NCBI GenBank assembly: GCA_052327205.1
Contig: JBMRGM010000043.1
Span: 31,806,001 to 31,870,000, forward strand
DNA length: 64,000 nucleotides
Reading direction: 5' to 3'
DNA from: Somniosus microcephalus
Taxonomy: Eukaryota
Both the position numbers and the translations under genes were made by a program. Every line of letters begins with the position of its first letter. The first letter of the stretch is position 1. The notes beneath the pieces were generated by a model. The model had not been told where the DNA came from. It saw only the letters and a program-made list of their open reading frames with translations, and did not search any database. This document shows positions 1 to 64,000 of the stretch, piece by piece.

Positions 1-3000
1 TCTCGCTGCCTCTGTGCCTATCACAATCTATGTTGTTTAATATCCCTCTTTCACAGTATTCTATCTCTATCTCTATTTCTAACACTATCTCTGTCTCTAT
101 CTCTATCTCCATCTATAATCTCTAATCTCTATTTCTGTCCCTAATCTGTCATTAATCTCTGATATTACAATATTACCATTATGCACACCTGTTGATTGCT
201 AAACTGTGTAAATCCTTAGTAAATGGATCTCGACAGCAAGAAAATGTGCATTACGTAGAGGAAACAGGAAGCTAAATTATGAAAATTTGGCAGTTACTTT
301 ACTTGGAGACTCTTAAGAGCCGAGATGGTATTACTTAGCCACCAATAGATTGAATAAAATAAAAGTGATCTTACTTTCGTTAGAAATCTCTTTCTTAATC
401 CTTATATTCGATCTGAAAATTATTTCCTTGTGAGAATATATCAAACGAGTAATGGAAACGGACTGATAATATGCAATACAATTGAGATTGTTGCATTGAT
501 AGAATGTTAATTTCCTTTCATGGTAAGTTTGAATCTTCTGACTATTACGTGGCTCCTGTGACACGAATCATCAACTGGAAGGGAATCGAGAGCCTGGGCA
601 CCTAGAAGAAAAATACGGATGATCGGAGTCTACAGGAAACTGCATAACCTTCCAGAGGCATTCATTGAAGCAAGCATGTTATTCTACAATTGGCTAAAGA
701 AGTTTATTGCAAGGAGAGCACCTCATTTTGAGATGTTCACTCAAAAGAAAAACTGTGGAATCGTCACGTTTTACCCAAGAATAGGATCTTTCTTCACAAG
801 ATCCTCTATGTACAGAACCTGATTCATCTCTCTGTTGTATACAGCTTTTGATTGATCATCACAGAGAATAAGTAGCCCACCTCGAACAACTTAATCATCT
901 GTTTGTGGATGTACATGCCGATGGTCAATGATCAATTGAAACCTTTGGTAAACTAGCTTCCCGACTGTGATTGGAATATTTTCATTCGGACCTAAATGAC
1001 TTTCTATCGCTTGGACATTTCTCTTGTATACACCAGATAATTAACTGCTTATCTCCCAGATGTTTCGGGACATCTTCTGATTGACAGATTTCACCTGAAA
1101 TTTTCGTGTTGGTTCTAATTGATTGCTTATAACTTGGGTGTATCATTTCAGCTACTGACTGATTGGATTAAGGTCTGGATATTTTCATGTATAAGCCTTA
1201 TACTTTCTGAAGCTTACTGAATATTTGTTACCCGAAAAATTCTCTGCTGGACAATTTCTTTCAGAGTCATGTTTCCTTGATTATAACATATTGACGTCGG
1301 AGAACACTGGCTGATTTTAACTCGAGTGTATCATTTCAGCTCCTGATCAGTTGGCTTCGGGCCTCGATAGTTTCAGGTAAAAGCAGGTTGGCTGAATGTC
1401 ACCTTGGCACTGTCTTTTGGCAGCTGAATTCATAATTCTAACCGGAATAATTCTCAGCTGGACGCCTTCGTTCACTGACGATATCCAAACATTTCTTCTG
1501 GAATTCGGAAAAAACTGATTGATTGATTGTTTCCACCATAGGCTCTTGAAATTTAACAATAATCGACATTACTATTGCAGGCATCACTTATCATCAGGAG
1601 AATATAACTAACCCGTTGAAGACTGTTCCCTATTACTAAATGAACAACGCAATAATTAGCGCATTCTGCATCTCAATTTCAGGTGGAATCAATGTCTGAG
1701 GAAGGGAAAATTCTGACTGAGCTGTAACATGAATCGTCCTTCTTACACTAGAACTAAGTAGATGAATGATTAACTATTAGAAAGACTAAACATGAAATAG
1801 CGGCATTGGTTATTGTTGAACAGACTGGGGGAAGGTGTCGTTTCTATGGTTGAAATGGTGAAGAAGCACGAAGTTTTGAACTTAAGCATAATGTGGAGAT
1901 GCTGTGTCGGATAGTTTGAACACGAGCATCTGTTCTGATACACTTGTTTAGTAAACCTTCCTGTGTGTACCGTGTCTAGACTCACTGAAAGTGATGGGAA
2001 TGGACTCTTGTATGTTTAACGCTGTTATGTGAAAATATTGCACCAGTTAGTCTAGGCACAGTAACTGATTGCAGGAATTCGACAGCGGTACTTGTGATTT
2101 ACTAATAGTTTGAGTCTAGTACGATTTCAGCTGGATGATAGCATAAATGCAGTCAACGCTATTGATTAGGGACGAGAATGATATTGAAGCATATTTAATA
2201 GCTACTCACAGATTGATGTGGTGTTAATGATTCACAGCATAATAGTTTCCCCACAGCGAGAGGAAGGCAGGATTGATGCTTGACACATGGCGTTTTTAAA
2301 GCCTTGAAGAAAGACTAGGGAGGATATTATTTTGTGATTCTATGTCGAGGAGAACAGATGATTCCCTGACAGACTGCAGTCTACAGACTTGAACAATAGT
2401 GTTATCCTTTGCAGTTAAAATCGAGAGAAAGGGACATGGAGGAGATTTCATTGGTTTATAACACATTAGTAACAATATTAATTTTTAAATAAAGAATAAC
2501 AAAACTGAGTAAAGATAATAATCATTGCTATTCAGATTGTTGCTACTTAACTGATATTTTGGTAATGCTTTGTACAGGAGCGGAATTATTGATTCACTGC
2601 CAGTCTGCTCACGGACATAAATTATCGAAATAAAAAAAAGCAGATAAAGTGAATGACTTACAGGCAGGTTGGGGATGAAAGTTATTACCAGTTGCAAAAT
2701 CTTGGACACCTGAATTATAATTTGAGCAGTCGCACTGGACAGGTTTGATGCCAGAATGAGTTCAGGAACTAATAGAGAGACAGAAGAAAGGGACGATATC
2801 CGATATTTACCCAAATTATATGGAAATTTAGTGACTGCAGGAAGATTGAGTGGACCTGTAGTAAGATTAGCAGAGAGGCTGAAGGTCACTTTTTAAGATG
2901 CATCAGCAAACGTGGGGCTGGGCAGCATTGGGGATTGCTGGTACGCTGGGAATAAGCTTTTACAAATTCAAAGACAAAGATTTGACAAGCCCAACAAACA

Positions 3001-3330
3001 ACGCTTTGCAGGGAATGTCATTCTTTAGATTGTTAGGGTGATTTTTGTTCGTTGTCGAAAGTCACTGGCTTCAGACCAGAGCAGATTTGTCATTAACAAA
3101 TAACGGAATTATGACGCTGTCGATGACGTGAAAACAAATGGATTTTTGTAAAGATTAACTAATGACTCGGGGACGGTCACACCAAGGAGGTATTATTTAT
3201 TCATTGATAGTAGGCGGTTAAACCGAATATCAAACACATGGGAACCGTACAATATACTTAAATGTCTCCATCGCATTTGCAGTCTGTAGTGTGTTGACAT
3301 TTCTCGTTGACAATCTGGCAGAAAGAGACG

Positions 3331-3880
3331 TCACAGAGCAGTTCCGTGCAATAGATTTTTAAATAGGTTTACGGACTCCCAGACCGCCTGTTTGTTTTGC
3401 AGTCTGGAGGAGTCCGTGACTCATGTTTATGTCGAGTGCGAGAGGTTGCAGCCCCTCTTCCATTATTTAAGGGGGCTGCTCCTCAAGTTTTGGTTGCACT
3501 TCAGTCCCACGCTCCTGATCTACGGTCACCCGGTGCGGAGGGGAGCGGGCAGGTCGGAGGACCTCCTCGTGGGTCTGCTCCTGGGCCTGGCAAAGGTAAC
3601 CATCAATCGGTCCAGGCAGCGGGCGGTCGAGGGGGTCGTCCAGCCAGATTGCCTCCCGCGCTTCCGCGGCCATGTTCGCGCCCGGGTGGCCCTGGAGATG
3701 GAGCACGCGGTCTCCGCCGGCACGCTCGAGCAATTTCGTGACCGGTGGGCGCCGCGGGGACTGGAGTGCATAATAGGTCCAAATGACCAAATTTTAATTT
3801 AATTTCTGATTTGGGTTATTAAAAGTTCTTAAAAGTTACTGGATTTTTAGTTGCATTTGTTTTTGATTTAACACAAGAGG
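3331..3880 (+). mobile_element. 5'-truncated Tx1/L1-clade LINE (ORF2 C-terminus)
   Basis: ORF 3392-3802 with a CxxC-x7-H-x4-C zinc knuckle and LLLGLAK...SR motif; 11-bp TSD agaaagagacg at 3320-3330 and 3881-3891. Confidence 0.85.
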
Positions 3881-4849
3881 AGAAAGAGACGAACACGGGG
3901 ACCCGAACACGGGGATGTTGCTAACAGACAGAGCAGTCGCTATGCTGATTTACAGGCGCATAGTTTGAGCTCTACTTTGCAGGAGATTTTCCTACCAGCG
4001 AGCTTCCACTGGCAGAATTGATCACAGATTGAATGGAGAAATTGTACTATTCATGGACTATCTGGGCAGGAGATTTCCATGTTGCGGCACTCATCATGTA
4101 CATTGGAGTTCAGCCCGTCAGTTGGAGGGATACTGTGCGGACGTGACAGTGCTGGCGATATTGATAGGTTATGGAAAAGCACGACCGGGGATTTTCATAC
4201 ACTGAAGCGAGGTAAGATACTGCTGGGTGACAGATATACTGTAAATGTAAACTCCTGATGATTTCTAGGCCTATTTCTCTGAGGCATTATTTGTGTGCAA
4301 AGCAGTGCTTTTATTGGTGAAAGACGAATATCCTATACCAGGCGGTGTGGCAGCATTGTCACTGCACACACGTTTGAAGAAGTCTATTTATATGATTGTA
4401 ATCAGGGGAGAGTTATTACTGATGATTGACATTCTGGTGTGGGAGGAGTGTCTGTAATAAACGCACGTGTTAGTTACCAGCTTCCCTTTGACACGGGTAT
4501 TCAGAGTTCACCCCCTCATTAGAAAGATTCTGGCGTCCATTGAATAGGTCGCAGTGTTCATTAAATAACTGAGCTTGTTTTATAGTTGTAGGCTCTATTT
4601 CGAATGGCAGCTCAGAATAATCTAAAGTGCTGCAATCAATTAATTGCTCCTTTTAACGATTACATTTAGTAAATGTATCTTGGCTATTGAATTGCCAGGT
4701 GGTTTTTCGTTTCTCTGCTGTTTCTGGCGCAACTGAATTATTTACAAACAACAATCTATTTTCAATTTCGATATGAATACTGCAATATATAATGAAATGT
4801 TGTGATCCATTCAGACGCTGTCTTTAAATATTTTACAAACTGAAAGCTG

Positions 4850-5455
4850 ACGGTACCGGTTCAGGTAGTGTATGGCATAACCAAAGGGCAGGACCTGTAT
4901 AGGTAGCATGTTTATCAGTCCCAGTACTTCATGTAGTTTTGACAGTCCTGTACAAGCAGGACACTGTAGGTACTGATCACAGAGCTGTACAAAGAAGGTA
5001 GCGTGGGAAATAATCACAGATCAGTATCATTAGGCTGGTGTAGGTGATAATATAAAGTCTGAACCTATATGACAGTGCAGATATTAATCATAGTGGTGCA
5101 CCGGTAGGATAGTGTTGGTATAATCAGGAATCTGTATATTTTGCCGTCTATGTACTGATACCAGGTCTGTCCAATTAGGGCAGTGTCGGTACTACTCACA
5201 GACCTGTACACAGACGGCGCTGTAAGTATTAATCATAGACCAGTACCAATAGAACAGTATATGTACTACTTATGCACAGAATAATCATAGTCATGAAACA
5301 GTAGTACAATTTAGATATTAGTCATGGAGCATTACCAGTAGAACAGTGCTGGCGCTAATCAGAAAAGCGGGTATTATAGTTAATAATTACACACTCGGAC
5401 CTCAGCATAGGTACTGATCATAGCCCTGTACCAATAGGGCAGTTTCGGTGCACAT
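4850..5455. repeat. Degenerate minisatellite, unit about 37 bp
   Basis: Unit resembles ggtactaatcatagacctgtaccaataggacagtata; also at 8050-8760 and 36400-37000. Confidence 0.65.
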
Positions 5456-5464
5456 CATTGAATA

Positions 5465-6100
5465 AAACATCTGGGATCTTGGGCTTCATAAAGAGAGGCG
5501 TAGAATACAAAAGCCAGGAAGTTAGGCTAAATCAATATAAATCACTGATTCGTCCCCAGCTAGAGTCTTGTGTCCAATTCTGGGCGCCGCACTTTAGGAA
5601 GGACGTGAAGTCTTTGGAGAGGGTGCAGAAGTGATTTATTAGAATGGCTCCAGGGATGAGGGTATACAGTTACGCGGATAGACTAGAGCAGCTGTGGTGG
5701 TTCTCCTTAGAGCAGAAAACGCTAAGAGGAGATTTGACAGAGGTATTTCAAATGACGAAGACTTTAGGCAGACTAAACCAAGAGAAACTCTTTCCAATGA
5801 CTGAAGCCTCGATAACCAAAGGGCAGAAAAATAAGTTGATTGGCAAAAAAAAGAGGCGACATGAGGAAAAACATTTAACACAACGAGTGTTTAGGATATT
5901 GAATGCATTGCCCAATAGGGTGGTGGGTGTAGATTCAATAGCAGCCTTCAAAAGCGAATTGGATAAATACGTGATGTAGAAACAAACTGCATGGATATGG
6001 GGCAAGAGCAGGGGAGTGGGGCAAACTGGATTGCTCTTGGAAAGAGCCAGCACAGACTCGATGGACCGAATAGCCTGCTTCTGTGCTGTACTATCCCAAC
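5465..6100 (+). mobile_element. CR1 LINE 3' fragment
   Basis: RPQLES CVQFWAP and LRGDLTEVF motifs plus CR1-type 3' tail. Confidence 0.85.
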
Positions 6101-6519
6101 TTCTATAAAGTTATAGGCTCGTGCCAGTAGGACAGTATAGATACAATTTATAATGATGGGGCAAATGTTTCACTGTCATACTTATTGATTGTATTCACAC
6201 GTATAGTGTCACTGATATGGTTAATAGAGTCATACAACACTTACTCAGTAATTACAAAGGTACACCACATCAATAACAACATGCATGGACACATTTTTGA
6301 ACACAGTCAGCACTGAATGTGTAAGATATTCCATTGACCTGCATGTCTGCAATTAGAAGGCTAAACTCATTTAGAGTGCAAAAATTAATGTTCAATTATA
6401 ATTAGAATATTGGTTCTGGTAGAGCAAAGTTAACGGTTACCTGGAGTGAGGCGGATAGTGGGATTAGAATGGCCAGCTAAAGCAGATACACCTGATAAGC
6501 CTGTGCTTAGGCTAATTTG

Positions 6520-7950
6520 TGAGTTGAATCACCTCTTTTGTAAAACAGCGGGTTAATCTCTCGGGAGTTTAATGGTGCCAGAGTGAAAAGCTTTCAGTGG
6601 TCACAGATCCCAGTGCTATCTGCCCTTCCCCTTGTTTCCCCCTCTACCGTTGTGCCAGGCCACACACACAGAGCTTGGTGACCGCTTCCGTAAACCCGTG
6701 AAAAAAACAAGCATTCAGCCTGGGGCCACACATCAGGCCCTGTGTTAACGGTACAAGCTGCGGTTACAATAAATCATATTTAAAACAGTTTCCAGAGATG
6801 TCTCCCGCCTGTATTAAAACTGTTCGCTTCAGAGAAGAATTTATTTTGAAAGTTCCAGGGCTCATTTCACTTTTCAGCGTTAGGGTGGACTCGTCATCAC
6901 GTTAGGTTTAAGTTCCAGTTTTCTCCAATATGGTCAGAAGTCACAGTGATCTCAGTGCGCAGTCGCCTGGTGCATGGGCAGTGAGCTCCACAGCTGCAGA
7001 GTGCTCCCGGGGAACTCGCTCCAGCCGCTGTCTCCTCATTCCCCATAAGTACAGACTCGGGATCTGCGCGTGTGGGCGTTTGGTACTGAAGAAGTAGAAC
7101 AGTGTCAGCGGCTGAATGTGGGCGGGTACATTTGTCGGGAGCTGGAGTGGGAAGCGGAACAATGCGCTTGGGAATAGATTGTTCTGTGTTTGACGGAATC
7201 GACCTGTTCTGGCGCTCGGTTGAAATGTTCACCCAAACCTGACTAAATAGAGGCTGCATTGAATCAAAGAGCATTATGATTCATGGGTCATTTATGTTAG
7301 TCTAAAAGGGTTAACACAGCCAAGTATCAAGCAATGGAGTCATTTTCTGCTCTCCGCCCGAGCTTATAACTGACCTTCTGGAATCGCCACCGTTAATGGA
7401 AACGCTCGATCATCATTTTCAGTGATTAAGGTTGAATATAAAGTGGGCGGTTTCTCTAGAACCCCACTTTTAAGTCTCGGCGCCAAGTTTAATGCATACC
7501 ACATTATATTAAAGACAAAGTGACCTATAAATTGGTCTGGGTGACTGCTAGTTCATTTACCCGGGGTTTGGAAGTGTGCAATCATAATTGAGTAATTAAA
7601 TGGATGGATAAATAGAAATTTCTTTGATGAAGTAACAGCAAATGTTCATGACATTAGTGCGTTACTGTTGTGTATAGACTTTGCAAAAGCGCTTAATGGC
7701 GTTCCACATAATAGACTTGTTTGAGAAATAGAATCCAAAGTATTATGGACAACATAAGGGGCGTCAGCTTAGCACAAGAATGGACACGTGACCTTCCATT
7801 GCCACCATTGTCGCTATGGCTTTTCGGGATATAGACTTATTGTTCGTTAATCAATTGATTACTATAGATGCATCTTAAAGGACATATTCTAAAGGATGCC
7901 ATACCTGTCGTTTAACATATTCCAATTTGTACTTACTTTTTGCTTCTTAT
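6520..7950 (+). pseudogene. Relic third paralogue with no coding exons
   Basis: 6520-7290 matches 38080-38830, 7335-7745 matches intron 2 (12200 and 42420), 7750-7945 matches 44640-44830. Confidence 0.7.
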
Positions 7951-8049
7951 TGTTATCGCACATTGTCAGCCTGTTTTATCTACCTACCGATATATCTCTT
8001 TGTGTTTGTCCTACTATCTATCTAACTATCTGTCTGTTTATTCATCGTC

Positions 8050-8760
8050 AGTATAACAAATAATCAAAGGCAGGCACCAATAGGACAGATAAGGATCCAG
8101 TCATAGGTTGTATCAGTAAAATAGTACAGGTATTAACTATAGACCTGTATCATTAGGACAGCATAGTTGATAAACATAGGCCTCTTCGAGGAGGACAATC
8201 AAGTTTGAAAAATGTGCCTGTAACAAAACGACAGTATAGTTACTCATCAAAGACCTGCAACAATAGGACAATATAAACAGTCATCAAAATACCTGAGCCA
8301 GTATGATAGTTTAGGTATTAATCATAGACCTGCACCAATAGGACGGTATAGATAATGATTAGAGACATGCAGCAGTCGTACATTGCAGGCATTAATCATA
8401 GACCTGTATCAGAAGGACTGTGAATGTACTGAGCATTGACCAGCACCTGTAGGGATATATATGTGGTCATTACTAACTGCATGAGTAGTAAATTACAAGT
8501 TCATTATCCAGTGTCTCTGTCTCGGTTCCAGTTATTGACCAATACCAATAGATTTCAATTAGAGTTCGCCACAGTAGTATAGAGTGGGTATTTATCGGAG
8601 ATCTGGGCAATGGGGTCAGTATAGCTACTAAAAGCTGACTTGTACTAGAAGTGGAGTCAAGTGCTGATCATATACATTCTGCAGGAGGAGAGTCAAGGCA
8701 GCAATCATAGACCTGCACCTTTCGGTGATACCTAGAGTGAGCCCTAGAGAGGAACAATAC
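8050..8760. repeat. Degenerate minisatellite, unit about 37 bp
   Basis: Same unit as 4850-5455. Confidence 0.65.
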
Positions 8761-9109
8761 TGTGTTGAATCACCTATTTGTAAAACATTGCTGACTGGGT
8801 TAGACTCTCAGGACTTAAATGGTTAATTGTGCCAGGGTGCAACAGATTCAGTGGTCTGATGTTTCACTGGTACCAGCCTTTCACCTCTACCGTTGTACCA
8901 GGCCACACATACAGTGCTGGGGTTGACCACTTCCCTAAGCCCGTGAAAAAAACAAGCCTTCAGCCTGGGGTCACAGACCAGGCCAGTCTCGATGTTAACG
9001 GTATAAACTGCGGTTAGAATAAATCATATTTAAAACTGTTTGAACAGATGACTCCGGCCTGGATTCCAACTGTTCGCTTCTGATAGGAATTCATTTTAAA
9101 ACTGACGGG

Positions 9110-9375
9110 GCTCAGTTAACTTTTCAGCGTTAGGGTGGACTCGTCATCACGTCCGGTTTAATTTCCTCTTGTCTCCAATGTGCTCAGAAGTCACAGTGAT
9201 CTCAGTGCGCAGTCGCCTGGTGCATGGGCAGTGAGCTCCACAGCTGCAGACTGCTCTCGGGGAACTCGCTCCAGCCGCTGTCTCCTCATTCCCCGTAAGG
9301 TAAGTACAGACTCGGGATCTGCGCGTGCGGGCGTTTGGTACTGAAGAATTAGAACAGTGTCAGCGGCTGAATGTG
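9110..9375 (+). promoter_or_regulatory. Conserved promoter or 5'UTR exon block of gene 1
   Basis: Same block; gtaaggtaagt donor at 9295; acceptor at 9397. Confidence 0.5.
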
Positions 9376-9481
9376 ATTCTATGATTTCACTTTTCAGGTG
9401 AACGTAACTGAAAACAGCTGATGTGAAGCGCGGGTCTTCACAGAGGGAGTGGAGCTTCTGCTCGGATCCCCTGCATTCGAA

Positions 9482-9512
9482 ATGAAGCACATCTGTCGCC
9501 TTCTGATCTTCT
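9482..9512 (+). CDS. Gene 1 leader exon S1 (MKHICRLLIF), intact
   Basis: 31 nt, gtaagt donor. Confidence 0.75.
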
Positions 9513-10079
9513 GTAAGTGAATCTCAAATATTTCCAGTGCCTTGAAAAATCTGCGTCACTCACGCCGGACCTATAATCAGATTAATAAGGTTCATTCTGC
9601 GAGAGGGAGCGTCACACTAAATTAAAATTCAGCGTTTATTAAGGTCAAACATTCAATTAAAATGCATTGAAATGTCATTTCCATGCTTCAGTTTTAATCA
9701 GAATTTAGTGGAACAACAGAAATAAGTTTGATTAGTCAGGCTAACAGGATCTTTCTGCTCATCTAAGGTTGCAACCGAATTTAGACACATCTAAACGGTC
9801 CAATATTTATTATTTTACCGATTATTTAGCCTCACCTGCAGAAACTGCTTGCACGTTTCTTATTGTTGTCGTTTTGTTAATTAGAAAAAAAAACATTTGT
9901 ATGCGCGTCATATCAAGTATCAGCGTTGGCTCAGTTGACTCACTCTTACAAATTGCTCTTAATACATGCGGTGAGCTTTACAGTGCGTGGGTTCTGTGGC
10001 TAGATGTTAAACTTGGTCCATGTCATTGCTTGATGATTTCGAGTGCGGCAGGCACGCTTCTTGTTAACATCTGCCACAG

Positions 10080-10250
10080 TGCGAGAGAGAGAGAAAGAGA
10101 GAGAGGGGGAGAGAGAGAGGCGGAGCGGGAGTCAGAGCGAGAGTCAATCAGATAGGGACAGAGAGAGGCAGATAGACAGAGATTGTAAGAAAGTAACAAT
10201 CAAGCTGTCCACGAAGGAGAGTGACAGAGAGAGGGAGAGAGGGCAGGAGT
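10080..10250. repeat. GA-rich microsatellite
   Basis: (GA)n and GACA runs. Confidence 0.85.
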
Positions 10251-11254
10251 TTTTTTTTCAACTCAGTTTTGCACATTCACTATGAAGGGCTTATTTTATT
10301 TTCTGTTGTGAGGGAGAAAATAGACATTAATGGGACGACATCCCTTGAGTTAACAAAGCTGAGGAGAACATATTTACTATGATTATACTTGACCTAAACT
10401 GACGGCTTAAGGGTGTTTGGCAGGGAAATTTAAAATGCTGGATCTTTAAAATTAATTTCTGATGCTGTTTCCTGGAATTTAGACAGAAATGACTCTTTAT
10501 GGCCACAGGACATTGTGGCTGCCTTTCTGTGAGATGCTGACGTCAGCGCTCAATTGTCTTGTTACCCACTGGACCACAAGACCAGCAAACAGGAACAAAT
10601 AACAGGGTTTGCATCTTTATTGTACCATCGACTCTTTCACCAGAATCTCATCTATTTCAGTAACTTGACATTAGTTGTGGGACCATGTTGGTCACAGCTA
10701 GTTCCACAAGTTAATGTAGTAGAGCTTATAAGGTGTGAAGTTACTCTTAAATTGTTTGTTCTTGATCTTATAATGTGCCCCATGTTTCATTTGTTGCACA
10801 TCACATAAAACCCCCTTTGTGGAAAGAATTGGACAAATGTAATACTTCAAACATTCACCCTATTGAATCCTAGCTGGATTAAAGGCCCAGGTTCTACGTG
10901 TGTAAAAATGAAATAGAGATACATCTGCATTGATCATTGACCCTTTTGCAATTATTTTTGCAACGTTTCCAGCATCAGGCATTGCCTTAGAAGTGTGATT
11001 CCTGTGGTCTGAGGCGCGACAAAAGCCTTCTGCAGCCAGCCGCTGGGTCTTGTACGAGCAACAGTTGAAACCAAGGCAATACTTGGGCTTCTGATGAGGA
11101 TTAAGATGAGTTAAATGATGATATGAACATTGAAACACGTGTAGTTCATTCAGACCTTCGCACCCGTTCTGTCATTCAATTATATCATGGTTGATCTGTA
11201 CAACTCCAATTAACCCCCTTTGCTCAATAGCTAATGAAACCCTTACTCAACTAG

Positions 11255-11510
11255 TGCCAGCCGTGGCTCAGTGGGTAGCATGCTCCCCTCTGCGTCAGAA
11301 CGTTTGTGGTTTCAAGTCGTACTCCAGAGATTTGAGCACACAATCTAGGCTCAATCTCCAACACAGATTATCTGGTCATCATCATCAGGATGTGAAAATT
11401 GGCTGCCACATTTCCTGCAGTGACTACACATCAAAAGTACTCCATTGGATGCAAGGCGCTTTGGGAAGTCCCGAGGTTGTGAAAGGCGCTATATGAATGC
11501 AAGTCTTATT
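11255..11510 (+). mobile_element. tRNA-derived Deu-type SINE, internally deleted
   Basis: A-box tggctcagtgg; tail gtgaaaggcgctatatgaatgcaag; fuller copy at 41430. Confidence 0.7.
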
Positions 11511-12077
11511 TTTTGGAGTAAAATCTACCTTGACCTCCATCTTGAAAGTCCAATTTAGCCCCAGAGCCCGCAGCATTCTTAGCGCAGTGAGGTTCAATTT
11601 CTCACTACACATTGTGTGAAAAGGTGCTTCCTGATTTCCATCCTAAATGGCCTATCACTAATTTTAAAGAAATGTTCCCTTCTCCTTGACACAACAAACA
11701 CACTCATTGGCTCTCAGAACAAGGAATCATTTCAATCTGTGTCAGTTTCCTTTCATCTGGCAGCATCTTTTCCATTTCATCCACAGACCATTAGGATCTT
11801 CAAAATAGAAGAACAATTTATCTTTATTCGTGAGAGGGTCAATTGGCACAACTCGATGTATTAATATTTTATATTTGCTTCAACTGAACTGAGTAACTCG
11901 CAGCACGTATATACTGGCGGCAAATGTGGTACCATCTGTTTTATGTTCCTGCCGAAGTCGAATTTCACCCCAGGGGTGTTTCCTCTAATCAGCTGCCGTA
12001 CAACATAGCAGCTTAGGTCAACCTTGAAGATGGTCACAGATAATGAAACATATTTTACATTGTCTTCTCTCTTTCAG

Positions 12078-12107
12078 TGCAAATTACTCATCAGGCGACC
12101 ACACAAG
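12078..12107 (+). CDS. Gene 1 leader mini-exon S2, 30 nt (LQITHQATTQ), intact
   Basis: ctttcag acceptor, gtatga donor. Confidence 0.75.
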
Positions 12108-12479
12108 GTATGATGACAATAATGTCCATTATTGATAATAATCCAGTTTGTGAAATGAATTCTTCCAATTTATATCTAGAGGACAGCAACAATCCAGCAA
12201 TAGAGTAATTGTCAGCTGTTCGCCCGAGCATAAAACTGACCACCTGGATTGGTGACCTACAAGAGAAACGTTCGCTCATCATTTTCATTGGTCCAGTGGG
12301 AATGTAAATTGGGCGCTTTCTCTAACAGTCGGCCAGACCCCCAGTTTTAAGCCTCAGCGCCAAGTTTAATGTCTACCACAATATATTAAAGACAAAGTGG
12401 CAGAGAAATTTAGCTGGGTAACTGCTAGTTCATTTAACTGAGGATTGGCAGAGAGTAATCCAAATTGAGTAAATAAATG

Positions 12480-12840
12480 GATGAATACATAGACAGCTCT
12501 TTGATGAAGTAATCGAGAATGCTGATGAAATTGACGCGGTTAATTTTATGTAAGGGCGTTTAATGAATTACCAGATAATAGACTTGTTTGGGAAATAGAA
12601 ACCCAAGTCATTAAGTGGCGGTGCCACCCTGGATTAGAAATTGGCTGAGACAAAAATGAAGAGTGGTTGAGAATGGTCGTTTTTTCGCAATGGAGGGCAG
12701 TTTTCAGTGATGTCTCCCGGAGGCCGGTATTTGGACCACTGCTCTGTCTGATAAATATTAGTGGCCTGGACTTGTATACACCGGGCATAATTTCAAACTT
12801 TGCAGAAGTCACGAAACTCGCTAATGTAGTAAAGAATCAG
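12480..12840 (+). mobile_element. Old CR1 RT fragment (counterpart about 42710-43245)
   Basis: Degenerate GPLL...I.IND / ISNFA motifs. Confidence 0.65.
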
Positions 12841-12898
12841 GGAGATATTTTAACGTATCCAATCTGAACATATTTTGTATTTCTCATTTATTTTTCAG

Positions 12899-13180
12899 CT
12901 TCTGATATGAGTGTAAGTCTGAAAGTCGAGCCAAGAGCCGCGCTGTCTGGTGCAAATATTGCACTGAGGTGTTTGGCGCCTGACCAGAAAAGGGGAGGAA
13001 ACTTCCATTGGTATCGAAACGAAAAGTTAATAGAAGGACATTCTCAATATGTGTACTTCATAATTCAATCTGAATACACCATAGTTAAAGTGGATATTGC
13101 AGATGAGGCATCTTATCGATGTGAACTCATAAGAGACAACAGGAAGTGGGTCTCACCGGAAGTAATGGTCACCGTAACAG
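12899..13180 (+). CDS. Gene 1 Ig exon (Ig2 paralogue), intact, with an in-frame 7-codon insertion
   Basis: ORF 12907-13224; C...WY...DEASYRC; canonical splice sites. Confidence 0.8.
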
Positions 13181-13919
13181 GTTGGTCACTGGCGTTGTTG
13201 TTTTCCTCTGAATTTTCAGGCTGAAAGATGCAAACGATTCCAAGAACATTCCATTTCCAGAAAAATTCTGTGGAAATCGTTTAAATATTTGCAATTATTG
13301 AGAAAACATTCAGTTGTGTGAACTCTTGTCAATCACACCCTCGGTTAAGTGTAAGGGCTTCGAGTGCCAATAAATCCGTGCGAGGGGAGGTGTCCCTTTT
13401 GGTTGCTCCTGGAAAGAATCGGGAATTGTCGTTGGTGAACCTTTGCGACTTATTTCGCTGCTCGCTAGCTGCTGTGCCATGTCTTGGACATCTCCATACT
13501 TATATCACTAGGCCTTTTTTGGGATAACAACCTGAAAGAGGTTAGAATGTGGATCTCACTACCACAAGGAGCAGTAGAGGAAAATACCGGAGATGTATGT
13601 AAGGTGAGATAAACAAATGAGAGAGAAAGTGATAGGAGGATTTGTTGATCGGGTAGATGATGAAGGGTGGGATGAGGCAAGTGTGGAATTTTAACACCTG
13701 AATGCACCAGTTGGGTCGAATGGTCTGCTTCTGTGCTGCAAATACTGTGTACAATGCACTATTAGTTTGGTGCGGGTCTTCCACAAAATGTTCCTATCCC
13801 TTTGGCCTTGCGTGCCCGAAGAGAAGGGGATTTATGATGAACACTGTTGGTGGCACTTGCGCTGGGATAATCTGCCAAACTAAGTCTTCCTGAGGATCCG
13901 TGGGTATCCTAAAATGAGA

Positions 13920-15425
13920 AGGATTGCATAGGATTACATAGAATTACATAGGATATACGGCACAGAAAAAGAACATTTAGCCCAACCTGTCCATGCCAGC
14001 ATTTATGATCCAGTCGAGCCTCCTCCCGTCTTTGTGTTTGTCCAGCCTCCCCGTAAATGTGACTATAATATTCGCTTCAACCACTCCCTGTGGTAGCGAG
14101 CTCCACATTCTCGCCACTCTCTGGGTAAAGAAGTTTCTTCTGAATTCCCTATTGGATTTTTTGGTGACTATCTTATATTGATGGCTTCTAGTTATGTTCT
14201 TCCTCACAAGTGGAAACATTCTCTCTGTATCCACTCTATCAAATCTTTCATAATTTTAAAGACCTCTATTTGATCACCCCTAAACCTTTTTTCAAGAGAA
14301 GAGTGAACCAGCCTGTTCATCCTTTCCTGATATGTATACCCTCGCATTTCTTGTATCATCCTTGTAAATCTTCTGAAGTGCCTCTATATCCTTTTTATAA
14401 AATGGCGACCGGAACTGTACGTAATACTCTAAGTGTGATCTAAACAAGGTTCGATAAATGTTTAGCATAACCTCCCTATTTTTCAATTCTGTACCTCCAG
14501 AAATAACCCTGGTGCTTGGTTTGCTTTTTGTATGGCCCTGCTAACCTCGTTGCAACATCTAGCGAATTGAGTATTTATACTCCTAGAACCCTTTGTTCCT
14601 CTACCGCACCTAGACTCGCACCATCCAAGTGAAAAGTGACTTCTCTATTCTTCCTACCAAAATGTATTACCTCACATTTATTCGTGTTGAAATTCATTTG
14701 CCAATGATATGCCCATTCTGCAAGTATATTAATGTCCTCCTGTAATTTGTTGCAGCCCTCCTCAGTATTGTCTATCCCCCCCAAATTGGTATCATCTGCC
14801 AATTTAGAAATTGTGCTGTTGACTCCAAAGTCTAAATCGTTAATGTAAATTGTGAACTGCAGTTGTTTCAGCACTGATCCTTGTGGAACACCACTACCCA
14901 CCTTCTGCCACTGTGAATATCTACCCTTTACTCCCACTCTCTGGTTTCTGGCTTGAAGCCAGCCAGCAATCCTTTCTGTTACTTGCCCCCTGACTCTGCA
15001 TTCTCTCATCAGTCTATTATAGGGTGCATTGTCAAATTAATTTGGAAAATCCAGAAAAATTACATCTACTGCATTACCATTGTCTATTTTCTCAGTTACC
15101 TCTTCAAAAAATGAAATAAGGAAGATCAAGCAAGACGTTAATTTTGAAATCCACGCATTACATTTTTAGTTTCTAAATGTTCATCTCCTTTCTCCATTAT
15201 TAGGAATTCCATTATTTTTCCTACCACCAATGTTAAGCGGACTGGTCTATAATTCCCTGGAAATGTTCCAACCCTCTTCTTAGATATCGGTATTATGTTA
15301 ACTACCTGCCAGTCCTCTGGCAGTACAGCTTTTTCTAACGAATTATTAAATATGAGTAGTAATGCATCTGCTATCTCTTCCCTAGATTATTTTAAACGCA
15401 TTGATGCAATCTATCTGGACCTGAA
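13920..15425 (-). mobile_element. CR1 LINE, specific to copy 1
   Basis: ORFs 14575-15009 (GVPQGSVL, INDLD, ADDT), 14292-14486 and 13977-14234; absent at about 45860. Confidence 0.92.
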
Positions 15426-15823
15426 GAATGTAGAGAACTATTTCACAAAACTTTCTAGCCAAATCCCCGCCTGCCGCTGGTGTGTACTGCAGCCATTCGA
15501 ACTGCTGGTGTTCGGCCGCAACCTGAGAGCCCCATTTTACAGTGAACATGAGACTAGTGGCAGTGCTCTCGGGCCTACTGATGTGCGCCTGTTACTGCCC
15601 TATGGAGAGCAGCGTCAGCCTGTCCCAGCTTACGTGGATCTCTTGCTAATTGATGGGAGATTGTACCTGAGTCAGGAGTATAGCTGGGGCCTGGAAGATT
15701 TGGGGCACTCTTTCCCTTATGTTCACAACGCACCTCTGGCACCCTGTGCCCGCTGGGCGTCTCAAAGCAAAATGAGCTGGATGCCCTCCTTCCAGAATCT
15801 GGTGGGGTGGGTGGAATGCTCCT

Positions 15824-16185
15824 CACAGAGTCACAGAATCACAGAAACCCCACAGTGCAGATAGAGGCCATTTCGGCCCATCGAGCCTGCACCGACACAT
15901 ATCCCACCCGATCCCCGTAACCCCTACACCAACACATATCCCACCCGATCCCTGTAACCCCACGTATTTAATCCCCCTAACACTAAGGGTCAATTTATCA
16001 TAGCCAATCAACCTAACCCGCACATCTTTGGACTGTGGGAGGAAACCGGAGCACCCGGAGAAAACCCACGCAAACACGGGGAAAATGTGCAAACTCCACA
16101 CAGACAGTCACCCGAGGCCGGATTCGAACCCGGGTCCCTGGCGCTGTGAGGCAACAGTGCTAACCACTATGCCACCGTGCTGCCC
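15824..16185 (-). mobile_element. HE1/V-SINE-like tRNA SINE
   Basis: A-box tggcatagtgg, B-box gttcgaatcc, V-domain tggagtttgcac, (tgattctg)n tail. Confidence 0.88.
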
Positions 16186-16213
16186 TGGACCAGTATTAGG
16201 ACCAATGCTCTTT

Positions 16214-16526
16214 CACAGAATCACAGAAACCCCACAGTGCAGATAGAGGTCATTTCAGCCCATCGAGCCTGCACCGACACATATCCCACCCGATCCCCGT
16301 AACCCCAACACATATCCCACCCTATCCCCGCGTATTTAATCCCTCTAACACTAAGGGTCAATTTATCATAGCCAATCATCCTGTGGGAGGAAACCGGAGC
16401 ACCCGGAGAAAACCCACGCAAACACGGGGAGAATGTGCAAACGCGACACAGACAGTCACCAGGAGGCCGGATTCGAACCCGGGTCCCTGGTGCTGTGAGG
16501 CAACAGTGCTAACCACTATGCCACCT
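16214..16526 (-). mobile_element. HE1/V-SINE-like SINE, second tandem copy
   Basis: Near-identical to 15824 with small internal deletions. Confidence 0.88.
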
Positions 16527-16935
16527 TCCGGTGGAGTTTCCTATGATTGAAATCAGTGGAATGCATATACAGCGGGTTCAGTAAGCAATAAGTGATCCTT
16601 AATGTCGGGTTTGCTATCCCCTTATCTGTTTAGGTGTAGCTTAACCACCTAATATAGATTATTTTCAGAGTTCCAACATATGAAGAGCTGGGCCAAATAG
16701 TGGGGAAGTGCTTCACGAGGAGAACAATATCAGTAAACCGCAATTGGAACCATCAGTAAATTCAGCACCAACTGTCCACTTGTTCCTTTCTTTGCTTCAT
16801 TTGTCCCAGACTTGATTGGACTTGGGTTTGAGGTTAAAAAACGTGTCTAATGTATTCGGGCTGTTGTAGAAGCTGTTCTCAGTTTGAGTTAAGCATTGTT
16901 AAACTTTAACTGCGAAATTTTGTTCTCAACATTAG

Positions 16936-17183
16936 ATGGCGATGTATCCTTCCAGGTCGACCCACCTTCGGTTTTGGAAGGAGATGTTCTGATTCTGAAT
17001 TGTCGGTACAGATACTATTATTGGAGCAATAAAGGTGTTGGCTTTTACAAAGGCAATAGAAGGATTCACTCAATGACGTTGAATAATCCTAAAGCATTAG
17101 AGTGAAAAGTTCAAAAGACAGCGGATCGTACCATTGTACTTTTGACAAGATGAAATCTCGAAGTGTTCATATTCACGTTCAGG
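16936..17183 (+). pseudogene. Gene 1 Ig3 exon, frameshifted
   Basis: 10-nt deletion relative to copy 2 near 17095 gives TGA at 17103-17105. Confidence 0.88.
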
Positions 17184-17974
17184 GTTCGTATGCAATATTT
17201 CAATTTGTGATATCCCCTCTTTAATAGTTATACGTTCTACAGGTCCGAAAAGTTCTAAATCTGTACAACAATATACATAGCTCTGTAAACACAGAATAAT
17301 GTGTTCGAATTAGGTCATATGATGTTTATCTAAAAACGTGCTACTATAATCGATATTTAACCCAAGGGCAGGTGTCCTCCTGTGCCAGCTCCGGCAGATT
17401 TATTCATCTTCCTGCCCAACTGGCGACTTACCCCACCCTATCACATCTAGAGGCTGATGGGAAGTTTTCTCCAAAGAAACCGAAATATGATGCTGCCTCT
17501 CCTCAACAACCATGAAGTGGAGTTGACAAAAGGTACAAGCAGGTCCTCGTGAGCTCTTGGAACTGCAGTGGTGGGTCTGCTGACGGTCTTTCTGGAAGGA
17601 TAGAATGAGCAGTGCACTGTGCTTCTCCCTCTATTGCTCTTTTCACTTACATGTTTGTCGTGGATTGAGTCACAAACTCCTAATAAAACCTGGCAGATGA
17701 TTCGCTCGTATATCCTTGTCTTCGCATGTTATATCATCACTGATCCATCGCCCTGGCCATCAGAATCCTGAGTCTTTGTAATTTCAGATGATGACAGCTG
17801 AGCTGATGGCTGGCTGGGGACAGAGCGATGTAGCTGTGATCATTTGTGGCATTCACCCTGGTCATAGTAGATGGTGAGATGCAACAGAGAATGGCTAAAA
17901 GAGAAAAGATCTAAGGGAGGTTTCCTGCTGAAACATAAGTCTTGTCCTGTTTGGAATTCCAGTTTCAGCATATT

Positions 17975-19218
17975 GGCCCAGTAATTCCTCTCTGAGCGCG
18001 TGAGTACGGTCGGGGTACTCACGCGTCTGGCCGGAGGAAATGCCCGTGTTCAGCATGCACAGCGCATGCGGGGAAAACCGGCATTTCCAGTCCTCTGAAC
18101 GAAGGGGTTCAGAGGCACAGCGCATGCGACTGCACAGGCAGCGCTTACGCAGTGAACTTTGTCGATTTCATTCATGGATTCAGTGAGGGTAAGTCCTTAC
18201 AAGTTACACTTGAAAAAAGCATGTGTGAAGTTGCTCCAAGGCTGCGGAGGAAGATATATTTTATCGTGGAGATTCTGAAAGGCAATATTTTTGTTTGGGA
18301 AAGGGAGGAAAGTTATTTTAAGAAATGCTGAGGTAAGTTTTAAAGTTTAAATTTTTTTTTTTTAAACGGGTTTTCAGTACGGTAGGTAGAAAGAGCAATT
18401 GTGGCTGTGTGAATTGAATGTGAGAATGAGTGTTCTAAAATGAGTAATGTAACATTTCCAACACTTTTAAGAAAGAAACTTTTCATCAGTAATAAGTAAT
18501 TATGTATGTATGTCCGCATATATTCCTTTACGTATATATATGTATGTTTTATATTCTTTTTCTTATGTGTATGAATGTATGTTTTTAATTATGATTTTCC
18601 AATAAGTTACTTTCTCTGAAAGTCATAATTAAATACATACATTCATACACATAAGTAAAGGAATATATACATACACGCAAAGGAATATATACAGACATAC
18701 ATACATAATTACTTAAAAGAATATATTACTGATGACAAGTTTCTTTCTTAAAAATGTTGGAGTCATTTTCACATTTAATAAACACAGCAAATTCAATTCA
18801 CATAGCCACAATTGATCCTTCCACCTACAGTACTGAAAACCTGTTTTAAAAAACAAAAATAAACTTTAAAACTTACCTCAGCATTTCTTAAAATAACTTT
18901 CCTCCCTAGCCTTTCAGAAGCTCCACGATAAGAAATATCTTCCTCCGCAGCCTCTGGAGCAACTGTACTCATGCTTTTTTCATGTGTAAGTTGTAAGGAC
19001 TTGACCTCACTGAAAGCATGAATGAAAGCGGCGAATTTTACTGCGCACGCGCTGCCTGTACAGTCGCACGCGTTCTGCCTCTGAACCCCTTCGTTCAGAG
19101 GACAGGAAATGCCGGTTTTCCCCGCATGCGCTGTGCATGCTGAAAACCGGCATTTCCTCCAGCCAGACTCGTAAGCACCCCGACCGTACTCGCGCGTTTG
19201 GAAGGGAATTACTGGGCC
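17975..19218. mobile_element. Foldback or MITE element (PIF/Harbinger-like), about 1.25 kb palindrome
   Basis: Ends ggcccagtaattcc and ggaattactgggcc; arms complementary nearly to the centre at about 18610; absent from copy 2. Confidence 0.85.
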
Positions 19219-19224
19219 AACATT

Positions 19225-20700
19225 TTACATGTCAATAAAATGAAAAATTTAACAATTGCACGATTTGCCCCTCGCATCTGCGACTGAGGGTCCAAGGAGG
19301 TGCATTGCGCAAGAGGTCATCGTCGTACGTATCCTCACACTGTTCCCTTTCGGGAACTGTATGAAGTGGTGGAAGGATTTCTGGCCACGTTAACACTTCT
19401 TCCGTGACCATAACCATCTTCATACCAGCCATTAGGGTGGTTAGTCCTATGGCGTGAGGGTTTTACGGGCTCCCACAACACATCTGAGGGGGGGGCACCC
19501 ACACCCGCGGACACAAGTATCCCGCTGGATGTCCACCCAGAATTTATAGTTGGAGCTCCGACTCCACTTGCCGGGACTGTCTGGAGCGGGGTTTGAAACC
19601 CTACTCCTTCTGGCCCAGCAGCGGGGTTGCTTACCGCTACGCAAAAGGCCCACTCCGCGCAAAAGGTGACACCCATACGTTTCCTGCGCCTTTTCCCTCC
19701 GCGTGACTGGAGCCCTATGCTGCCACTTGAAAGACCAAGCAATCATCTGTCCTTTTTGCGGCGCCTTTGACTTCTCATTACCGATGATGAGCAGGCGCTG
19801 CGCCTCCACCTCGTTGAGGAGATTGCTGAGGTCATCATCAGTTCAATTGTGAGTTCTTTTAATGCCGTGAATTTTGCTCATTCCAGCCACTTCACGTTGC
19901 TAATCGGATTGGGCCTTTGGCGTAGCAGTAGGATCCCTGCCGCTGGGCCAGACGGGGTAGGGTTTCCGAACCCCGCTTCCAGACAGTCCCGGCAAGTGGA
20001 GTCGGAGCTCCGGCTCTAAATTCTGGGTTGACATCCAGTGGGATATTTGCGTCTGTGGGTGTGGGTGGCCCCCCCTCCTTGTATAGCTTGTGGGAGCCCA
20101 TAAAACCCTCCCGCCATAGGACTAACCACCCTAATGGCTGGTTCAAAGATGGTTACAGTCACGGAATGAGCGTTAATCACGGCCATAAATCCTTCCACCA
20201 CTTCATACAGTTCCCCAAAGGGAACAGTGTGAAGGCACGTATGACGACGACATTGCTAAATAAATAAATGGAATAAAAAAAAATCTTTTACGTCTTTTAA
20301 AAGTCTTTAAATTGCTTTAATTCTGTTTAAAACTACTTCAGATTCTTCAAAATAATGTAAACGTTTTTAAAAGTTTATAAAAGTTACCAAAAGCTTCATA
20401 AAAATACCAAAAACCTATTTAAAATGCTGCTTTGCATGTAAAAATGCTTAGCAGCTTGTGAGAAACATTGGGGGCGTGTCCTATTAAACTGAGACCTCAA
20501 GGGGCGTGTCTCAGTTGCACAGCGCGCTCCAGGCTTCGCGCTGGCTGCACTCCTGGGCGGCGTGACGTCAGACGCTGCCCGGGAGTCAACATTTTAAAAC
20601 AGCAATTCCAGGCGTCCCTGAAGCTCAACGGCCGGCGCGTCGGGTAAGTGCAGATCGGGGGCTTACACGCGCGGCAAGCCCCCGACCCGAATTTCTGGGC
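19225..20700 (-). mobile_element. Rearranged PIF/Harbinger derivative with a Myb/SANT-like ORF remnant
   Basis: Terminal gaatttctgggc resembles the adjacent TIR; minus strand reads KRTHN*TDDDLSNLLNEVEAQRLLIIG...W...RKR; internal inverted arms of about 330 bp. Confidence 0.6.
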
Positions 20701-20932
20701 AATAAATTAAGCAGATTAAGTTCTCCGCAATAAAAGCAGCGAGAGGAATTCCACAACAATATAATAATGCTTCCAGCTCTAGTGTTCCACAATACAGCTG
20801 CTGGCTACCATTAATTGTAAACAACCCTCGTGGCGATTCTCGGTATTGCCTTTCTCCTATTAATAAGCTCTGCTGTTTGTTTACCTCAGTGATAGGAACT
20901 GTTACCTGTCAATCCAGATTCTGTTTTCACTG

Positions 20933-21212
20933 AACTCTTCCCCAAACCTAAACTGAGGACTGACCCTACAGTTGAAATATTTGAGGTACACCAGTTAGTA
21001 TTCATCTGTATTATTGAAACAATGCCGTACAGTAATGGGCTTCAATACTCATTTTACAAAAATTAGCGAAGCTCTGATATTGACTGAATACAACAACTTT
21101 AAGCTCACGGAGACAGCTTGTTTGAAGGATTCGGGGACTTACCTGTGTGAAGCAAATGTTTCCTACCGCGGTGTGAAAAAGAAGAGTGATGAGGTTTCCA
21201 TTGAGGTTAAAG
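20933..21212 (+). pseudogene. Gene 1 Ig4 exon, disrupted
   Basis: Acceptor cacAG changed to cacTG (20931-20932); +1 insertion gives TAG at 21064-21066. Confidence 0.88.
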
Positions 21213-22520
21213 GTAAGGACAGCCAGCTGTAATTATTGTTGATTGAAAGGATTCTTCAGGGGATTATAGTTAAATAAACATACGAGAGCGATCCAGCCTG
21301 GTAAAGGATTTATCCACAAGTTTATCAGGTAATAAATAAATTTTGAATGCAACCTGTTTAAATCATTGCGCCATCTGGTTCTTACACTATCCATACATTT
21401 GCTGAAAACCGAAATTGTAAAAGCTGCAACGTTTGAGGACCAGTGCCCACTCCCTGTGCTTCCTGCAACAGTGTGGAATTGGGCGATATTGAATTTACCT
21501 CCCATTATATGTCCCGCCCGTTTTGCCTCCATTAATCTTCAATGGACAGAAAAATCTTGTGTTCTGTGGAATTGGTGCAAGATCCGAAACCGTGCGTTTT
21601 AACCCATGGCCCGAAAGTAAAGTTACCTCCTCTGTTTCTGTCTGGCAGATTCAGCAGCGAGCAATACCTGGTCAGGAACAGCAGGGTGATTAATCAGACA
21701 ACGCCTTATCACTTACTAGCCCCGGAAATATTTTATATTTGAAAACTCGGGGGTAAAATTTAACATTGAGAGCGCTAATGTTGATCGGCAGAAAATGGAA
21801 TAGAAATTGGCCTGTGTTTATAAAGGGTGATCAATCTGCTACCACCGATTTTGCTCCCCAGACAAACTTGAATTTTCACCCCCTCCAATTTCAGTAGATG
21901 TGGAGGCAAAATGCTCGAGGTCACTAAAGTCTGTGCCTCTGATGCCCGGAGATTCCTTTCCACTCCATTAGATCCGGCCAATCGTATCTCTATCTTCGCA
22001 TTTTCAATGGAGCAGGCAATCAGAAAATAAGGTGGGAGTTATCAATCCTCTGTCGACAGTGGATTTCAGAAAAATTGTATTGTCAGTAGCTGAGCGTTAA
22101 ACATGAATGTCCTAAAATGTGCATTTGCTGCAACAATGACCAAGGATATTTCAGTATTTAAGACCGGGGAGTAAAGCATCGCCTGGGCGGAGAGCAGAGT
22201 TCAAATGATGGGGTTGTGGGGGTGGGGTGTTGGGGGATAATCTCACTGGACCCGCACGATGTTTCTTCCATTCATTTCAAGGGAAGGGCTAACTTGTTCC
22301 CAAATCTAGCCACGACAGGATGTTCAGCTCTCAGGTGATAACTTTGTTGGTGTCCCGAACTGCAAATTCCTGTAGCAGAGCGCAATCAAGGATTATTGAA
22401 AGTCTCTTTCTGTGGCGTTTCATTGTTCTGCTCATTAACGTGAGTTGTCCAAACACATAAATTGTTAAGTCTGTGATGGATGTGGAACCCGGAAAATCCA
22501 TATATAATTCTATTTTATAG

Positions 22521-23167
22521 AGGTCTTCACAGAAATCACAGAAATCACAGAAACCCCACAGTGCAGATAGAGGCCATTTCGGCCCATCGAGCCTGCACCG
22601 ACACATATCCCACCCGATCCCTGTAACCCCTACACCAACACATATCCCACCCTATCCCCGTAACCCCACGTATTTAATCCCCCTAACACTAAGGGTCAAT
22701 TTATCATAGCCAATCAACCTAACCCGCACATCTTTGGACTGTGGGAGGAAACCGGAGCACCCGGAGGAAACCCACGCAAACACGGGGCGAATGTGCAAAC
22801 TCCACACAGACAGTCACCCGAGGCCGGATTCGAACCCGGGTCCCTGGCGCTGTGAGGCAACAGTGCTAACCACTATGCACCGTGCTGCAGGTCTTCTCCA
22901 AACCTACATTGAGGGCTGAGTCTGGAGCTCAATTACTTGAGGGCCAGCAGTTAAATCTCGCCTGTTTGGTTACAATATTTCGATCCAGTACTTCCTTGAG
23001 ACTCGTATTTTACAAAGATGGACCAGCTCTCACTTCAGCGGCAGACCACAACTATTACATCAAGAAGATATCTCGGCCGGACGATTCGGGGATTTACCGG
23101 TGTGAAGCAACTACTTTCAACAGTGAGGTGAAGAAACTGAGCAACCAGGTTTCCGTTTCAGTCAGAG
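22521..23167 (+). pseudogene. Gene 1 Ig5 exon interrupted by a SINE
   Basis: First 8 exon nt AGGTCTTC duplicated at 22521-22528 and 22889-22896 around the SINE; remainder open. Confidence 0.88.
22529..22888 (-). mobile_element. HE1/V-SINE-like SINE inside an exon
   Basis: Full length, 8-bp TSD aggtcttc. Confidence 0.92.
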
Positions 23168-23662
23168 GTGAGTAAAATTTACGATAATTATTTATCACTT
23201 TATAATAGAACACGAAAATCATAGAAAACGAGTAGCGCTGATTCAACAGATGACGCCAGGGAAGGAAAACGTTATTCACCAGGATAGACTTGAGCTACAG
23301 GGACTGACAGTACCGAGTTAGCCATGGCTAAGTGTTATGTCATTAGTGTTTTTTACATGCCAATTGCGAGATAGGGCGATTAGGAAAAGCTATTCTTTCT
23401 GATTGCGAAGACAGGAAGGAGAATCAGTAATGTATAATTATCACTAAAAGCGGGAGGGTAGCCCTTCGAAGAACATTTTATGCGTATCTGACTGCTGGAA
23501 CATAGAATGAGTTGCCAGGTGGAGCGGTGGTGTTAGGTACCATTGCATCTAGATATTGTAGTGTTTATGGTACTGGAATAGTGCAGAGTTCATGCCTTTG
23601 ACTAGCAGAATCAGTAGGAATCAGGACCAGGCCAGAGATAGTAGGGTGGCCACAAGTGGATT

Positions 23663-23914
23663 CACAGAATCACAGAAACCCCACAGTGCAGATAGAGGCC
23701 ATTTCGGCCCATCGAGCCTGCACCGACACATATCCCACCCGATCCCCGTAACCCCTACACCAACACATATCCCACCCCTATCCCCGTAACCCCACGTATT
23801 TAATCCCCCTAACACTAAGGGTCAATTTTATCATAGCCAATCAACCTAACCCGCACATCTTTGGACTGTGGGAGGAAACCGGAGCACCCGGAGGAAACCC
23901 ACGCAAACACGGGG
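23663..23914 (-). mobile_element. HE1/V-SINE-like SINE, 5'-truncated
   Basis: Same family, lacks the tRNA head. Confidence 0.88.
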
Positions 23915-24964
23915 ATTGTAGTAGGAATCATTGTAGTTCCAGGATCAGGCTTTACTCTATTAATTCCACCTATTGCTAAAGTAGGAGAGGGGTACGTGCG
24001 CCCAATATAGGTGTGGTAACCTACTGACGAGGCTGTTTATTATGATGAGTGCCCTATTTCACTTTGAATGTTGCAACACAAATTCAACAAAAGCAACGTA
24101 ACTAATAAATGGTAGTATTTACAGGACTCCCAGTGTCAAAACCGGAACTGACAATCAGCCCTTAATACAAGGAGAAACAGCGTCATTAACCTGCTCAGAT
24201 TTAAACCGTAGTGTCCAAGAACGTTAGTTAAAACTGCTATTCAGAAGATTAGAACTAACTTTCTCAAGAGCAATTGGGGATGGGGAACAAATCATGGTCT
24301 TGCCAGCGACGCTCACATCCAGTGAATGAATAAAAGATGAACAGGACTGATGGTACGACACAAGGAAAATTCTGAATTATGAGCTTTCACGAATCCCTTT
24401 ACAGCTTTCCTAAGCTTTAATTATGAACTTGAACTTGCTGAATTATTTCCTGGGGGGGGATTTCGGGAAGCAGTTTGGGAAATTATGTCCAAAGTGGCTA
24501 CAATTTATTTCACTGATGGAGGAGCGATTGGAACTGGTGATCCTAATAGGCCACAATCAAAGAGCTGAAGGATGCAACGATATAGTTAAACTTAGAGGAG
24601 ATATTTCAGAAAGAAGGTGAATACGAGGACATGGAATTCAAATTTGATACAATGGTGGCTGCGGATCCAGATGTTAAAAACGTGTGCGAGTAGAATTTAG
24701 TGCAGAACAGAGACATTTGGATCATCTCGAGTTTGTAGATGGTGGGTTTTGGAGTCCAGAAAGGAAGGCATTGTAATAATCGAATCTCGAGATGAGAAAT
24801 CCATGGATCAGTTTTTTATGACCGAGAGGCTGCGGTGGAGCTGGAGGGAGTCAAGTCACTGCCGATCTGAAATGTATTGCTAATGATACACATGGCGATA
24901 GATTGAATCTGTATTATTTGAAAAGGTGTTATGTTACTCATGAGATATCTTTATTTGATTCCAG

Positions 24965-25066
24965 TGCAGATTCTCACAAACACGATCAGAGCCTTCGTTC
25001 TTACACTTTTCCTTATGGGTGCCCTGATTGCACTGGTTTGGGTCAATCTTCCCACCAAGAAACAAG
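24965..25066 (+). CDS. Gene 1 TM exon with Arg, intact
   Basis: VQILTNTIRAFVLTLFLMGALIALVWVNLPTKKQ; ttccag acceptor, gtgagt donor. Confidence 0.78.
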
Positions 25067-25294
25067 GTGAGTCATGTTTTACAAGCAGGTGATTGGCTAT
25101 ATAGTCACGTGAAGGGATTCAATGTATTTCATATTTAATTGCCACATTCAAATTGTCAGCATATGATTTGGGAAAGAGACGAGTAGTCTGCGTTGGAGAA
25201 AGCAAAGGTTGTTTGCAATGATGAGATCAGAACAGACAGGAGCCCAGTTATGGGGTGAGTTTGCTCGGTCAAGCGAATGTGTTCCCCTGTGTGC

Positions 25295-26368
25295 TGTAGA
25301 GATTCGAGTATCTCTGGTAAACAGGAACGAATGCAAACCAATATGGTGTGTATACCATGTTTAATTGGAGTTTAGCACGGAATATAACACACTAGGAATA
25401 CAGCAAAAACATACGACCGTGACAAGCAGCTGGTACCAGACCCTATTGGATAGACGGCTGGTGTGCGTGAATAGTTCTTTGTCTTCTGGCCTTTATCTCT
25501 CTCCCTCTGGGGCCTTCGATGGTGAGTGTGGGATCACTCTCAAACGTGTGTTCGACCAGCTTGTCGTCTCATTGCAACTTCTGCTCGGCTCACCCCTCCA
25601 CCGTCTGTGTAGGCAAGCACTCGGTGTGTCACTTTCATTCTCTTTTTAGAGGTGTGCCTGAGGCCAAGTTATTGACAAGACCATTTAACCTATAGATGTT
25701 CCTCTAAAGTCTCATCATCCTGTAACACATCATGTCCTTCATCCAATTGCCACTATTGTTCAATCTTTCTGAAGGTTCTTCCTTTGGAATTCGTGTCTTA
25801 GCTCTCTTGTCCCTCTCCTCCTTAACCCAGCATGTACAAGGGCCGACACAATCCCTGTTGTTCATGGCCCCAGCCAAAGCTGTCACACATTCACCAGTCA
25901 CTATTTCACCTTCATCTAGCCAACGGCCCATTCTAAGATGGATAATTCAACCTCCTCAAATTCCTTTCATTCTATGTCTTTTCCAAATTAATTTTTAATT
26001 AACTTTGCAAGCAGTTCTGCTAAACAAACTTCAAATTCTATCTGTAGAGATTATAATATGGTTATTAGTAACAATAGTCGAAACAAAGGTTGGGACTTCA
26101 CTGGCCAAATTAACAAAGTCAAAACCCAAAATTACATACAACAGATATAGCAGGCCTGGCTGGGCGATCCTATGGACCCCTGTGTGGAATGTTTATGCCT
26201 CACCTAATCTAACCGATTAAATTCATTTTCTCAAATTATAAGGCACGTTTTCCAGGAAAAGGAAACTTCATCAGTCACTCACTTCTCTCATGCCGAAACA
26301 TACAGCCATGTAAACACAGTATTATTGGTGTAGCCATATACATTTTTAGCCACCCCTAGTTTCTAACA
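25295..26368 (-). mobile_element. Solo LTR (about 1.07 kb)
   Basis: TGTAGAGA...TTCTAACA ends, 4-bp TSD gtgc, absent from copy 2; orientation tentative. Confidence 0.72.
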
Positions 26369-26651
26369 GTGCTTTTCAGAATAGGTATGCATCTGGGCAA
26401 GGGGCAGAACAATAAGTGGCAGCATCACTCGTGGTTAGTGTGAGGAGGTGATGTGGCTTAAAGGATTTGTAATTCACTATATGGGAACACCTTAAAGGTT
26501 TCTGCACGTCTTTTCTGCATTAATGCATTTAATGTACGTTTGTAAATATTTAGAATTGAGATGACTGAATATATTTGCTGTTAAACAAAGCCAACTGTAC
26601 AACAATATTTACTACAACTTGCTGAATTTGGTCTCTTCCTATTTTATCCAG

Positions 26652-26679
26652 ACAATTCTTCAAGAATTTCACAACTGGG
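26652..26679 (+). CDS. Gene 1 cytoplasmic exon 1 (DNSSRISQLG)
   Basis: atccag acceptor, gtaagt donor; paralogue of 54459. Confidence 0.7.
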
Positions 26680-29091
26680 GTAAGTCCGAGAATTTTTTAT
26701 ATAAATAAGACATCGTGATACCCCTGAATATTTCTGTATAGCTGAATTAAATGTGGTAAATGTTTGTGCGGTAGATTTTTAACTTGCTTTGAGCTTAAAT
26801 CTGGCATTGGTATCAACTGCCTATTATAGAAATCGTCTCATTGTATTTCATTTGAATTCAATGGGATTGAAAATCATTTGCTTTCTACAACCGGAGCCAG
26901 TTCCGCGATGCCACTTTTAAGCTGGGTGGCAAGTTGAAAATATGTCCCTTTGACTATAGGCATCAATAGTAGCTCGCACTCACACTATTATACTCTCTGC
27001 AGTCTGGAAGAAGTGATCTTTTTTCTAATTTATGTCAGTTGTACCTAAACTTCCTAGCCTAAACTGAGTGAAATTCGCCCTGCATGGTTCAGTAAAAGGG
27101 ACAATTACAAATCGTTTTACAGTCCACACGAAATTAGATTCCAGTGACTTGTGAACGATTTTGTGAAGAAGACTTTATACCCCAAACTCTCCATCACTCA
27201 GTGAGCTTGGCCATTCTTCAATCCTCACATTTAATCATCATGTAAATCACAGGGAACTGAAGCATTCTCGGATTAGTAACATTCAAAGAGTGACTATCTC
27301 AGACAGTGCTCCATTTAACTGAACACGCTTTTCTGGATACAGTTCCAAATTTAGTAGCCTTGAAACCTTTTGTTGGGAGCGAATATCTCGTCCCCTTGTG
27401 AATCCAGTCACAGATTGTTGGTCGACTCTACTATACTGGAACTCTTTCCACATGTGTTTCAACCTCTTACTGAAAGTTGCTTGAAATTCCGATATGCTTC
27501 CGTGGCCCTCAATTTGAAACTGTAGTACAATCTTCTTGAGCTTCGGTATAAACACATATCTGTATACAAAATCACCAATCCACTCATTATCATAAATAGT
27601 TTTGCCAAAAACTTCTCACTCTTCTTTCAAGACTGCACTTTATCAAAATACTCTAACTCCTTTCAAGGCTCTGTCTCACAGGTTTTGGAACCAACCTTCT
27701 GACTCAGCTGTAATATTCAGGAAGAGTCTAGTATGTTTTTTTAAATGAAAATGATATAAAAATTGTACTCCCTGCGCCAGATGTGGGAAATCTGCTGGGC
27801 AGAACACAGAAAGGAAGATCTGGTGGGAAGGATCTCTTGCTGAAAGCAGCAATGCTTGATTTCTGTTCCATTAAGTACCGTGAATGGAAAATCTGGCGTG
27901 TTGTGTTAAGGATGTGTGAAACTCTGCACCACATTCTCCTCTTTGCGTTCCTTCAACATGATTCTTAAAAAAAATGGCAGGAAAAAACATTTTACCCCAT
28001 GAACTTGCAAAAATACCAACTAACATTTTAAGGTGATCTTGATTTATAAGTTACACGGTTGTGATGTATCTCAATATTCTCTACACTTTCCTAATTCCCT
28101 TTCAACTCTGCACCCACAGTTTTTCCAAACAGATACCCAAATATCAAAGATACAATCTTCCATTTATTCGGTATTGACATCTCCCTTCCATTCAGGACAC
28201 AATCGTGTGAAGTTCATTTTATGGTGGAGTTGAAAACAGCTGCTAATGGATCGCTGGCCACCGCCTGATTTTGTTTCCAAATTCAGCTGAAGTGTAAACC
28301 GAGTGGTTAATCCTCTACCGCCCGCTTTCTGCTGGACGGTAAAAGTGAATATTAACATCAACTTTCCAACTTGCCGCTCCAGAATAAACTGGCATTATTG
28401 TCAGCCATCCATTAGAGATAGCGCCCGATTTTCCTTTGAATTAATTTCGAATTTAGAATAATGCGGCGAGTGCTGTTACTGGGCTTCGATTCCTCCACCA
28501 GATTTTTCAATTCTGTACTTGTCCCAGTTGATTCTTACTGCCCAGGCGGTAATGTCGATCATATACACACCTCCAGCTGTCACTCTTAACAGTTAACAAT
28601 CTTCAACGATGAGCAGTATAACTTCATCTGGGGCCACAGCACACAGCGAGCACTCGTGAAAACGTGTCGCTTTTTGGACTCCGCCGATTTGAATTTCCAT
28701 AAATTATAATGGTTCAAAAATGATCTGGAGGACTTCTAAACGGACATCCATTTCGCTACCTCTCGCTTTGAGCTGTCTTCAAGGACCAAATTCAACTCCA
28801 GTTAATCAAGTTGAGTGAACACTGGAAAATTTCAGTGAGATCATTCAGGATCTGCTGAGACTAGGTCTTCAGACCCCTTGGGAGGAAAGTGCCAGAGCCC
28901 GGGCCCCTGTCTACCTTGAGCTTCTTCAACTTATCCAATTGATGTGGCCTTGCGATTTTAAAGAATTGTCTCTTGTAAACTGCTTGCTGATTTTTGACAA
29001 TTAATCTACGATTTCATTTTATTTAAAAGTGATAGTTCCGTTGTTGGTGATTATTGTTAACTTTAATCTCTGAAAACATATCTGCACCAAG

Positions 29092-29177
29092 GGAGACAAC
29101 TAGAAACAGACCTCCAGGTGAAGAGAAGTCTGCAGACAATTCCGAGTATGCAGCTGTGGAATCAGCGCAAAGCACCG
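29092..29177 (+). CDS. Gene 1 cytoplasmic exon 2 with SEYAAV motif
   Basis: aag acceptor, gtaagc donor; paralogue of 56472; read-through reaches a stop at 29201-29203. Confidence 0.68.
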
Positions 29178-29554
29178 GTAAGCTCGACCTAATCTGCATG
29201 TGATGAACCGTAGATTGTTCGGGGTAACATTTCCAGCGGGAGCACTCAATACCGTTATGGCTTCGGTGGAAGATCAGCGAAATCTCCAGACAGATGAGCC
29301 TTTCTGCAAGTTTTCAACCGAAATTCCACAGAAGTTACGACGAGGCTCTGGGAAAAGCCACATAGAAATTCTATTTCCTCATCTGCGTACATTCAACACA
29401 ATATAGCGTTAGATTTTCCCCTTCACCGTCTGGACTTTCAGCATCAATATCTCTAACAATTTCTCAAAGTCTATGTCAAGTCTATTTCTATGTCTCTGCC
29501 TATGTCTATGTCTCTGTCTATCTCCAGCTCTATGCCGAAATCTATGTCTACCTC

Positions 29555-30677
29555 AAAAAGAAAATACTGCAGCTGCTGGAAATCTGAAATAAGAACAGTA
29601 AATACTGGAGATACTCAGCAGGTCAGGCAGCATCTGTGAAGAGAGAAACAGAGTTAACGTTTCAGGTCGATGACCTTTCATCAGAACTGGAAAAAAGCAG
29701 GAAACAGAACAGATTTATAAGCAAATGTAGGAGCTGGGAAAGGGGGGAGGGTATGAAAGAACAAAAGGGAAGGTCTGTGATAGGATAGAAGGCTGGAGAG
29801 GTTAAGAGACATTAAGAGATATTCAAGGCAAAAGGAATTCGTAATGGGGCAGGTTAAGGAATAAAGGATGGCTCTAGATGAAGTGTAAATTGCGCTGGCA
29901 GAATGAAAGACAGTTGCCATGTGTGAGGGAAGAACAGAAGGCACAAACAAAAAATGTGGATAAATCATATATATCTGATAGAGGCCGAGGTTATGTTCTG
30001 AAATTGTTGAACTCGATATTGAGTCCGGAAGGCTGTAAAGTGCCTAATCGGAAGATGAGGTGCTGTTCCTCGAGCTTACGCTGAGCTTCCATGGAACAAT
30101 GCAAGAGGCCGAGGATGGTGAGGTCTGAGTGGAAATGGAGCGGTGAATTAAAGTGACAGGCGGCCGGAAGCTCGGGGTCACCCTTAAGGACTGAACGGAG
30201 GTGTTCCCCAAAGCGGTCACCCAATCTGTGTTTGGTCTCCCCAATGTAGATGAGACCACATCGTGGGCAGTGAATACAGTATACTAAATTGCAGGAAGTA
30301 CAAGTAAATCGCTGTTTCACCTGGAAGGGGTGTTTGGGGCCCTGGACAGTGGGAAGGGAGGAGGTAAAAGGGCATGTGTTGCAAATCCTGCACTTTCATG
30401 GGAAGGTGCCGGGCGAAGGGGAAGGGGTATTGGGGTTGATACAGGAGTGGACAAGGGAGTCGGGGAGGGAGCCGTCCCTTCAGAATGCTGAAAGTGGAGG
30501 TGAGGGGGAAGATGTGTTTGGTGGTGGGATCACGCTGGAGGTGGTGGACATAGTGGAGGATGATCCGTTGAATGTGGAGGCTGGCGGTGAAAGGTGAGGA
30601 CAAGTGGAACTCTATCGTGGTTCTGGGAGGGAGGGGCAGGGGTGAGGGCAGGAGTGCGGCAGTTAGAACGGACACGG
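29555..30677 (-). mobile_element. Penelope-like element 3' part (GIY-YIG endonuclease)
   Basis: ORF 29991-30320: FTCTSCNLVYCIHCPRCGLIYIGET...RFGEH...HFN...GLN. Confidence 0.92.
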
Positions 30678-30917
30678 TCTATGTCAACCTCCATCACTAT
30701 GTCTATAACTATCTCCATGCCTATGTCTAGCTCTACCTTTATATCTCTATCTCTATCTCCACGTCCAACTCTCTTATCTATATCTCTCTGTATATCCTAG
30801 TCTCTTGCATTCAATCTCACTCTATTGCTCTAACTCTCTATCCTTTGTACCTATCTATCTCTATCTCTCTATCTGTCTGTATATATCCATTTCTATCTCT
30901 ATCTCTCCTCTCTCTAT

Positions 30918-31666
30918 GGGCTGGATTTTTCGATCGGAGCCTTCCTGCGGATGGAGGCCTCCGATCGGAAAATATATAACATATAAGAACTTATCTGCTG
31001 GCTGCATAGGTCCCTCGACTTCCGATCCTGGGCCTCTGCTCTACGAAATATGCAGAGGCCCAGTTATCTCAGGGGTGCAGGCGGTTCGCAAGCGTCCCTG
31101 GGATCACGTGGGCCATGGGGAGTGGGCCATGGGGAAACAGTCAAAGATGGGAAACCCCCTTCACACTTTTGAAAGGTCTCTACTCACAGATCTTTCAAAA
31201 GTATGAAAGGGGATCACTTACAAATAAGTTAAACATTATTGTTTTTCAAATCCCTTTTTAAAAATTAGTTAAAATTACATTAAATTAAATATTTTGAAGA
31301 AAAATTTGTTTTTGAAAAAAATATAGTTTTTTAAGGAGGTATTATAAATACCTACATTATAAATGTGAAAAAATAATCATTTTTTGTTTTAATTTCTTAT
31401 GCTGGTGAAAGCAAGCATTACACCTGTGTTTACCAGGCGTAAGATTTTGAAAGCTTTTCAGCAGGCAGAAGTTGTGCAGAAAGCGGAATTCTTCACCGGC
31501 GGAGGTCCTTTTCCCGGGCAGGTGGAGGATCTGTTAAGAAAATTCTTGACAGATCGGATGAGCCGGGTTTTAATGCATGCGCTTCACATGCCTGAAACTG
31601 GCACTTGCGAGGTCCCTACAGGTGAGTGCACAACTCGTACATACCCGGTGTGGGAAAACCGGCCCC
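30918..31666. mobile_element. Harbinger-like MITE
   Basis: Termini gggctggatttt and aaaaccggcccc, AT-rich centre. Confidence 0.7.
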
Positions 31667-32860
31667 ATATCTCTAACACTATCTCAATGACCAAGTCTAT
31701 GTCTAGCCGACTTCTGCATATTTGTCCATGTCTATGTCTGTGTCTATCTCGAGCTCGATGTGGATATCTATGACTACCTCCATCACCATGTCTATAACTA
31801 TCTCCATGCCTATGCCTAGCTCTACCTACATATCGCTATCTCTATCTCGACACCCATTGACCTCTCCTATCTATATATCTTTGTATATCCCAGTCTCTCA
31901 TTCTATCTGTATCCCTCACTTTAAATCAACATCTCTCTATACCTCTAACTCTCTATCACTATGTACCTATCTATCTCTATCTCTCTATCTCTGTATCTCT
32001 CTCTGTACCTCTCTATATCTGTCTAAACCCATTTCTATTACTATCTCTTCTATCTCTTTGTATATCAAAGACTCTCTCCCTATACATATATACATACATG
32101 TGTATATATATATATATATGTATATATATAATATACCTCTATTGGTATCACTATGCACGTTATTTATTTCTATCGCTATCTCTTGCTCCAGTTCGTTGTC
32201 TGAGATTCTCCATCATTATATCCATTTCAATACCCTCTCTGCCCATGTGCATATCTCTATCTATGCTGATTAATATTTGTATCTCAATCTCTGTGTCGAT
32301 CTCTAGCACTAGCTAAATCTCTAATACCTCTAACTTCTTCCCTCCAATCTCCATCTCAATGTATATCCCAGTTGCTCTCATTCTACCAGTATTTCACACA
32401 CTATTTCTATGTATCTCTATTTCTATCGATCTATCTCTCTATCTATGTCTCCCTATCGCTATCTCTATCTACCTAACTGTATATATCTCTATTTATCTCT
32501 GTCTCTCTACCTCTCCATTTCTCTATCACACTCTCTATCTATGTCCAGTTAGAACTCTACCGATATCTCACTTATCTCTACCTCTACGCCAATCTCTTTC
32601 TACATATTTATATAGCTCTATTTGTATCAAATCATTTATCTGTATCTCCATGTCTATCTCTCATTCATTCTCTACCAATATCTCCAAACTTATGTCGGTC
32701 TCAATCCGTTCTCTTCCTCTGTGCCTATCACAACCTATGTTGTTTAACATCCCTCTTTCTCTGTATTCTGTATCTATCTCTATTTTTATAAATATCTCTG
32801 CCTGTATCTCAATCTCCATCTATAATCTATAATCTCTATCTCCGTCTCTAATCTGTCATT
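31667..32860. repeat. TCTA/TCTC low-complexity tract at the duplication junction
   Basis: Degenerate (tcta)n and (ta)n; the same tract occurs at 1-150 and 30678-30917. Confidence 0.85.
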
Positions 32861-35800
32861 AATCTCTGATATTTCAGTAGTATCCTTATTCACACCTGCT
32901 GATTGCTAAACTGTGTAAATCCTTAATTAAGTGAGATGCATTTCCACAGAAAGAAAACGTGCAATACGTAGAGGAAACAGGAAGTTAAATTACGAAATGT
33001 TTTAGTTACTTTACTTGGTGACTCTGAAGAGCCGAGATGGTTTTACTTATCCAACACTCAATTGACCGAAAAAAAGTGATCTTACTGTCCTTAAAAATCT
33101 CATTATTAATCCTTATATTCGATCAGATAATTATTTCTTTGTCAAAATATATCAAACGAGTAATAGAAATGGGTTTAAATCTGCAATACAATTGTGAATA
33201 TTGCATTGATAGAATGTTAATTTCCTTTCATGGAAAGTTTGAATCTTCTGACTATTACGTGGCTCCTGTGACATGAATCATCAACAATTGGAAGGGAATC
33301 GAGAGCCTTGGCCCTAAAGAAAAATACAGATGTTCGGAGTCTGTAGGAAACTACATAACCTTCCACAGGCAATAATTGAAGCAAGCATGTTATCCCTACA
33401 ATTGACTAAAGAAGGTTATTGCAAGGGGAGCACCTCATTTCTGGACGTTCACTCAAAACAAAAGCTCTGCAATCGTCACGTTTTAACCAAGATTAGGATA
33501 TTTCTTCTCAAGATCCTGTATGTACAGTACATGATTCATCTCTCTGTTGTATACAGCAGTTGATTGATTATCACAGAGAATAAGGCACCCAACTCGAACA
33601 ACTTAAGCATCTGTTTGTGGATGTAGATGCCAGAATGTCAATGACCGATTGAAACCTTTGGTAAACTAGCTTCCTGACTGTGATTGGAGTATTTCCATTC
33701 GGACCTAAATGTCTTTCTATTGCTTGGACATTTCGCTTGTATACACCAGATTAATAACTGCTCATGTCCCAGGTGTTGAGGGACTTCTTCTGATTGATGC
33801 ATTTCGCCTGGAATTTTCGTATTGGTACTAATTGGTTGCTTATAACTCGGGTTTATCATTTCAGCTAATGACCAATTGGATTAAGTTTTTTATATAATCC
33901 TGATACTTTCTTAAGCTTACTGAATATTTGTTACTGGAATAAGTCTCTGCTGGACAATATCTTTCAGAGTCATTTTTCCTTGAATATAACATATTGACGT
34001 CGGAGAACACTGATTGATTGATTTTAACTTGAGGGTTTCATTTCAGCTCCTGATCAGTTGGGTTCGGGCCTCGATAGTTTCAGGTAAAAGCCGATTGGCT
34101 GAATGTAACCTTGGCGCTGTCTTTTGGCAGCTGAACATTTAATTCTAACCGGAATAATTCTCTGTTGCCGCCTTCTATCAGTTTCGGAATATCCGAACAT
34201 TTCTTATGGAATTCGGAGAAAACTGATTGATTGATTGTTTCCACAGTTGGCTCTACCAAATTAACAATAATCGGCATTACTATTGCAGCACTTATCATCA
34301 GGAGAGTATAATCAACCCGACTGGAGACTGTTCCCTATTACTGAATGAACAACACAATACTTAGCGCATTCTGCATCTCAATGGCAGGTGGAATCAACGT
34401 CTGAGGAAGGGAAGATTCTGACTGATCTATAACATGAATCGTTCTTCTTACAATAGAATTAAGTAGATGAATTATTAACGATTAGAAAGACTAAACAGGA
34501 AAGATCGGCGTTGGCTATTGTTGAACACATTGGGGGAAGGGGTCGAATCAATGGTTGAAAGGGTGAAGAAGCACGAAGTTTTGAACTTAAGCATGATGTG
34601 AAGATGCCGTGTTTCATTTTTTGAACATGAGCGCCGGGTGTGATACATTTGTTTAGTAAACCTTCCTGTATCTACCATGTCTAGACTCACTTAAAGTGAT
34701 GGAAATGGCCTCTTGTATGTTTAACGCTGGTTTATGTGAAACTGTTGCACCAGTTAATCTAGGCACAGTAACTGACTTACAGGAATTCAACAGCGGTACA
34801 GGTGATTTACTAATAGTTTGAGTCAAGCACAAGTTCAGATGGATGAAAGCATAAATGAAGGCAACGCTATTGATTAGAGGGGAGAATGATATTGAAGCAT
34901 ACTTAATCGCTACTCACTGATTGTTGTGGTGTTAATGATTCACAGCATACTAGGTTCCCCACAGCAAGAGGAAGGCAGGATTGATGCTTGACCCATGGCG
35001 TTTTTAAAGCCTTGAAGAAAGACTGGGGAGGATAGTATTTTGTGATTGAATGACGAGGAGAACTGATGATTCGCAGACAGACTGCATTCTACAGACTCGA
35101 ACAATAGTATTATCCTTTGCACTTAAAATCGAGAAAAAGGGACATTGACGAGGTTTCATTGGTTTATCACGCATTAGTAACAATATTAATTTTTAAATAA
35201 GAACAACGAAACTGCATAAATATAATGATCATTGCTATTCAGGTTGTTGCTAGATAATTGATATTCTGGTGATGTTTAGGACAGTAGCGGAATTATTGAT
35301 TGTCAGCCAGCCTGCTCAGGGATATGAATTGTCTAAATAAAATAGAAGCAGATAAAGTGAATGAATTGCAGGCAGGTTGTGGATGAAAGTTATTACCAGC
35401 TTGCAAATACTAGGACACCTGATGTATATTTTCAGAACTAGCAATGTACAGGTTTGATGCCAGAATGAGAGCAGGAACTAATAGCGAGACAGGAGAAAGC
35501 GACAATATTGGAGTTTGAGCTCTACTTTGCACGGGATTTTATGGTCAGCGAGCTCCCACTGGCAGGATAGATAACAGATTGAACGGAGACATTGCTCTAT
35601 TCATAGATTATTTGGGCAGGAGACGTACATGTTGATGGACTCATGTACTCTGAAACTTCGCCAGGAAATCAGAGGGATACTGTGGGGAAGTGAGTGTGTG
35701 TGTGATATTGATAGGTAATGGAAAAGCACGATCGGGGATTTGCATACACTGAGACGAGGTAATCTACTGCTGGGTGACAGATATATTGTAAACGTAAACC

Positions 35801-36399
35801 CCTGGTGATTTCTAGGCCTATTGCTCGGGGCATTACTTGTGTACAAAGCAGTGCTTTTAATAGTGAATGACAAATGTCCTACACCAGGCGATGAGCCACC
35901 ATTGTCACTGCACACAGGTTTGAAGAAGTCTATTTCTGTGATTTTAATCAGGGGAGAGTTATTACTGATGACTGACATTCTGGTGTGGGGGGAGTGTCTG
36001 TAATTAAGGCATGTGTTGGTTACCAGCTTCACTTTGACACGGATATTCAGAGTTCACCCCTTCATTGGAAAGTTTCTGACGTACAATGAATAGGTTGCAG
36101 TGTTAAATAAACAACTGAGCTTGTTTTATAATTGTAGACTCTGTTTCGATTGGCAGCTCAGAAAAATCTAAAGAGCTAAAATCAATTAATTGCTCCTTAT
36201 AACGAATAAAATTAGTAAATGTATCCTTGCTATTGAAATGCCAGGTGGTTTTTAGACATCTCTGCTGTGCTTCTGGCCCAACTGAAGGATTTACAACCAA
36301 TGATCTATTTTCAATTTCGATATGCATACTGCAATAAATAATGAAATGTTGCGATAACTTCAGAAGGTGGCTTTAATTATTTTACAAACTGAAAGCTGA

Positions 36400-37000
36400 C
36401 CAGTACCGGTTCAGGTACTGAATGGCATAATCAAAGGGCAGGACCTGTATAGGTCGCATATGCATCAGTCCCAGTATTTCATGTAGTATTGACAGTCCTG
36501 TACCAGCAGGACACTGTAGGTACTAATCACAGAGCTGTACAAAGAAGGTAGCGTGGTTAATAATCACAGATCAGTATCAATAGACTTGTGCAGGTAATAA
36601 TAAAAGCATGCACCTATATGACAGTGCAGTTGTTAATCAAAATCCTGTACCGGTAGGATAGCGTTGGTATGATCAGGAATATGTATATTTTGCAGTTTAT
36701 GTACTGATACCAGGTCTGTAAAATTAGGGCAGTGTCGGTACTAATCACAGACCTGTAACCAGACGGCACTGTAAGTACTGATCATAGACCACTACCAATA
36801 GGACAGTATATGTACTAGTTATACACGGAATAATCATAGTCATGCACCAGTAGTACAATATAGATATTAGTCATAGAACTTTTCCAGTAGAACAATGCCG
36901 GAGCTAATCAGAAAAGAGGGTATTATAGTTAATAATTACAGACTAGGACCTCAGCACAGGTACTAATCACAGGCCTGTACCAATAGGACAGTTTCGGTGC
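36400..37000. repeat. Degenerate minisatellite, unit about 37 bp
   Basis: Paralogue of 4850-5455. Confidence 0.65.
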
Positions 37001-37014
37001 ACATTAGAGAACAA

Positions 37015-37630
37015 AACATATGCGATCCTGTGCTTCACAAAGAGAGGCGTAGAGTGCAAAAGCCAGGAAGTTAGGCTAAATCAATATAAATCACTGGTTC
37101 GTCCCCAGCTAGAATGTTGTTTCCAGTTCTGGGCACCGCACTTTAGGAAGGACGTGAAGTCTTTGGAGAGGGTGCAGGAGAGATTTATTAGAATGGTTCC
37201 AGGGATGAGGGTTTACAGTTACGTGGATAGCCGAGAGCAGCTGGGGTTGTTCTTCTTAGAGCACAAAAGGCTAAGAGGAGATTTGATAGAGTTCTTTAAA
37301 ATGATGAAGTATTTAGGTAGACTAAACAAATGACTGAAGCCTCCATAACCAAACGGCAGATAATTAAGTTGATTGGCAAAAAAAGCAGAGGCGACATGAG
37401 GAGAAACTTTTTAACACGAGTGTTTAGGATATTGAATGCATTGCCCAATAGGGTGGTGGATACAGATTCAATAGCAGCTTTCAAAAGCGAATTGGATAAA
37501 TACGTGATGGAGAAACAAACTGCAGGGATATGGGGCAAGAGCAGGGGAGTGGGGCAAACTGGATTGCTCTTCGAAAGAGCCAGAGCAGACTCGAGGGGAC
37601 GAATGGCCTCATTCTCTGCTGTACTACCCT
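37015..37630 (+). mobile_element. CR1 LINE 3' fragment (paralogue of 5465)
   Basis: Same insertion, predates the duplication. Confidence 0.85.
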
Positions 37631-38409
37631 ATGCTACTATAAAATAATAGACCCGTGCCAGTAGCACAGTATAGATGCAATTTGTAATGCTGGGGCAAAT
37701 GTTTCACAGTCATACTTAGTAAATGTATTCACAGGCTTATACATCTGCTTATGGCGACACTGATATGGCTAATAGATTCATACAACACATGCTCAGTAAT
37801 TAGAATGTTGCACCACAACAATAACAACTTGCATGGATAATTTATTTTAATCATATTCAGCACTGTGTGGGTAAGATGTTCCATTGCCCTGCATGCCTGC
37901 AATTAGATGGCTAAACTTATCTAGAGTGCAAAAATTAATGTTAAAATATAATTAGATTATTCGTTCTGGTAGAGCAAAGTTAATGGTTACCTGGAGTGAG
38001 CCGGGTGGTGGGATTAGATTGGGCAGCTAAAGCAGATACAGCAGATGAGCCTGTGTTTAGGCTCCGGCAATTTGTGAGTTGAATCACCTCTTTGTAATAC
38101 ACCGGGTTAAACTCTCGGGACTTTAATGGTTAATGGTGCCAGAGTGAAACACTTTCAGTGGTCACAGTTCCCACTGGTACCAGCCCATCACCTCGGTTCC
38201 CCCTCTACCGTTGTGCCAAGCCAGCTGGGGTGACCGCTTCCGTAAGACCGTGAGAAAAACAAGCCTTCCGCCTGGGACCACAGACCAGGCCAGTCTCTGT
38301 GTTAACGGTACAAGCTGCGGTTAGAATAAATCATGTTTTAAACAGATTCCAGAGATGTCTCCGGCCTGTATTCCAAATGTTCGCTTCTGATAAGAATTTA
38401 TTTTAAAAC

Positions 38410-38660
38410 TGCTTGAGCTCAGTTCACTTTTCAGCGTTAGCGTGGACTCGTCATCGCGGTTTAAGTTCCCCTTTTATCCACTGGGGTCAGAAGTCACAGT
38501 GATCTCAGTGCGCAGTCGCCTGGTGCATGGGCAGTGAGCTCCACAGCTGCAGAGTGCTCCCGGGGAACTCGCTCCAGCCGCTGTCTCCTCATTCCCCGTA
38601 AGTACAGACTCGGGATCTGCGCGTGTGGGCGTTTGGTACTGAAGAAGTAGAACAGTGTCA
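38410..38660 (+). promoter_or_regulatory. Conserved GC-rich promoter or 5'UTR exon block of gene 2
   Basis: Near-identical at 6860-7120 and 9110-9375; cccc|gtaagt donor at 38598; acceptor at 39009 upstream of the ATG; IRF-like ttcacttttc and CRE-like cgtca. Confidence 0.55.
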
Positions 38661-39093
38661 GCGGGTACAATTGTCGGGAGCAGGACTGGGAAGCGGAACA
38701 ATGCGCTTGGGAATAGATTGTTCTGTGTTTGACGGAATCAATCTGTTCAGGCGCTCAGTTGAAATGTTCACCCAAATCTGAATAAATAGAGGCGGCATTG
38801 AAACAAAGAAAACAATGATCCATGGGTTTTTAATATTTCACATGGCTCTCTTAAAGGCGAGCGACTATCTGCAAAGTGGAATAATGCAATGCTTTAGGGA
38901 AAGGGCAGGGGAGTGGGACCAATTAGCAAGTTCTTTCGAAGAACCGGCACAGGCATCAGGGCCGAATGACCTCCTTCGGCGCTGTATGATTTTTGATTTC
39001 ACTTTACAGATAAAAAGAACTGAAAACAGCTGATCCGAAGCGAGCGACTTCACAGAGGGAGGGGAGCTTCTGCTCGCATCACCCGCTTTCGAA

Positions 39094-39124
39094 ATGAAAC
39101 ACATCTGTTGCCTTCTGATCTTCT
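39094..39124 (+). CDS. Gene 2 leader exon S1 ([10 protein letters not shown])
   Basis: ATG plus hydrophobic codons, 31 nt, gtaagt donor; conserved at 9482 in copy 1. Confidence 0.85.
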
Positions 39125-42100
39125 GTAAGTGAATCTCAAATATTACCAGTGCCTTTGAAAATCTGCATCACTCACCCCGGACCCACAATCAGATTAATAA
39201 GGCTCATTGTCTAAAAGGCAGCGACGCTCTAAATTGATATTGACAGTTTCTGAAAGTAAGACATTTATTTAAAATGTGTTGAAATATCATTTGTAGGTTT
39301 CAGTTTTAAGCTGAATTTAGTGCAACAATGCTACGTTTGATTATGCAGGGTAACAGGATCTTTCTGCTCATCTAAAGAGATCCACTTTACTATAACAGGT
39401 TGCTTCTAAACAGCATAATATTTTTGCTTTACCAATTATCTAGCCTCACCTGCAGAAACTGCTTTCAAATTTCTAATTCTTGTAGTTTTGCTTATAAGTA
39501 GGAATTAACAGTGTTATGCACTTCATATCAAGTGTCAGCGTTGTCCCAGTTGTTTCACTCTTACTAAATGCTATTAATAAATGCGGTGAGCTTTGCAGTG
39601 CTTGGTCTCTGTGGCTAGCTGTTAAACTTGGTCTAAAGCATTGCTTCATGATTTTCTGTGGCCCAGACTGGCTTCTTGTTAAACATCTGCTATAGAGAGA
39701 CTGGTATAAAGATAGATTTATAGAGAGATAGAGAGGGAGAGACTTTCACACAAACACAAACACACACACACAAGCAGATAACTAAAAATGCAGAGAGAGA
39801 CCGAGACACAGATAGAGTCAAAGGGAGAGAGAGCAAGAGAGAGAGAGATTGAGATGGAGTCAATGAGTCAGAGTGAAAGAGGAAGATTAGCACACGAGAG
39901 AGACAGTGAAAGGGATACCTCAAGTCATAGACACAGATGACTGAGGGAGAGACACAAAAAAGAAGCAGAGAGAGGACATGAGGGAGAGAGAAGGAGGTAC
40001 AGACACAGAGTTAGAGACACAGGTACAATGCAACAACATGCAGTGAAACAGATAGGCAATGAGAGAGAATAAGCGTCAAATAGACAGAGAGAGAGCAACA
40101 GAGAGTGACATGCAGACAGTGACACTGACATAAGTTAATTCAGAGAGAGAGTGAGACCGAGAGATCTACGGGCAAAGGGATGAAGACCGGGAAAGTTTTA
40201 CAGAGAGAGAGTGAGTCGGCGAAGGAGAGACAGACAGAGTGAGAGACAGACAAACAGAAGGCAAACATGCAGGGAGGCGGTGGGCTAAAGATCCTTGAGA
40301 GAGACCGAGAGGGGGAGAGGGGGCAGAGCGAGAGACACACAGATAGGGACAGAGCGAGACAGAGAGAGATTACAGTCTTTTTTTCAACTCAACTATGCAC
40401 AAACACTATGATTATATTTTTTAAATTACTGGTGAAAGGGAGAACAACATACAGCAATGTGTTAACCGGGAACCATTTTTAATTTCAGGCTCGTTTAATA
40501 TCTGCTGCCTAAACTGGAGTTAACAAAGCTGAAGAAATAACATTTACTTTGATTTAACTTGAGCTAAACTGACGGCTTCAATGATTTTGGCAGCGAAATT
40601 TATAATTGTGGATCTTTACTTTTAATGTCTGATGCAATTTACTGGAATTTAGACAGAAGTGACTCCTTATGGTCAAATGCCATTGAGACTGCCTTGTTGT
40701 GAGGTTGTGACGTCAGCGCTCTGTTGTCTTGTTAGCCACTGGACCACAAGAACAGAAAACAGGAACAAACAGTGTCTGCATCTTTAATGTACCACCGACT
40801 CTTTCACCATAACCTCATCTAATTTAATAACATGGCGTTAGTTGTGGGACCATGTTAGCCACAGCTAGTTCCACAGCTTAATGCGGTAAATCTTAAATGA
40901 TGATTAGTAATGCTTAATTTGTTTGTTCTTGAGCTTATAATCGCCCCCATGTTTTATATGTTGCTCAGCACATAAACCTTGTTAAAATAATTGGCCAAAT
41001 TGAATACTTGTAACACTCACCCCATTGTATCCTAGCTGGACAAAAGGCCCAGGTTCTACATGTTGAGCAGTGACATTCAGAGACATCTGCATTGATCTTT
41101 GACCCTTTTGCAATTATTTTTGCAAAGTTTGCAGCAACAGGCATTGCCTTAGTAATGTGATTCCTCTGGTCTGAGGCCCGACAAAATCTTTCTGCAGCCA
41201 GCTGCTTGATCATGCACCTTCTTCACGACGAGCAGTAGCAACCCAGTCAAAACTTGTGATGCTGATTAGGATAAAGACGATTTAAATGAAGATAGCAACA
41301 TAAGAACAGGAGTAGCCCATTCAGCTCTTCGAGGCTGCTCTGTCATTCAATTATACCATGTTTGATCTGTACATCAACTCCAATGACGCCCCTTTGCTCA
41401 GCACATATTGTTACCCTCACTCAACTAGAGGCAGCCGTGGCTCAGTGTGTAGCACACTCGCCTCTGAGTCAGAAGTTTTCTGGATTCAAGTCGCAATCCA
41501 GACACTTGAGCACAAAAATCTGGGATCAAATTCCAGTGCAGTGCTGTAGGAGTGCTGCACTGTCGGAGCTGCCGTCTTTTGGATGATACTTTAAAGCGAG
41601 GCCCCGTCGGGGAGATTATCCCCGGTGCCCTGGGCAATATTTATCCTTCAATTAAGATAAAAAAACAGATTATCTGCTCATTATTATCATCACTGTGAAA
41701 ATTGACATCTACGGTTCCTACAGTGACTACACTTCAAAAGTATTTCATTGGCTGCAAAGCGCTTTGGGAAGTCCTGAGTTTGTGAAAGACGCTCTAAAAA
41801 TGCAAGTCTTTCTTTTTTTAACTAAAATCTATCTTGATCTCCGTATTGAAAGTTCCAATTTACACCCAGATTCCACATCATTCTTAGCGGAGTGAGTTGA
41901 ATTTTGTGAGAAGGTGCTTCCTGATTTCCATTTTAAATGGCCTATCACTAATTTTATTCGAAATGTTTCCTTCTCCATGACAGAACAAACACACTCAGTG
42001 GCTCTCAGAACAAGGACTCATTAAAATCTTTGTCAGTTTCCTTTCATCTGGCAGCAACTTTTCCATGTAGTCCTCAGACAATTAGGATCATCAAAATAAA

Positions 42101-45100
42101 TCTTATCTTTGTTCATGAGAGGGTCAATTGTCATAGTTCGGCACGCATAGACTGGTGGTAAATGTGGTGCTGCATGTTTTATGTCCCTGCCGAAGTCGAA
42201 TTTCACCCCCCAGTTATTTCCTCTTAGCAGCTGAGGTCAAATTTGAAGATGCTCTCAGTTCATGAAACATATTTTACATTGTCTTCTCTCTTGCAGTGCA
42301 AATTATTCATCAGGCGACAACACAAGGTATGATGACAATAATGTCCATTTTTGATAATCCAGTTTGTGGAATGAACGCTTCCAATTTATATCTACAGGGC
42401 AGCAGCAATCCAGCAATGGAGTAATTGTCAGCTGTTCGCCCGAGCGAAAAACTGACCTTCTGGACTCGCCACCTATGAGACATGCTCGAACATCATTTTC
42501 ATTGATTGAGTGGAAATGTAAAGTGGGCGGTTTCTCCAATGGTCGTCCAATCAGAACCCCAGATTTAAGCCTCAGCACCAAGCTTAATGTTTACCACAAT
42601 ATATTAAAGACAAAATGATTTATAAATTGGTCTGGGTAACTGCCAGCTCAGTCACCTGAGGATTGGAAGAGAGCAATCATAATTGAGTAATAAATGGATG
42701 GATAAATAGAGAGCTCTTTGATGAAGTAACAGCAAGTGCTGATGAAATGAGTGCTTAATGAACTTCCACATAACAGACCTGTGAGCAAATTTGAAACCCA
42801 TGTGAATAAGGGGAAGTGGCAGTGTGGATAAGAAATGGGCTGAGACTAAATGCAGAGACTAGTTATGAAGTGAATGTTCAGTGGTGTCTCGCAGATGTCT
42901 TTATTGGGTTCACTGTTCTGTCTGATAATTATATATCACCTGGATTTGGGTATACATGTGCACAACTACAAACCTTGCAGAATCATGAAGCTCGGAAATG
43001 TAGCAAGCATTGCGAAAGATAGAAAGAGACTTCAGAAAGAGAAAGACAGACGGCCGACGTAGGCAGATACAATATATTGCTGGAAATTGCAGAGGAAATT
43101 TACTAATATTGTACCAGGGACACGGGATTTCAGTTGCATGGAGAAACGAGGGCTGTTCTCCTTTGAGCACCGAAGTTTAAGGTGTGATTTGATCGAGCTG
43201 TTCAAAATCATGAAAGGTTTTGGTACAGTAAATAAGGAGACACTTTTAAATGTTATGTTAATTGTTATAGTTGAAACGCCTACCGGTGACAATGGGAGGC
43301 GATTGTGCCGCCCAATCTTTGGTCCTACTGAAAATGGTAGGGTGCTGAGTGTCTGCGTTAAAGCAATGGTAAGACTACCGACCCCAGTTCGAGACGGTTA
43401 CCACCCGATTTCACCAAGTTAATGTCACCTCTTAAATAGAAATTTCGATCAATAGACAGCCGTTAGGTAGCTCCCGGTTGGGACACTGAGTAGAAATACC
43501 CACTGTATTGACTACAGTAGATAGTGCATAGATTAGAAATTTCAATATTTCTAATCATAAATTCCATTTATTGTCTTTCTGCAGCTCCTGGGCCGGAAGT
43601 GCTGGTTAGTTACCCCAGCAGTGGTGTGGTAAAGGAAGGAGAGGAATTTAAGCTGCATTGTCGATACAGTGGCAAAGTTACTTCCACTCATTGGTTTAAA
43701 AATAAAGTACATTTAAATAAAACTCACAGTGAGTTTTATGAATCGCTTGCGGACAGTAGCAGTGGAGGCTCTTATCACTGTGCCCTGTTGTCAAACAAAT
43801 GGGAGAGGAGTGAACCTCTGGAAGTGGTCACCATCGGTAGGTGAACTTTGACACTTAAAATCATAGAAAATAGAAAAATCTACATTTATATGGCATCTTG
43901 CACGACCTCCGATTGCACTTCACAGGCAATTAAGTACTTTTCAATATAGTCACTGATGTAATGTGAGATAAGTGACAGCTAATTCGGGCAGAGCAAAGCT
44001 CCCACAAACAGCAGTGTAATAATGACCAGGTCATCTTTTCAATTCTATTGGTTGAGTGATTGAGCTTCCAATTATTTTTGTGGGAACTTTAACGCCCACC
44101 TAATAGGCGATACAGGGCCTCGGTATAATATCTCATCAAAAAGGCTCCGTTTCCTTCAATAATGACACCGGGAGTCTCTGGAGTGGGGTTCAAACCAACG
44201 CCTCACTATCGCAGAAGCGTTTGGGCAGCAAGTGAGCCACACCTATTGTTAGTTATTGACTGCTGAGTCAAACCGCTGGAAGTGGCCACCATCGGTCGGT
44301 GAACTTTGACCCACAGTCAGCTCAGCCTTTGTCCCGAAAAGTTAAGTTTTTAAAGAGGTCTCTCAGTAAATCGTAAGACAGTATATCAAACATGTTACAT
44401 ACTTGAACAAAATTGCCAAATGGTCACTGGGATGAAGCGTGTGGCGAGTCCACAAAGCTGAGGTCACTTTTTCCTCAAATCCCTTCAACCAGCTCTGTTC
44501 TAAACAATCCCAGCTCCTCTAGCCTCACCACACCTGATGAACAAATACCAGTCGTTCCTTGAGAGAGGGCCGAGTTTGTTGCTGATTGGTAGAATCGGAT
44601 TTCGAAGTAAAAGTTATTTGATTGACATTTGAAGGACCACATAAGGGGGTGTCAGCTGAACTTAATAAGGGACACGTGACTTTCTAATGCCACACTTGTC
44701 GCTGGGGCTTTTTGCATTATAGATGTGGTGTTCGTTACTGAAGTGATTACTATAGCTGCTCTTTAAAGGAAATAAATATAGGATGTCATACCTGTAGTTT
44801 AACATATTCCAGTTTGTGCTTACTTAATATTTCTTACATATTTTCAGCTTCTGATATGTTTTTAACTCTTGAAGTAAATCCAAGGGCCGCGCTGACAGGT
44901 GAAAGAATTATCCTGAATTGTTTGGTGTCTGACCAGAAAGGGAAAGGATACTTCCTGTGGTATCAGAAAGAAGAGATAATACATGGAACTTCTCAATCTC
45001 AGTACATCATAGCTAATGCAAAAATTGCAGATGAGGCATCTTACCGGTGTGAACGCAGAATAGGCTACAGGAAGTGGGTCTCACTGGAAGTAAACATCAC

Positions 45101-48100
45101 CATAGCAGGTTGGTCACTGGCTTTGTTGTTTTCCTCCGAAACGTGCTGCTTGTTAATTTGCTGAAAGATGGAAAACGATTCGAAGAATATTCTTTGGCTA
45201 GACAATTTCTGTTGAAATTGGTAAATATTGGCAAGTACTGGGAAAACATTACAAGCTGGGCACTGTAGGCAAGTCTCTGGTTCGCATGTGGCAAAATAAC
45301 ACACTCCGTTAACTCTAAGGGCCCCATGAATCCATAGGAGGGGAGGCCTCCATCTCCTGAGAACTATCGGGAAATGTCGTTGGAGGTCATTTGCGTTTCA
45401 TTTCCGTGCTCTCACGCTGCTGGGCGATTTCATGTGCATCCCCGTGCTCATATCACTAGGGCTGCATATGGGTTAGTAATAACAGTGTCGTTAGAATGTG
45501 GAACTCGCTCCCACAGGGAGTAGTTGAGGGAATTGCATTTAAGGTGAAGCTAGATAAACACATGAGGGAGAAAGGAATAAAAGTATATGTTGATGGGGTA
45601 GATGATGAAGGCTGGGAAGAAACACGTGTGGAAAATAAGCACCTGCATGGACTTATTGGGCTATCTGCTGTAAATAATGTGTACAATGTTCTTTGCGTCA
45701 GGAGGAGCTGTTCCGGTCTTCCACTAAATTTTCCTATCCATTTAGCTATGGCGGACCACAATAGAGGGGCCACCTGATAAACACTGGTGGTGGAGCTTTC
45801 GTCAGAATAATCTGCCAACAAAAGTCTTTTTGAGGATCCAAGGGCATCCTAAATAGAGAATATATTATACAGCTTTTTGACTTAAATACAATCACCGAAA
45901 CTCCCGCCTGCCGATCGTAGGTCCTGGGGGACTTTGAACTGCTAATTTTCAGCCGCAACCTGAACGTCCCATTTCAGGCTAGTGGCAGTGCTCCAGGGCC
46001 AAATGATGTGCGCCTGTGACTGCCGTATGCAAAGCAACGTAAGGCCATCCCAACTTAAACGGATTTGCTGCTAATGAATGGGAGATTGTAGCTGAGTCAG
46101 GCTTATAGCTGAGGCCTGGAAGATTTGGCGCACTTTTTCCATTATGTTCACAACGCACCTCTGGCACCCTGTGCCCGCTGGGCGTCTCAGAATGCAAAAT
46201 GAGCTGGATGCCCTCCTTACCGACTCTGGTGGGGTGGGTGGAATGCTCCTCAAAGAATCTGGCGGAATTTCCTTCTATTGAAATCAATGGATAGCATATA
46301 TGGCGGGTTCAGTATGCTATAACTGATCCTTTGCGCCGGATTTTCGATTCCCTTATCTGATTAGGCATTGCTTACCCGCTCTACCAACATAGATCATTTT
46401 CAGTGTTCCAACCTAGGAAGAGCTGGGCCAAATGGTGGGGAAGTGCTGCACGAGGAGGGCAATATCAATAAACCGCAATTAGAACCATCAGTTAATTCAT
46501 CACCAACTGTCCACTGCTTCCTTTCTGTTCTGTATTGGGCCCAAACTTGATTGGAGTTGGGATTGGGATTATATAACGTGTCCAATGTATTCGGGCTGTT
46601 GTAGAAGCAGTTCTCAGTTTGATTTAAGCATTTGTTGAACTAAACCACGAAATTCTGCTCCCGCTATTAGATGGCGATGTGGCCTTCCATGTCGACCCAC
46701 CTTCGGGTTTGGAAGGAGATGTTCTGATTCTGAATTGTCGGTACAGAAACTATTATTTGTGGAAAGATGTCGGTTTTTACAAAGGCAATAGAATAATCCA
46801 CTCAATGAAGTTGAATAATTGGAAAGCTCTGCATAGCATTAGAATGAATAGATCAAAAGAAAGCGGATCGTACCATTGTACTATTGACGATAAGATTTCT
46901 CGAAGTGTTCATGTTCAAGTTTATGGTATGTATGCAATAATTCAATTGGTGATATCCCTCTTTAAAATATATTCATCTTTAAGGTCCGAGAAGTTCTAAA
47001 TCTGTACAAAATTATACATAATTCTGTGATTCCGGAAAAATGTGTTCGCGTTAGTTCATAAGATGTTTATCTAACAACGTGCTACTTTAGCCGATATATA
47101 ACCCAGGGCGGGTCTCCTCCCGTGCCAGCACCAGCAGCTTTCTTTCTCCTCCCACCCCACCTCAGAGGTGAATTTGGCGGCTACCCCCATTACCACCATG
47201 TCACATCTAGAGGCTGACGGGGAGTTTGCTCCCAGGAAACCGAAATATGATGCTGCCTCTGTCCTTAACAACCACGATGAGGAGTTGACAAAAAGTACCA
47301 GCAGGTCCTCGTGAGCCCCTGGAACTTCAGTGGTGAGTCCGCTGACGGACTTTGTGGTAGGATAGAATAAGCAGTCTGCTCCTCTCCACTCTCTTTTGCT
47401 AGCATCACTTACGTGTCTGGCGTAAGCATCGTCACAGACTCCTAATAAACTATGGGAGCAGATTCCCTTGGATGCCCATGTCATCGCAGCGGGTGTGTTA
47501 TATCATCACTGATCCATCACCCTGGCCATGACAATCCGGAGTCTTTGTAATTTCAGATGCTGACAGCTGAGCGGGGGGCTGGCTGGGGACAGAGCGGTGT
47601 AGCTGTGAACATTTGTGGAGTTCACCGTGGTCATAGTATACGGTGAGATGCAACAGAGCATGGCTGAAAGAGAAAAGATCTATGGGAGGTTTCCTGCTGA
47701 AAGATAATTCTTGCCCAGCATGGAATTCCTGTTTCAGCAGAATATATTAAGTAGATTAAGTTCTCCGCAATCAAATAATCGAGAGGAAGTCCATAACACC
47801 CGCCCGCTCCAGTTTTCCACAGTACAGCTGCTGGTTACCATGAAGTATAGCCGCCCCTCGTGGCGATTCTTGGTATTGCCTTGCTCTTATTATCAATCAC
47901 TGCTAGGTGTTTAACTCAGTGATAGGATCCGTTATCTGTCAATCCAGATTCTGTTTTCACAGAACTCTTCGCCAAACCTAAACTGAGGACTGAGCCTGCA
48001 GTTGAAATATTTGAGGGAGACCAGTTAAAATTGATCTGTTTTGTTGAAACAATGGTGTCCAGTATTGGGCTGCAATACTCGTTTTACAAAAATGGCAAAG

Positions 48101-51100
48101 CTCTGAGCTTGAATGCATACAACAACTTTAATCTCACTGAGGCAGCTTCTTTGAAAGACTCGGGGACTTACCTGTGTGAAGCAAATGTTTTATACCGTGG
48201 TGTGAAAAAGAAGAGCAATGAGGTTTCCATTGTGATAAAAGGTAAGGACAACCAGCTGTAATTATTGTTCATCTTTCATTTAAACATTTCTTCATGTGAT
48301 TTATTTAAATCAACGTACCAGAGGAATCCATTCTGGTAAAGAAACATAGAAACACTGAAGCTAGGAGCAGCAGTAGGCCATTCGGCCCCTTGAGCCTGTT
48401 CCATGATTTAATGAGACCATGGCTGATCATCTAAATTCAGTACCCTGTCCCTGCTTTCTCCCCATATCCCTTGATCCCTTCCACCTTAAGAAATATATCT
48501 AACTCCTTCTTGAATATATTTAATTAATTGGCCTCAACTGCCTTCTGTGGTAGAGAATTCCATAGGTTCACCACTCTCTGTGAAGAAATTCCTCCTCATC
48601 TCAGTCTGAAATGGCTTACCCCTTATCCTTAGACTGTGACCCCTGGTTCTGGACTCCCCCGCCATTGGGAACATCCTTCCTGCATCTAGTCTGTCTAGTT
48701 CTGTTAGAATTTTATAAGTTTCAATGAGATCCCCTCTCATTCCTCTAAACTCTAGGGAATATAAGCCTAATCGATCCAATCTCTCATCATACGTCATTCC
48801 TGCCATCCCTGGTATCAGTCTGGTGACTCTTCGCTGCACTCCCTCCATGGCAAAAACATCCTTCCTCAGATAATGCGACCAAAACTGCACACAATACTTA
48901 AGGTGTGGTTTCGCCAAGGCCCTGTACAACTGCAGGAAGACATCCTTGCTCCTGTGCTCGAATCCTTTCGCTATGAAGGCCAACATACCAATTGCCTCCT
49001 TAACCACCTGCTGCACCTGCATGCTTACCTTCAGCGACTGGTGCACAAGAACACCCAGGACTCATTGCACGTCCCTTTTCCCAATCTATTGCCGTTCAGG
49101 TAATAATCTGCCTTCCTGTTTTTGCCACCAAAGTGGATAACCTCGCATTGATCCACATTCTAATGCATCTGCCATGCATCTGTCCAATCACCCAGCCCGT
49201 CCAAATCAACCTGGAGTTCCTCAGCATCCTGCTTACAGCACACACACACACCCAGCTTTGTGCCATCTGCAAACTTGGAGATATTACACCTAGTTCCCTC
49301 GTCTAGATCATTAATATATATTGTGACTATCTGGGCTTCTAGCGCTGATCACTGCGGTACCCCACTAGTCAATGCTTGCCACTCAGAAAAAGACGGGTTT
49401 ATTACAACTCTTTGCTTCCTGTCTGCCAACCAGTTCTCTATCCAAGTCCCAATCCCATGTGCTTTAAATTTGCACGGTAATCTCTTATGCGGGACCTTAT
49501 TGAAACCCTTCTGCAAGTCCAAATGTGCCACATTCACTGGTTTTCCCTTATCTGTTCTGCCAGTTATATCCTCAAAAAATTCCAGTAGATTCGTCAAGCA
49601 TGATTCACCTTTTGTAAAGCCATGTTGACTTTGTCCGATCTGGTCACTGTTTTCCAAGTGCTCTGCTGTTACATTATTCATCATGGAGTTTAGCATTTTC
49701 CCCACTTCCGATGTCAGGCTTACCGATCTTTAATTCCCCTTTTTATCTCTACTACCTTTTTTAAATAGTGGGGTTACATTAGCTACTCTCCAATCCATGG
49801 GCATTGTTCCAGCTTCTATCGAATTTTGGAAGATGACCAGCAATGCATCTACTATTTCTAGGGCCATTTCCTTAAGTGCCCTAGGGTGTAGATTATCAGG
49901 CCCTGGGGCTTTATGAGCTTTCAATGCCATCAATTTGCCTAACACCATTTCCCTACAAATAGTGATTTCATTCAATGTCTCCCTCTCATTAGACCCTATG
50001 TTCCCCGACATCTCTGGGATGTTAGTTGTGTCCTCCTTTGTGAAGACAGTACCAAAGTATGTATTTAATTGGTCTGCCATTTCTTTTTTCCCCATTGTAA
50101 ATTCCCCTGATTCTGACGGCATGGGACCTACGCTTGACTTCACCAATCTTTTTCTCTTCACATATCTTATGACGCTTTTACAATGAGTGTATACGTTCCC
50201 TGCAAGCTTACCCTCATATTTTATTTCCCCCACTTAATTAATCGCTTTGTCTCCTTTGCTGAATCCTAAACTGCACCCAATCCTCATGTTTGCTGCTTTT
50301 TCTGGCCAATTTAGATGTCCTCTCATTTGATCTTATGCTATCCCTAATTTCCCTTGTTAGCCACGGTTGAGTCACCTTTTTGTTTTATTTTTATGCCAAA
50401 CTGGGATGAACAAATCCTGTATTAAGATCTACCCACAGGTTTAACACGTAATAAATCAATTTTGAGTGCAATCTGTTTAAATCATATCGCCACGTGGCAC
50501 TTATACAATCCATACATTTGCGAAAAACTGCAAAGTTTGATGACCAGTGCCCACTCCCAGTGGGTAATATTAGCTTCCTGTAAGAATGTGGAATGGGCGG
50601 TATTTGATTTGCCTCCAATTATATATCCCGCCAGTTTTTGCCTCCCAACATTTTAATGGATAGGGAAATCGTGCATGGTCTACAGTTGGCACAGGATACG
50701 ATGCCGCGCATTATACCCCACAGTCATGAGGTGAAGTTACCTCCTCTGTTTCTGTCTGGCTGAATCAGCACAGGGCAGTAACCGGTCAGGAATAGCTGGG
50801 AGATAAATCAGACAATGCCTCATTTCTTACTAGTCCCGGAAATCTTTTATAGTTGAAAACGCTTGGGTGAAATTTAAAGTTGAGAGCACAGAAGCGGATC
50901 AGCAGACAATGGAATAGAAATTGGCCTGTGTTTATAAAGGGATGACCAATCTGCTACCATGGGTGTTGCACCCAAACCAAACTTGAATTTTCACCTCCTT
51001 CCATTTCAGTAAATGGGGAGGAAAAACGCTTGAAGTCACTAAAGTCTGTGCCTCTGAATCCCTCGGGATTTCTTTTCCATTCAGTTAGATCCAGCCAATC

Positions 51101-54100
51101 ATAACTCTAACTTTGCATTTTCAATGGAGCAGGCAATCTGAACACAATGTGACAGTTATCGATCCTGTGTCAGCAGTGGATTTCAGAAGAATTGTAGTGT
51201 CAAGAACTGAGCTTTTAACAATAACGTCCCAAAATTTGCAGCTGCTGCAACAATGATGAAGGAGACGTCACTATCTAACGCCTGGGCGCAAAGCATCGCC
51301 TGGGCTGAGAGCAGGGATCAAATTCTGGAATAGGGGAGCATTGGGATTTTTTGGAATAATCTCAGAGGACCCACAGGATTTGCCTTCCATTCATTGTTCT
51401 GCTGCACAAACACGGAAATTGTTAAGTCTGTGATAGACGAAGAACCTGTCAAATCCCTATTTCATTCTATTTTATAGAGGCCTTCTCCAACCCTACGTTG
51501 ATGGCTGAGTGTGACGCTCAATTATTGGAGGGCCAACAGTTAAAACTCGCCTGCTTCGTTGAAATATTTCGATCCAATTCTTCTTTGAGATTCGTATTCT
51601 ACAAAGATGGACAACCTCTCAATTCAGCAGCAGAACACAACTATTACATCAAGGAGACATCTAGGCCGGACGATTCGGGGATTTACCGGTGTGAAGCAAC
51701 TACTTTGAACAGTGAGGTGAAGAAACTGAGTAATGAGGTTTCCGTTTCAGTCAGGCGTGAGTAAAATTTAAGATAATTGATTATCACTTTTAAAGAGAAC
51801 CTGAAAATCATAGAAAACGGGCAGCGCTGATTCAACAGATCACCAGGGAAGTAAAATGGTTTGCAGCAGGGTAGACTTGAGGTACTGGGACTAACACTAC
51901 CGGGTTAGCCATGGCTAAGGGTTATTTCATTAGTGTTGTTTACATGCCAATTGCGAGATAGGGCGATTATGGACAGATATTCTCTGATTACAAAGACAGG
52001 AAGGAGGGATCAGTAATGTATAATTATCATTAAAGCAGGAGGGTAGCGCTTAGAAGAACCTTCTTTACATAGACGAGTGCTGGAACATAGAATGATTTGT
52101 CAGGTGGAGCGGTGGAGTTAGTTACCATTGCATTTAGGTTTGAGTATTGTTTATGGTACTGGAACAGTGCATGGCACCTGCCTTTGAATAGCAATGTGAA
52201 GGGCAACCAAGTGTGGTGTATGATGAGCGGATAATTCCACATCCTGCATTTACACCATCTTGTAAAAATTCAAAATACCCCGAGTTGTTCCTTTTAAAAT
52301 CAGTGCAAGTTGTACTGTTGGCTCATTGTCACCACCTCATTGAGGCCGGTGACAAACGAACGCTGCACATGAGTGTTTCAGTGCATAAATTTCATACCAG
52401 AAATAATCATCATGTTTGATAGCACCAAAATATTATCGTCCACTTGCTATATTCCCGGTTTGATATACAATCCTGTTGAAAACGTTCAATTTTGGATGAA
52501 AACCTATTATTTGGAATTATGTGCAGTAACTTTAGTTAGAACTAATATTCGATATCACTGATGGTACAGCACAAGGGCAAATCTGAACTAAATATTTTCA
52601 CCAATGCATTTGCAGCTGATCAGCAATTCTTGCACTAGTCTGATTTACATATCTGATTTAATCTATGTTAGTACTCAAAATAATTTCAATTTTGAATTGT
52701 CACTTGCAGAATTAGTTCTCTACATCTTCAAAATTATTTGCTTTCCTGTAGCTGGTGCTTCTCTCACTTCCATTAACGACAAAACTGAGATTTCAGCGGG
52801 GGACCGTCTCGTTCTCCAGTGCCTGGTGAAGAGAGGCACTGCACCACTTTTCCTCTGGTACCTGAACAACCAACAGTTAGGAAACAACAGCGAATCTTAC
52901 CAATTAAACACGGACGGGAGTGAGCTCATTATCAATTCATTCCAGATAGGCCACGGAGGTCGGTATCACTGTGTAGCGACCTATGAAGGAATATATAACA
53001 CAACCAGCAATTATATCAACGTCACGATACAAGGTAACAGAACATTGTGTTTGATCTGATTTTATGAATTACTTTTCTTTCGGCAAAGTAAACAGTATAT
53101 TGCATTTGCATGCTTTATATTCAGAAATGACACATCGCAGCTCAGGTGAAAATTTATAAGAATAGTTTCTGATTAAGTAATTGAACTTAACTAGGTGAAA
53201 CTCGTTCTGAAATAAACTAGCAATATTTCCCACGGGCGCATTTGAAGTTGAAATCGATAAGGATACAAAGCAGAGCCATGATCATAAAGCGACAGTGAGG
53301 GGAATATTGGGAGGGATGAGCAAAAACCTAGCTGCAAATATGGTTCCTGTGAGGATGTTTGAAGCAGGCTGTAGTAGATGTGGTTTAGGAGAGTAGAGCC
53401 AAAGCACTTTCACTCACTAATTGTCTGACAAAGGAATCGTGTACTCCCAATAGGCCACAAATCAATTGACTGAGGGCTGTATGGATGGAGATAAAATTGG
53501 AGGAGATTTTTTTAAATGATAAGGAACACGAGGACCTGGTGTTTAAAGTTGTTTCCTTCGAGTACATGAAGCTAGATGGGAAAAATGGCGAGTAGGTTTT
53601 GGTGTGGGACAGGGACGTCTGGTTTAGTTGTATTTTGTGGACGGCGGCATTAGGAGCCCAGAAAGTAAGGCATTGTAATAATCGAGTCTAGAGCTGACAA
53701 ATCCAGGAATCAGTGTTTCAGAATGACGGGGCTGAGCTGGGTAGAAATGGAATCCATTCAGTGCAGATTTTAAAAACAATTGTAATTCTTCCTATGGTGC
53801 GAGGTTGAATTTGTACTGCTTGGAACGGTTTGATGTGATTCATGGAACAAGTTTGTTTGATTCCAGCACAAAGTCAAACAACCGCGATCACAGCAACAGT
53901 TATTCCAGTTTTTCTGATCGCTGCCCTGATTGCACTGGTTTTCTTCAAACTTCGGAAGAAGAAACAAGGTGAGCAGTGTCTTACGGGCAGGTGATTGGCT
54001 CGACAGCCACGGGATGGGATTCATTACCCTCCATATTGAGTTGCATCATTCGAAATGTAGCAGAATGATTTGAGAGGGAGACGCACATTTTGGGCGGGAG

Positions 54101-57100
54101 TGCAAAGAGTTATTTACATGGATGAGTTCGGTTGATGAATTCAGCTTACAGGTATAAATCTGTGCGAGGGGGAGAATAATAACAGGCACGTGGTTCGGAA
54201 GAGAATGTGAAATCTGCTAGATGATTTGTAATGATTGGTGATATCTTAAAGTTTTCCGTAAGTTCTTTGTGCATTCGTGCTCTGTTTTATTTAATTATTG
54301 ATATAATAAATGCACGTGCGTAACAGTTTTTAATTATTAGCAATGAATATGCTTACTGTCTGAAGATTATTTAAGGAAACCCAAACCATCTCTAGGCAGT
54401 AAACGTGCCATAGTTATTGCACAACTTGCTGAAATATGTCTCTTCCTATTTTATCCAGAGAATTCCTCAAGTGTTTCACAGCCGCAGGGGTAAGTCTGCA
54501 AAATCTTTCTATTAGTCCGTTGTAACTATATCCATGATTTTACTGAAAGCTGAAATTCCTCTTTGGCATGGGTGCAAATTATACGCCCCCAATTGGAACT
54601 GAATATTGGACTGGACGTAGACGGTCGCTAGTTGCACTACAGCCAGTTATGCCTCCGCGTACAAATGGAATTACACCCCATAGTCTCTGATATAGCTCCG
54701 ATGGAGACGGTTGGAGTGTTTAATGGCTAAATATTCTATTTTTTTGTTCTTGCTTTTTAGTTTATCAACAGGTCAGTCAGCCTAACATAGGTATTGGAAA
54801 CAATTATTAGGGAAATAATAAACATTTATTTGGAAAGACATTGTTTAATCAAGGAGATGCAGCATGGATTTGTTAAAGGAAATCATGTGTGACTAACTTG
54901 ATTGAATATTTGATGAGGTAACAGACTTTTGATCAAGATGGTGTTGTAGATGTTGTATATATTGACTTGCGGAAGGCAGTCATCCGAGACTTGTTAAAAA
55001 AGATGTAAACCCATGGGATTAAGAGAAATGGGCTCGGTGACAGGAAGCAGAGAGTGGTGGTGGATGGATATTTCTCAGACGGGGAGGTGGTTTTGCAGTG
55101 GTGTTCCCCAACAGTCATTTTGGGGTCCAGTACTCTTCGCAATTTTAATGACTGACCTAGACAAAGGTGTAGGGAGCAACAGTGTAAATCTGCAGATGAT
55201 ACGTAATTTGGCCAGGTAGTAGATTGTGATGAGGATCCTTGTAGTCTTCAGGGTGACATAGACAGGAATGGTTAAATGGGCAGAAGCATGGCAGCTGGAG
55301 TTCAACCCGGAACTGTGAAGTGATGTAATTTTGGAGAACTAATCTGGAAAGACAATATACAACAATAGCCACGATTTTGAAAAGTGTAGATGAGCCGAAA
55401 TAATTTGGTGTGCATATACACAAATCCTTAAATATGACAAGGCAAGTGGATAAGTTGGTTAAAGAAGCATATGGATCACTTGTTTTTTTTTAAATAGCGA
55501 CTTAGAATGTAAAAGCAAAGAGAACATGCTAGAACTTTATGAATCAGTGTTTAGGGCTCAGCTGGACAATTCATGGTAGCAACTCATCAAGGCTTCTTCG
55601 GCAGCAGCTCCAAAACACGCAAACTCTTCCAACTAGAAGGACAAGGGCAGCAGGGGCATGGGAACACCACCACCTCCAAGTTGCCCTCCAAGACACACAC
55701 AATTCTGACGTAGAAGTATATCGCCGATCCTTCATCGCCGCTGGGTCAAAATCCTGGAACTCCCTCCCTAACAGCACTGTGGGAGTACCTTCACCACACG
55801 GACTGCAGCGGTTCAAGGCGGCGGCTCACCACCACCTTCTCAAGGGCAATTAGGGACGGGAAATAAATGCTGGCCTTGCCAGCGACGCCCACATTCAAAA
55901 TACAAATAAAACCACACTTCAGGAAACATAGTAAGAGGCAAAGAAAGGATACAGAGGATGCTTACAGGATATTACAAGGGATCAGGGACTTTATTTACGA
56001 GCAGTGGTTGGCTAATTAGGACGTGGAACAGAGAAGGTGAGCCATTAGAGATTTTCAAGGGGATGAGAAGTTTTGTTAGTGCAGATAGAGAAACAATATT
56101 CCCTCTTGGTCAATAACTAGAGGTCAAAGATTTAACATCATTGTATAAAGATCTTGAGGGGAGATGTGGAGAAATATTTTTCAATGAGAGAGTTGTCGGG
56201 ATGTAGAATGCTCTACCTGAAAATTTGGTGGAAGCGACTTCCATCAATAACTTTAGCAGTGAGTTGGACGGATCGTTGACTATGAGGACCTTTTTGGGGC
56301 TGCGGACAAAAGCCAGGGATATGGGACTAAGGACGATTGCTCCTTCAAGGCGTTCTACGTTCTGTATATCTACTTCTGAATGTTTCTATGATTCGGTAAC
56401 ATTTCGTTAAAAGTGAACTTTGCGTTGTTGATGCATGAATCCTTAATATCTGAGAACATTTTCGTGCACAGGGTGGCAACTGAAAATAGATCTCTAACCC
56501 CGAGTGAAGAAACATCTGCGACCAATTTCGAGTGTGCAGTTGTGGGATCAGGCCGAAATACTGGTAAGCGTGAACTGACACATGTGAAAAATATGGTAGA
56601 TTGTTCATGGTAACATTGGTTCTGCCGCTAACCCATCATATCTCCGGTGGAATATCGGTAATAATTCAGGGAAACGACCATTTCTGCATGACTTGCGGCA
56701 ATATTCCAATGACGTTGTGACAGGACATGGTGGAAATCACCCATGGACATTGGAGTTTTTCATCTGCAAGCATTCAGCATTCTCTCATGTTAGATTTCCA
56801 TCTTATTGTCTGGGCATTAAGCATCGCATGGGTCGAGCATACGCAGGGAAATAGTTTGGGGCGCTTGACACGGTTCTATTGAACCATGTTAGTGGAAAGA
56901 AAAGCTGGTGGGTTCCGTAAAGGATGTGCCTGCTGCTCCAGCAGACTGAGCAGTCTGCGCTCTTTGCAGGTGACGCTAACTGTTCCTACGCCAAAACAAA
57001 AATCTACCCCTATTCCCTTTTAATTTTGAATTCATTATTTCCTCTACACCTCATTTTTCTTTTTTCTGATGGTAGTGGTTCTCAATCGGCCGGGATTGAT

Positions 57101-60100
57101 AGGTGGCCATCTGGGTGCTAGTCCAAAGGTTTTATCTCGGAACCTGATAATCAGACATAAGGAACAATATCTTGAGTACTAAATTGATTTGGGGAACTGT
57201 CTCCTCCCCACCATTACAAATCAACTTTCCAAGCAAAGGATGTTGGAACTGGTCCTCAGCCCGATATCTGGGTGCCTGGAATGGAGAGAATGAGAGAATG
57301 TGCTTCTCACCATCACCCTGTTTACAAGCAAGCGACTCAGCCCAGCCCTATGGCTTGGGACCAAAACACTTCATGAATTTGCTCACGGGCCGATGGATCA
57401 GCTTGTATTGATCAGGATAATTAGTTGATTAATTTTAATACCAGTAAACACAGCAGTAAATTTCCAATCATGAATTGTAGGTTGTGTCTGGTATCTAAAG
57501 GCTTCCTTAATTAACTGTCATTGACAGTTTCCATTTTTTCTCTCTACAGCTTCTATTTCCAATCAGATAATCTACAGTGTAGTCCAAGACAGGAAATCTA
57601 TGGAAGGTACGTATTCGCCTTGTTACTTGGCTGGAGGGATTTGTATATCTCAAAAGGCTTCATAACTACTGTGAGGGTAGCGACTGTCTTCAGACTGTGA
57701 GAAGTAATCTGGGAAGGGTCTGAATCGATTGATGCATTATAGGACTGGCACCACAATACCAGTATTTGTAAATGACAAAATCACTATAGACACTTTGTAA
57801 GTTCCATCTCTTGGGAGTAGTATCCTTAGAACCTGCACAGAAACTCCCCTGTTCTGGTTTTTAGTTAACTATTGTGTGGAACATCGTAATTGGCCGGACT
57901 CTTAATGTCACCATAAAATGCAATGATGATAACAAATCTTTAATATAACTCGATCGATACAGTTGAAGGCAAATAACGTGTACATTTGGCAAACATAATC
58001 CATTCTTGGAAATTTAAATCAATGCTGTGCAATTAATGGTTATATAACTGATGGGAATGACATGCTCTAATCACATGCACTATATTCATGTTATGGATAC
58101 TGATACGATATTCTCAATTCATTATCGCTGTCAATTAATTTATACCAAGCAATCAGTCAGTCTAGCTCTCTAAATAGGTATCCATGTACCCATCAATATC
58201 TTTCTATCTATGTGTCAATCTATCTTTATATCTATCTTCCAAATATCTATGTATCTTTCTATCTATCACTCAATGTCTTCCTCCCTATATCTCTATATAT
58301 ATCTATCACCTCTCTATCATCTATATATTAATCCATCTTAATGAAGCGTCCTTATTGTCTTGTTTTCTCTTTTTGTTTCTGTTCAGATGATACCGGAACT
58401 GCTGCTCATTTAGTGTATTCGGAGGTCACGATCATAAAGTCACGAGGCTGTGGTAATTTCTGTCAATTGTTCGCAGCTGTTGCTAAGCGAGATGATAATT
58501 ACAGTTCTAGATAATGTTGGGATATTCCTCTGCTTGATATAGTGGGAATGAGGCACATGGACTGTAAACTAAATAGTGGGGGGGGGAGGGTTCAGTTGAA
58601 GGGGAATTTAGAAAGTCAAACAGAAAGGAGGAGGTAATAGTGCAAGGTAGCGATAGGGGTAATGATAACCAGAGATTAACAGGAGGAGACAGAGCATACA
58701 GACATAAACGTGCACCTGCAAATAGTTTCAGTGTAGTTAAAAATGGTATAAAAATAAATAAATGCTCTTTAACTGAATGCACGCAGCATTCATAACAGGA
58801 TAGATGAGTTGCGGGCACAAATCGAAATAAATGGGCATGATCTGATAGCCGTTACAGAGACGGGGTTGCAAGGTGACCAAGGCTGGGAACTGAATATTTA
58901 AGGGTATTTGACATTTTGGAAGAATAGGCAGAAAGCAAAAGGAGTTGGGTAACTCTTTTAATAAAGGATGTGATCAGTGCAGTGGTGAGAAATGATATTG
59001 GCTCAGAATATCAAAATGTAGAATTAATTTTAACGGAGATAAGAAATAGTAAGGGAATTAAATCATTAGTGGGAGCAGTATATAGCACTCCTAACTAGCT
59101 ACACTGTAGGACAGTGTATAAATCAAGAACTAATAGGGGCTTGTAAGTAAGGTACTGCGATAATCATGGGTGATTTTAATATTCATATAGATTGAACAAA
59201 TCTAATTGACAAGGTTAACCTTGAGGACGAGTTCATAGAATGTATTCGGGATGGTTTCTTAGAACAATACGTTGTGGAATCAACCAGGGAGATGGCTATT
59301 TTAAATCTGGTAATGTGTAATGGGGCAGGATTAATTAATGATCTCCTGGTAAAGGATCCTCTTGTGAAGAACGATCATAGCATGATGAATTTCTAATTCA
59401 GATTGAGGGTGAGAAACTTGGGTCTGAAACTTAAATAAATTCAATTCCAAAGGTATGAAGAAAGAGTGGGCTAAAGTAGACTGGGAAAATAGATTAAAGT
59501 GTAAGACGGTAGATAGGCAGCGACAGAAATTTAACGAGATTTTTCATAACTCTCAGCAAAGATTTATTGCAGTGTGAAAGAATGACTCCACGAGAAGGAT
59601 GACCATCCCGGGCTAACTGAGGAATTTAAGCGTGGTATCAAATTGAAAGAAAATGCATAAAATGTTGCAAAGATTCGTAGTAGGTGAGAGGATTGGGAAA
59701 TTTTTGAAAATCAGCAAAGGATGACTAAAAAATTAAAAGAGGTAGAAGATAGATTATGAAAGTAAACTAGCAAAAAATATAAAAAAACAGAGACTAAGAG
59801 CTTCTACAGGTATATTAATGGAAGATAATAGCTAAAGTAAAACTTGGTCCCTTAGATGTTGGGACTGGGGAATTAATAATGGGAAACAGGGAAATGGCAG
59901 AGACATTGAACAAATATTTTGTATTGGTCTTCACGGTGGAAGAAACAAAAAGCATCCCAATGATAATTGATAATCAAGGGGCTATATTCACAATATATAT
60001 CTAAAATTTGGGTGAGGGTCCCAAATGTAATATTTCCAAGTTTGCTAACATCACGAATCTAGGTGGGATTGTGAGTTGTGAGGAGGATGCTAATAGGCTT

Positions 60101-63100
60101 CAAGCTAATTTAGACAAGTTCATTGAGTGGGCAAATACATGGCAGCTACAGTATAACGTGGATAAATCTGAAGTTATCCATTTCAGTACGAAAAACAGAA
60201 AGGCAGAATATTATTTAAATGTTGATAGATTGGGAAATGTTGATGTACAGATGGACTTGGGCGTCCATGTACACCAGTCACTGAAAGCAAACATGCAGGT
60301 GCAGTAAGGAAGGGAAATTGAATTTTGGCCTGCATTGCAAGAGGAGTTGAGTACAGGAGCAAGGATGTACATTTATACAGGGCCTTGATGAGACCTTGGG
60401 AGTACGGTGTGCAGTTTTGTTCTCCTCACCTAAGAAAGGATATACTTACGATAGAGGGAGTGCAGCGAGGGTTCGCCAGACTGATTCCTGGGATGGCAGG
60501 ACTGTCGTCTCAGGAGAGATTGGGCTGACTAAACTTTATTCACGAGAGTTTAAAAGAATGTGAGTGTATCTCATTTAAACGTATAAAATTCTGACAGGGC
60601 TAGACAGACTGGATGCAGGGAGGATGTTTCCCCCGGCTGGTGGGTCTAGAAGGAGTGATCACATTCTCAGGAAGGCGTACATTCAAGGGTCTTAAATGAA
60701 GTGGCTGCAAAGATAATCGATGCATTGGTTGTAATCAACCAAAATTCCCTGGATTCTGGAGAGCTCCCAGCGGCTTGGAAATTCGCAAATTTAACGCTCC
60801 TATTGAAGAAAGGAAAGAGGCAAAAAGCAGGAATCTATTGGCCAGTTAGCCTTACATCTGTCATTGGGAAAATGATGGAATCTATTATTAAGGAATGAAT
60901 AGCAGGACATATAGAAAATCATGATTTTCTATCAGAGTCAACATGGTTTTATGGAAGGTAAATTGTGCTTGACAAATTTACTAGAGTTCTTTGAGGATGT
61001 AACGAGCAGGGTGGATAAAGGGGAACCAGTTGATGTAGTGTATTTGAATTTGCAGAAGACATTCGCTAAGGTGCCACATAAAAGGTTACTGCACAAGATA
61101 AGAGCTCATGGGGTTGGGAGTAATATTTTAGCATGGATAGTGGATTGGCTATCCAACAGAAAACAAAGAGTCGGGATAAATGGGTCATTTTCCGGTTGGC
61201 AAACTGTAACTGGTGGAATGCCACAGGGATCAGTGCTGGGGCCTCAACTATTTACAATCTATATTAATGACCTGGCCAAATTTGCTGATGATACAAAGGT
61301 AGATGAGAAACAAGTTGTAAGGAGGACACAATTAGTTTGCAAAGGGGTATCGATATGTTAAGTGAGCGGGCAGAAATTCGGCACATGCAGTATAATGTGG
61401 GAAAATATGAGATTATCCACTTTGGTAAGAAATCGAATGAAACAAATTATTATTTAAATGGGGAGAGACTACCTAATGCTGCCGTACACAGTGTCCTCGT
61501 ACTTGATACACAAAAGGTTAGCATGCAGGTACAGCAAGTAATTAGGAATGCAAATGGAATGCTGGCCTTTATTGGCAGGGGGTGGAGCATAATAGTAGGG
61601 AAGTCTTGCTACAACTGGAGTATTGCGTGTAGTTCTGGTCCCCTTATTTCAGGCGGGATACACTTGCATTGGAGGCAGTTCAGAGAAGGTTCACTAGGTT
61701 CATTCCTGAGATGAAGGGGTTGTCTAAAGAAGAAATGTTCAGCAGGTTGGGCATTTACGCATTGGAGTTTAGAAGAATGAGAGTTGGTATTATTGAAACA
61801 TATAAGATTCTGAGGGAGCTTGACAGGGTAGATTCAGGGAGGATGTTTCCCCTCGTGGGGGAATCTAGAAGTAGGGGACAAAGTTACAGGATATGGGAGC
61901 GCCCTTTTAAAACGAAGATGAGGAGGAATTTCTTCTCTCAGAGGTTGTGAATCTTTGGAATTGTCTACCCCAGTGAGCTGTGGTGGCGGAGTCATTGATT
62001 GTATTCAAGGCGGAGATAGACATATATTTGAGCTACAGGGGAGTTAAGAGTTTTGAGAAGCAGATGGGAAAGTGGCGATGAGGCCAAGATCAGATCAACC
62101 ATGATCGTATTGAATGGTGGTGCAGGTTCGAGGGGCCGAATGGCCTACTCTTGCTCCTATTTATGTTTCTTATGAAATATCACGTAGATGTTATTAGCAG
62201 GTGTAATTTTAACCTAACTCAGCCTGGTCGAAAAGGGACTGGATCTGGTGAAATGCCTGTTGTCAATCGCACCCAATTTTACTCTCCTACTACAAGGGAG
62301 AGTAAAGTCCATTGGGTGTACACCCACCCCGAAATTGTCCCGATCCCGTCAGTTTACTGCCAGGGTGGGTGATATTAAAATGACCCCGGATTAGGCTGGA
62401 TTCATCTAATTCTATTCATCAACTTCCCCAGATTGTTGCCTTTATAATGCATCTGCTTTATTTACAGATAATGATGATGGCGCCTCAGGAAGGAAACAGG
62501 TAAGTTATCTTTAGAGGGGAAAGATGCTGGTGAGAAATATCGCGACCAATGCGAGTAGATTTCTAACTAATGTTCGCAAAGTAAACTGTCGGCGATCAGT
62601 TTTAGCAATGGCCCGATTGAAACACACTCCCTTATCGAAAAGATATTCGTTTGGATTGTGAAAGGAGCAGCACATTCGCTGTCCACCCGTTATGGTCCCA
62701 CACTGCCCAAAAGCAATTTTAACCCCGATGTCTATTATTCTCTATCATTGGGACAGATATGCTGCTTGCGACTTGGGCTTAAAGAGGGTGATGACGATCT
62801 TTCACACAGAATGGAAAACACACATTTTTAATTTGCAATGATTTGAATTAAAAATAGAATCCGGCGGTTCCAATCGACGCCAGTTTTTAGCCTGGGCCCA
62901 ATTTCTGAAATCTAAATCATTCTGTCTGCAAAGGTCACTGCTAAACTGGCTCCACACCACTAAAGTAGCCCCTGATTAGTAATTTAAATCCAGACCATTA
63001 TTTTAAAATTCAGTTGCCAGTTGTTTACAGAATAATAAAGAACATTGTAGTTTTGTTCCACCGAAAGATCATTGCAAATATGGGTGCAGTAGCTTCGTGG

Positions 63101-64000
63101 TTACATAACTGGATCAATAATCCAGAGGTCTCGACTAATGGTCCGAAGACATCAGTTCAAATCCCAGCACTGGCAGCTGGGGAAAGTAAACTCAGTTAAT
63201 TAAATACATCTGGAATAAATAGCTCATAACAGTAATGGTGACCATGACACACTCTGGTTGTTGTAAAACCCAACTAATGTCCTCAAGGAAGGAAATTGGC
63301 TGTCCTTACCTGGTCTACCCTGTATGTGACTCCAGACTCACTAGCAATGAGGTTGACCCTTAACTGCCCCTAAAATGGCGGAGCAAGCCAATCAATTTTA
63401 CCAAACTGCAAGAAAAGGCATTAACCCTATGGGAACACCTCCCCCTCCAAGTCACACACCATCCTGACTTGGAAGTATATTGCCGTTCCTTCATCACTGC
63501 AGTGTCAAACTCCTGGAACTCCCTCCCTACCAGCACTGTGGGAGCACCTTCACGACACAGACTGCAGCGTTTCAAGAAGGCGGCTCGCCACCATCTTCTC
63601 AAGGGCAATTAGGAATGGGCAATAAATGCTGGCCTTGCCAGCGACGCCCACATCCCGTCCATGAATAAAAAATTATCATCGCTTGTTTAAATTTAGTCGG
63701 TGGTTTATTCATTGCTCGTTTCAATCCAACCATTTTATTTTGATTTTTAACTATAAAAGTAAATTAATAGAGGAATTATAAGTGAAATTGTGTGAGCTCA
63801 GCCAGTTAATTGTCAGTAGTTTTGACCATACTGTAAATCTGGCGATATTGAATTGGCCATCCATTATCCATCTCTCCCGACTTCCCTTCCACTGAAATCA
63901 CCACTGATTCTCTCTCGCCAGCTGTGCACCATCACCTGAGACAATTTCAGCCCCATATTCTTTAATTCCAGGATAACAAGATTGGTCCCAGCGACTATTG
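39094..64000 (+). CDS. Gene 2 (whole model): FCRL/LITR-like inhibitory Ig-superfamily receptor with 6 Ig domains, TM and ITIM tail; 3' end runs off the window
   Basis: 15 exons with GT-AG sites and matching phases: 39094-39124, 42297-42326, 43585-43836, 44848-45108, 46671-46925, 47963-48241, 51478-51756, 52752-53033, 53867-53968, 54459-54489, 56472-56563, 57550-57606, 58387-58452, 62468-62499, 63972 onward. The first 14 total 2049 nt (683 codons) with no stop. Ig exons are phase 1-1 with FCRL-type motifs. Confidence 0.85.
39690..40370. repeat. GA-rich low-complexity tract
   Basis: Expanded counterpart of 10080. Confidence 0.85.
41430..41815 (+). mobile_element. tRNA-derived Deu-type (SacSINE1-like) SINE
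   Basis: A and B boxes, gccgtctttttggatga core, tail similar to 11255. Confidence 0.72.
42297..42326 (+). CDS. Gene 2 leader mini-exon S2, 30 nt ([10 protein letters not shown])
   Basis: ttctctcttgcag acceptor, G|gtatga donor, phase 1-1; conserved at 12078. Confidence 0.85.
43585..43836 (+). CDS. Gene 2 Ig domain 1
   Basis: APGPEV...[11 protein letters not shown]...HWFKN...SGGSYHC...SEPLEVVTI; ttctgcag acceptor, gtaggt donor. Confidence 0.9.
43870..44240 (-). mobile_element. Deu-type SINE, reverse orientation
   Basis: Reverse complement of the same head and tail. Confidence 0.6.
44848..45108 (+). CDS. Gene 2 Ig domain 2
   Basis: [10 protein letters not shown]...GERIILNC...FLWY...DEASYRC; ttttcag acceptor, gttggt donor. 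Confidence 0.9.
46671..46925 (+). CDS. Gene 2 Ig domain 3 (FCR D2-like)
   Basis: [23 protein letters not shown]...VGFYKG...ESGSYHC; tag acceptor, gtatgt donor. Confidence 0.88.
47963..48241 (+). CDS. Gene 2 Ig domain 4 (FCR D3-like)
   Basis: ELFAKPKL...EGDQLKLIC...LQYSFYKNG...DSGTYLCEA...KKKSNEVSI; cag acceptor, gtaagg donor. Confidence 0.92.
48341..50420 (-). mobile_element. CR1 LINE, specific to copy 2
   Basis: ORFs 49730-50233 ([19 protein letters not shown]), 49349-49705 ([15 protein letters not shown]) and 48534-49046. Confidence 0.93.
51478..51756 (+). CDS. Gene 2 Ig domain 5 (FCR D3-like)
   Basis: EAFSNPTL...EGQQLKLAC...FVFYKDG...DSGIYRCEA; tag acceptor, gtgagt donor. Confidence 0.92.
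52752..53033 (+). CDS. Gene 2 Ig domain 6 (membrane-proximal)
   Basis: GASL...[22 protein letters not shown]...GGRYHCVA...SNYINVTIQ; tttcctgtag acceptor, gtaac donor. Confidence 0.88.
53867..53968 (+). CDS. Gene 2 transmembrane exon (uncharged)
   Basis: [34 protein letters not shown]; ttccag acceptor, gtgagc donor. Confidence 0.92.
54459..54489 (+). CDS. Gene 2 cytoplasmic exon 1 ([11 protein letters not shown])
   Basis: atccag acceptor, gtaagt donor, phase 1-2; paralogue at 26652. Confidence 0.82.
54765..56340 (+). mobile_element. Decayed CR1 LINE with a nested insertion
   Basis: QHGFVKG and GVPQ motifs; interrupted at about 55575-55905. Confidence 0.8.
55575..55905 (+). mobile_element. 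L2/CR1-type LINE 3' end
   Basis: [14 protein letters not shown]...[12 protein letters not shown] plus tail ggccttgccagcgacgcccacat; same family at 63430. Confidence 0.75.
56472..56563 (+). CDS. Gene 2 cytoplasmic exon 2
   Basis: [30 protein letters not shown]; cag acceptor, gtaagc donor, phase 2-1; paralogue at 29092. Confidence 0.8.
57550..57606 (+). CDS. Gene 2 cytoplasmic exon 3 with ITIM IIYSVV
   Basis: Polypyrimidine tract plus cag, gtacgt donor; [19 protein letters not shown]. Confidence 0.82.
58387..58452 (+). CDS. Gene 2 cytoplasmic exon 4 with ITIM LVYSEV
   Basis: Long pyrimidine tract plus cag, gtaat donor; [22 protein letters not shown]. Confidence 0.82.
58510..62172 (+). mobile_element. 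Long decayed CR1 LINE (APE and RT) with a second CR1 fragment at about 59985-60675
   Basis: LNARSI...DLIAVTET endonuclease start near 58775; RT ORFs 60701-61950; 3' tail at 62150. Confidence 0.92.
62200..62388. mobile_element. Short palindromic MITE
   Basis: ggtgtaattttaa and ttaaaatgacccc ends, hairpin interior. Confidence 0.55.
62468..62499 (+). CDS. Gene 2 cytoplasmic exon 5 ([11 protein letters not shown])
   Basis: tttacag acceptor, gtaagt donor, phase 1-0, in frame. Confidence 0.7.
63083..63670 (+). mobile_element. SINE-like element followed by an L2/CR1-type 3' end
   Basis: B-box gttcaaatcc; 3' part matches 55680-55895. Confidence 0.65.
63972..64000 (+). CDS. Gene 2 probable next cytoplasmic exon (DNKIGPSDY...), truncated by the window end
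   Basis: ttctttaattccag acceptor; phase 0 matches the previous donor. Confidence 0.5.

Follow-up and report, generated by a model that had tools for sequence, protein, structure and literature searches.

The window analyzed here, a 64,000-nucleotide stretch of contig C43 of Somniosus microcephalus, harbors two receptor genes containing leader, immunoglobulin (Ig), transmembrane (TM), and cytoplasmic exons. Gene 1 and gene 2 are related by a tandem duplication of ~32.7 kb. Their features are as follows.

Gene 1 (Arg-type TM)
9483..9513, plus strand: leader exon 1, ATG, 31 coding nt, GT donor, conserved cluster-wide
12078..12107, plus strand: leader exon 2, 30-nt mini-exon
12899..13180, plus strand: Ig exon B, sole open Ig exon of gene 1
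16936..17183, plus strand: Ig exon C, frameshift due to a 10-nt deletion, acceptor intact
20933..21212, plus strand: Ig exon D, resembling FcR D3, with a lost acceptor and a 1-nt insertion
22521..23167, plus strand: Ig exon E, interrupted close to the 5' end by a repeat insertion of ~365 nt
24125..24180 (end approximate), plus strand: Ig exon G remnant, FCRL D5-like, with a stop codon and devoid of a donor
24965..25066, plus strand: Arg-type TM exon; Arg encoded at 24988-24990, with Asn at position -3 relative to it
26652..26679, plus strand: cytoplasmic exon c1
29092..29203, plus strand: last cytoplasmic exon c2, SEYAAV motif, putative read-through to TGA 29201-29203

Gene 2 (neutral TM, ITIM tail)
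39095..39125, plus strand: leader exon 1
42297..42326, plus strand: leader exon 2, 30 nt
43585..43836, plus strand: Ig exon A, open
44848..45108, plus strand: Ig exon B, open
46671..46925, plus strand: Ig exon C, open
47963..48241, plus strand: Ig exon D, open, nearest solved structures FCRL5 and FcgammaRI D3
51478..51756, plus strand: Ig exon E, open
52752..53033, plus strand: Ig exon F, membrane-proximal, open
53867..53968, plus strand: Thr-type TM exon, neutral, with Thr encoded at 53890-53892
54459..54489, plus strand: cytoplasmic exon c1
56472..56563, plus strand: cytoplasmic exon c2, Tyr of the motif replaced by Cys (FECAVV)
57550..57606, plus strand: exon c3, ITIM consensus IIYSVV
58387..58452, plus strand: exon c4, ITIM consensus LVYSEV
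62468..62499, plus strand: exon c5
63972..64000, plus strand: start of terminal exon c6, which runs beyond the window; VTYATV, terminal YENL motif, then stop

Four of the five Ig exons of gene 1 (C, D, E, and G) are broken, exon B being open. The leader exons, the TM exon, c1, and c2 are also open, and the splice sites of the open exons are normal. The earlier note had described gene 1 as a short-tail copy lacking two ITIM exons. Homologues of the gene 2 ITIM exons are indeed absent, but the number of missing exons is four, and the predicted tail (c1, c2, and the putative read-through) comprises ~53 residues and retains a motif, SEYAAV, matching the ITIM consensus. Three motifs of gene 2 match this consensus (IIYSVV, LVYSEV, and VTYATV).

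The Arg (AGA, 24988-24990) and Thr (ACA, 53890-53892) codons were confirmed from the sequence and occupy the same register in two TM exons of 102 nt each. The difference between the two genes is not limited to a single base, as had been proposed, since the TM exons display only 72.5% identity at the DNA level and 51.5% identity at the protein level, and the basic juxtamembrane sequence KLRK is replaced by NLPT in gene 1. The only domain that is open in both genes, encoded by Ig exon B, is 56% identical. Since gene 1 is damaged and its exon B is so distant from that of gene 2, genes 1 and 2 do not form the real pair. It is very improbable that gene 1 is a working one-domain activating receptor, produced by skipping of the four broken Ig exons and acting as the partner of gene 2. 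The broken exons are all phase 1-1, so that skipping them would hold the frame, and the exons required for such a product are open with normal splice sites, both in gene 1 and in a twin located at C43:31540893. However, the acceptors of broken exons C, E, and G are intact, exon B has diverged from that of gene 2, and the twin harbors the same lesions, as expected if a gene that was already dead had been duplicated recently.

Paralogous TM exons were detected at 46 positions of C43 in the ~1.8 Mb examined, 21 of the Arg type and 25 of the Thr type; genome-wide searches each returned 46 candidates, the same number. The Arg is therefore not confined to gene 1, and it co-occurs with ITIM loss in every case. 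All Arg genes (21/21) end after two cytoplasmic exons, c1 and c2, whereas c3 and c4 are present in 25/25 Thr genes, with an open ITIM-type c4 in 24. None of the 24 matches to the terminal exon is located downstream of an Arg TM. The two types of modules are ~72-79% alike and form two clades, the Arg and Thr TM regions being separated in the tree by one change (support 100/100). Arg acquisition and ITIM loss thus represent one evolutionary event copied repeatedly, and the 21/25 split does not amount to 46 independent tests. The cluster is likely to be an on/off paired-receptor system, in which charged-TM short-tail copies are opposed to inhibitory-tail copies. The activating/inhibitory pair proposed in the earlier note is consequently supported at the level of the family, but not for genes 1 and 2 themselves. 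Two other explanations for the Arg were discarded. Drift of one base in a single dead gene was ruled out by the 21 Arg copies, the clade split, and an orthologue in an intact gene model of Heptranchias perlo (below). The window duplication, although real, was ruled out as the source of the Arg/Thr split, which is placed earlier by the tree.

Near-identical ectodomains associated with opposite signalling modules, which are not found in window genes 1 and 2, were detected in two other pairs. Over 13.7 kb, the Arg gene at C43:31677947 matches the 5' part of the ITIM gene at C43:31752774 with 99.3% identity; beyond a breakpoint near position 31689723, it matches another Arg gene over 6.3 kb with 98.9% identity. 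The Ig exons of the two former genes are 93-100% identical (protein) and their TM and tail exons 71-79% identical (DNA). Thus, a crossover placed the Arg module on the ectodomain of an inhibitory gene. The module has also been grafted onto several unrelated ectodomains in the cluster. Outside this species, the Arg form was found in one species only (1 match among 7998 scored candidates). XP_067833450.1 of Heptranchias perlo is an intact model of 466 aa with four Ig domains, an Arg TM, and a tail devoid of Tyr. Its Ig domains are 50-64% identical to the divergent Ig exons of two Arg genes, and it has retained a juxtamembrane change (NLPN), the Arg, and the truncated tail. The twin of this protein, XP_067833427.1, has 352 of 373 ectodomain residues in common with it (94%), a neutral TM, and two ITIMs. 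The presence of the Arg module in Heptranchias makes it appear old.

The Arg genes differ in their state of preservation. Six of the 21 have a leader, open Ig exons, a TM, and a tail, the broken exons present there being devoid of a natural acceptor, and two others have four open divergent Ig exons. Clear damage was found in 6/21; one gene has no Ig exon and one has no leader. Four of the 21 rely on the skipping of an interrupted exon whose acceptor is intact. The Arg codon is AGA throughout the 7 lineages compared, an invariance that has a rough probability of 10% under neutrality. The pN/pS ratios for the 99-nt TM exon, 0.96 for Arg (7 lineages) and 1.99 for Thr, are uninformative. We regard as unlikely the possibility that the Arg module is truncated and non-signalling, its carriers being decoys competing for ligand with the ITIM receptors or mostly dead copies generated by segmental duplication, with the Arg as a passenger. 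This would account for the pN/pS ratio of the Arg TM exon, the ~10% neutral chance of an invariant codon, the many broken copies, including the one without an Ig exon, and a copy number inflated by large near-identical duplications. It is less easily reconciled with the grafting of the module onto several unrelated ectodomains or with the conservation of the Arg, NLPN, and the truncated tail in the intact Heptranchias model, in spite of Ig domains that are only 50-64% identical.

The reading that we favor, and consider probable, is that of a 46-gene FcR-like cluster built from two interchangeable modules, one with an Arg and without ITIMs, likely to be activating via FcR-gamma, and the other neutral and ITIM-bearing, likely to be inhibitory, the Arg copy of the window being broken. 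The Arg module would have a single origin from an ITIM-type gene by Thr-to-Arg substitution, loss of the basic juxtamembrane sequence, and deletion of c3-c6. The Arg would pair with an acidic residue of the FcR-gamma dimer, whose ITAM would recruit a Syk-family kinase, and the ITIM forms would recruit SHP/SHIP phosphatases. By unequal crossing-over, inhibitory receptors may repeatedly acquire new activating twins; most Arg copies, including gene 1, would decay.

The genome contains an FcR-gamma TM exon at C40:10607082-10607165 (best solved match FcR-gamma, E 1.2e-12) and the second ITAM half ~10 kb downstream, the gene being known from these parts. Prediction of a complex between the Arg TM and the FcR-gamma TM dimer gave a score of 0.09 and a mark of 0.34, which speak neither for nor against binding. 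Coupling of an Arg TM to FcR-gamma has been demonstrated for Xenopus XFL, according to an excerpt of PMC2413239, and coupling via an N-terminal TM Arg is stated for LRC receptors in an excerpt of PMC6557307. The likeness of the gene 1 TM to those of LILRA, PIR-A, GPVI, and NKp46 put forward earlier is at best functional. The Arg TMs display a mean identity of 15% to 12 NxxR-type TMs of retrieved proteins versus 56% to the shark Thr TMs, and the Asn three residues before the Arg is present in only 2/21 copies. Orthology to the NxxR TM was ruled out on this basis, and an independent origin is likely. The FcR-gamma mechanism is therefore borrowed by analogy. There is only a slim chance that the Arg receptors are instead activating or dual-function via CD3-zeta, another adaptor, or, in part, the Tyr of c2. 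A CD3-zeta TM exon is present on C14 and the Arg TM is devoid of the NxxR context, but in other families, receptors with an N-terminal Arg rely on FcR-gamma (PMC6557307, excerpt). The SEY Tyr is kept in 10 of 23 Arg-type c2 exons, seven of which match the ITIM consensus (SEYAAV-type motifs in gene 1 and six others), but it is lost in 11/23 and in the Heptranchias orthologue, indicating that it is dispensable.

The proposed paired system has parallels in several known systems, which are described here from excerpts of PMC2413239 (XFL and the classical FcR TM motif) and PMC6557307 (LRC receptors and KIR). Like the shark genes, XFL genes form a large, intermingled FcR-type Ig cluster with two classes in roughly equal numbers, one with an N-terminal-Arg TM and a short tail and the other with a neutral TM and Tyr motifs, and they display heavy domain shuffling and a split leader. 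In contrast, XFL TM1 has NxxR and is encoded with its tail by one exon, whereas c1 and c2 are exons distinct from the shark Arg TM exon (21/21). Moreover, the shark Arg TM exon is homologous to the shark inhibitory TM exon, and XFL is linked to CD2/SLAM, whereas the shark cluster is located by TTYH1, off the FcR-gamma/nicastrin contig. Mammalian FCRL1-6 and FcgammaRI resemble the shark proteins by D3-like and D5-like C2 Ig domains and ITIM tails, but the second leader exon of the shark genes is 30 rather than 21 nt, the location again differs, and the activating form has an N-terminal Arg rather than the classical FcR TM motif. With LILRA, PIR-A, GPVI, NKp46, OSCAR, and FcalphaR, the shark Arg genes have in common an Arg at the N-terminal edge of the TM followed by ~17-18 hydrophobic residues, the lack of ITIM exons, and a position beside TTYH1. 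They differ from these activating LRC receptors by a TM without the conserved DYT/NxxR and by ectodomains of the FCRL type rather than of the IGSF1/LRC type. Activating KIRs offer a similar route, in which the TM exon of an inhibitory gene gains a basic residue, the tail is truncated, and recombination spreads the product. However, in KIRs the basic residue is a mid-membrane Lys and the partner is DAP12, whereas the shark receptors have an N-terminal Arg and FcR-gamma as the predicted partner, and the shark module appears old.

Several comparisons bear on family affinity. The leader, in two exons of 31 and 30 nt, does not contain the 21-nt second exon of the FCRL/FcR rule, which only a fraction of XFL genes follow (PMC2413239, excerpt). 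The best matches of exon D among solved structures were FCRL5 and FcgammaRI D3, and 11/11 cluster-type domains scored higher on the FCRL profile than on the IGSF1 profile. RefSeq names shark relatives 'Fc receptor-like protein 2/3/5', and a word-indexed search for homologues of one Ig exon returned a single match, whale FCRL5. A domain tree including only one LRC domain, with low support, was in weak agreement with an FcR-type affinity.

Nicastrin is a marker of the FcR-gamma/CD2-SLAM region, and PRPF31 and CNOT3 are marker genes of the LRC. FcR-gamma and nicastrin are on C40, and the cluster, on C43, is not linked to the FcR-gamma/CD2-SLAM/nicastrin region. PRPF31 is at C43:16.29 Mb, but CNOT3 is on C28, so that the LRC markers give a mixed picture. 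TTYH1, an LRC marker gene according to an excerpt of PMC4536121, is located between subclusters at C43:26.89-27.08 Mb. Profile scoring detected no LRC-type Ig domain in the cluster genes, with the sole weak exception of two exons at C43:21.53 Mb favoring IGSF1 over FCRL (15.5 vs 7.0 and 25.5 vs 14.8 bits), for which solved-structure searches gave no placement. A scan between these exons and the Arg TM returned one weak candidate for another TM and missed the known TM itself, indicating that the scan was insensitive. It is conceivable, though rather doubtful, that the locus beside TTYH1, syntenic with the LRC, houses an FcR-type paired family whose home-grown Arg module is also present in a gene with LRC-type domains. 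Such an FcR/LRC mosaic would favor the view that both families arose at a single locus, and an N-terminal Arg suited to FcR-gamma coupling would have been invented a second time, independently.

According to an excerpt of a 2014 survey (PMC4016189), no shark genes of the FcRL, FcR-gamma, or LRC type were found, and these genes originated in bony fish. Shark FCRL expression is mentioned in an excerpt of one atlas (PMC11372145), and our literature search found no description of activating FcR-like forms in sharks. Should FcR-gamma prove to be the partner of the Arg module, FcR-like activating/inhibitory pairing would date back to cartilaginous fish and would have arisen by a KIR-like route from an inhibitory gene, at an LRC position. 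The cluster would then provide a concrete locus for the idea of a common FcR/LRC origin, as well as candidate genes for the IgM, IgW, or IgNAR receptors of sharks.

Four read runs compared with one Arg paralogue were swamped by repeat reads, with a depth of 0 to 2 in the TM bin, too low for reading the codon, and no depth over c1 and c2; no transcript with the Arg codon was found in this species. Two contig sets from another organism, possibly RNA, contain joints connecting Ig exon E to G and Ig exon B to G.

The window (C43:31806001-31870000, on contig C43 of a 6.45-Gb genome) contains a tandem duplication of approximately 32.7 kb. Gene 2, the copy with Thr in its transmembrane (TM) exon, comprises two leader exons (31 and 30 nt), six Ig exons, a TM exon, and six cytoplasmic exons (c1 to c6, the last beginning at 63972). 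None of its exons is interrupted, and it encodes three ITIM-consensus motifs. Gene 1 comprises two leader exons, one open and four broken Ig exons, a TM exon with Arg, and two cytoplasmic exons. Its reading frame ends at an in-frame stop 8 codons inside the intron following the last cytoplasmic exon, giving a predicted tail of about 53 residues that retains a SEYAAV motif. The closest named protein relatives of the window genes were shark and ray 'Fc receptor-like' models. The 102-nt TM exons are in the same register and, as originally described, harbor an Arg codon in gene 1 (AGA, 24988-24990) and a Thr codon in gene 2 (ACA, 53890-53892). The earlier note considered this difference to involve a single base, possibly through drift in a dead gene. 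It does not, since the two TM exons were only 72.5% identical at the DNA level and 51.5% at the protein level.

Two genome-wide searches each returned 46 candidates, of which 40 were scored, and all matches listed were on C43. A census of TM exons was made from approximately 1.8 Mb of C43 around the candidates, excluding 25.42-25.46 and 25.48-25.515 Mb. The 46 TM exons found were interspersed, 21 with Arg and 25 with Thr, indicating that the Arg is not confined to the window copy. Co-occurrence of the Arg with ITIM loss, the check proposed for the paralogues, was complete: only c1 and c2 follow the TM exon in 21/21 Arg genes, and the ITIM exons c3 and c4 were present in 25/25 Thr genes (c4 open and of ITIM type in 24). 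The terminal exon gave 24 matches, none of them following an Arg TM; its expected position lies outside the examined DNA for three Thr genes. The juxtamembrane stretch also tracked the TM class completely, with N-x-P in all 21 Arg copies and a basic stretch in all 25 Thr copies.

When 30 distinct TM regions were placed in a tree, a single change separated the Arg and Thr classes (support 100/100). The pattern thus records a single ancient event propagated by repeated copying and does not amount to 46 tests; the split is also older than the tandem duplication of the window. Many copies in the cluster are near-identical, part of which could be assembly duplicates, and we counted seven Arg lineages and nine Thr lineages. 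An inverted (mirror-image) duplication at C43:30.37-30.95 Mb is centred on an assembly gap at 30665638, and the segment at 25.27-25.37 Mb recurs at 30.27-30.37 Mb; both may be genuine segmental duplications or may stem in part from the assembly. Four ITIM genes (C43:30920323, 31357944, 31480721, and 31770558) carry a duplicated c3 with His for Tyr in the second copy. The TM and c1 exons are missing from two genes that retain Ig and ITIM exons (C43:30588544-30615072 and 30450684-30487872, minus strand), and remnants at C43:30931673 and 30976282 consist solely of leader exon 1, c1, and c2.

Genes 1 and 2 had been proposed to form an activating and inhibitory pair produced by tandem duplication. 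The paired-receptor signature is itself right, but these genes are the wrong pair. The Arg gene at C43:31677947 was 99.3% identical to the ITIM gene at C43:31752774 across 13.7 kb. Near 31689723, within a repeat, the match shifts to a different Arg gene, at 98.9% identity. The Ig exons of C43:31677947 and C43:31752774 were 93-100% identical (protein), versus 71-79% (DNA) for the TM and tail exons. From these alignments, C43:31677947 is the predicted activating twin of C43:31752774, having arisen by unequal crossover.

Six of the 21 Arg genes had a leader, open Ig exons, TM, and tail, the natural acceptor being missing from their broken exons. Two displayed four open divergent Ig exons; in these, the c2 acceptor is shifted and a fifth-domain remnant contains a stop. 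Four must skip one interrupted exon, and six, including gene 1, were plainly damaged. One was devoid of a leader. Another (C43:25364792-25379620) retained the two leader exons, the Arg TM, c1, and c2 and had no Ig exon; it is either a deleted remnant or the source of a tiny membrane peptide. In the last, two unusual Ig exons at 21.53 Mb precede the TM exon:

C43:21511660-21533860 (minus strand): isolated Arg module (TM, c1, c2), with two LRC-type-scoring Ig exons 14 kb upstream

Both Ig exons are open and scored higher as LRC-type than as FCRL-type. No leader was found at this locus; the two exons may be spliced to the distant Arg TM, forming a putative gene.

A profile built from seven Arg TMs identified one protein among 7998 scored candidates, Heptranchias perlo XP_067833450.1. 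This predicted gene model (466 aa) has the same Arg TM, a Tyr-free tail, and four Ig domains, which match the divergent Ig exons of the Somniosus cluster at 50-64% identity. Its cluster mate, the predicted model XP_067833427.1, shares 352/373 ectodomain residues, joined to a neutral TM and two ITIMs; C43:25.59-25.65 Mb likely holds its orthologue. The remaining elasmobranch relatives retrieved had neutral TMs; at the Arg-equivalent position, Heterodontus and another Heptranchias gene carry Thr. From this unrooted comparison, we infer that Thr with ITIMs is probably the ancestral state.

Syk is recruited downstream of FcR-gamma, and SHP or SHIP downstream of ITIMs. TM exons on contigs C40 and C14 had solved human FcR-gamma and CD3-zeta, respectively, as best matches, the former followed by the second ITAM half. 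This half lies about 10 kb downstream, and a long minisatellite fills the intron after the TM exon (C40:10597501-10607500). Work on Xenopus XFL showed that its N-terminal-Arg TM requires or benefits from FcR-gamma (accessible text of PMC2413239), and FcR-gamma coupling is likewise stated for LRC receptors (excerpts of PMC6557307). Given both TM exons and these precedents, Arg forms would most likely activate via FcR-gamma, leading to Syk, and Thr forms would inhibit via ITIMs, recruiting SHP/SHIP. Counting against activation via FcR-gamma are the pN/pS of 0.96 of the Arg TM exon, the roughly 10% chance of an invariant Arg codon under neutrality, and the SEY Tyr kept in 10 of 23 Arg-type c2 exons (lost in 11, with another Tyr context in 2). 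Nor was an Arg transcript observed, among reads too sparse over the TM exon to reveal its codon. Gene 2 (c2 at 56472-56563) and two copies nearly identical to it have Cys where other Thr genes retain the c2 Tyr.

The likeness to LILRA/PIR-A holds by analogy, in that the cluster would work like the XFL and LILRA/PIR-A pairs. It does not extend to the NxxR TM of LILRA, PIR-A, GPVI, NKp46, and XFL TM1, in which Asn lies three residues before the Arg. Membership of that type is ruled out by the Asn, present in just 2 of 21 shark Arg copies (gene 1 and its twin), by identity (15% to 12 NxxR-type TMs versus 56% to shark Thr TMs), and by the separate tail exons of the shark genes. Activating KIRs derive from inhibitory forms (PMC6557307, available portion), a route similar to that proposed for the shark Arg forms. 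The ectodomains consist of FcR-type domains, as in the FCRL/FcR family, but the second shark leader exon is 30 nt instead of 21. The cluster is on C43, whereas FcR-gamma and nicastrin are on C40. The Arg/Thr cluster is a variant of known paired Ig-like receptors, with predicted activating and inhibitory forms.

Sharks were reported to lack FcRL, FcR-gamma, or LRC genes (PMC4016189, in its accessible part), and FCRL-like genes of sharks now carry names (RefSeq; accessible part of PMC11372145). The available portions of PMC6795676 and PMC5278576 contain nothing on paired forms. A literature search, with most subscription papers outside its reach, retrieved no account of activating shark forms. 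A 2021 Immunogenetics study reportedly covers LRC- and FcR-like regions in fish and may touch on such forms.

A query of the D5-type (an FcR/FCRL domain class) gave no match on C40 at E 0.01. Another Ig query gave dozens of weak, mutually similar Ig-domain matches on C39, C40, and C41, which suggests another large multi-copy Ig receptor family; C40 may therefore hold an FCRL-like family despite the D5-type result. Two genes also used as LRC markers are on different contigs, PRPF31 on C43 at 16.3 Mb and CNOT3 on C28. TTYH1, an LRC marker gene (PMC4536121, accessible text), is at C43:26.9-27.1 Mb, between receptor subclusters. A late TTYH1 exon occurs in two nearly identical copies 60 kb apart (C43:27019845 and 27079638).

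Follow-up and report, generated by a model that had tools for sequence, protein, structure and literature searches.

Which lineage of leukocyte receptor does a six-Ig-domain gene of the Greenland shark, Somniosus microcephalus, represent, and where in the genome does that lineage lie? The accessible text of Akula et al. 2014 (PMC4016189) reports that sharks have neither FCRL nor FcR-gamma nor C2-only LRC genes. A review of June 2026 (PMC13337447), in its accessible portion, describes sharks as being without Fc receptor-like molecules and asks how they manage antibody-dependent phagocytosis. Judged by sequence, FCRL, FcR-gamma and C2-only LRC genes are all present in this shark genome. The window analyzed here is a stretch of 64,000 nucleotides of contig C43 (JBMRGM010000043.1, positions 31,806,001-31,870,000) in a genome of 6.45 Gb. 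The best explanation of it, to which we assign a probability of about 0.72, is that it carries an intact 725-residue gene, likely an inhibitory leukocyte receptor of the FcR/FCRL type, belonging to a shark and ray family of predicted paired receptors that occupies a region matching the mammalian leukocyte receptor complex.

All 15 exons of the gene were located, each of the 14 introns is bounded by GT..AG, and the exons joined by their coordinates give 725 codons without a stop. The product consists of a split leader, six Ig domains each encoded by a phase 1-1 exon, an uncharged transmembrane (TM) segment and a cytoplasmic tail with three ITIM-type motifs. The in-frame 15-exon model with a neutral TM, proposed by the sequence-only reading, is thereby borne out, as is its inhibitory-type tail: the two motifs it named, IIYSVV (Tyr640) and LVYSEV (Tyr661), are present in the window, and the last exon, whose stop codon at window-equivalent 64098-64100 is 100 bases past the window edge, adds a third ITIM-type motif, VTYATV (Tyr696), and a terminal YENL (Tyr719). 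The features are as follows.

9482..29177, + strand: upstream paralogue within the window, with a TM of the arginine type (NTIR) and three out-of-frame Ig exons
39094..39124, + strand: exon 1, 31 nt starting at the ATG and encoding the first half of the signal peptide, conserved in paralogues
42297..42326, + strand: exon 2, 30-nt leader mini-exon
43585..43836, + strand: Ig1, weakly FcR D1-like (Pfam Ig_2; PDB FcγRIII D1)
44848..45108, + strand: Ig2, FcR D1-like (PDB FcγRI, best stretch D1)
46671..46925, + strand: Ig3, FcR/FCRL D2-like (PDB FCRL5 D2; in tree with FCRL D2-type domains)
47963..48241, + strand: Ig4, FcR/FCRL D3-like (PDB FcγRI, best stretch D3)
51478..51756, + strand: Ig5, FcR/FCRL D3-like (PDB FcγRI, best stretch D3)
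52752..53033, + strand: Ig6, membrane-proximal, nearest to the last domain of frog FCRLs by scores and tree
53867..53968, + strand: TM exon, uncharged type
54459..54489, + strand: tail exon 1
56472..56563, + strand: tail exon 2, FECAVV (Cys)
57550..57606, + strand: tail exon 3, ITIM-type IIYSVV
58387..58452, + strand: tail exon 4, ITIM-type LVYSEV, kept in shark relatives
62468..62499, + strand: tail exon 5
63972..64000, + strand: start of the last exon; VTYATV, YENL and the stop lie in the following 100 bases

Tail exon 2 has a cysteine (FECAVV) in this gene and its near-identical copies, whereas most paralogues and relatives have a tyrosine (FEYAVV). An exon-like stretch with an in-frame TAA at 54761-54790 was left out of the model because it reads as the start of an old LINE-like fragment, is missing from some paralogues, and is skipped by seven named shark and ray relatives that align across the tail; it could act as a cryptic exon. 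A 34-base duplicate of the end of the Ig1 exon with its donor site lies inside the next intron (44271-44304) and could permit alternative splicing. The introns at 48250-50590, 54760-56430 and 58700-62270 are filled with high-copy LINE- and SINE-like repeats, and a search for tRNA genes found none.

Five of the six Ig domains pass the Pfam Ig cut-off, Ig3 falling below it (E = 0.0085). In the structure database the best cellular matches of Ig1 to Ig5 are FcγR, FcεRI and FCRL proteins. Ig1 matches FcγRIII D1 (E = 3e-5), with two other Ig-repeat proteins, one of them a tail protein, ranking higher; Ig2 matches FcγRI with D1 as the best stretch (E = 5e-8), Ig3 matches FCRL5 D2 (E = 0.005), and Ig4 and Ig5 match FcγRI with D3 as the best stretch (whole-sequence E = 8e-13 and 2e-12). 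Ig6 matches FCRL5 and contactin about equally. CD22 and PECAM1 appear only at E values of 0.005-0.007, with PECAM1 at 0.007 for Ig5. Because the PECAM1 chain matched spans D1-D2 alone, the domains were also scored one by one against 82 FCRL, 41 PECAM1, 13 turtle LRC and 8 LITR-like reference domains. FCRL was the best match for all six domains, above PECAM1, LRC and LITR-like references, in a comparison biased toward FCRL by references fetched with a shark D3 profile and by their excess over PECAM1 (82 to 41); LRC references scored low. With the whole protein, blastp gave 181-192 bits for frog FCRLs, 95 for whale FCRL5 and 83 for teleost PECAM1, and a first homologue search with Ig4 returned only two whale FCRL5 proteins. 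By best match, therefore, the ectodomain is composed of D1-D5 subtype Ig domains in the order D1-D1-D2-D3-D3-proximal, weakly so for Ig1, and the order originally read from motifs agrees with both the structure-database and the pairwise results. Of the FCR/FCRL/LITR lineage named at the same time, the FcR/FCRL part is supported; the LITR-like reference, a single protein whose label was assigned within the analysis, scored lower for all six domains.

Domain phylogeny gives a more divided picture. Ig3 groups with frog and chondrostean D2-type FCRL domains (96/84) in a tree whose bootstrap had not converged and from which 40 of 143 domains (six proteins) were left out, and Ig6 groups with the last domain of frog FCRLs (90/81). 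For Ig4 and Ig5 the best tree has PECAM1 D3/D4 as the neighboring domains (86/70, unstarred), an FCRL sister group not being rejected (p-AU 0.32), and a two-domain tree, which includes three mis-paired reference rows, rejects neither of the two sister groups (p-AU 0.25 and 0.34). Ig1 and Ig2 receive no placement in the domain trees. The family stands apart from LRC-type (LILR/KIR) domains in every tree, with 100/100 in the two-domain tree. The refuting condition set by the sequence-only reading, clustering with PECAM1, is thus avoided only in part: the trees side with FCRL for Ig3 and Ig6, and place Ig4 and Ig5 about equally well beside PECAM1.

The gene is one of many. A genome search with Ig4 gave 119 matches among 150 scored candidates, all on C43, at 25.3-25.5 and 30.3-31.9 Mb, and all 40 scored matches of the TM exon likewise lie on C43, so that the family has at least 40 membrane exons; by hand count, 25 of these matches are at 88% identity or above and 15 at 80-83%. 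Every copy found has a second leader exon of 30 nt. Among 16 TM exons read directly, in a tally drawn from part of the C43 cluster, 10 are uncharged with long tails, and the other six combine short tails with an arginine early in the helix. An open frame from the leader to tail exon 2 is found in one of the six arginine-TM genes, the other five being broken or without Ig exons, and the last exon of these genes was looked for and not found. A true NxxR is present in only one arginine TM, in a broken gene; most read TAIR or TTIR. The upstream paralogue at 9482..29177 is likely a pseudogene. A divergent FcR-type gene with a clear D1 exon and also D2-like and D5-like exons occurs three times on C43 (25.27-25.29, 25.63-25.66 and 30.27-30.29 Mb), and its domains are nearer to mammalian FCRL D1/D5 than those of the main family. 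The main cluster contains repeat units of about 70 kb, and the stretches at 25.27-25.33 and 30.27-30.33 Mb are near-identical at a distance of 5 Mb; each could reflect recent duplication or an assembly effect. At 31.874-31.899 Mb the next paralogue is broken off after Ig6 by an assembly gap of 500 N, past which degenerate LRC-type exons lie at 31.895-31.899 Mb.

Relatives were sought with a profile of 16 D3-type exons, and 15 of the top 150 proteins were close. The 10 named ones come from Heterodontus, Stegostoma, Heptranchias, Scyliorhinus, Chiloscyllium, Cetorhinus, Carcharodon and the ray Narcine, and carry automatic names, seven Fc receptor-like and three PECAM-like; the RefSeq shark models called 'Fc receptor-like protein 2/3/5' or 'PECAM-like' thus belong to the same family under automatic names only. 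The shark relatives are 35-54% identical over most of their length and have the same tail motifs. The next tier, 10 named proteins from frogs, sturgeon and paddlefish, holds seven FCRLs, two hemicentin-like proteins and one IGSF1-like protein. The gene had been taken for that of a cartilaginous fish, and its nearest named relatives are indeed from sharks and a ray; with close proteins in seven sharks and a ray, the family is elasmobranch-wide and already in automatic annotation. Other shark and ray proteins, automatically named DMBT1-like, combine LRC-type Ig domains with scavenger-receptor cysteine-rich domains.

TTYH1, LENG8, CDC42EP5 and PRPF31 are named as LRC neighbors in the accessible text of PMC6557307. 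On C43 a Tweety gene lies at 26.9-27.1 Mb, and human TTYH1 is the only structure-database match of its tested exon. The contig also has PRPF31 (16.3 Mb), a LENG8-like SAC3/GANP exon (26.27 Mb) and a CDC42EP gene (26.38 Mb), the last two being assigned to LENG8 and CDC42EP5 by inference from their position and family match; another LRC marker, CNOT3, sits on C28. The focal family flanks the LENG8-, CDC42EP- and TTYH1-like genes. An Ig exon at 25.234 Mb on the same contig matches PirB, LILR and KIR, and of its matches, to which all 150 scored out of 720 candidates belong, about 100 lie on C43 between 21.5 and 42.5 Mb, 33 on C40 and 10 on C39 by hand count. A profile of 12 such exons finds PirB at the top, followed mostly by LILR, KIR, OSCAR and NCR1, with FCRL5 second by summed score; in the tree the C43 LRC-type exons join turtle LILR/OSCAR/IGSF1-like domains (98/93), and an LRC-style arginine TM exon lies at 32,021,435 (32.02 Mb). 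By sequence, the very large LILR/KIR-type array of C43 at 21.5-42.5 Mb is apparently a shark leukocyte receptor complex. Another expanded family of multi-Ig genes occupies C40 (3.9-52.3 Mb) and C39, and in the tree its domains form the sister group of the LRC-type clade (99/95).

The family is not linked to the placed markers of the 1q21-23 block, with separate contigs being possibly parts of one chromosome: an FcR-gamma-like (FCER1G) TM exon (10.607 Mb), MPZ and nicastrin (NCSTN), which mark the mammalian Fc-receptor locus, are on C40 at 10.6-12.6 Mb, and PRCC is on C41, apart from the family on C43. The second multi-Ig family shares C40 with these three genes. Of the 58 genome matches of whale FCRL5 D3, 56 are on C43, and neither C40 nor C41 has any. 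No position was obtained for ARHGEF11, and a genome search with SDHC gave no match. A CD247-like exon was seen on C14. In Heptranchias and Heterodontus, FcR-type and LRC-type proteins lie on equal-sized contigs (1,238,652 and 27,249,576), which suggests that FcR-LRC linkage is conserved in both. The sequence-only reading had contained neither the arginine-TM partners nor the position inside an LRC-syntenic region.

Set against known systems, the gene shares with mammalian FCRL and FcγRI the domain types (D1, D2, D3 and proximal) and their order, a split leader and a multi-exon ITIM-type tail. It differs in its identity of about 24-35%, in its two D1-type and two D3-type domains, in a second leader exon of 30 rather than 21 nt, and in linkage of its family to LRC markers instead of FcR-gamma, MPZ and nicastrin. 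According to the accessible text of PMC2413239, only a fraction of Xenopus genes have the 21-nt exon; the FCRLs of Xenopus show the split leader, come in paired TM types and associate with FcR-gamma. The Xenopus XFL genes, as portrayed there, are also a large, domain-shuffled paired family with repeated D3 domains and both uncharged and arginine TMs, and of the non-shark proteins compared over the whole length, frog FCRLs match best; XFLs, however, are linked to SLAMF8, IGSF9 and DUSP23 and have the true NxxR TM in place of the shark pattern. LRC receptors (LILR, KIR, PIR, OSCAR and CHIR) share the genomic neighborhood, the paired organization and an arginine early in the activating TM, but the focal Ig domains belong to another branch and the LRC-type genes are their neighbors. 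Teleost LITRs are likewise expanded paired receptors with FcR-like D1 and D2, but are without D3-D5 in the account available from PMC2413239, whereas the focal gene has two D3-type domains.

We consider it quite unlikely that a PECAM1/Allergin-1-like gene, adhesive or inhibitory, expanded in sharks alone to give this family, whose FCRL likeness would then derive from shared D3- and D5-type domains. Six Ig domains, a split leader and a multi-exon ITIM tail are the PECAM1 plan, the best D3 tree puts the shark domains with PECAM1, several relatives bear PECAM-like automatic names, and one exon of a divergent neighbor gene scores best against PECAM1. Yet PECAM1 (CD31), a single-copy gene located elsewhere, scores lower than FCRL for every domain, Ig3 and Ig6 group with FCRL domains, PECAM1 and Allergin-1 are not known to have paired activating forms that would correspond to the arginine-TM partners, and C21 has a PECAM1-like gene of its own at 69.90-69.94 Mb, which includes an exon of the PECAM D1 type. 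Best match and synteny speak against orthology of the focal gene to PECAM1: five of seven teleost PECAM1 matches in the genome, including the best, are on C21, and the second best is on C43. C21 also carries another Tweety and CDC42EP pair, and a second gene similar to the PECAM1-like one lies about 120 kb upstream of it (69.78-69.94 Mb). Unlikely, too, is that the focal copy is an intact-looking silent duplicate, or that its three near-identical copies are partly an assembly duplication. The focal copy shares 99.7% and 99.6% identity with the other two over 25 kb, and many paralogues are broken, but the copies are 60-87 mismatches apart with different neighbors, and the frame and all splice sites of the focal copy are intact. 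Expression bears on the same point through two RNA runs with the same species label, tissue not given, of which 24-31% each was read. At 80% likeness, 56 and 45 reads fall on 50650-54860, a region for which no splice-junction reads of the focal gene were listed in the parts read; one run has 20 near-identical reads, most of them in intron bins, as would suit a silent copy. Reads that differ at many positions map to one strand of the Ig5 and Ig6 exons, a pattern consistent with paralogues being transcribed at a low level. LINE- and SINE-like intron repeats draw most RNA reads.

An inhibitory FcR/FCRL-type receptor would be expected to work as follows. Once the outer domains bound a ligand, the three ITIM-type tyrosines would become phosphorylated, and the phosphorylated tail would, by established ITIM biology, recruit SHP-1/SHP-2 or SHIP and so damp activation. 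Arginine-TM paralogues may signal through FcR-gamma, whose TM exon is present in the genome, as established FcR-gamma biology would predict. They would thereby balance the inhibitory receptor, as the accessible text of PMC2413239 shows for Xenopus XFL2. As to the ligand, we predict with roughly even odds a variable one, either a microbial surface or a polymorphic self molecule. A genuine inhibitory Fc receptor, with shark IgM, IgW or IgNAR as its target, would differ from this in the ligand alone and is compatible with the preferred reading of the gene; we regard such an Fc ligand as possible but doubtful. Ig2-Ig3-Ig4 repeat the D1-D2-D3 order of FcγRI and FCRL5, and a 1988 paper by Haynes is reportedly titled 'Fc receptor for shark IgM'. 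FcγRs hold Fc with a tryptophan sandwich motif at the D1-D2 junction, where in our alignment the shark protein has a glycine in place of the first tryptophan and a tyrosine near the second. Among distinct intact exons, including those from broken genes, dN/dS is 0.93-1.17 in Ig2-Ig4, against 0.49-0.56 in Ig1, Ig5 and Ig6 (about 0.5 in Ig5-Ig6). This fast divergence of Ig2-Ig4 among paralogues and the missing first sandwich tryptophan favor a variable ligand over Fc. Ig binding is, moreover, a derived specialization in the account accessible from PMC2413239.

We found no published description of the shark family in the searchable literature, PMC3964593 included, outside which most subscription papers lie. 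The family itself is already known to annotation pipelines; what is notable and new is its paired organization and its position inside an LRC-like region, in a lineage from which both had been reported missing. A study by Wang et al. 2021 is said to treat LRC and FcR regions in fish and may bear on this novelty.

It has been proposed that the FcR and LRC families share an origin (PMC2413239, accessible text), and the finding that genes of the two types are physically interleaved is directly relevant to that proposal. We tentatively suggest, at somewhat less than even odds, that sharks keep an ancestral interleaved complex of FcR/FCRL and LILR/KIR genes around TTYH1 and LENG8, that both families date from the first jawed vertebrates, and that the transfer of FCRLs to the chromosome of FcR-gamma took place in bony vertebrates only; the shark IgM receptor could be among the members. 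The C43 family provides defined candidates for Ig binding, missing-self recognition or pathogen recognition in sharks.
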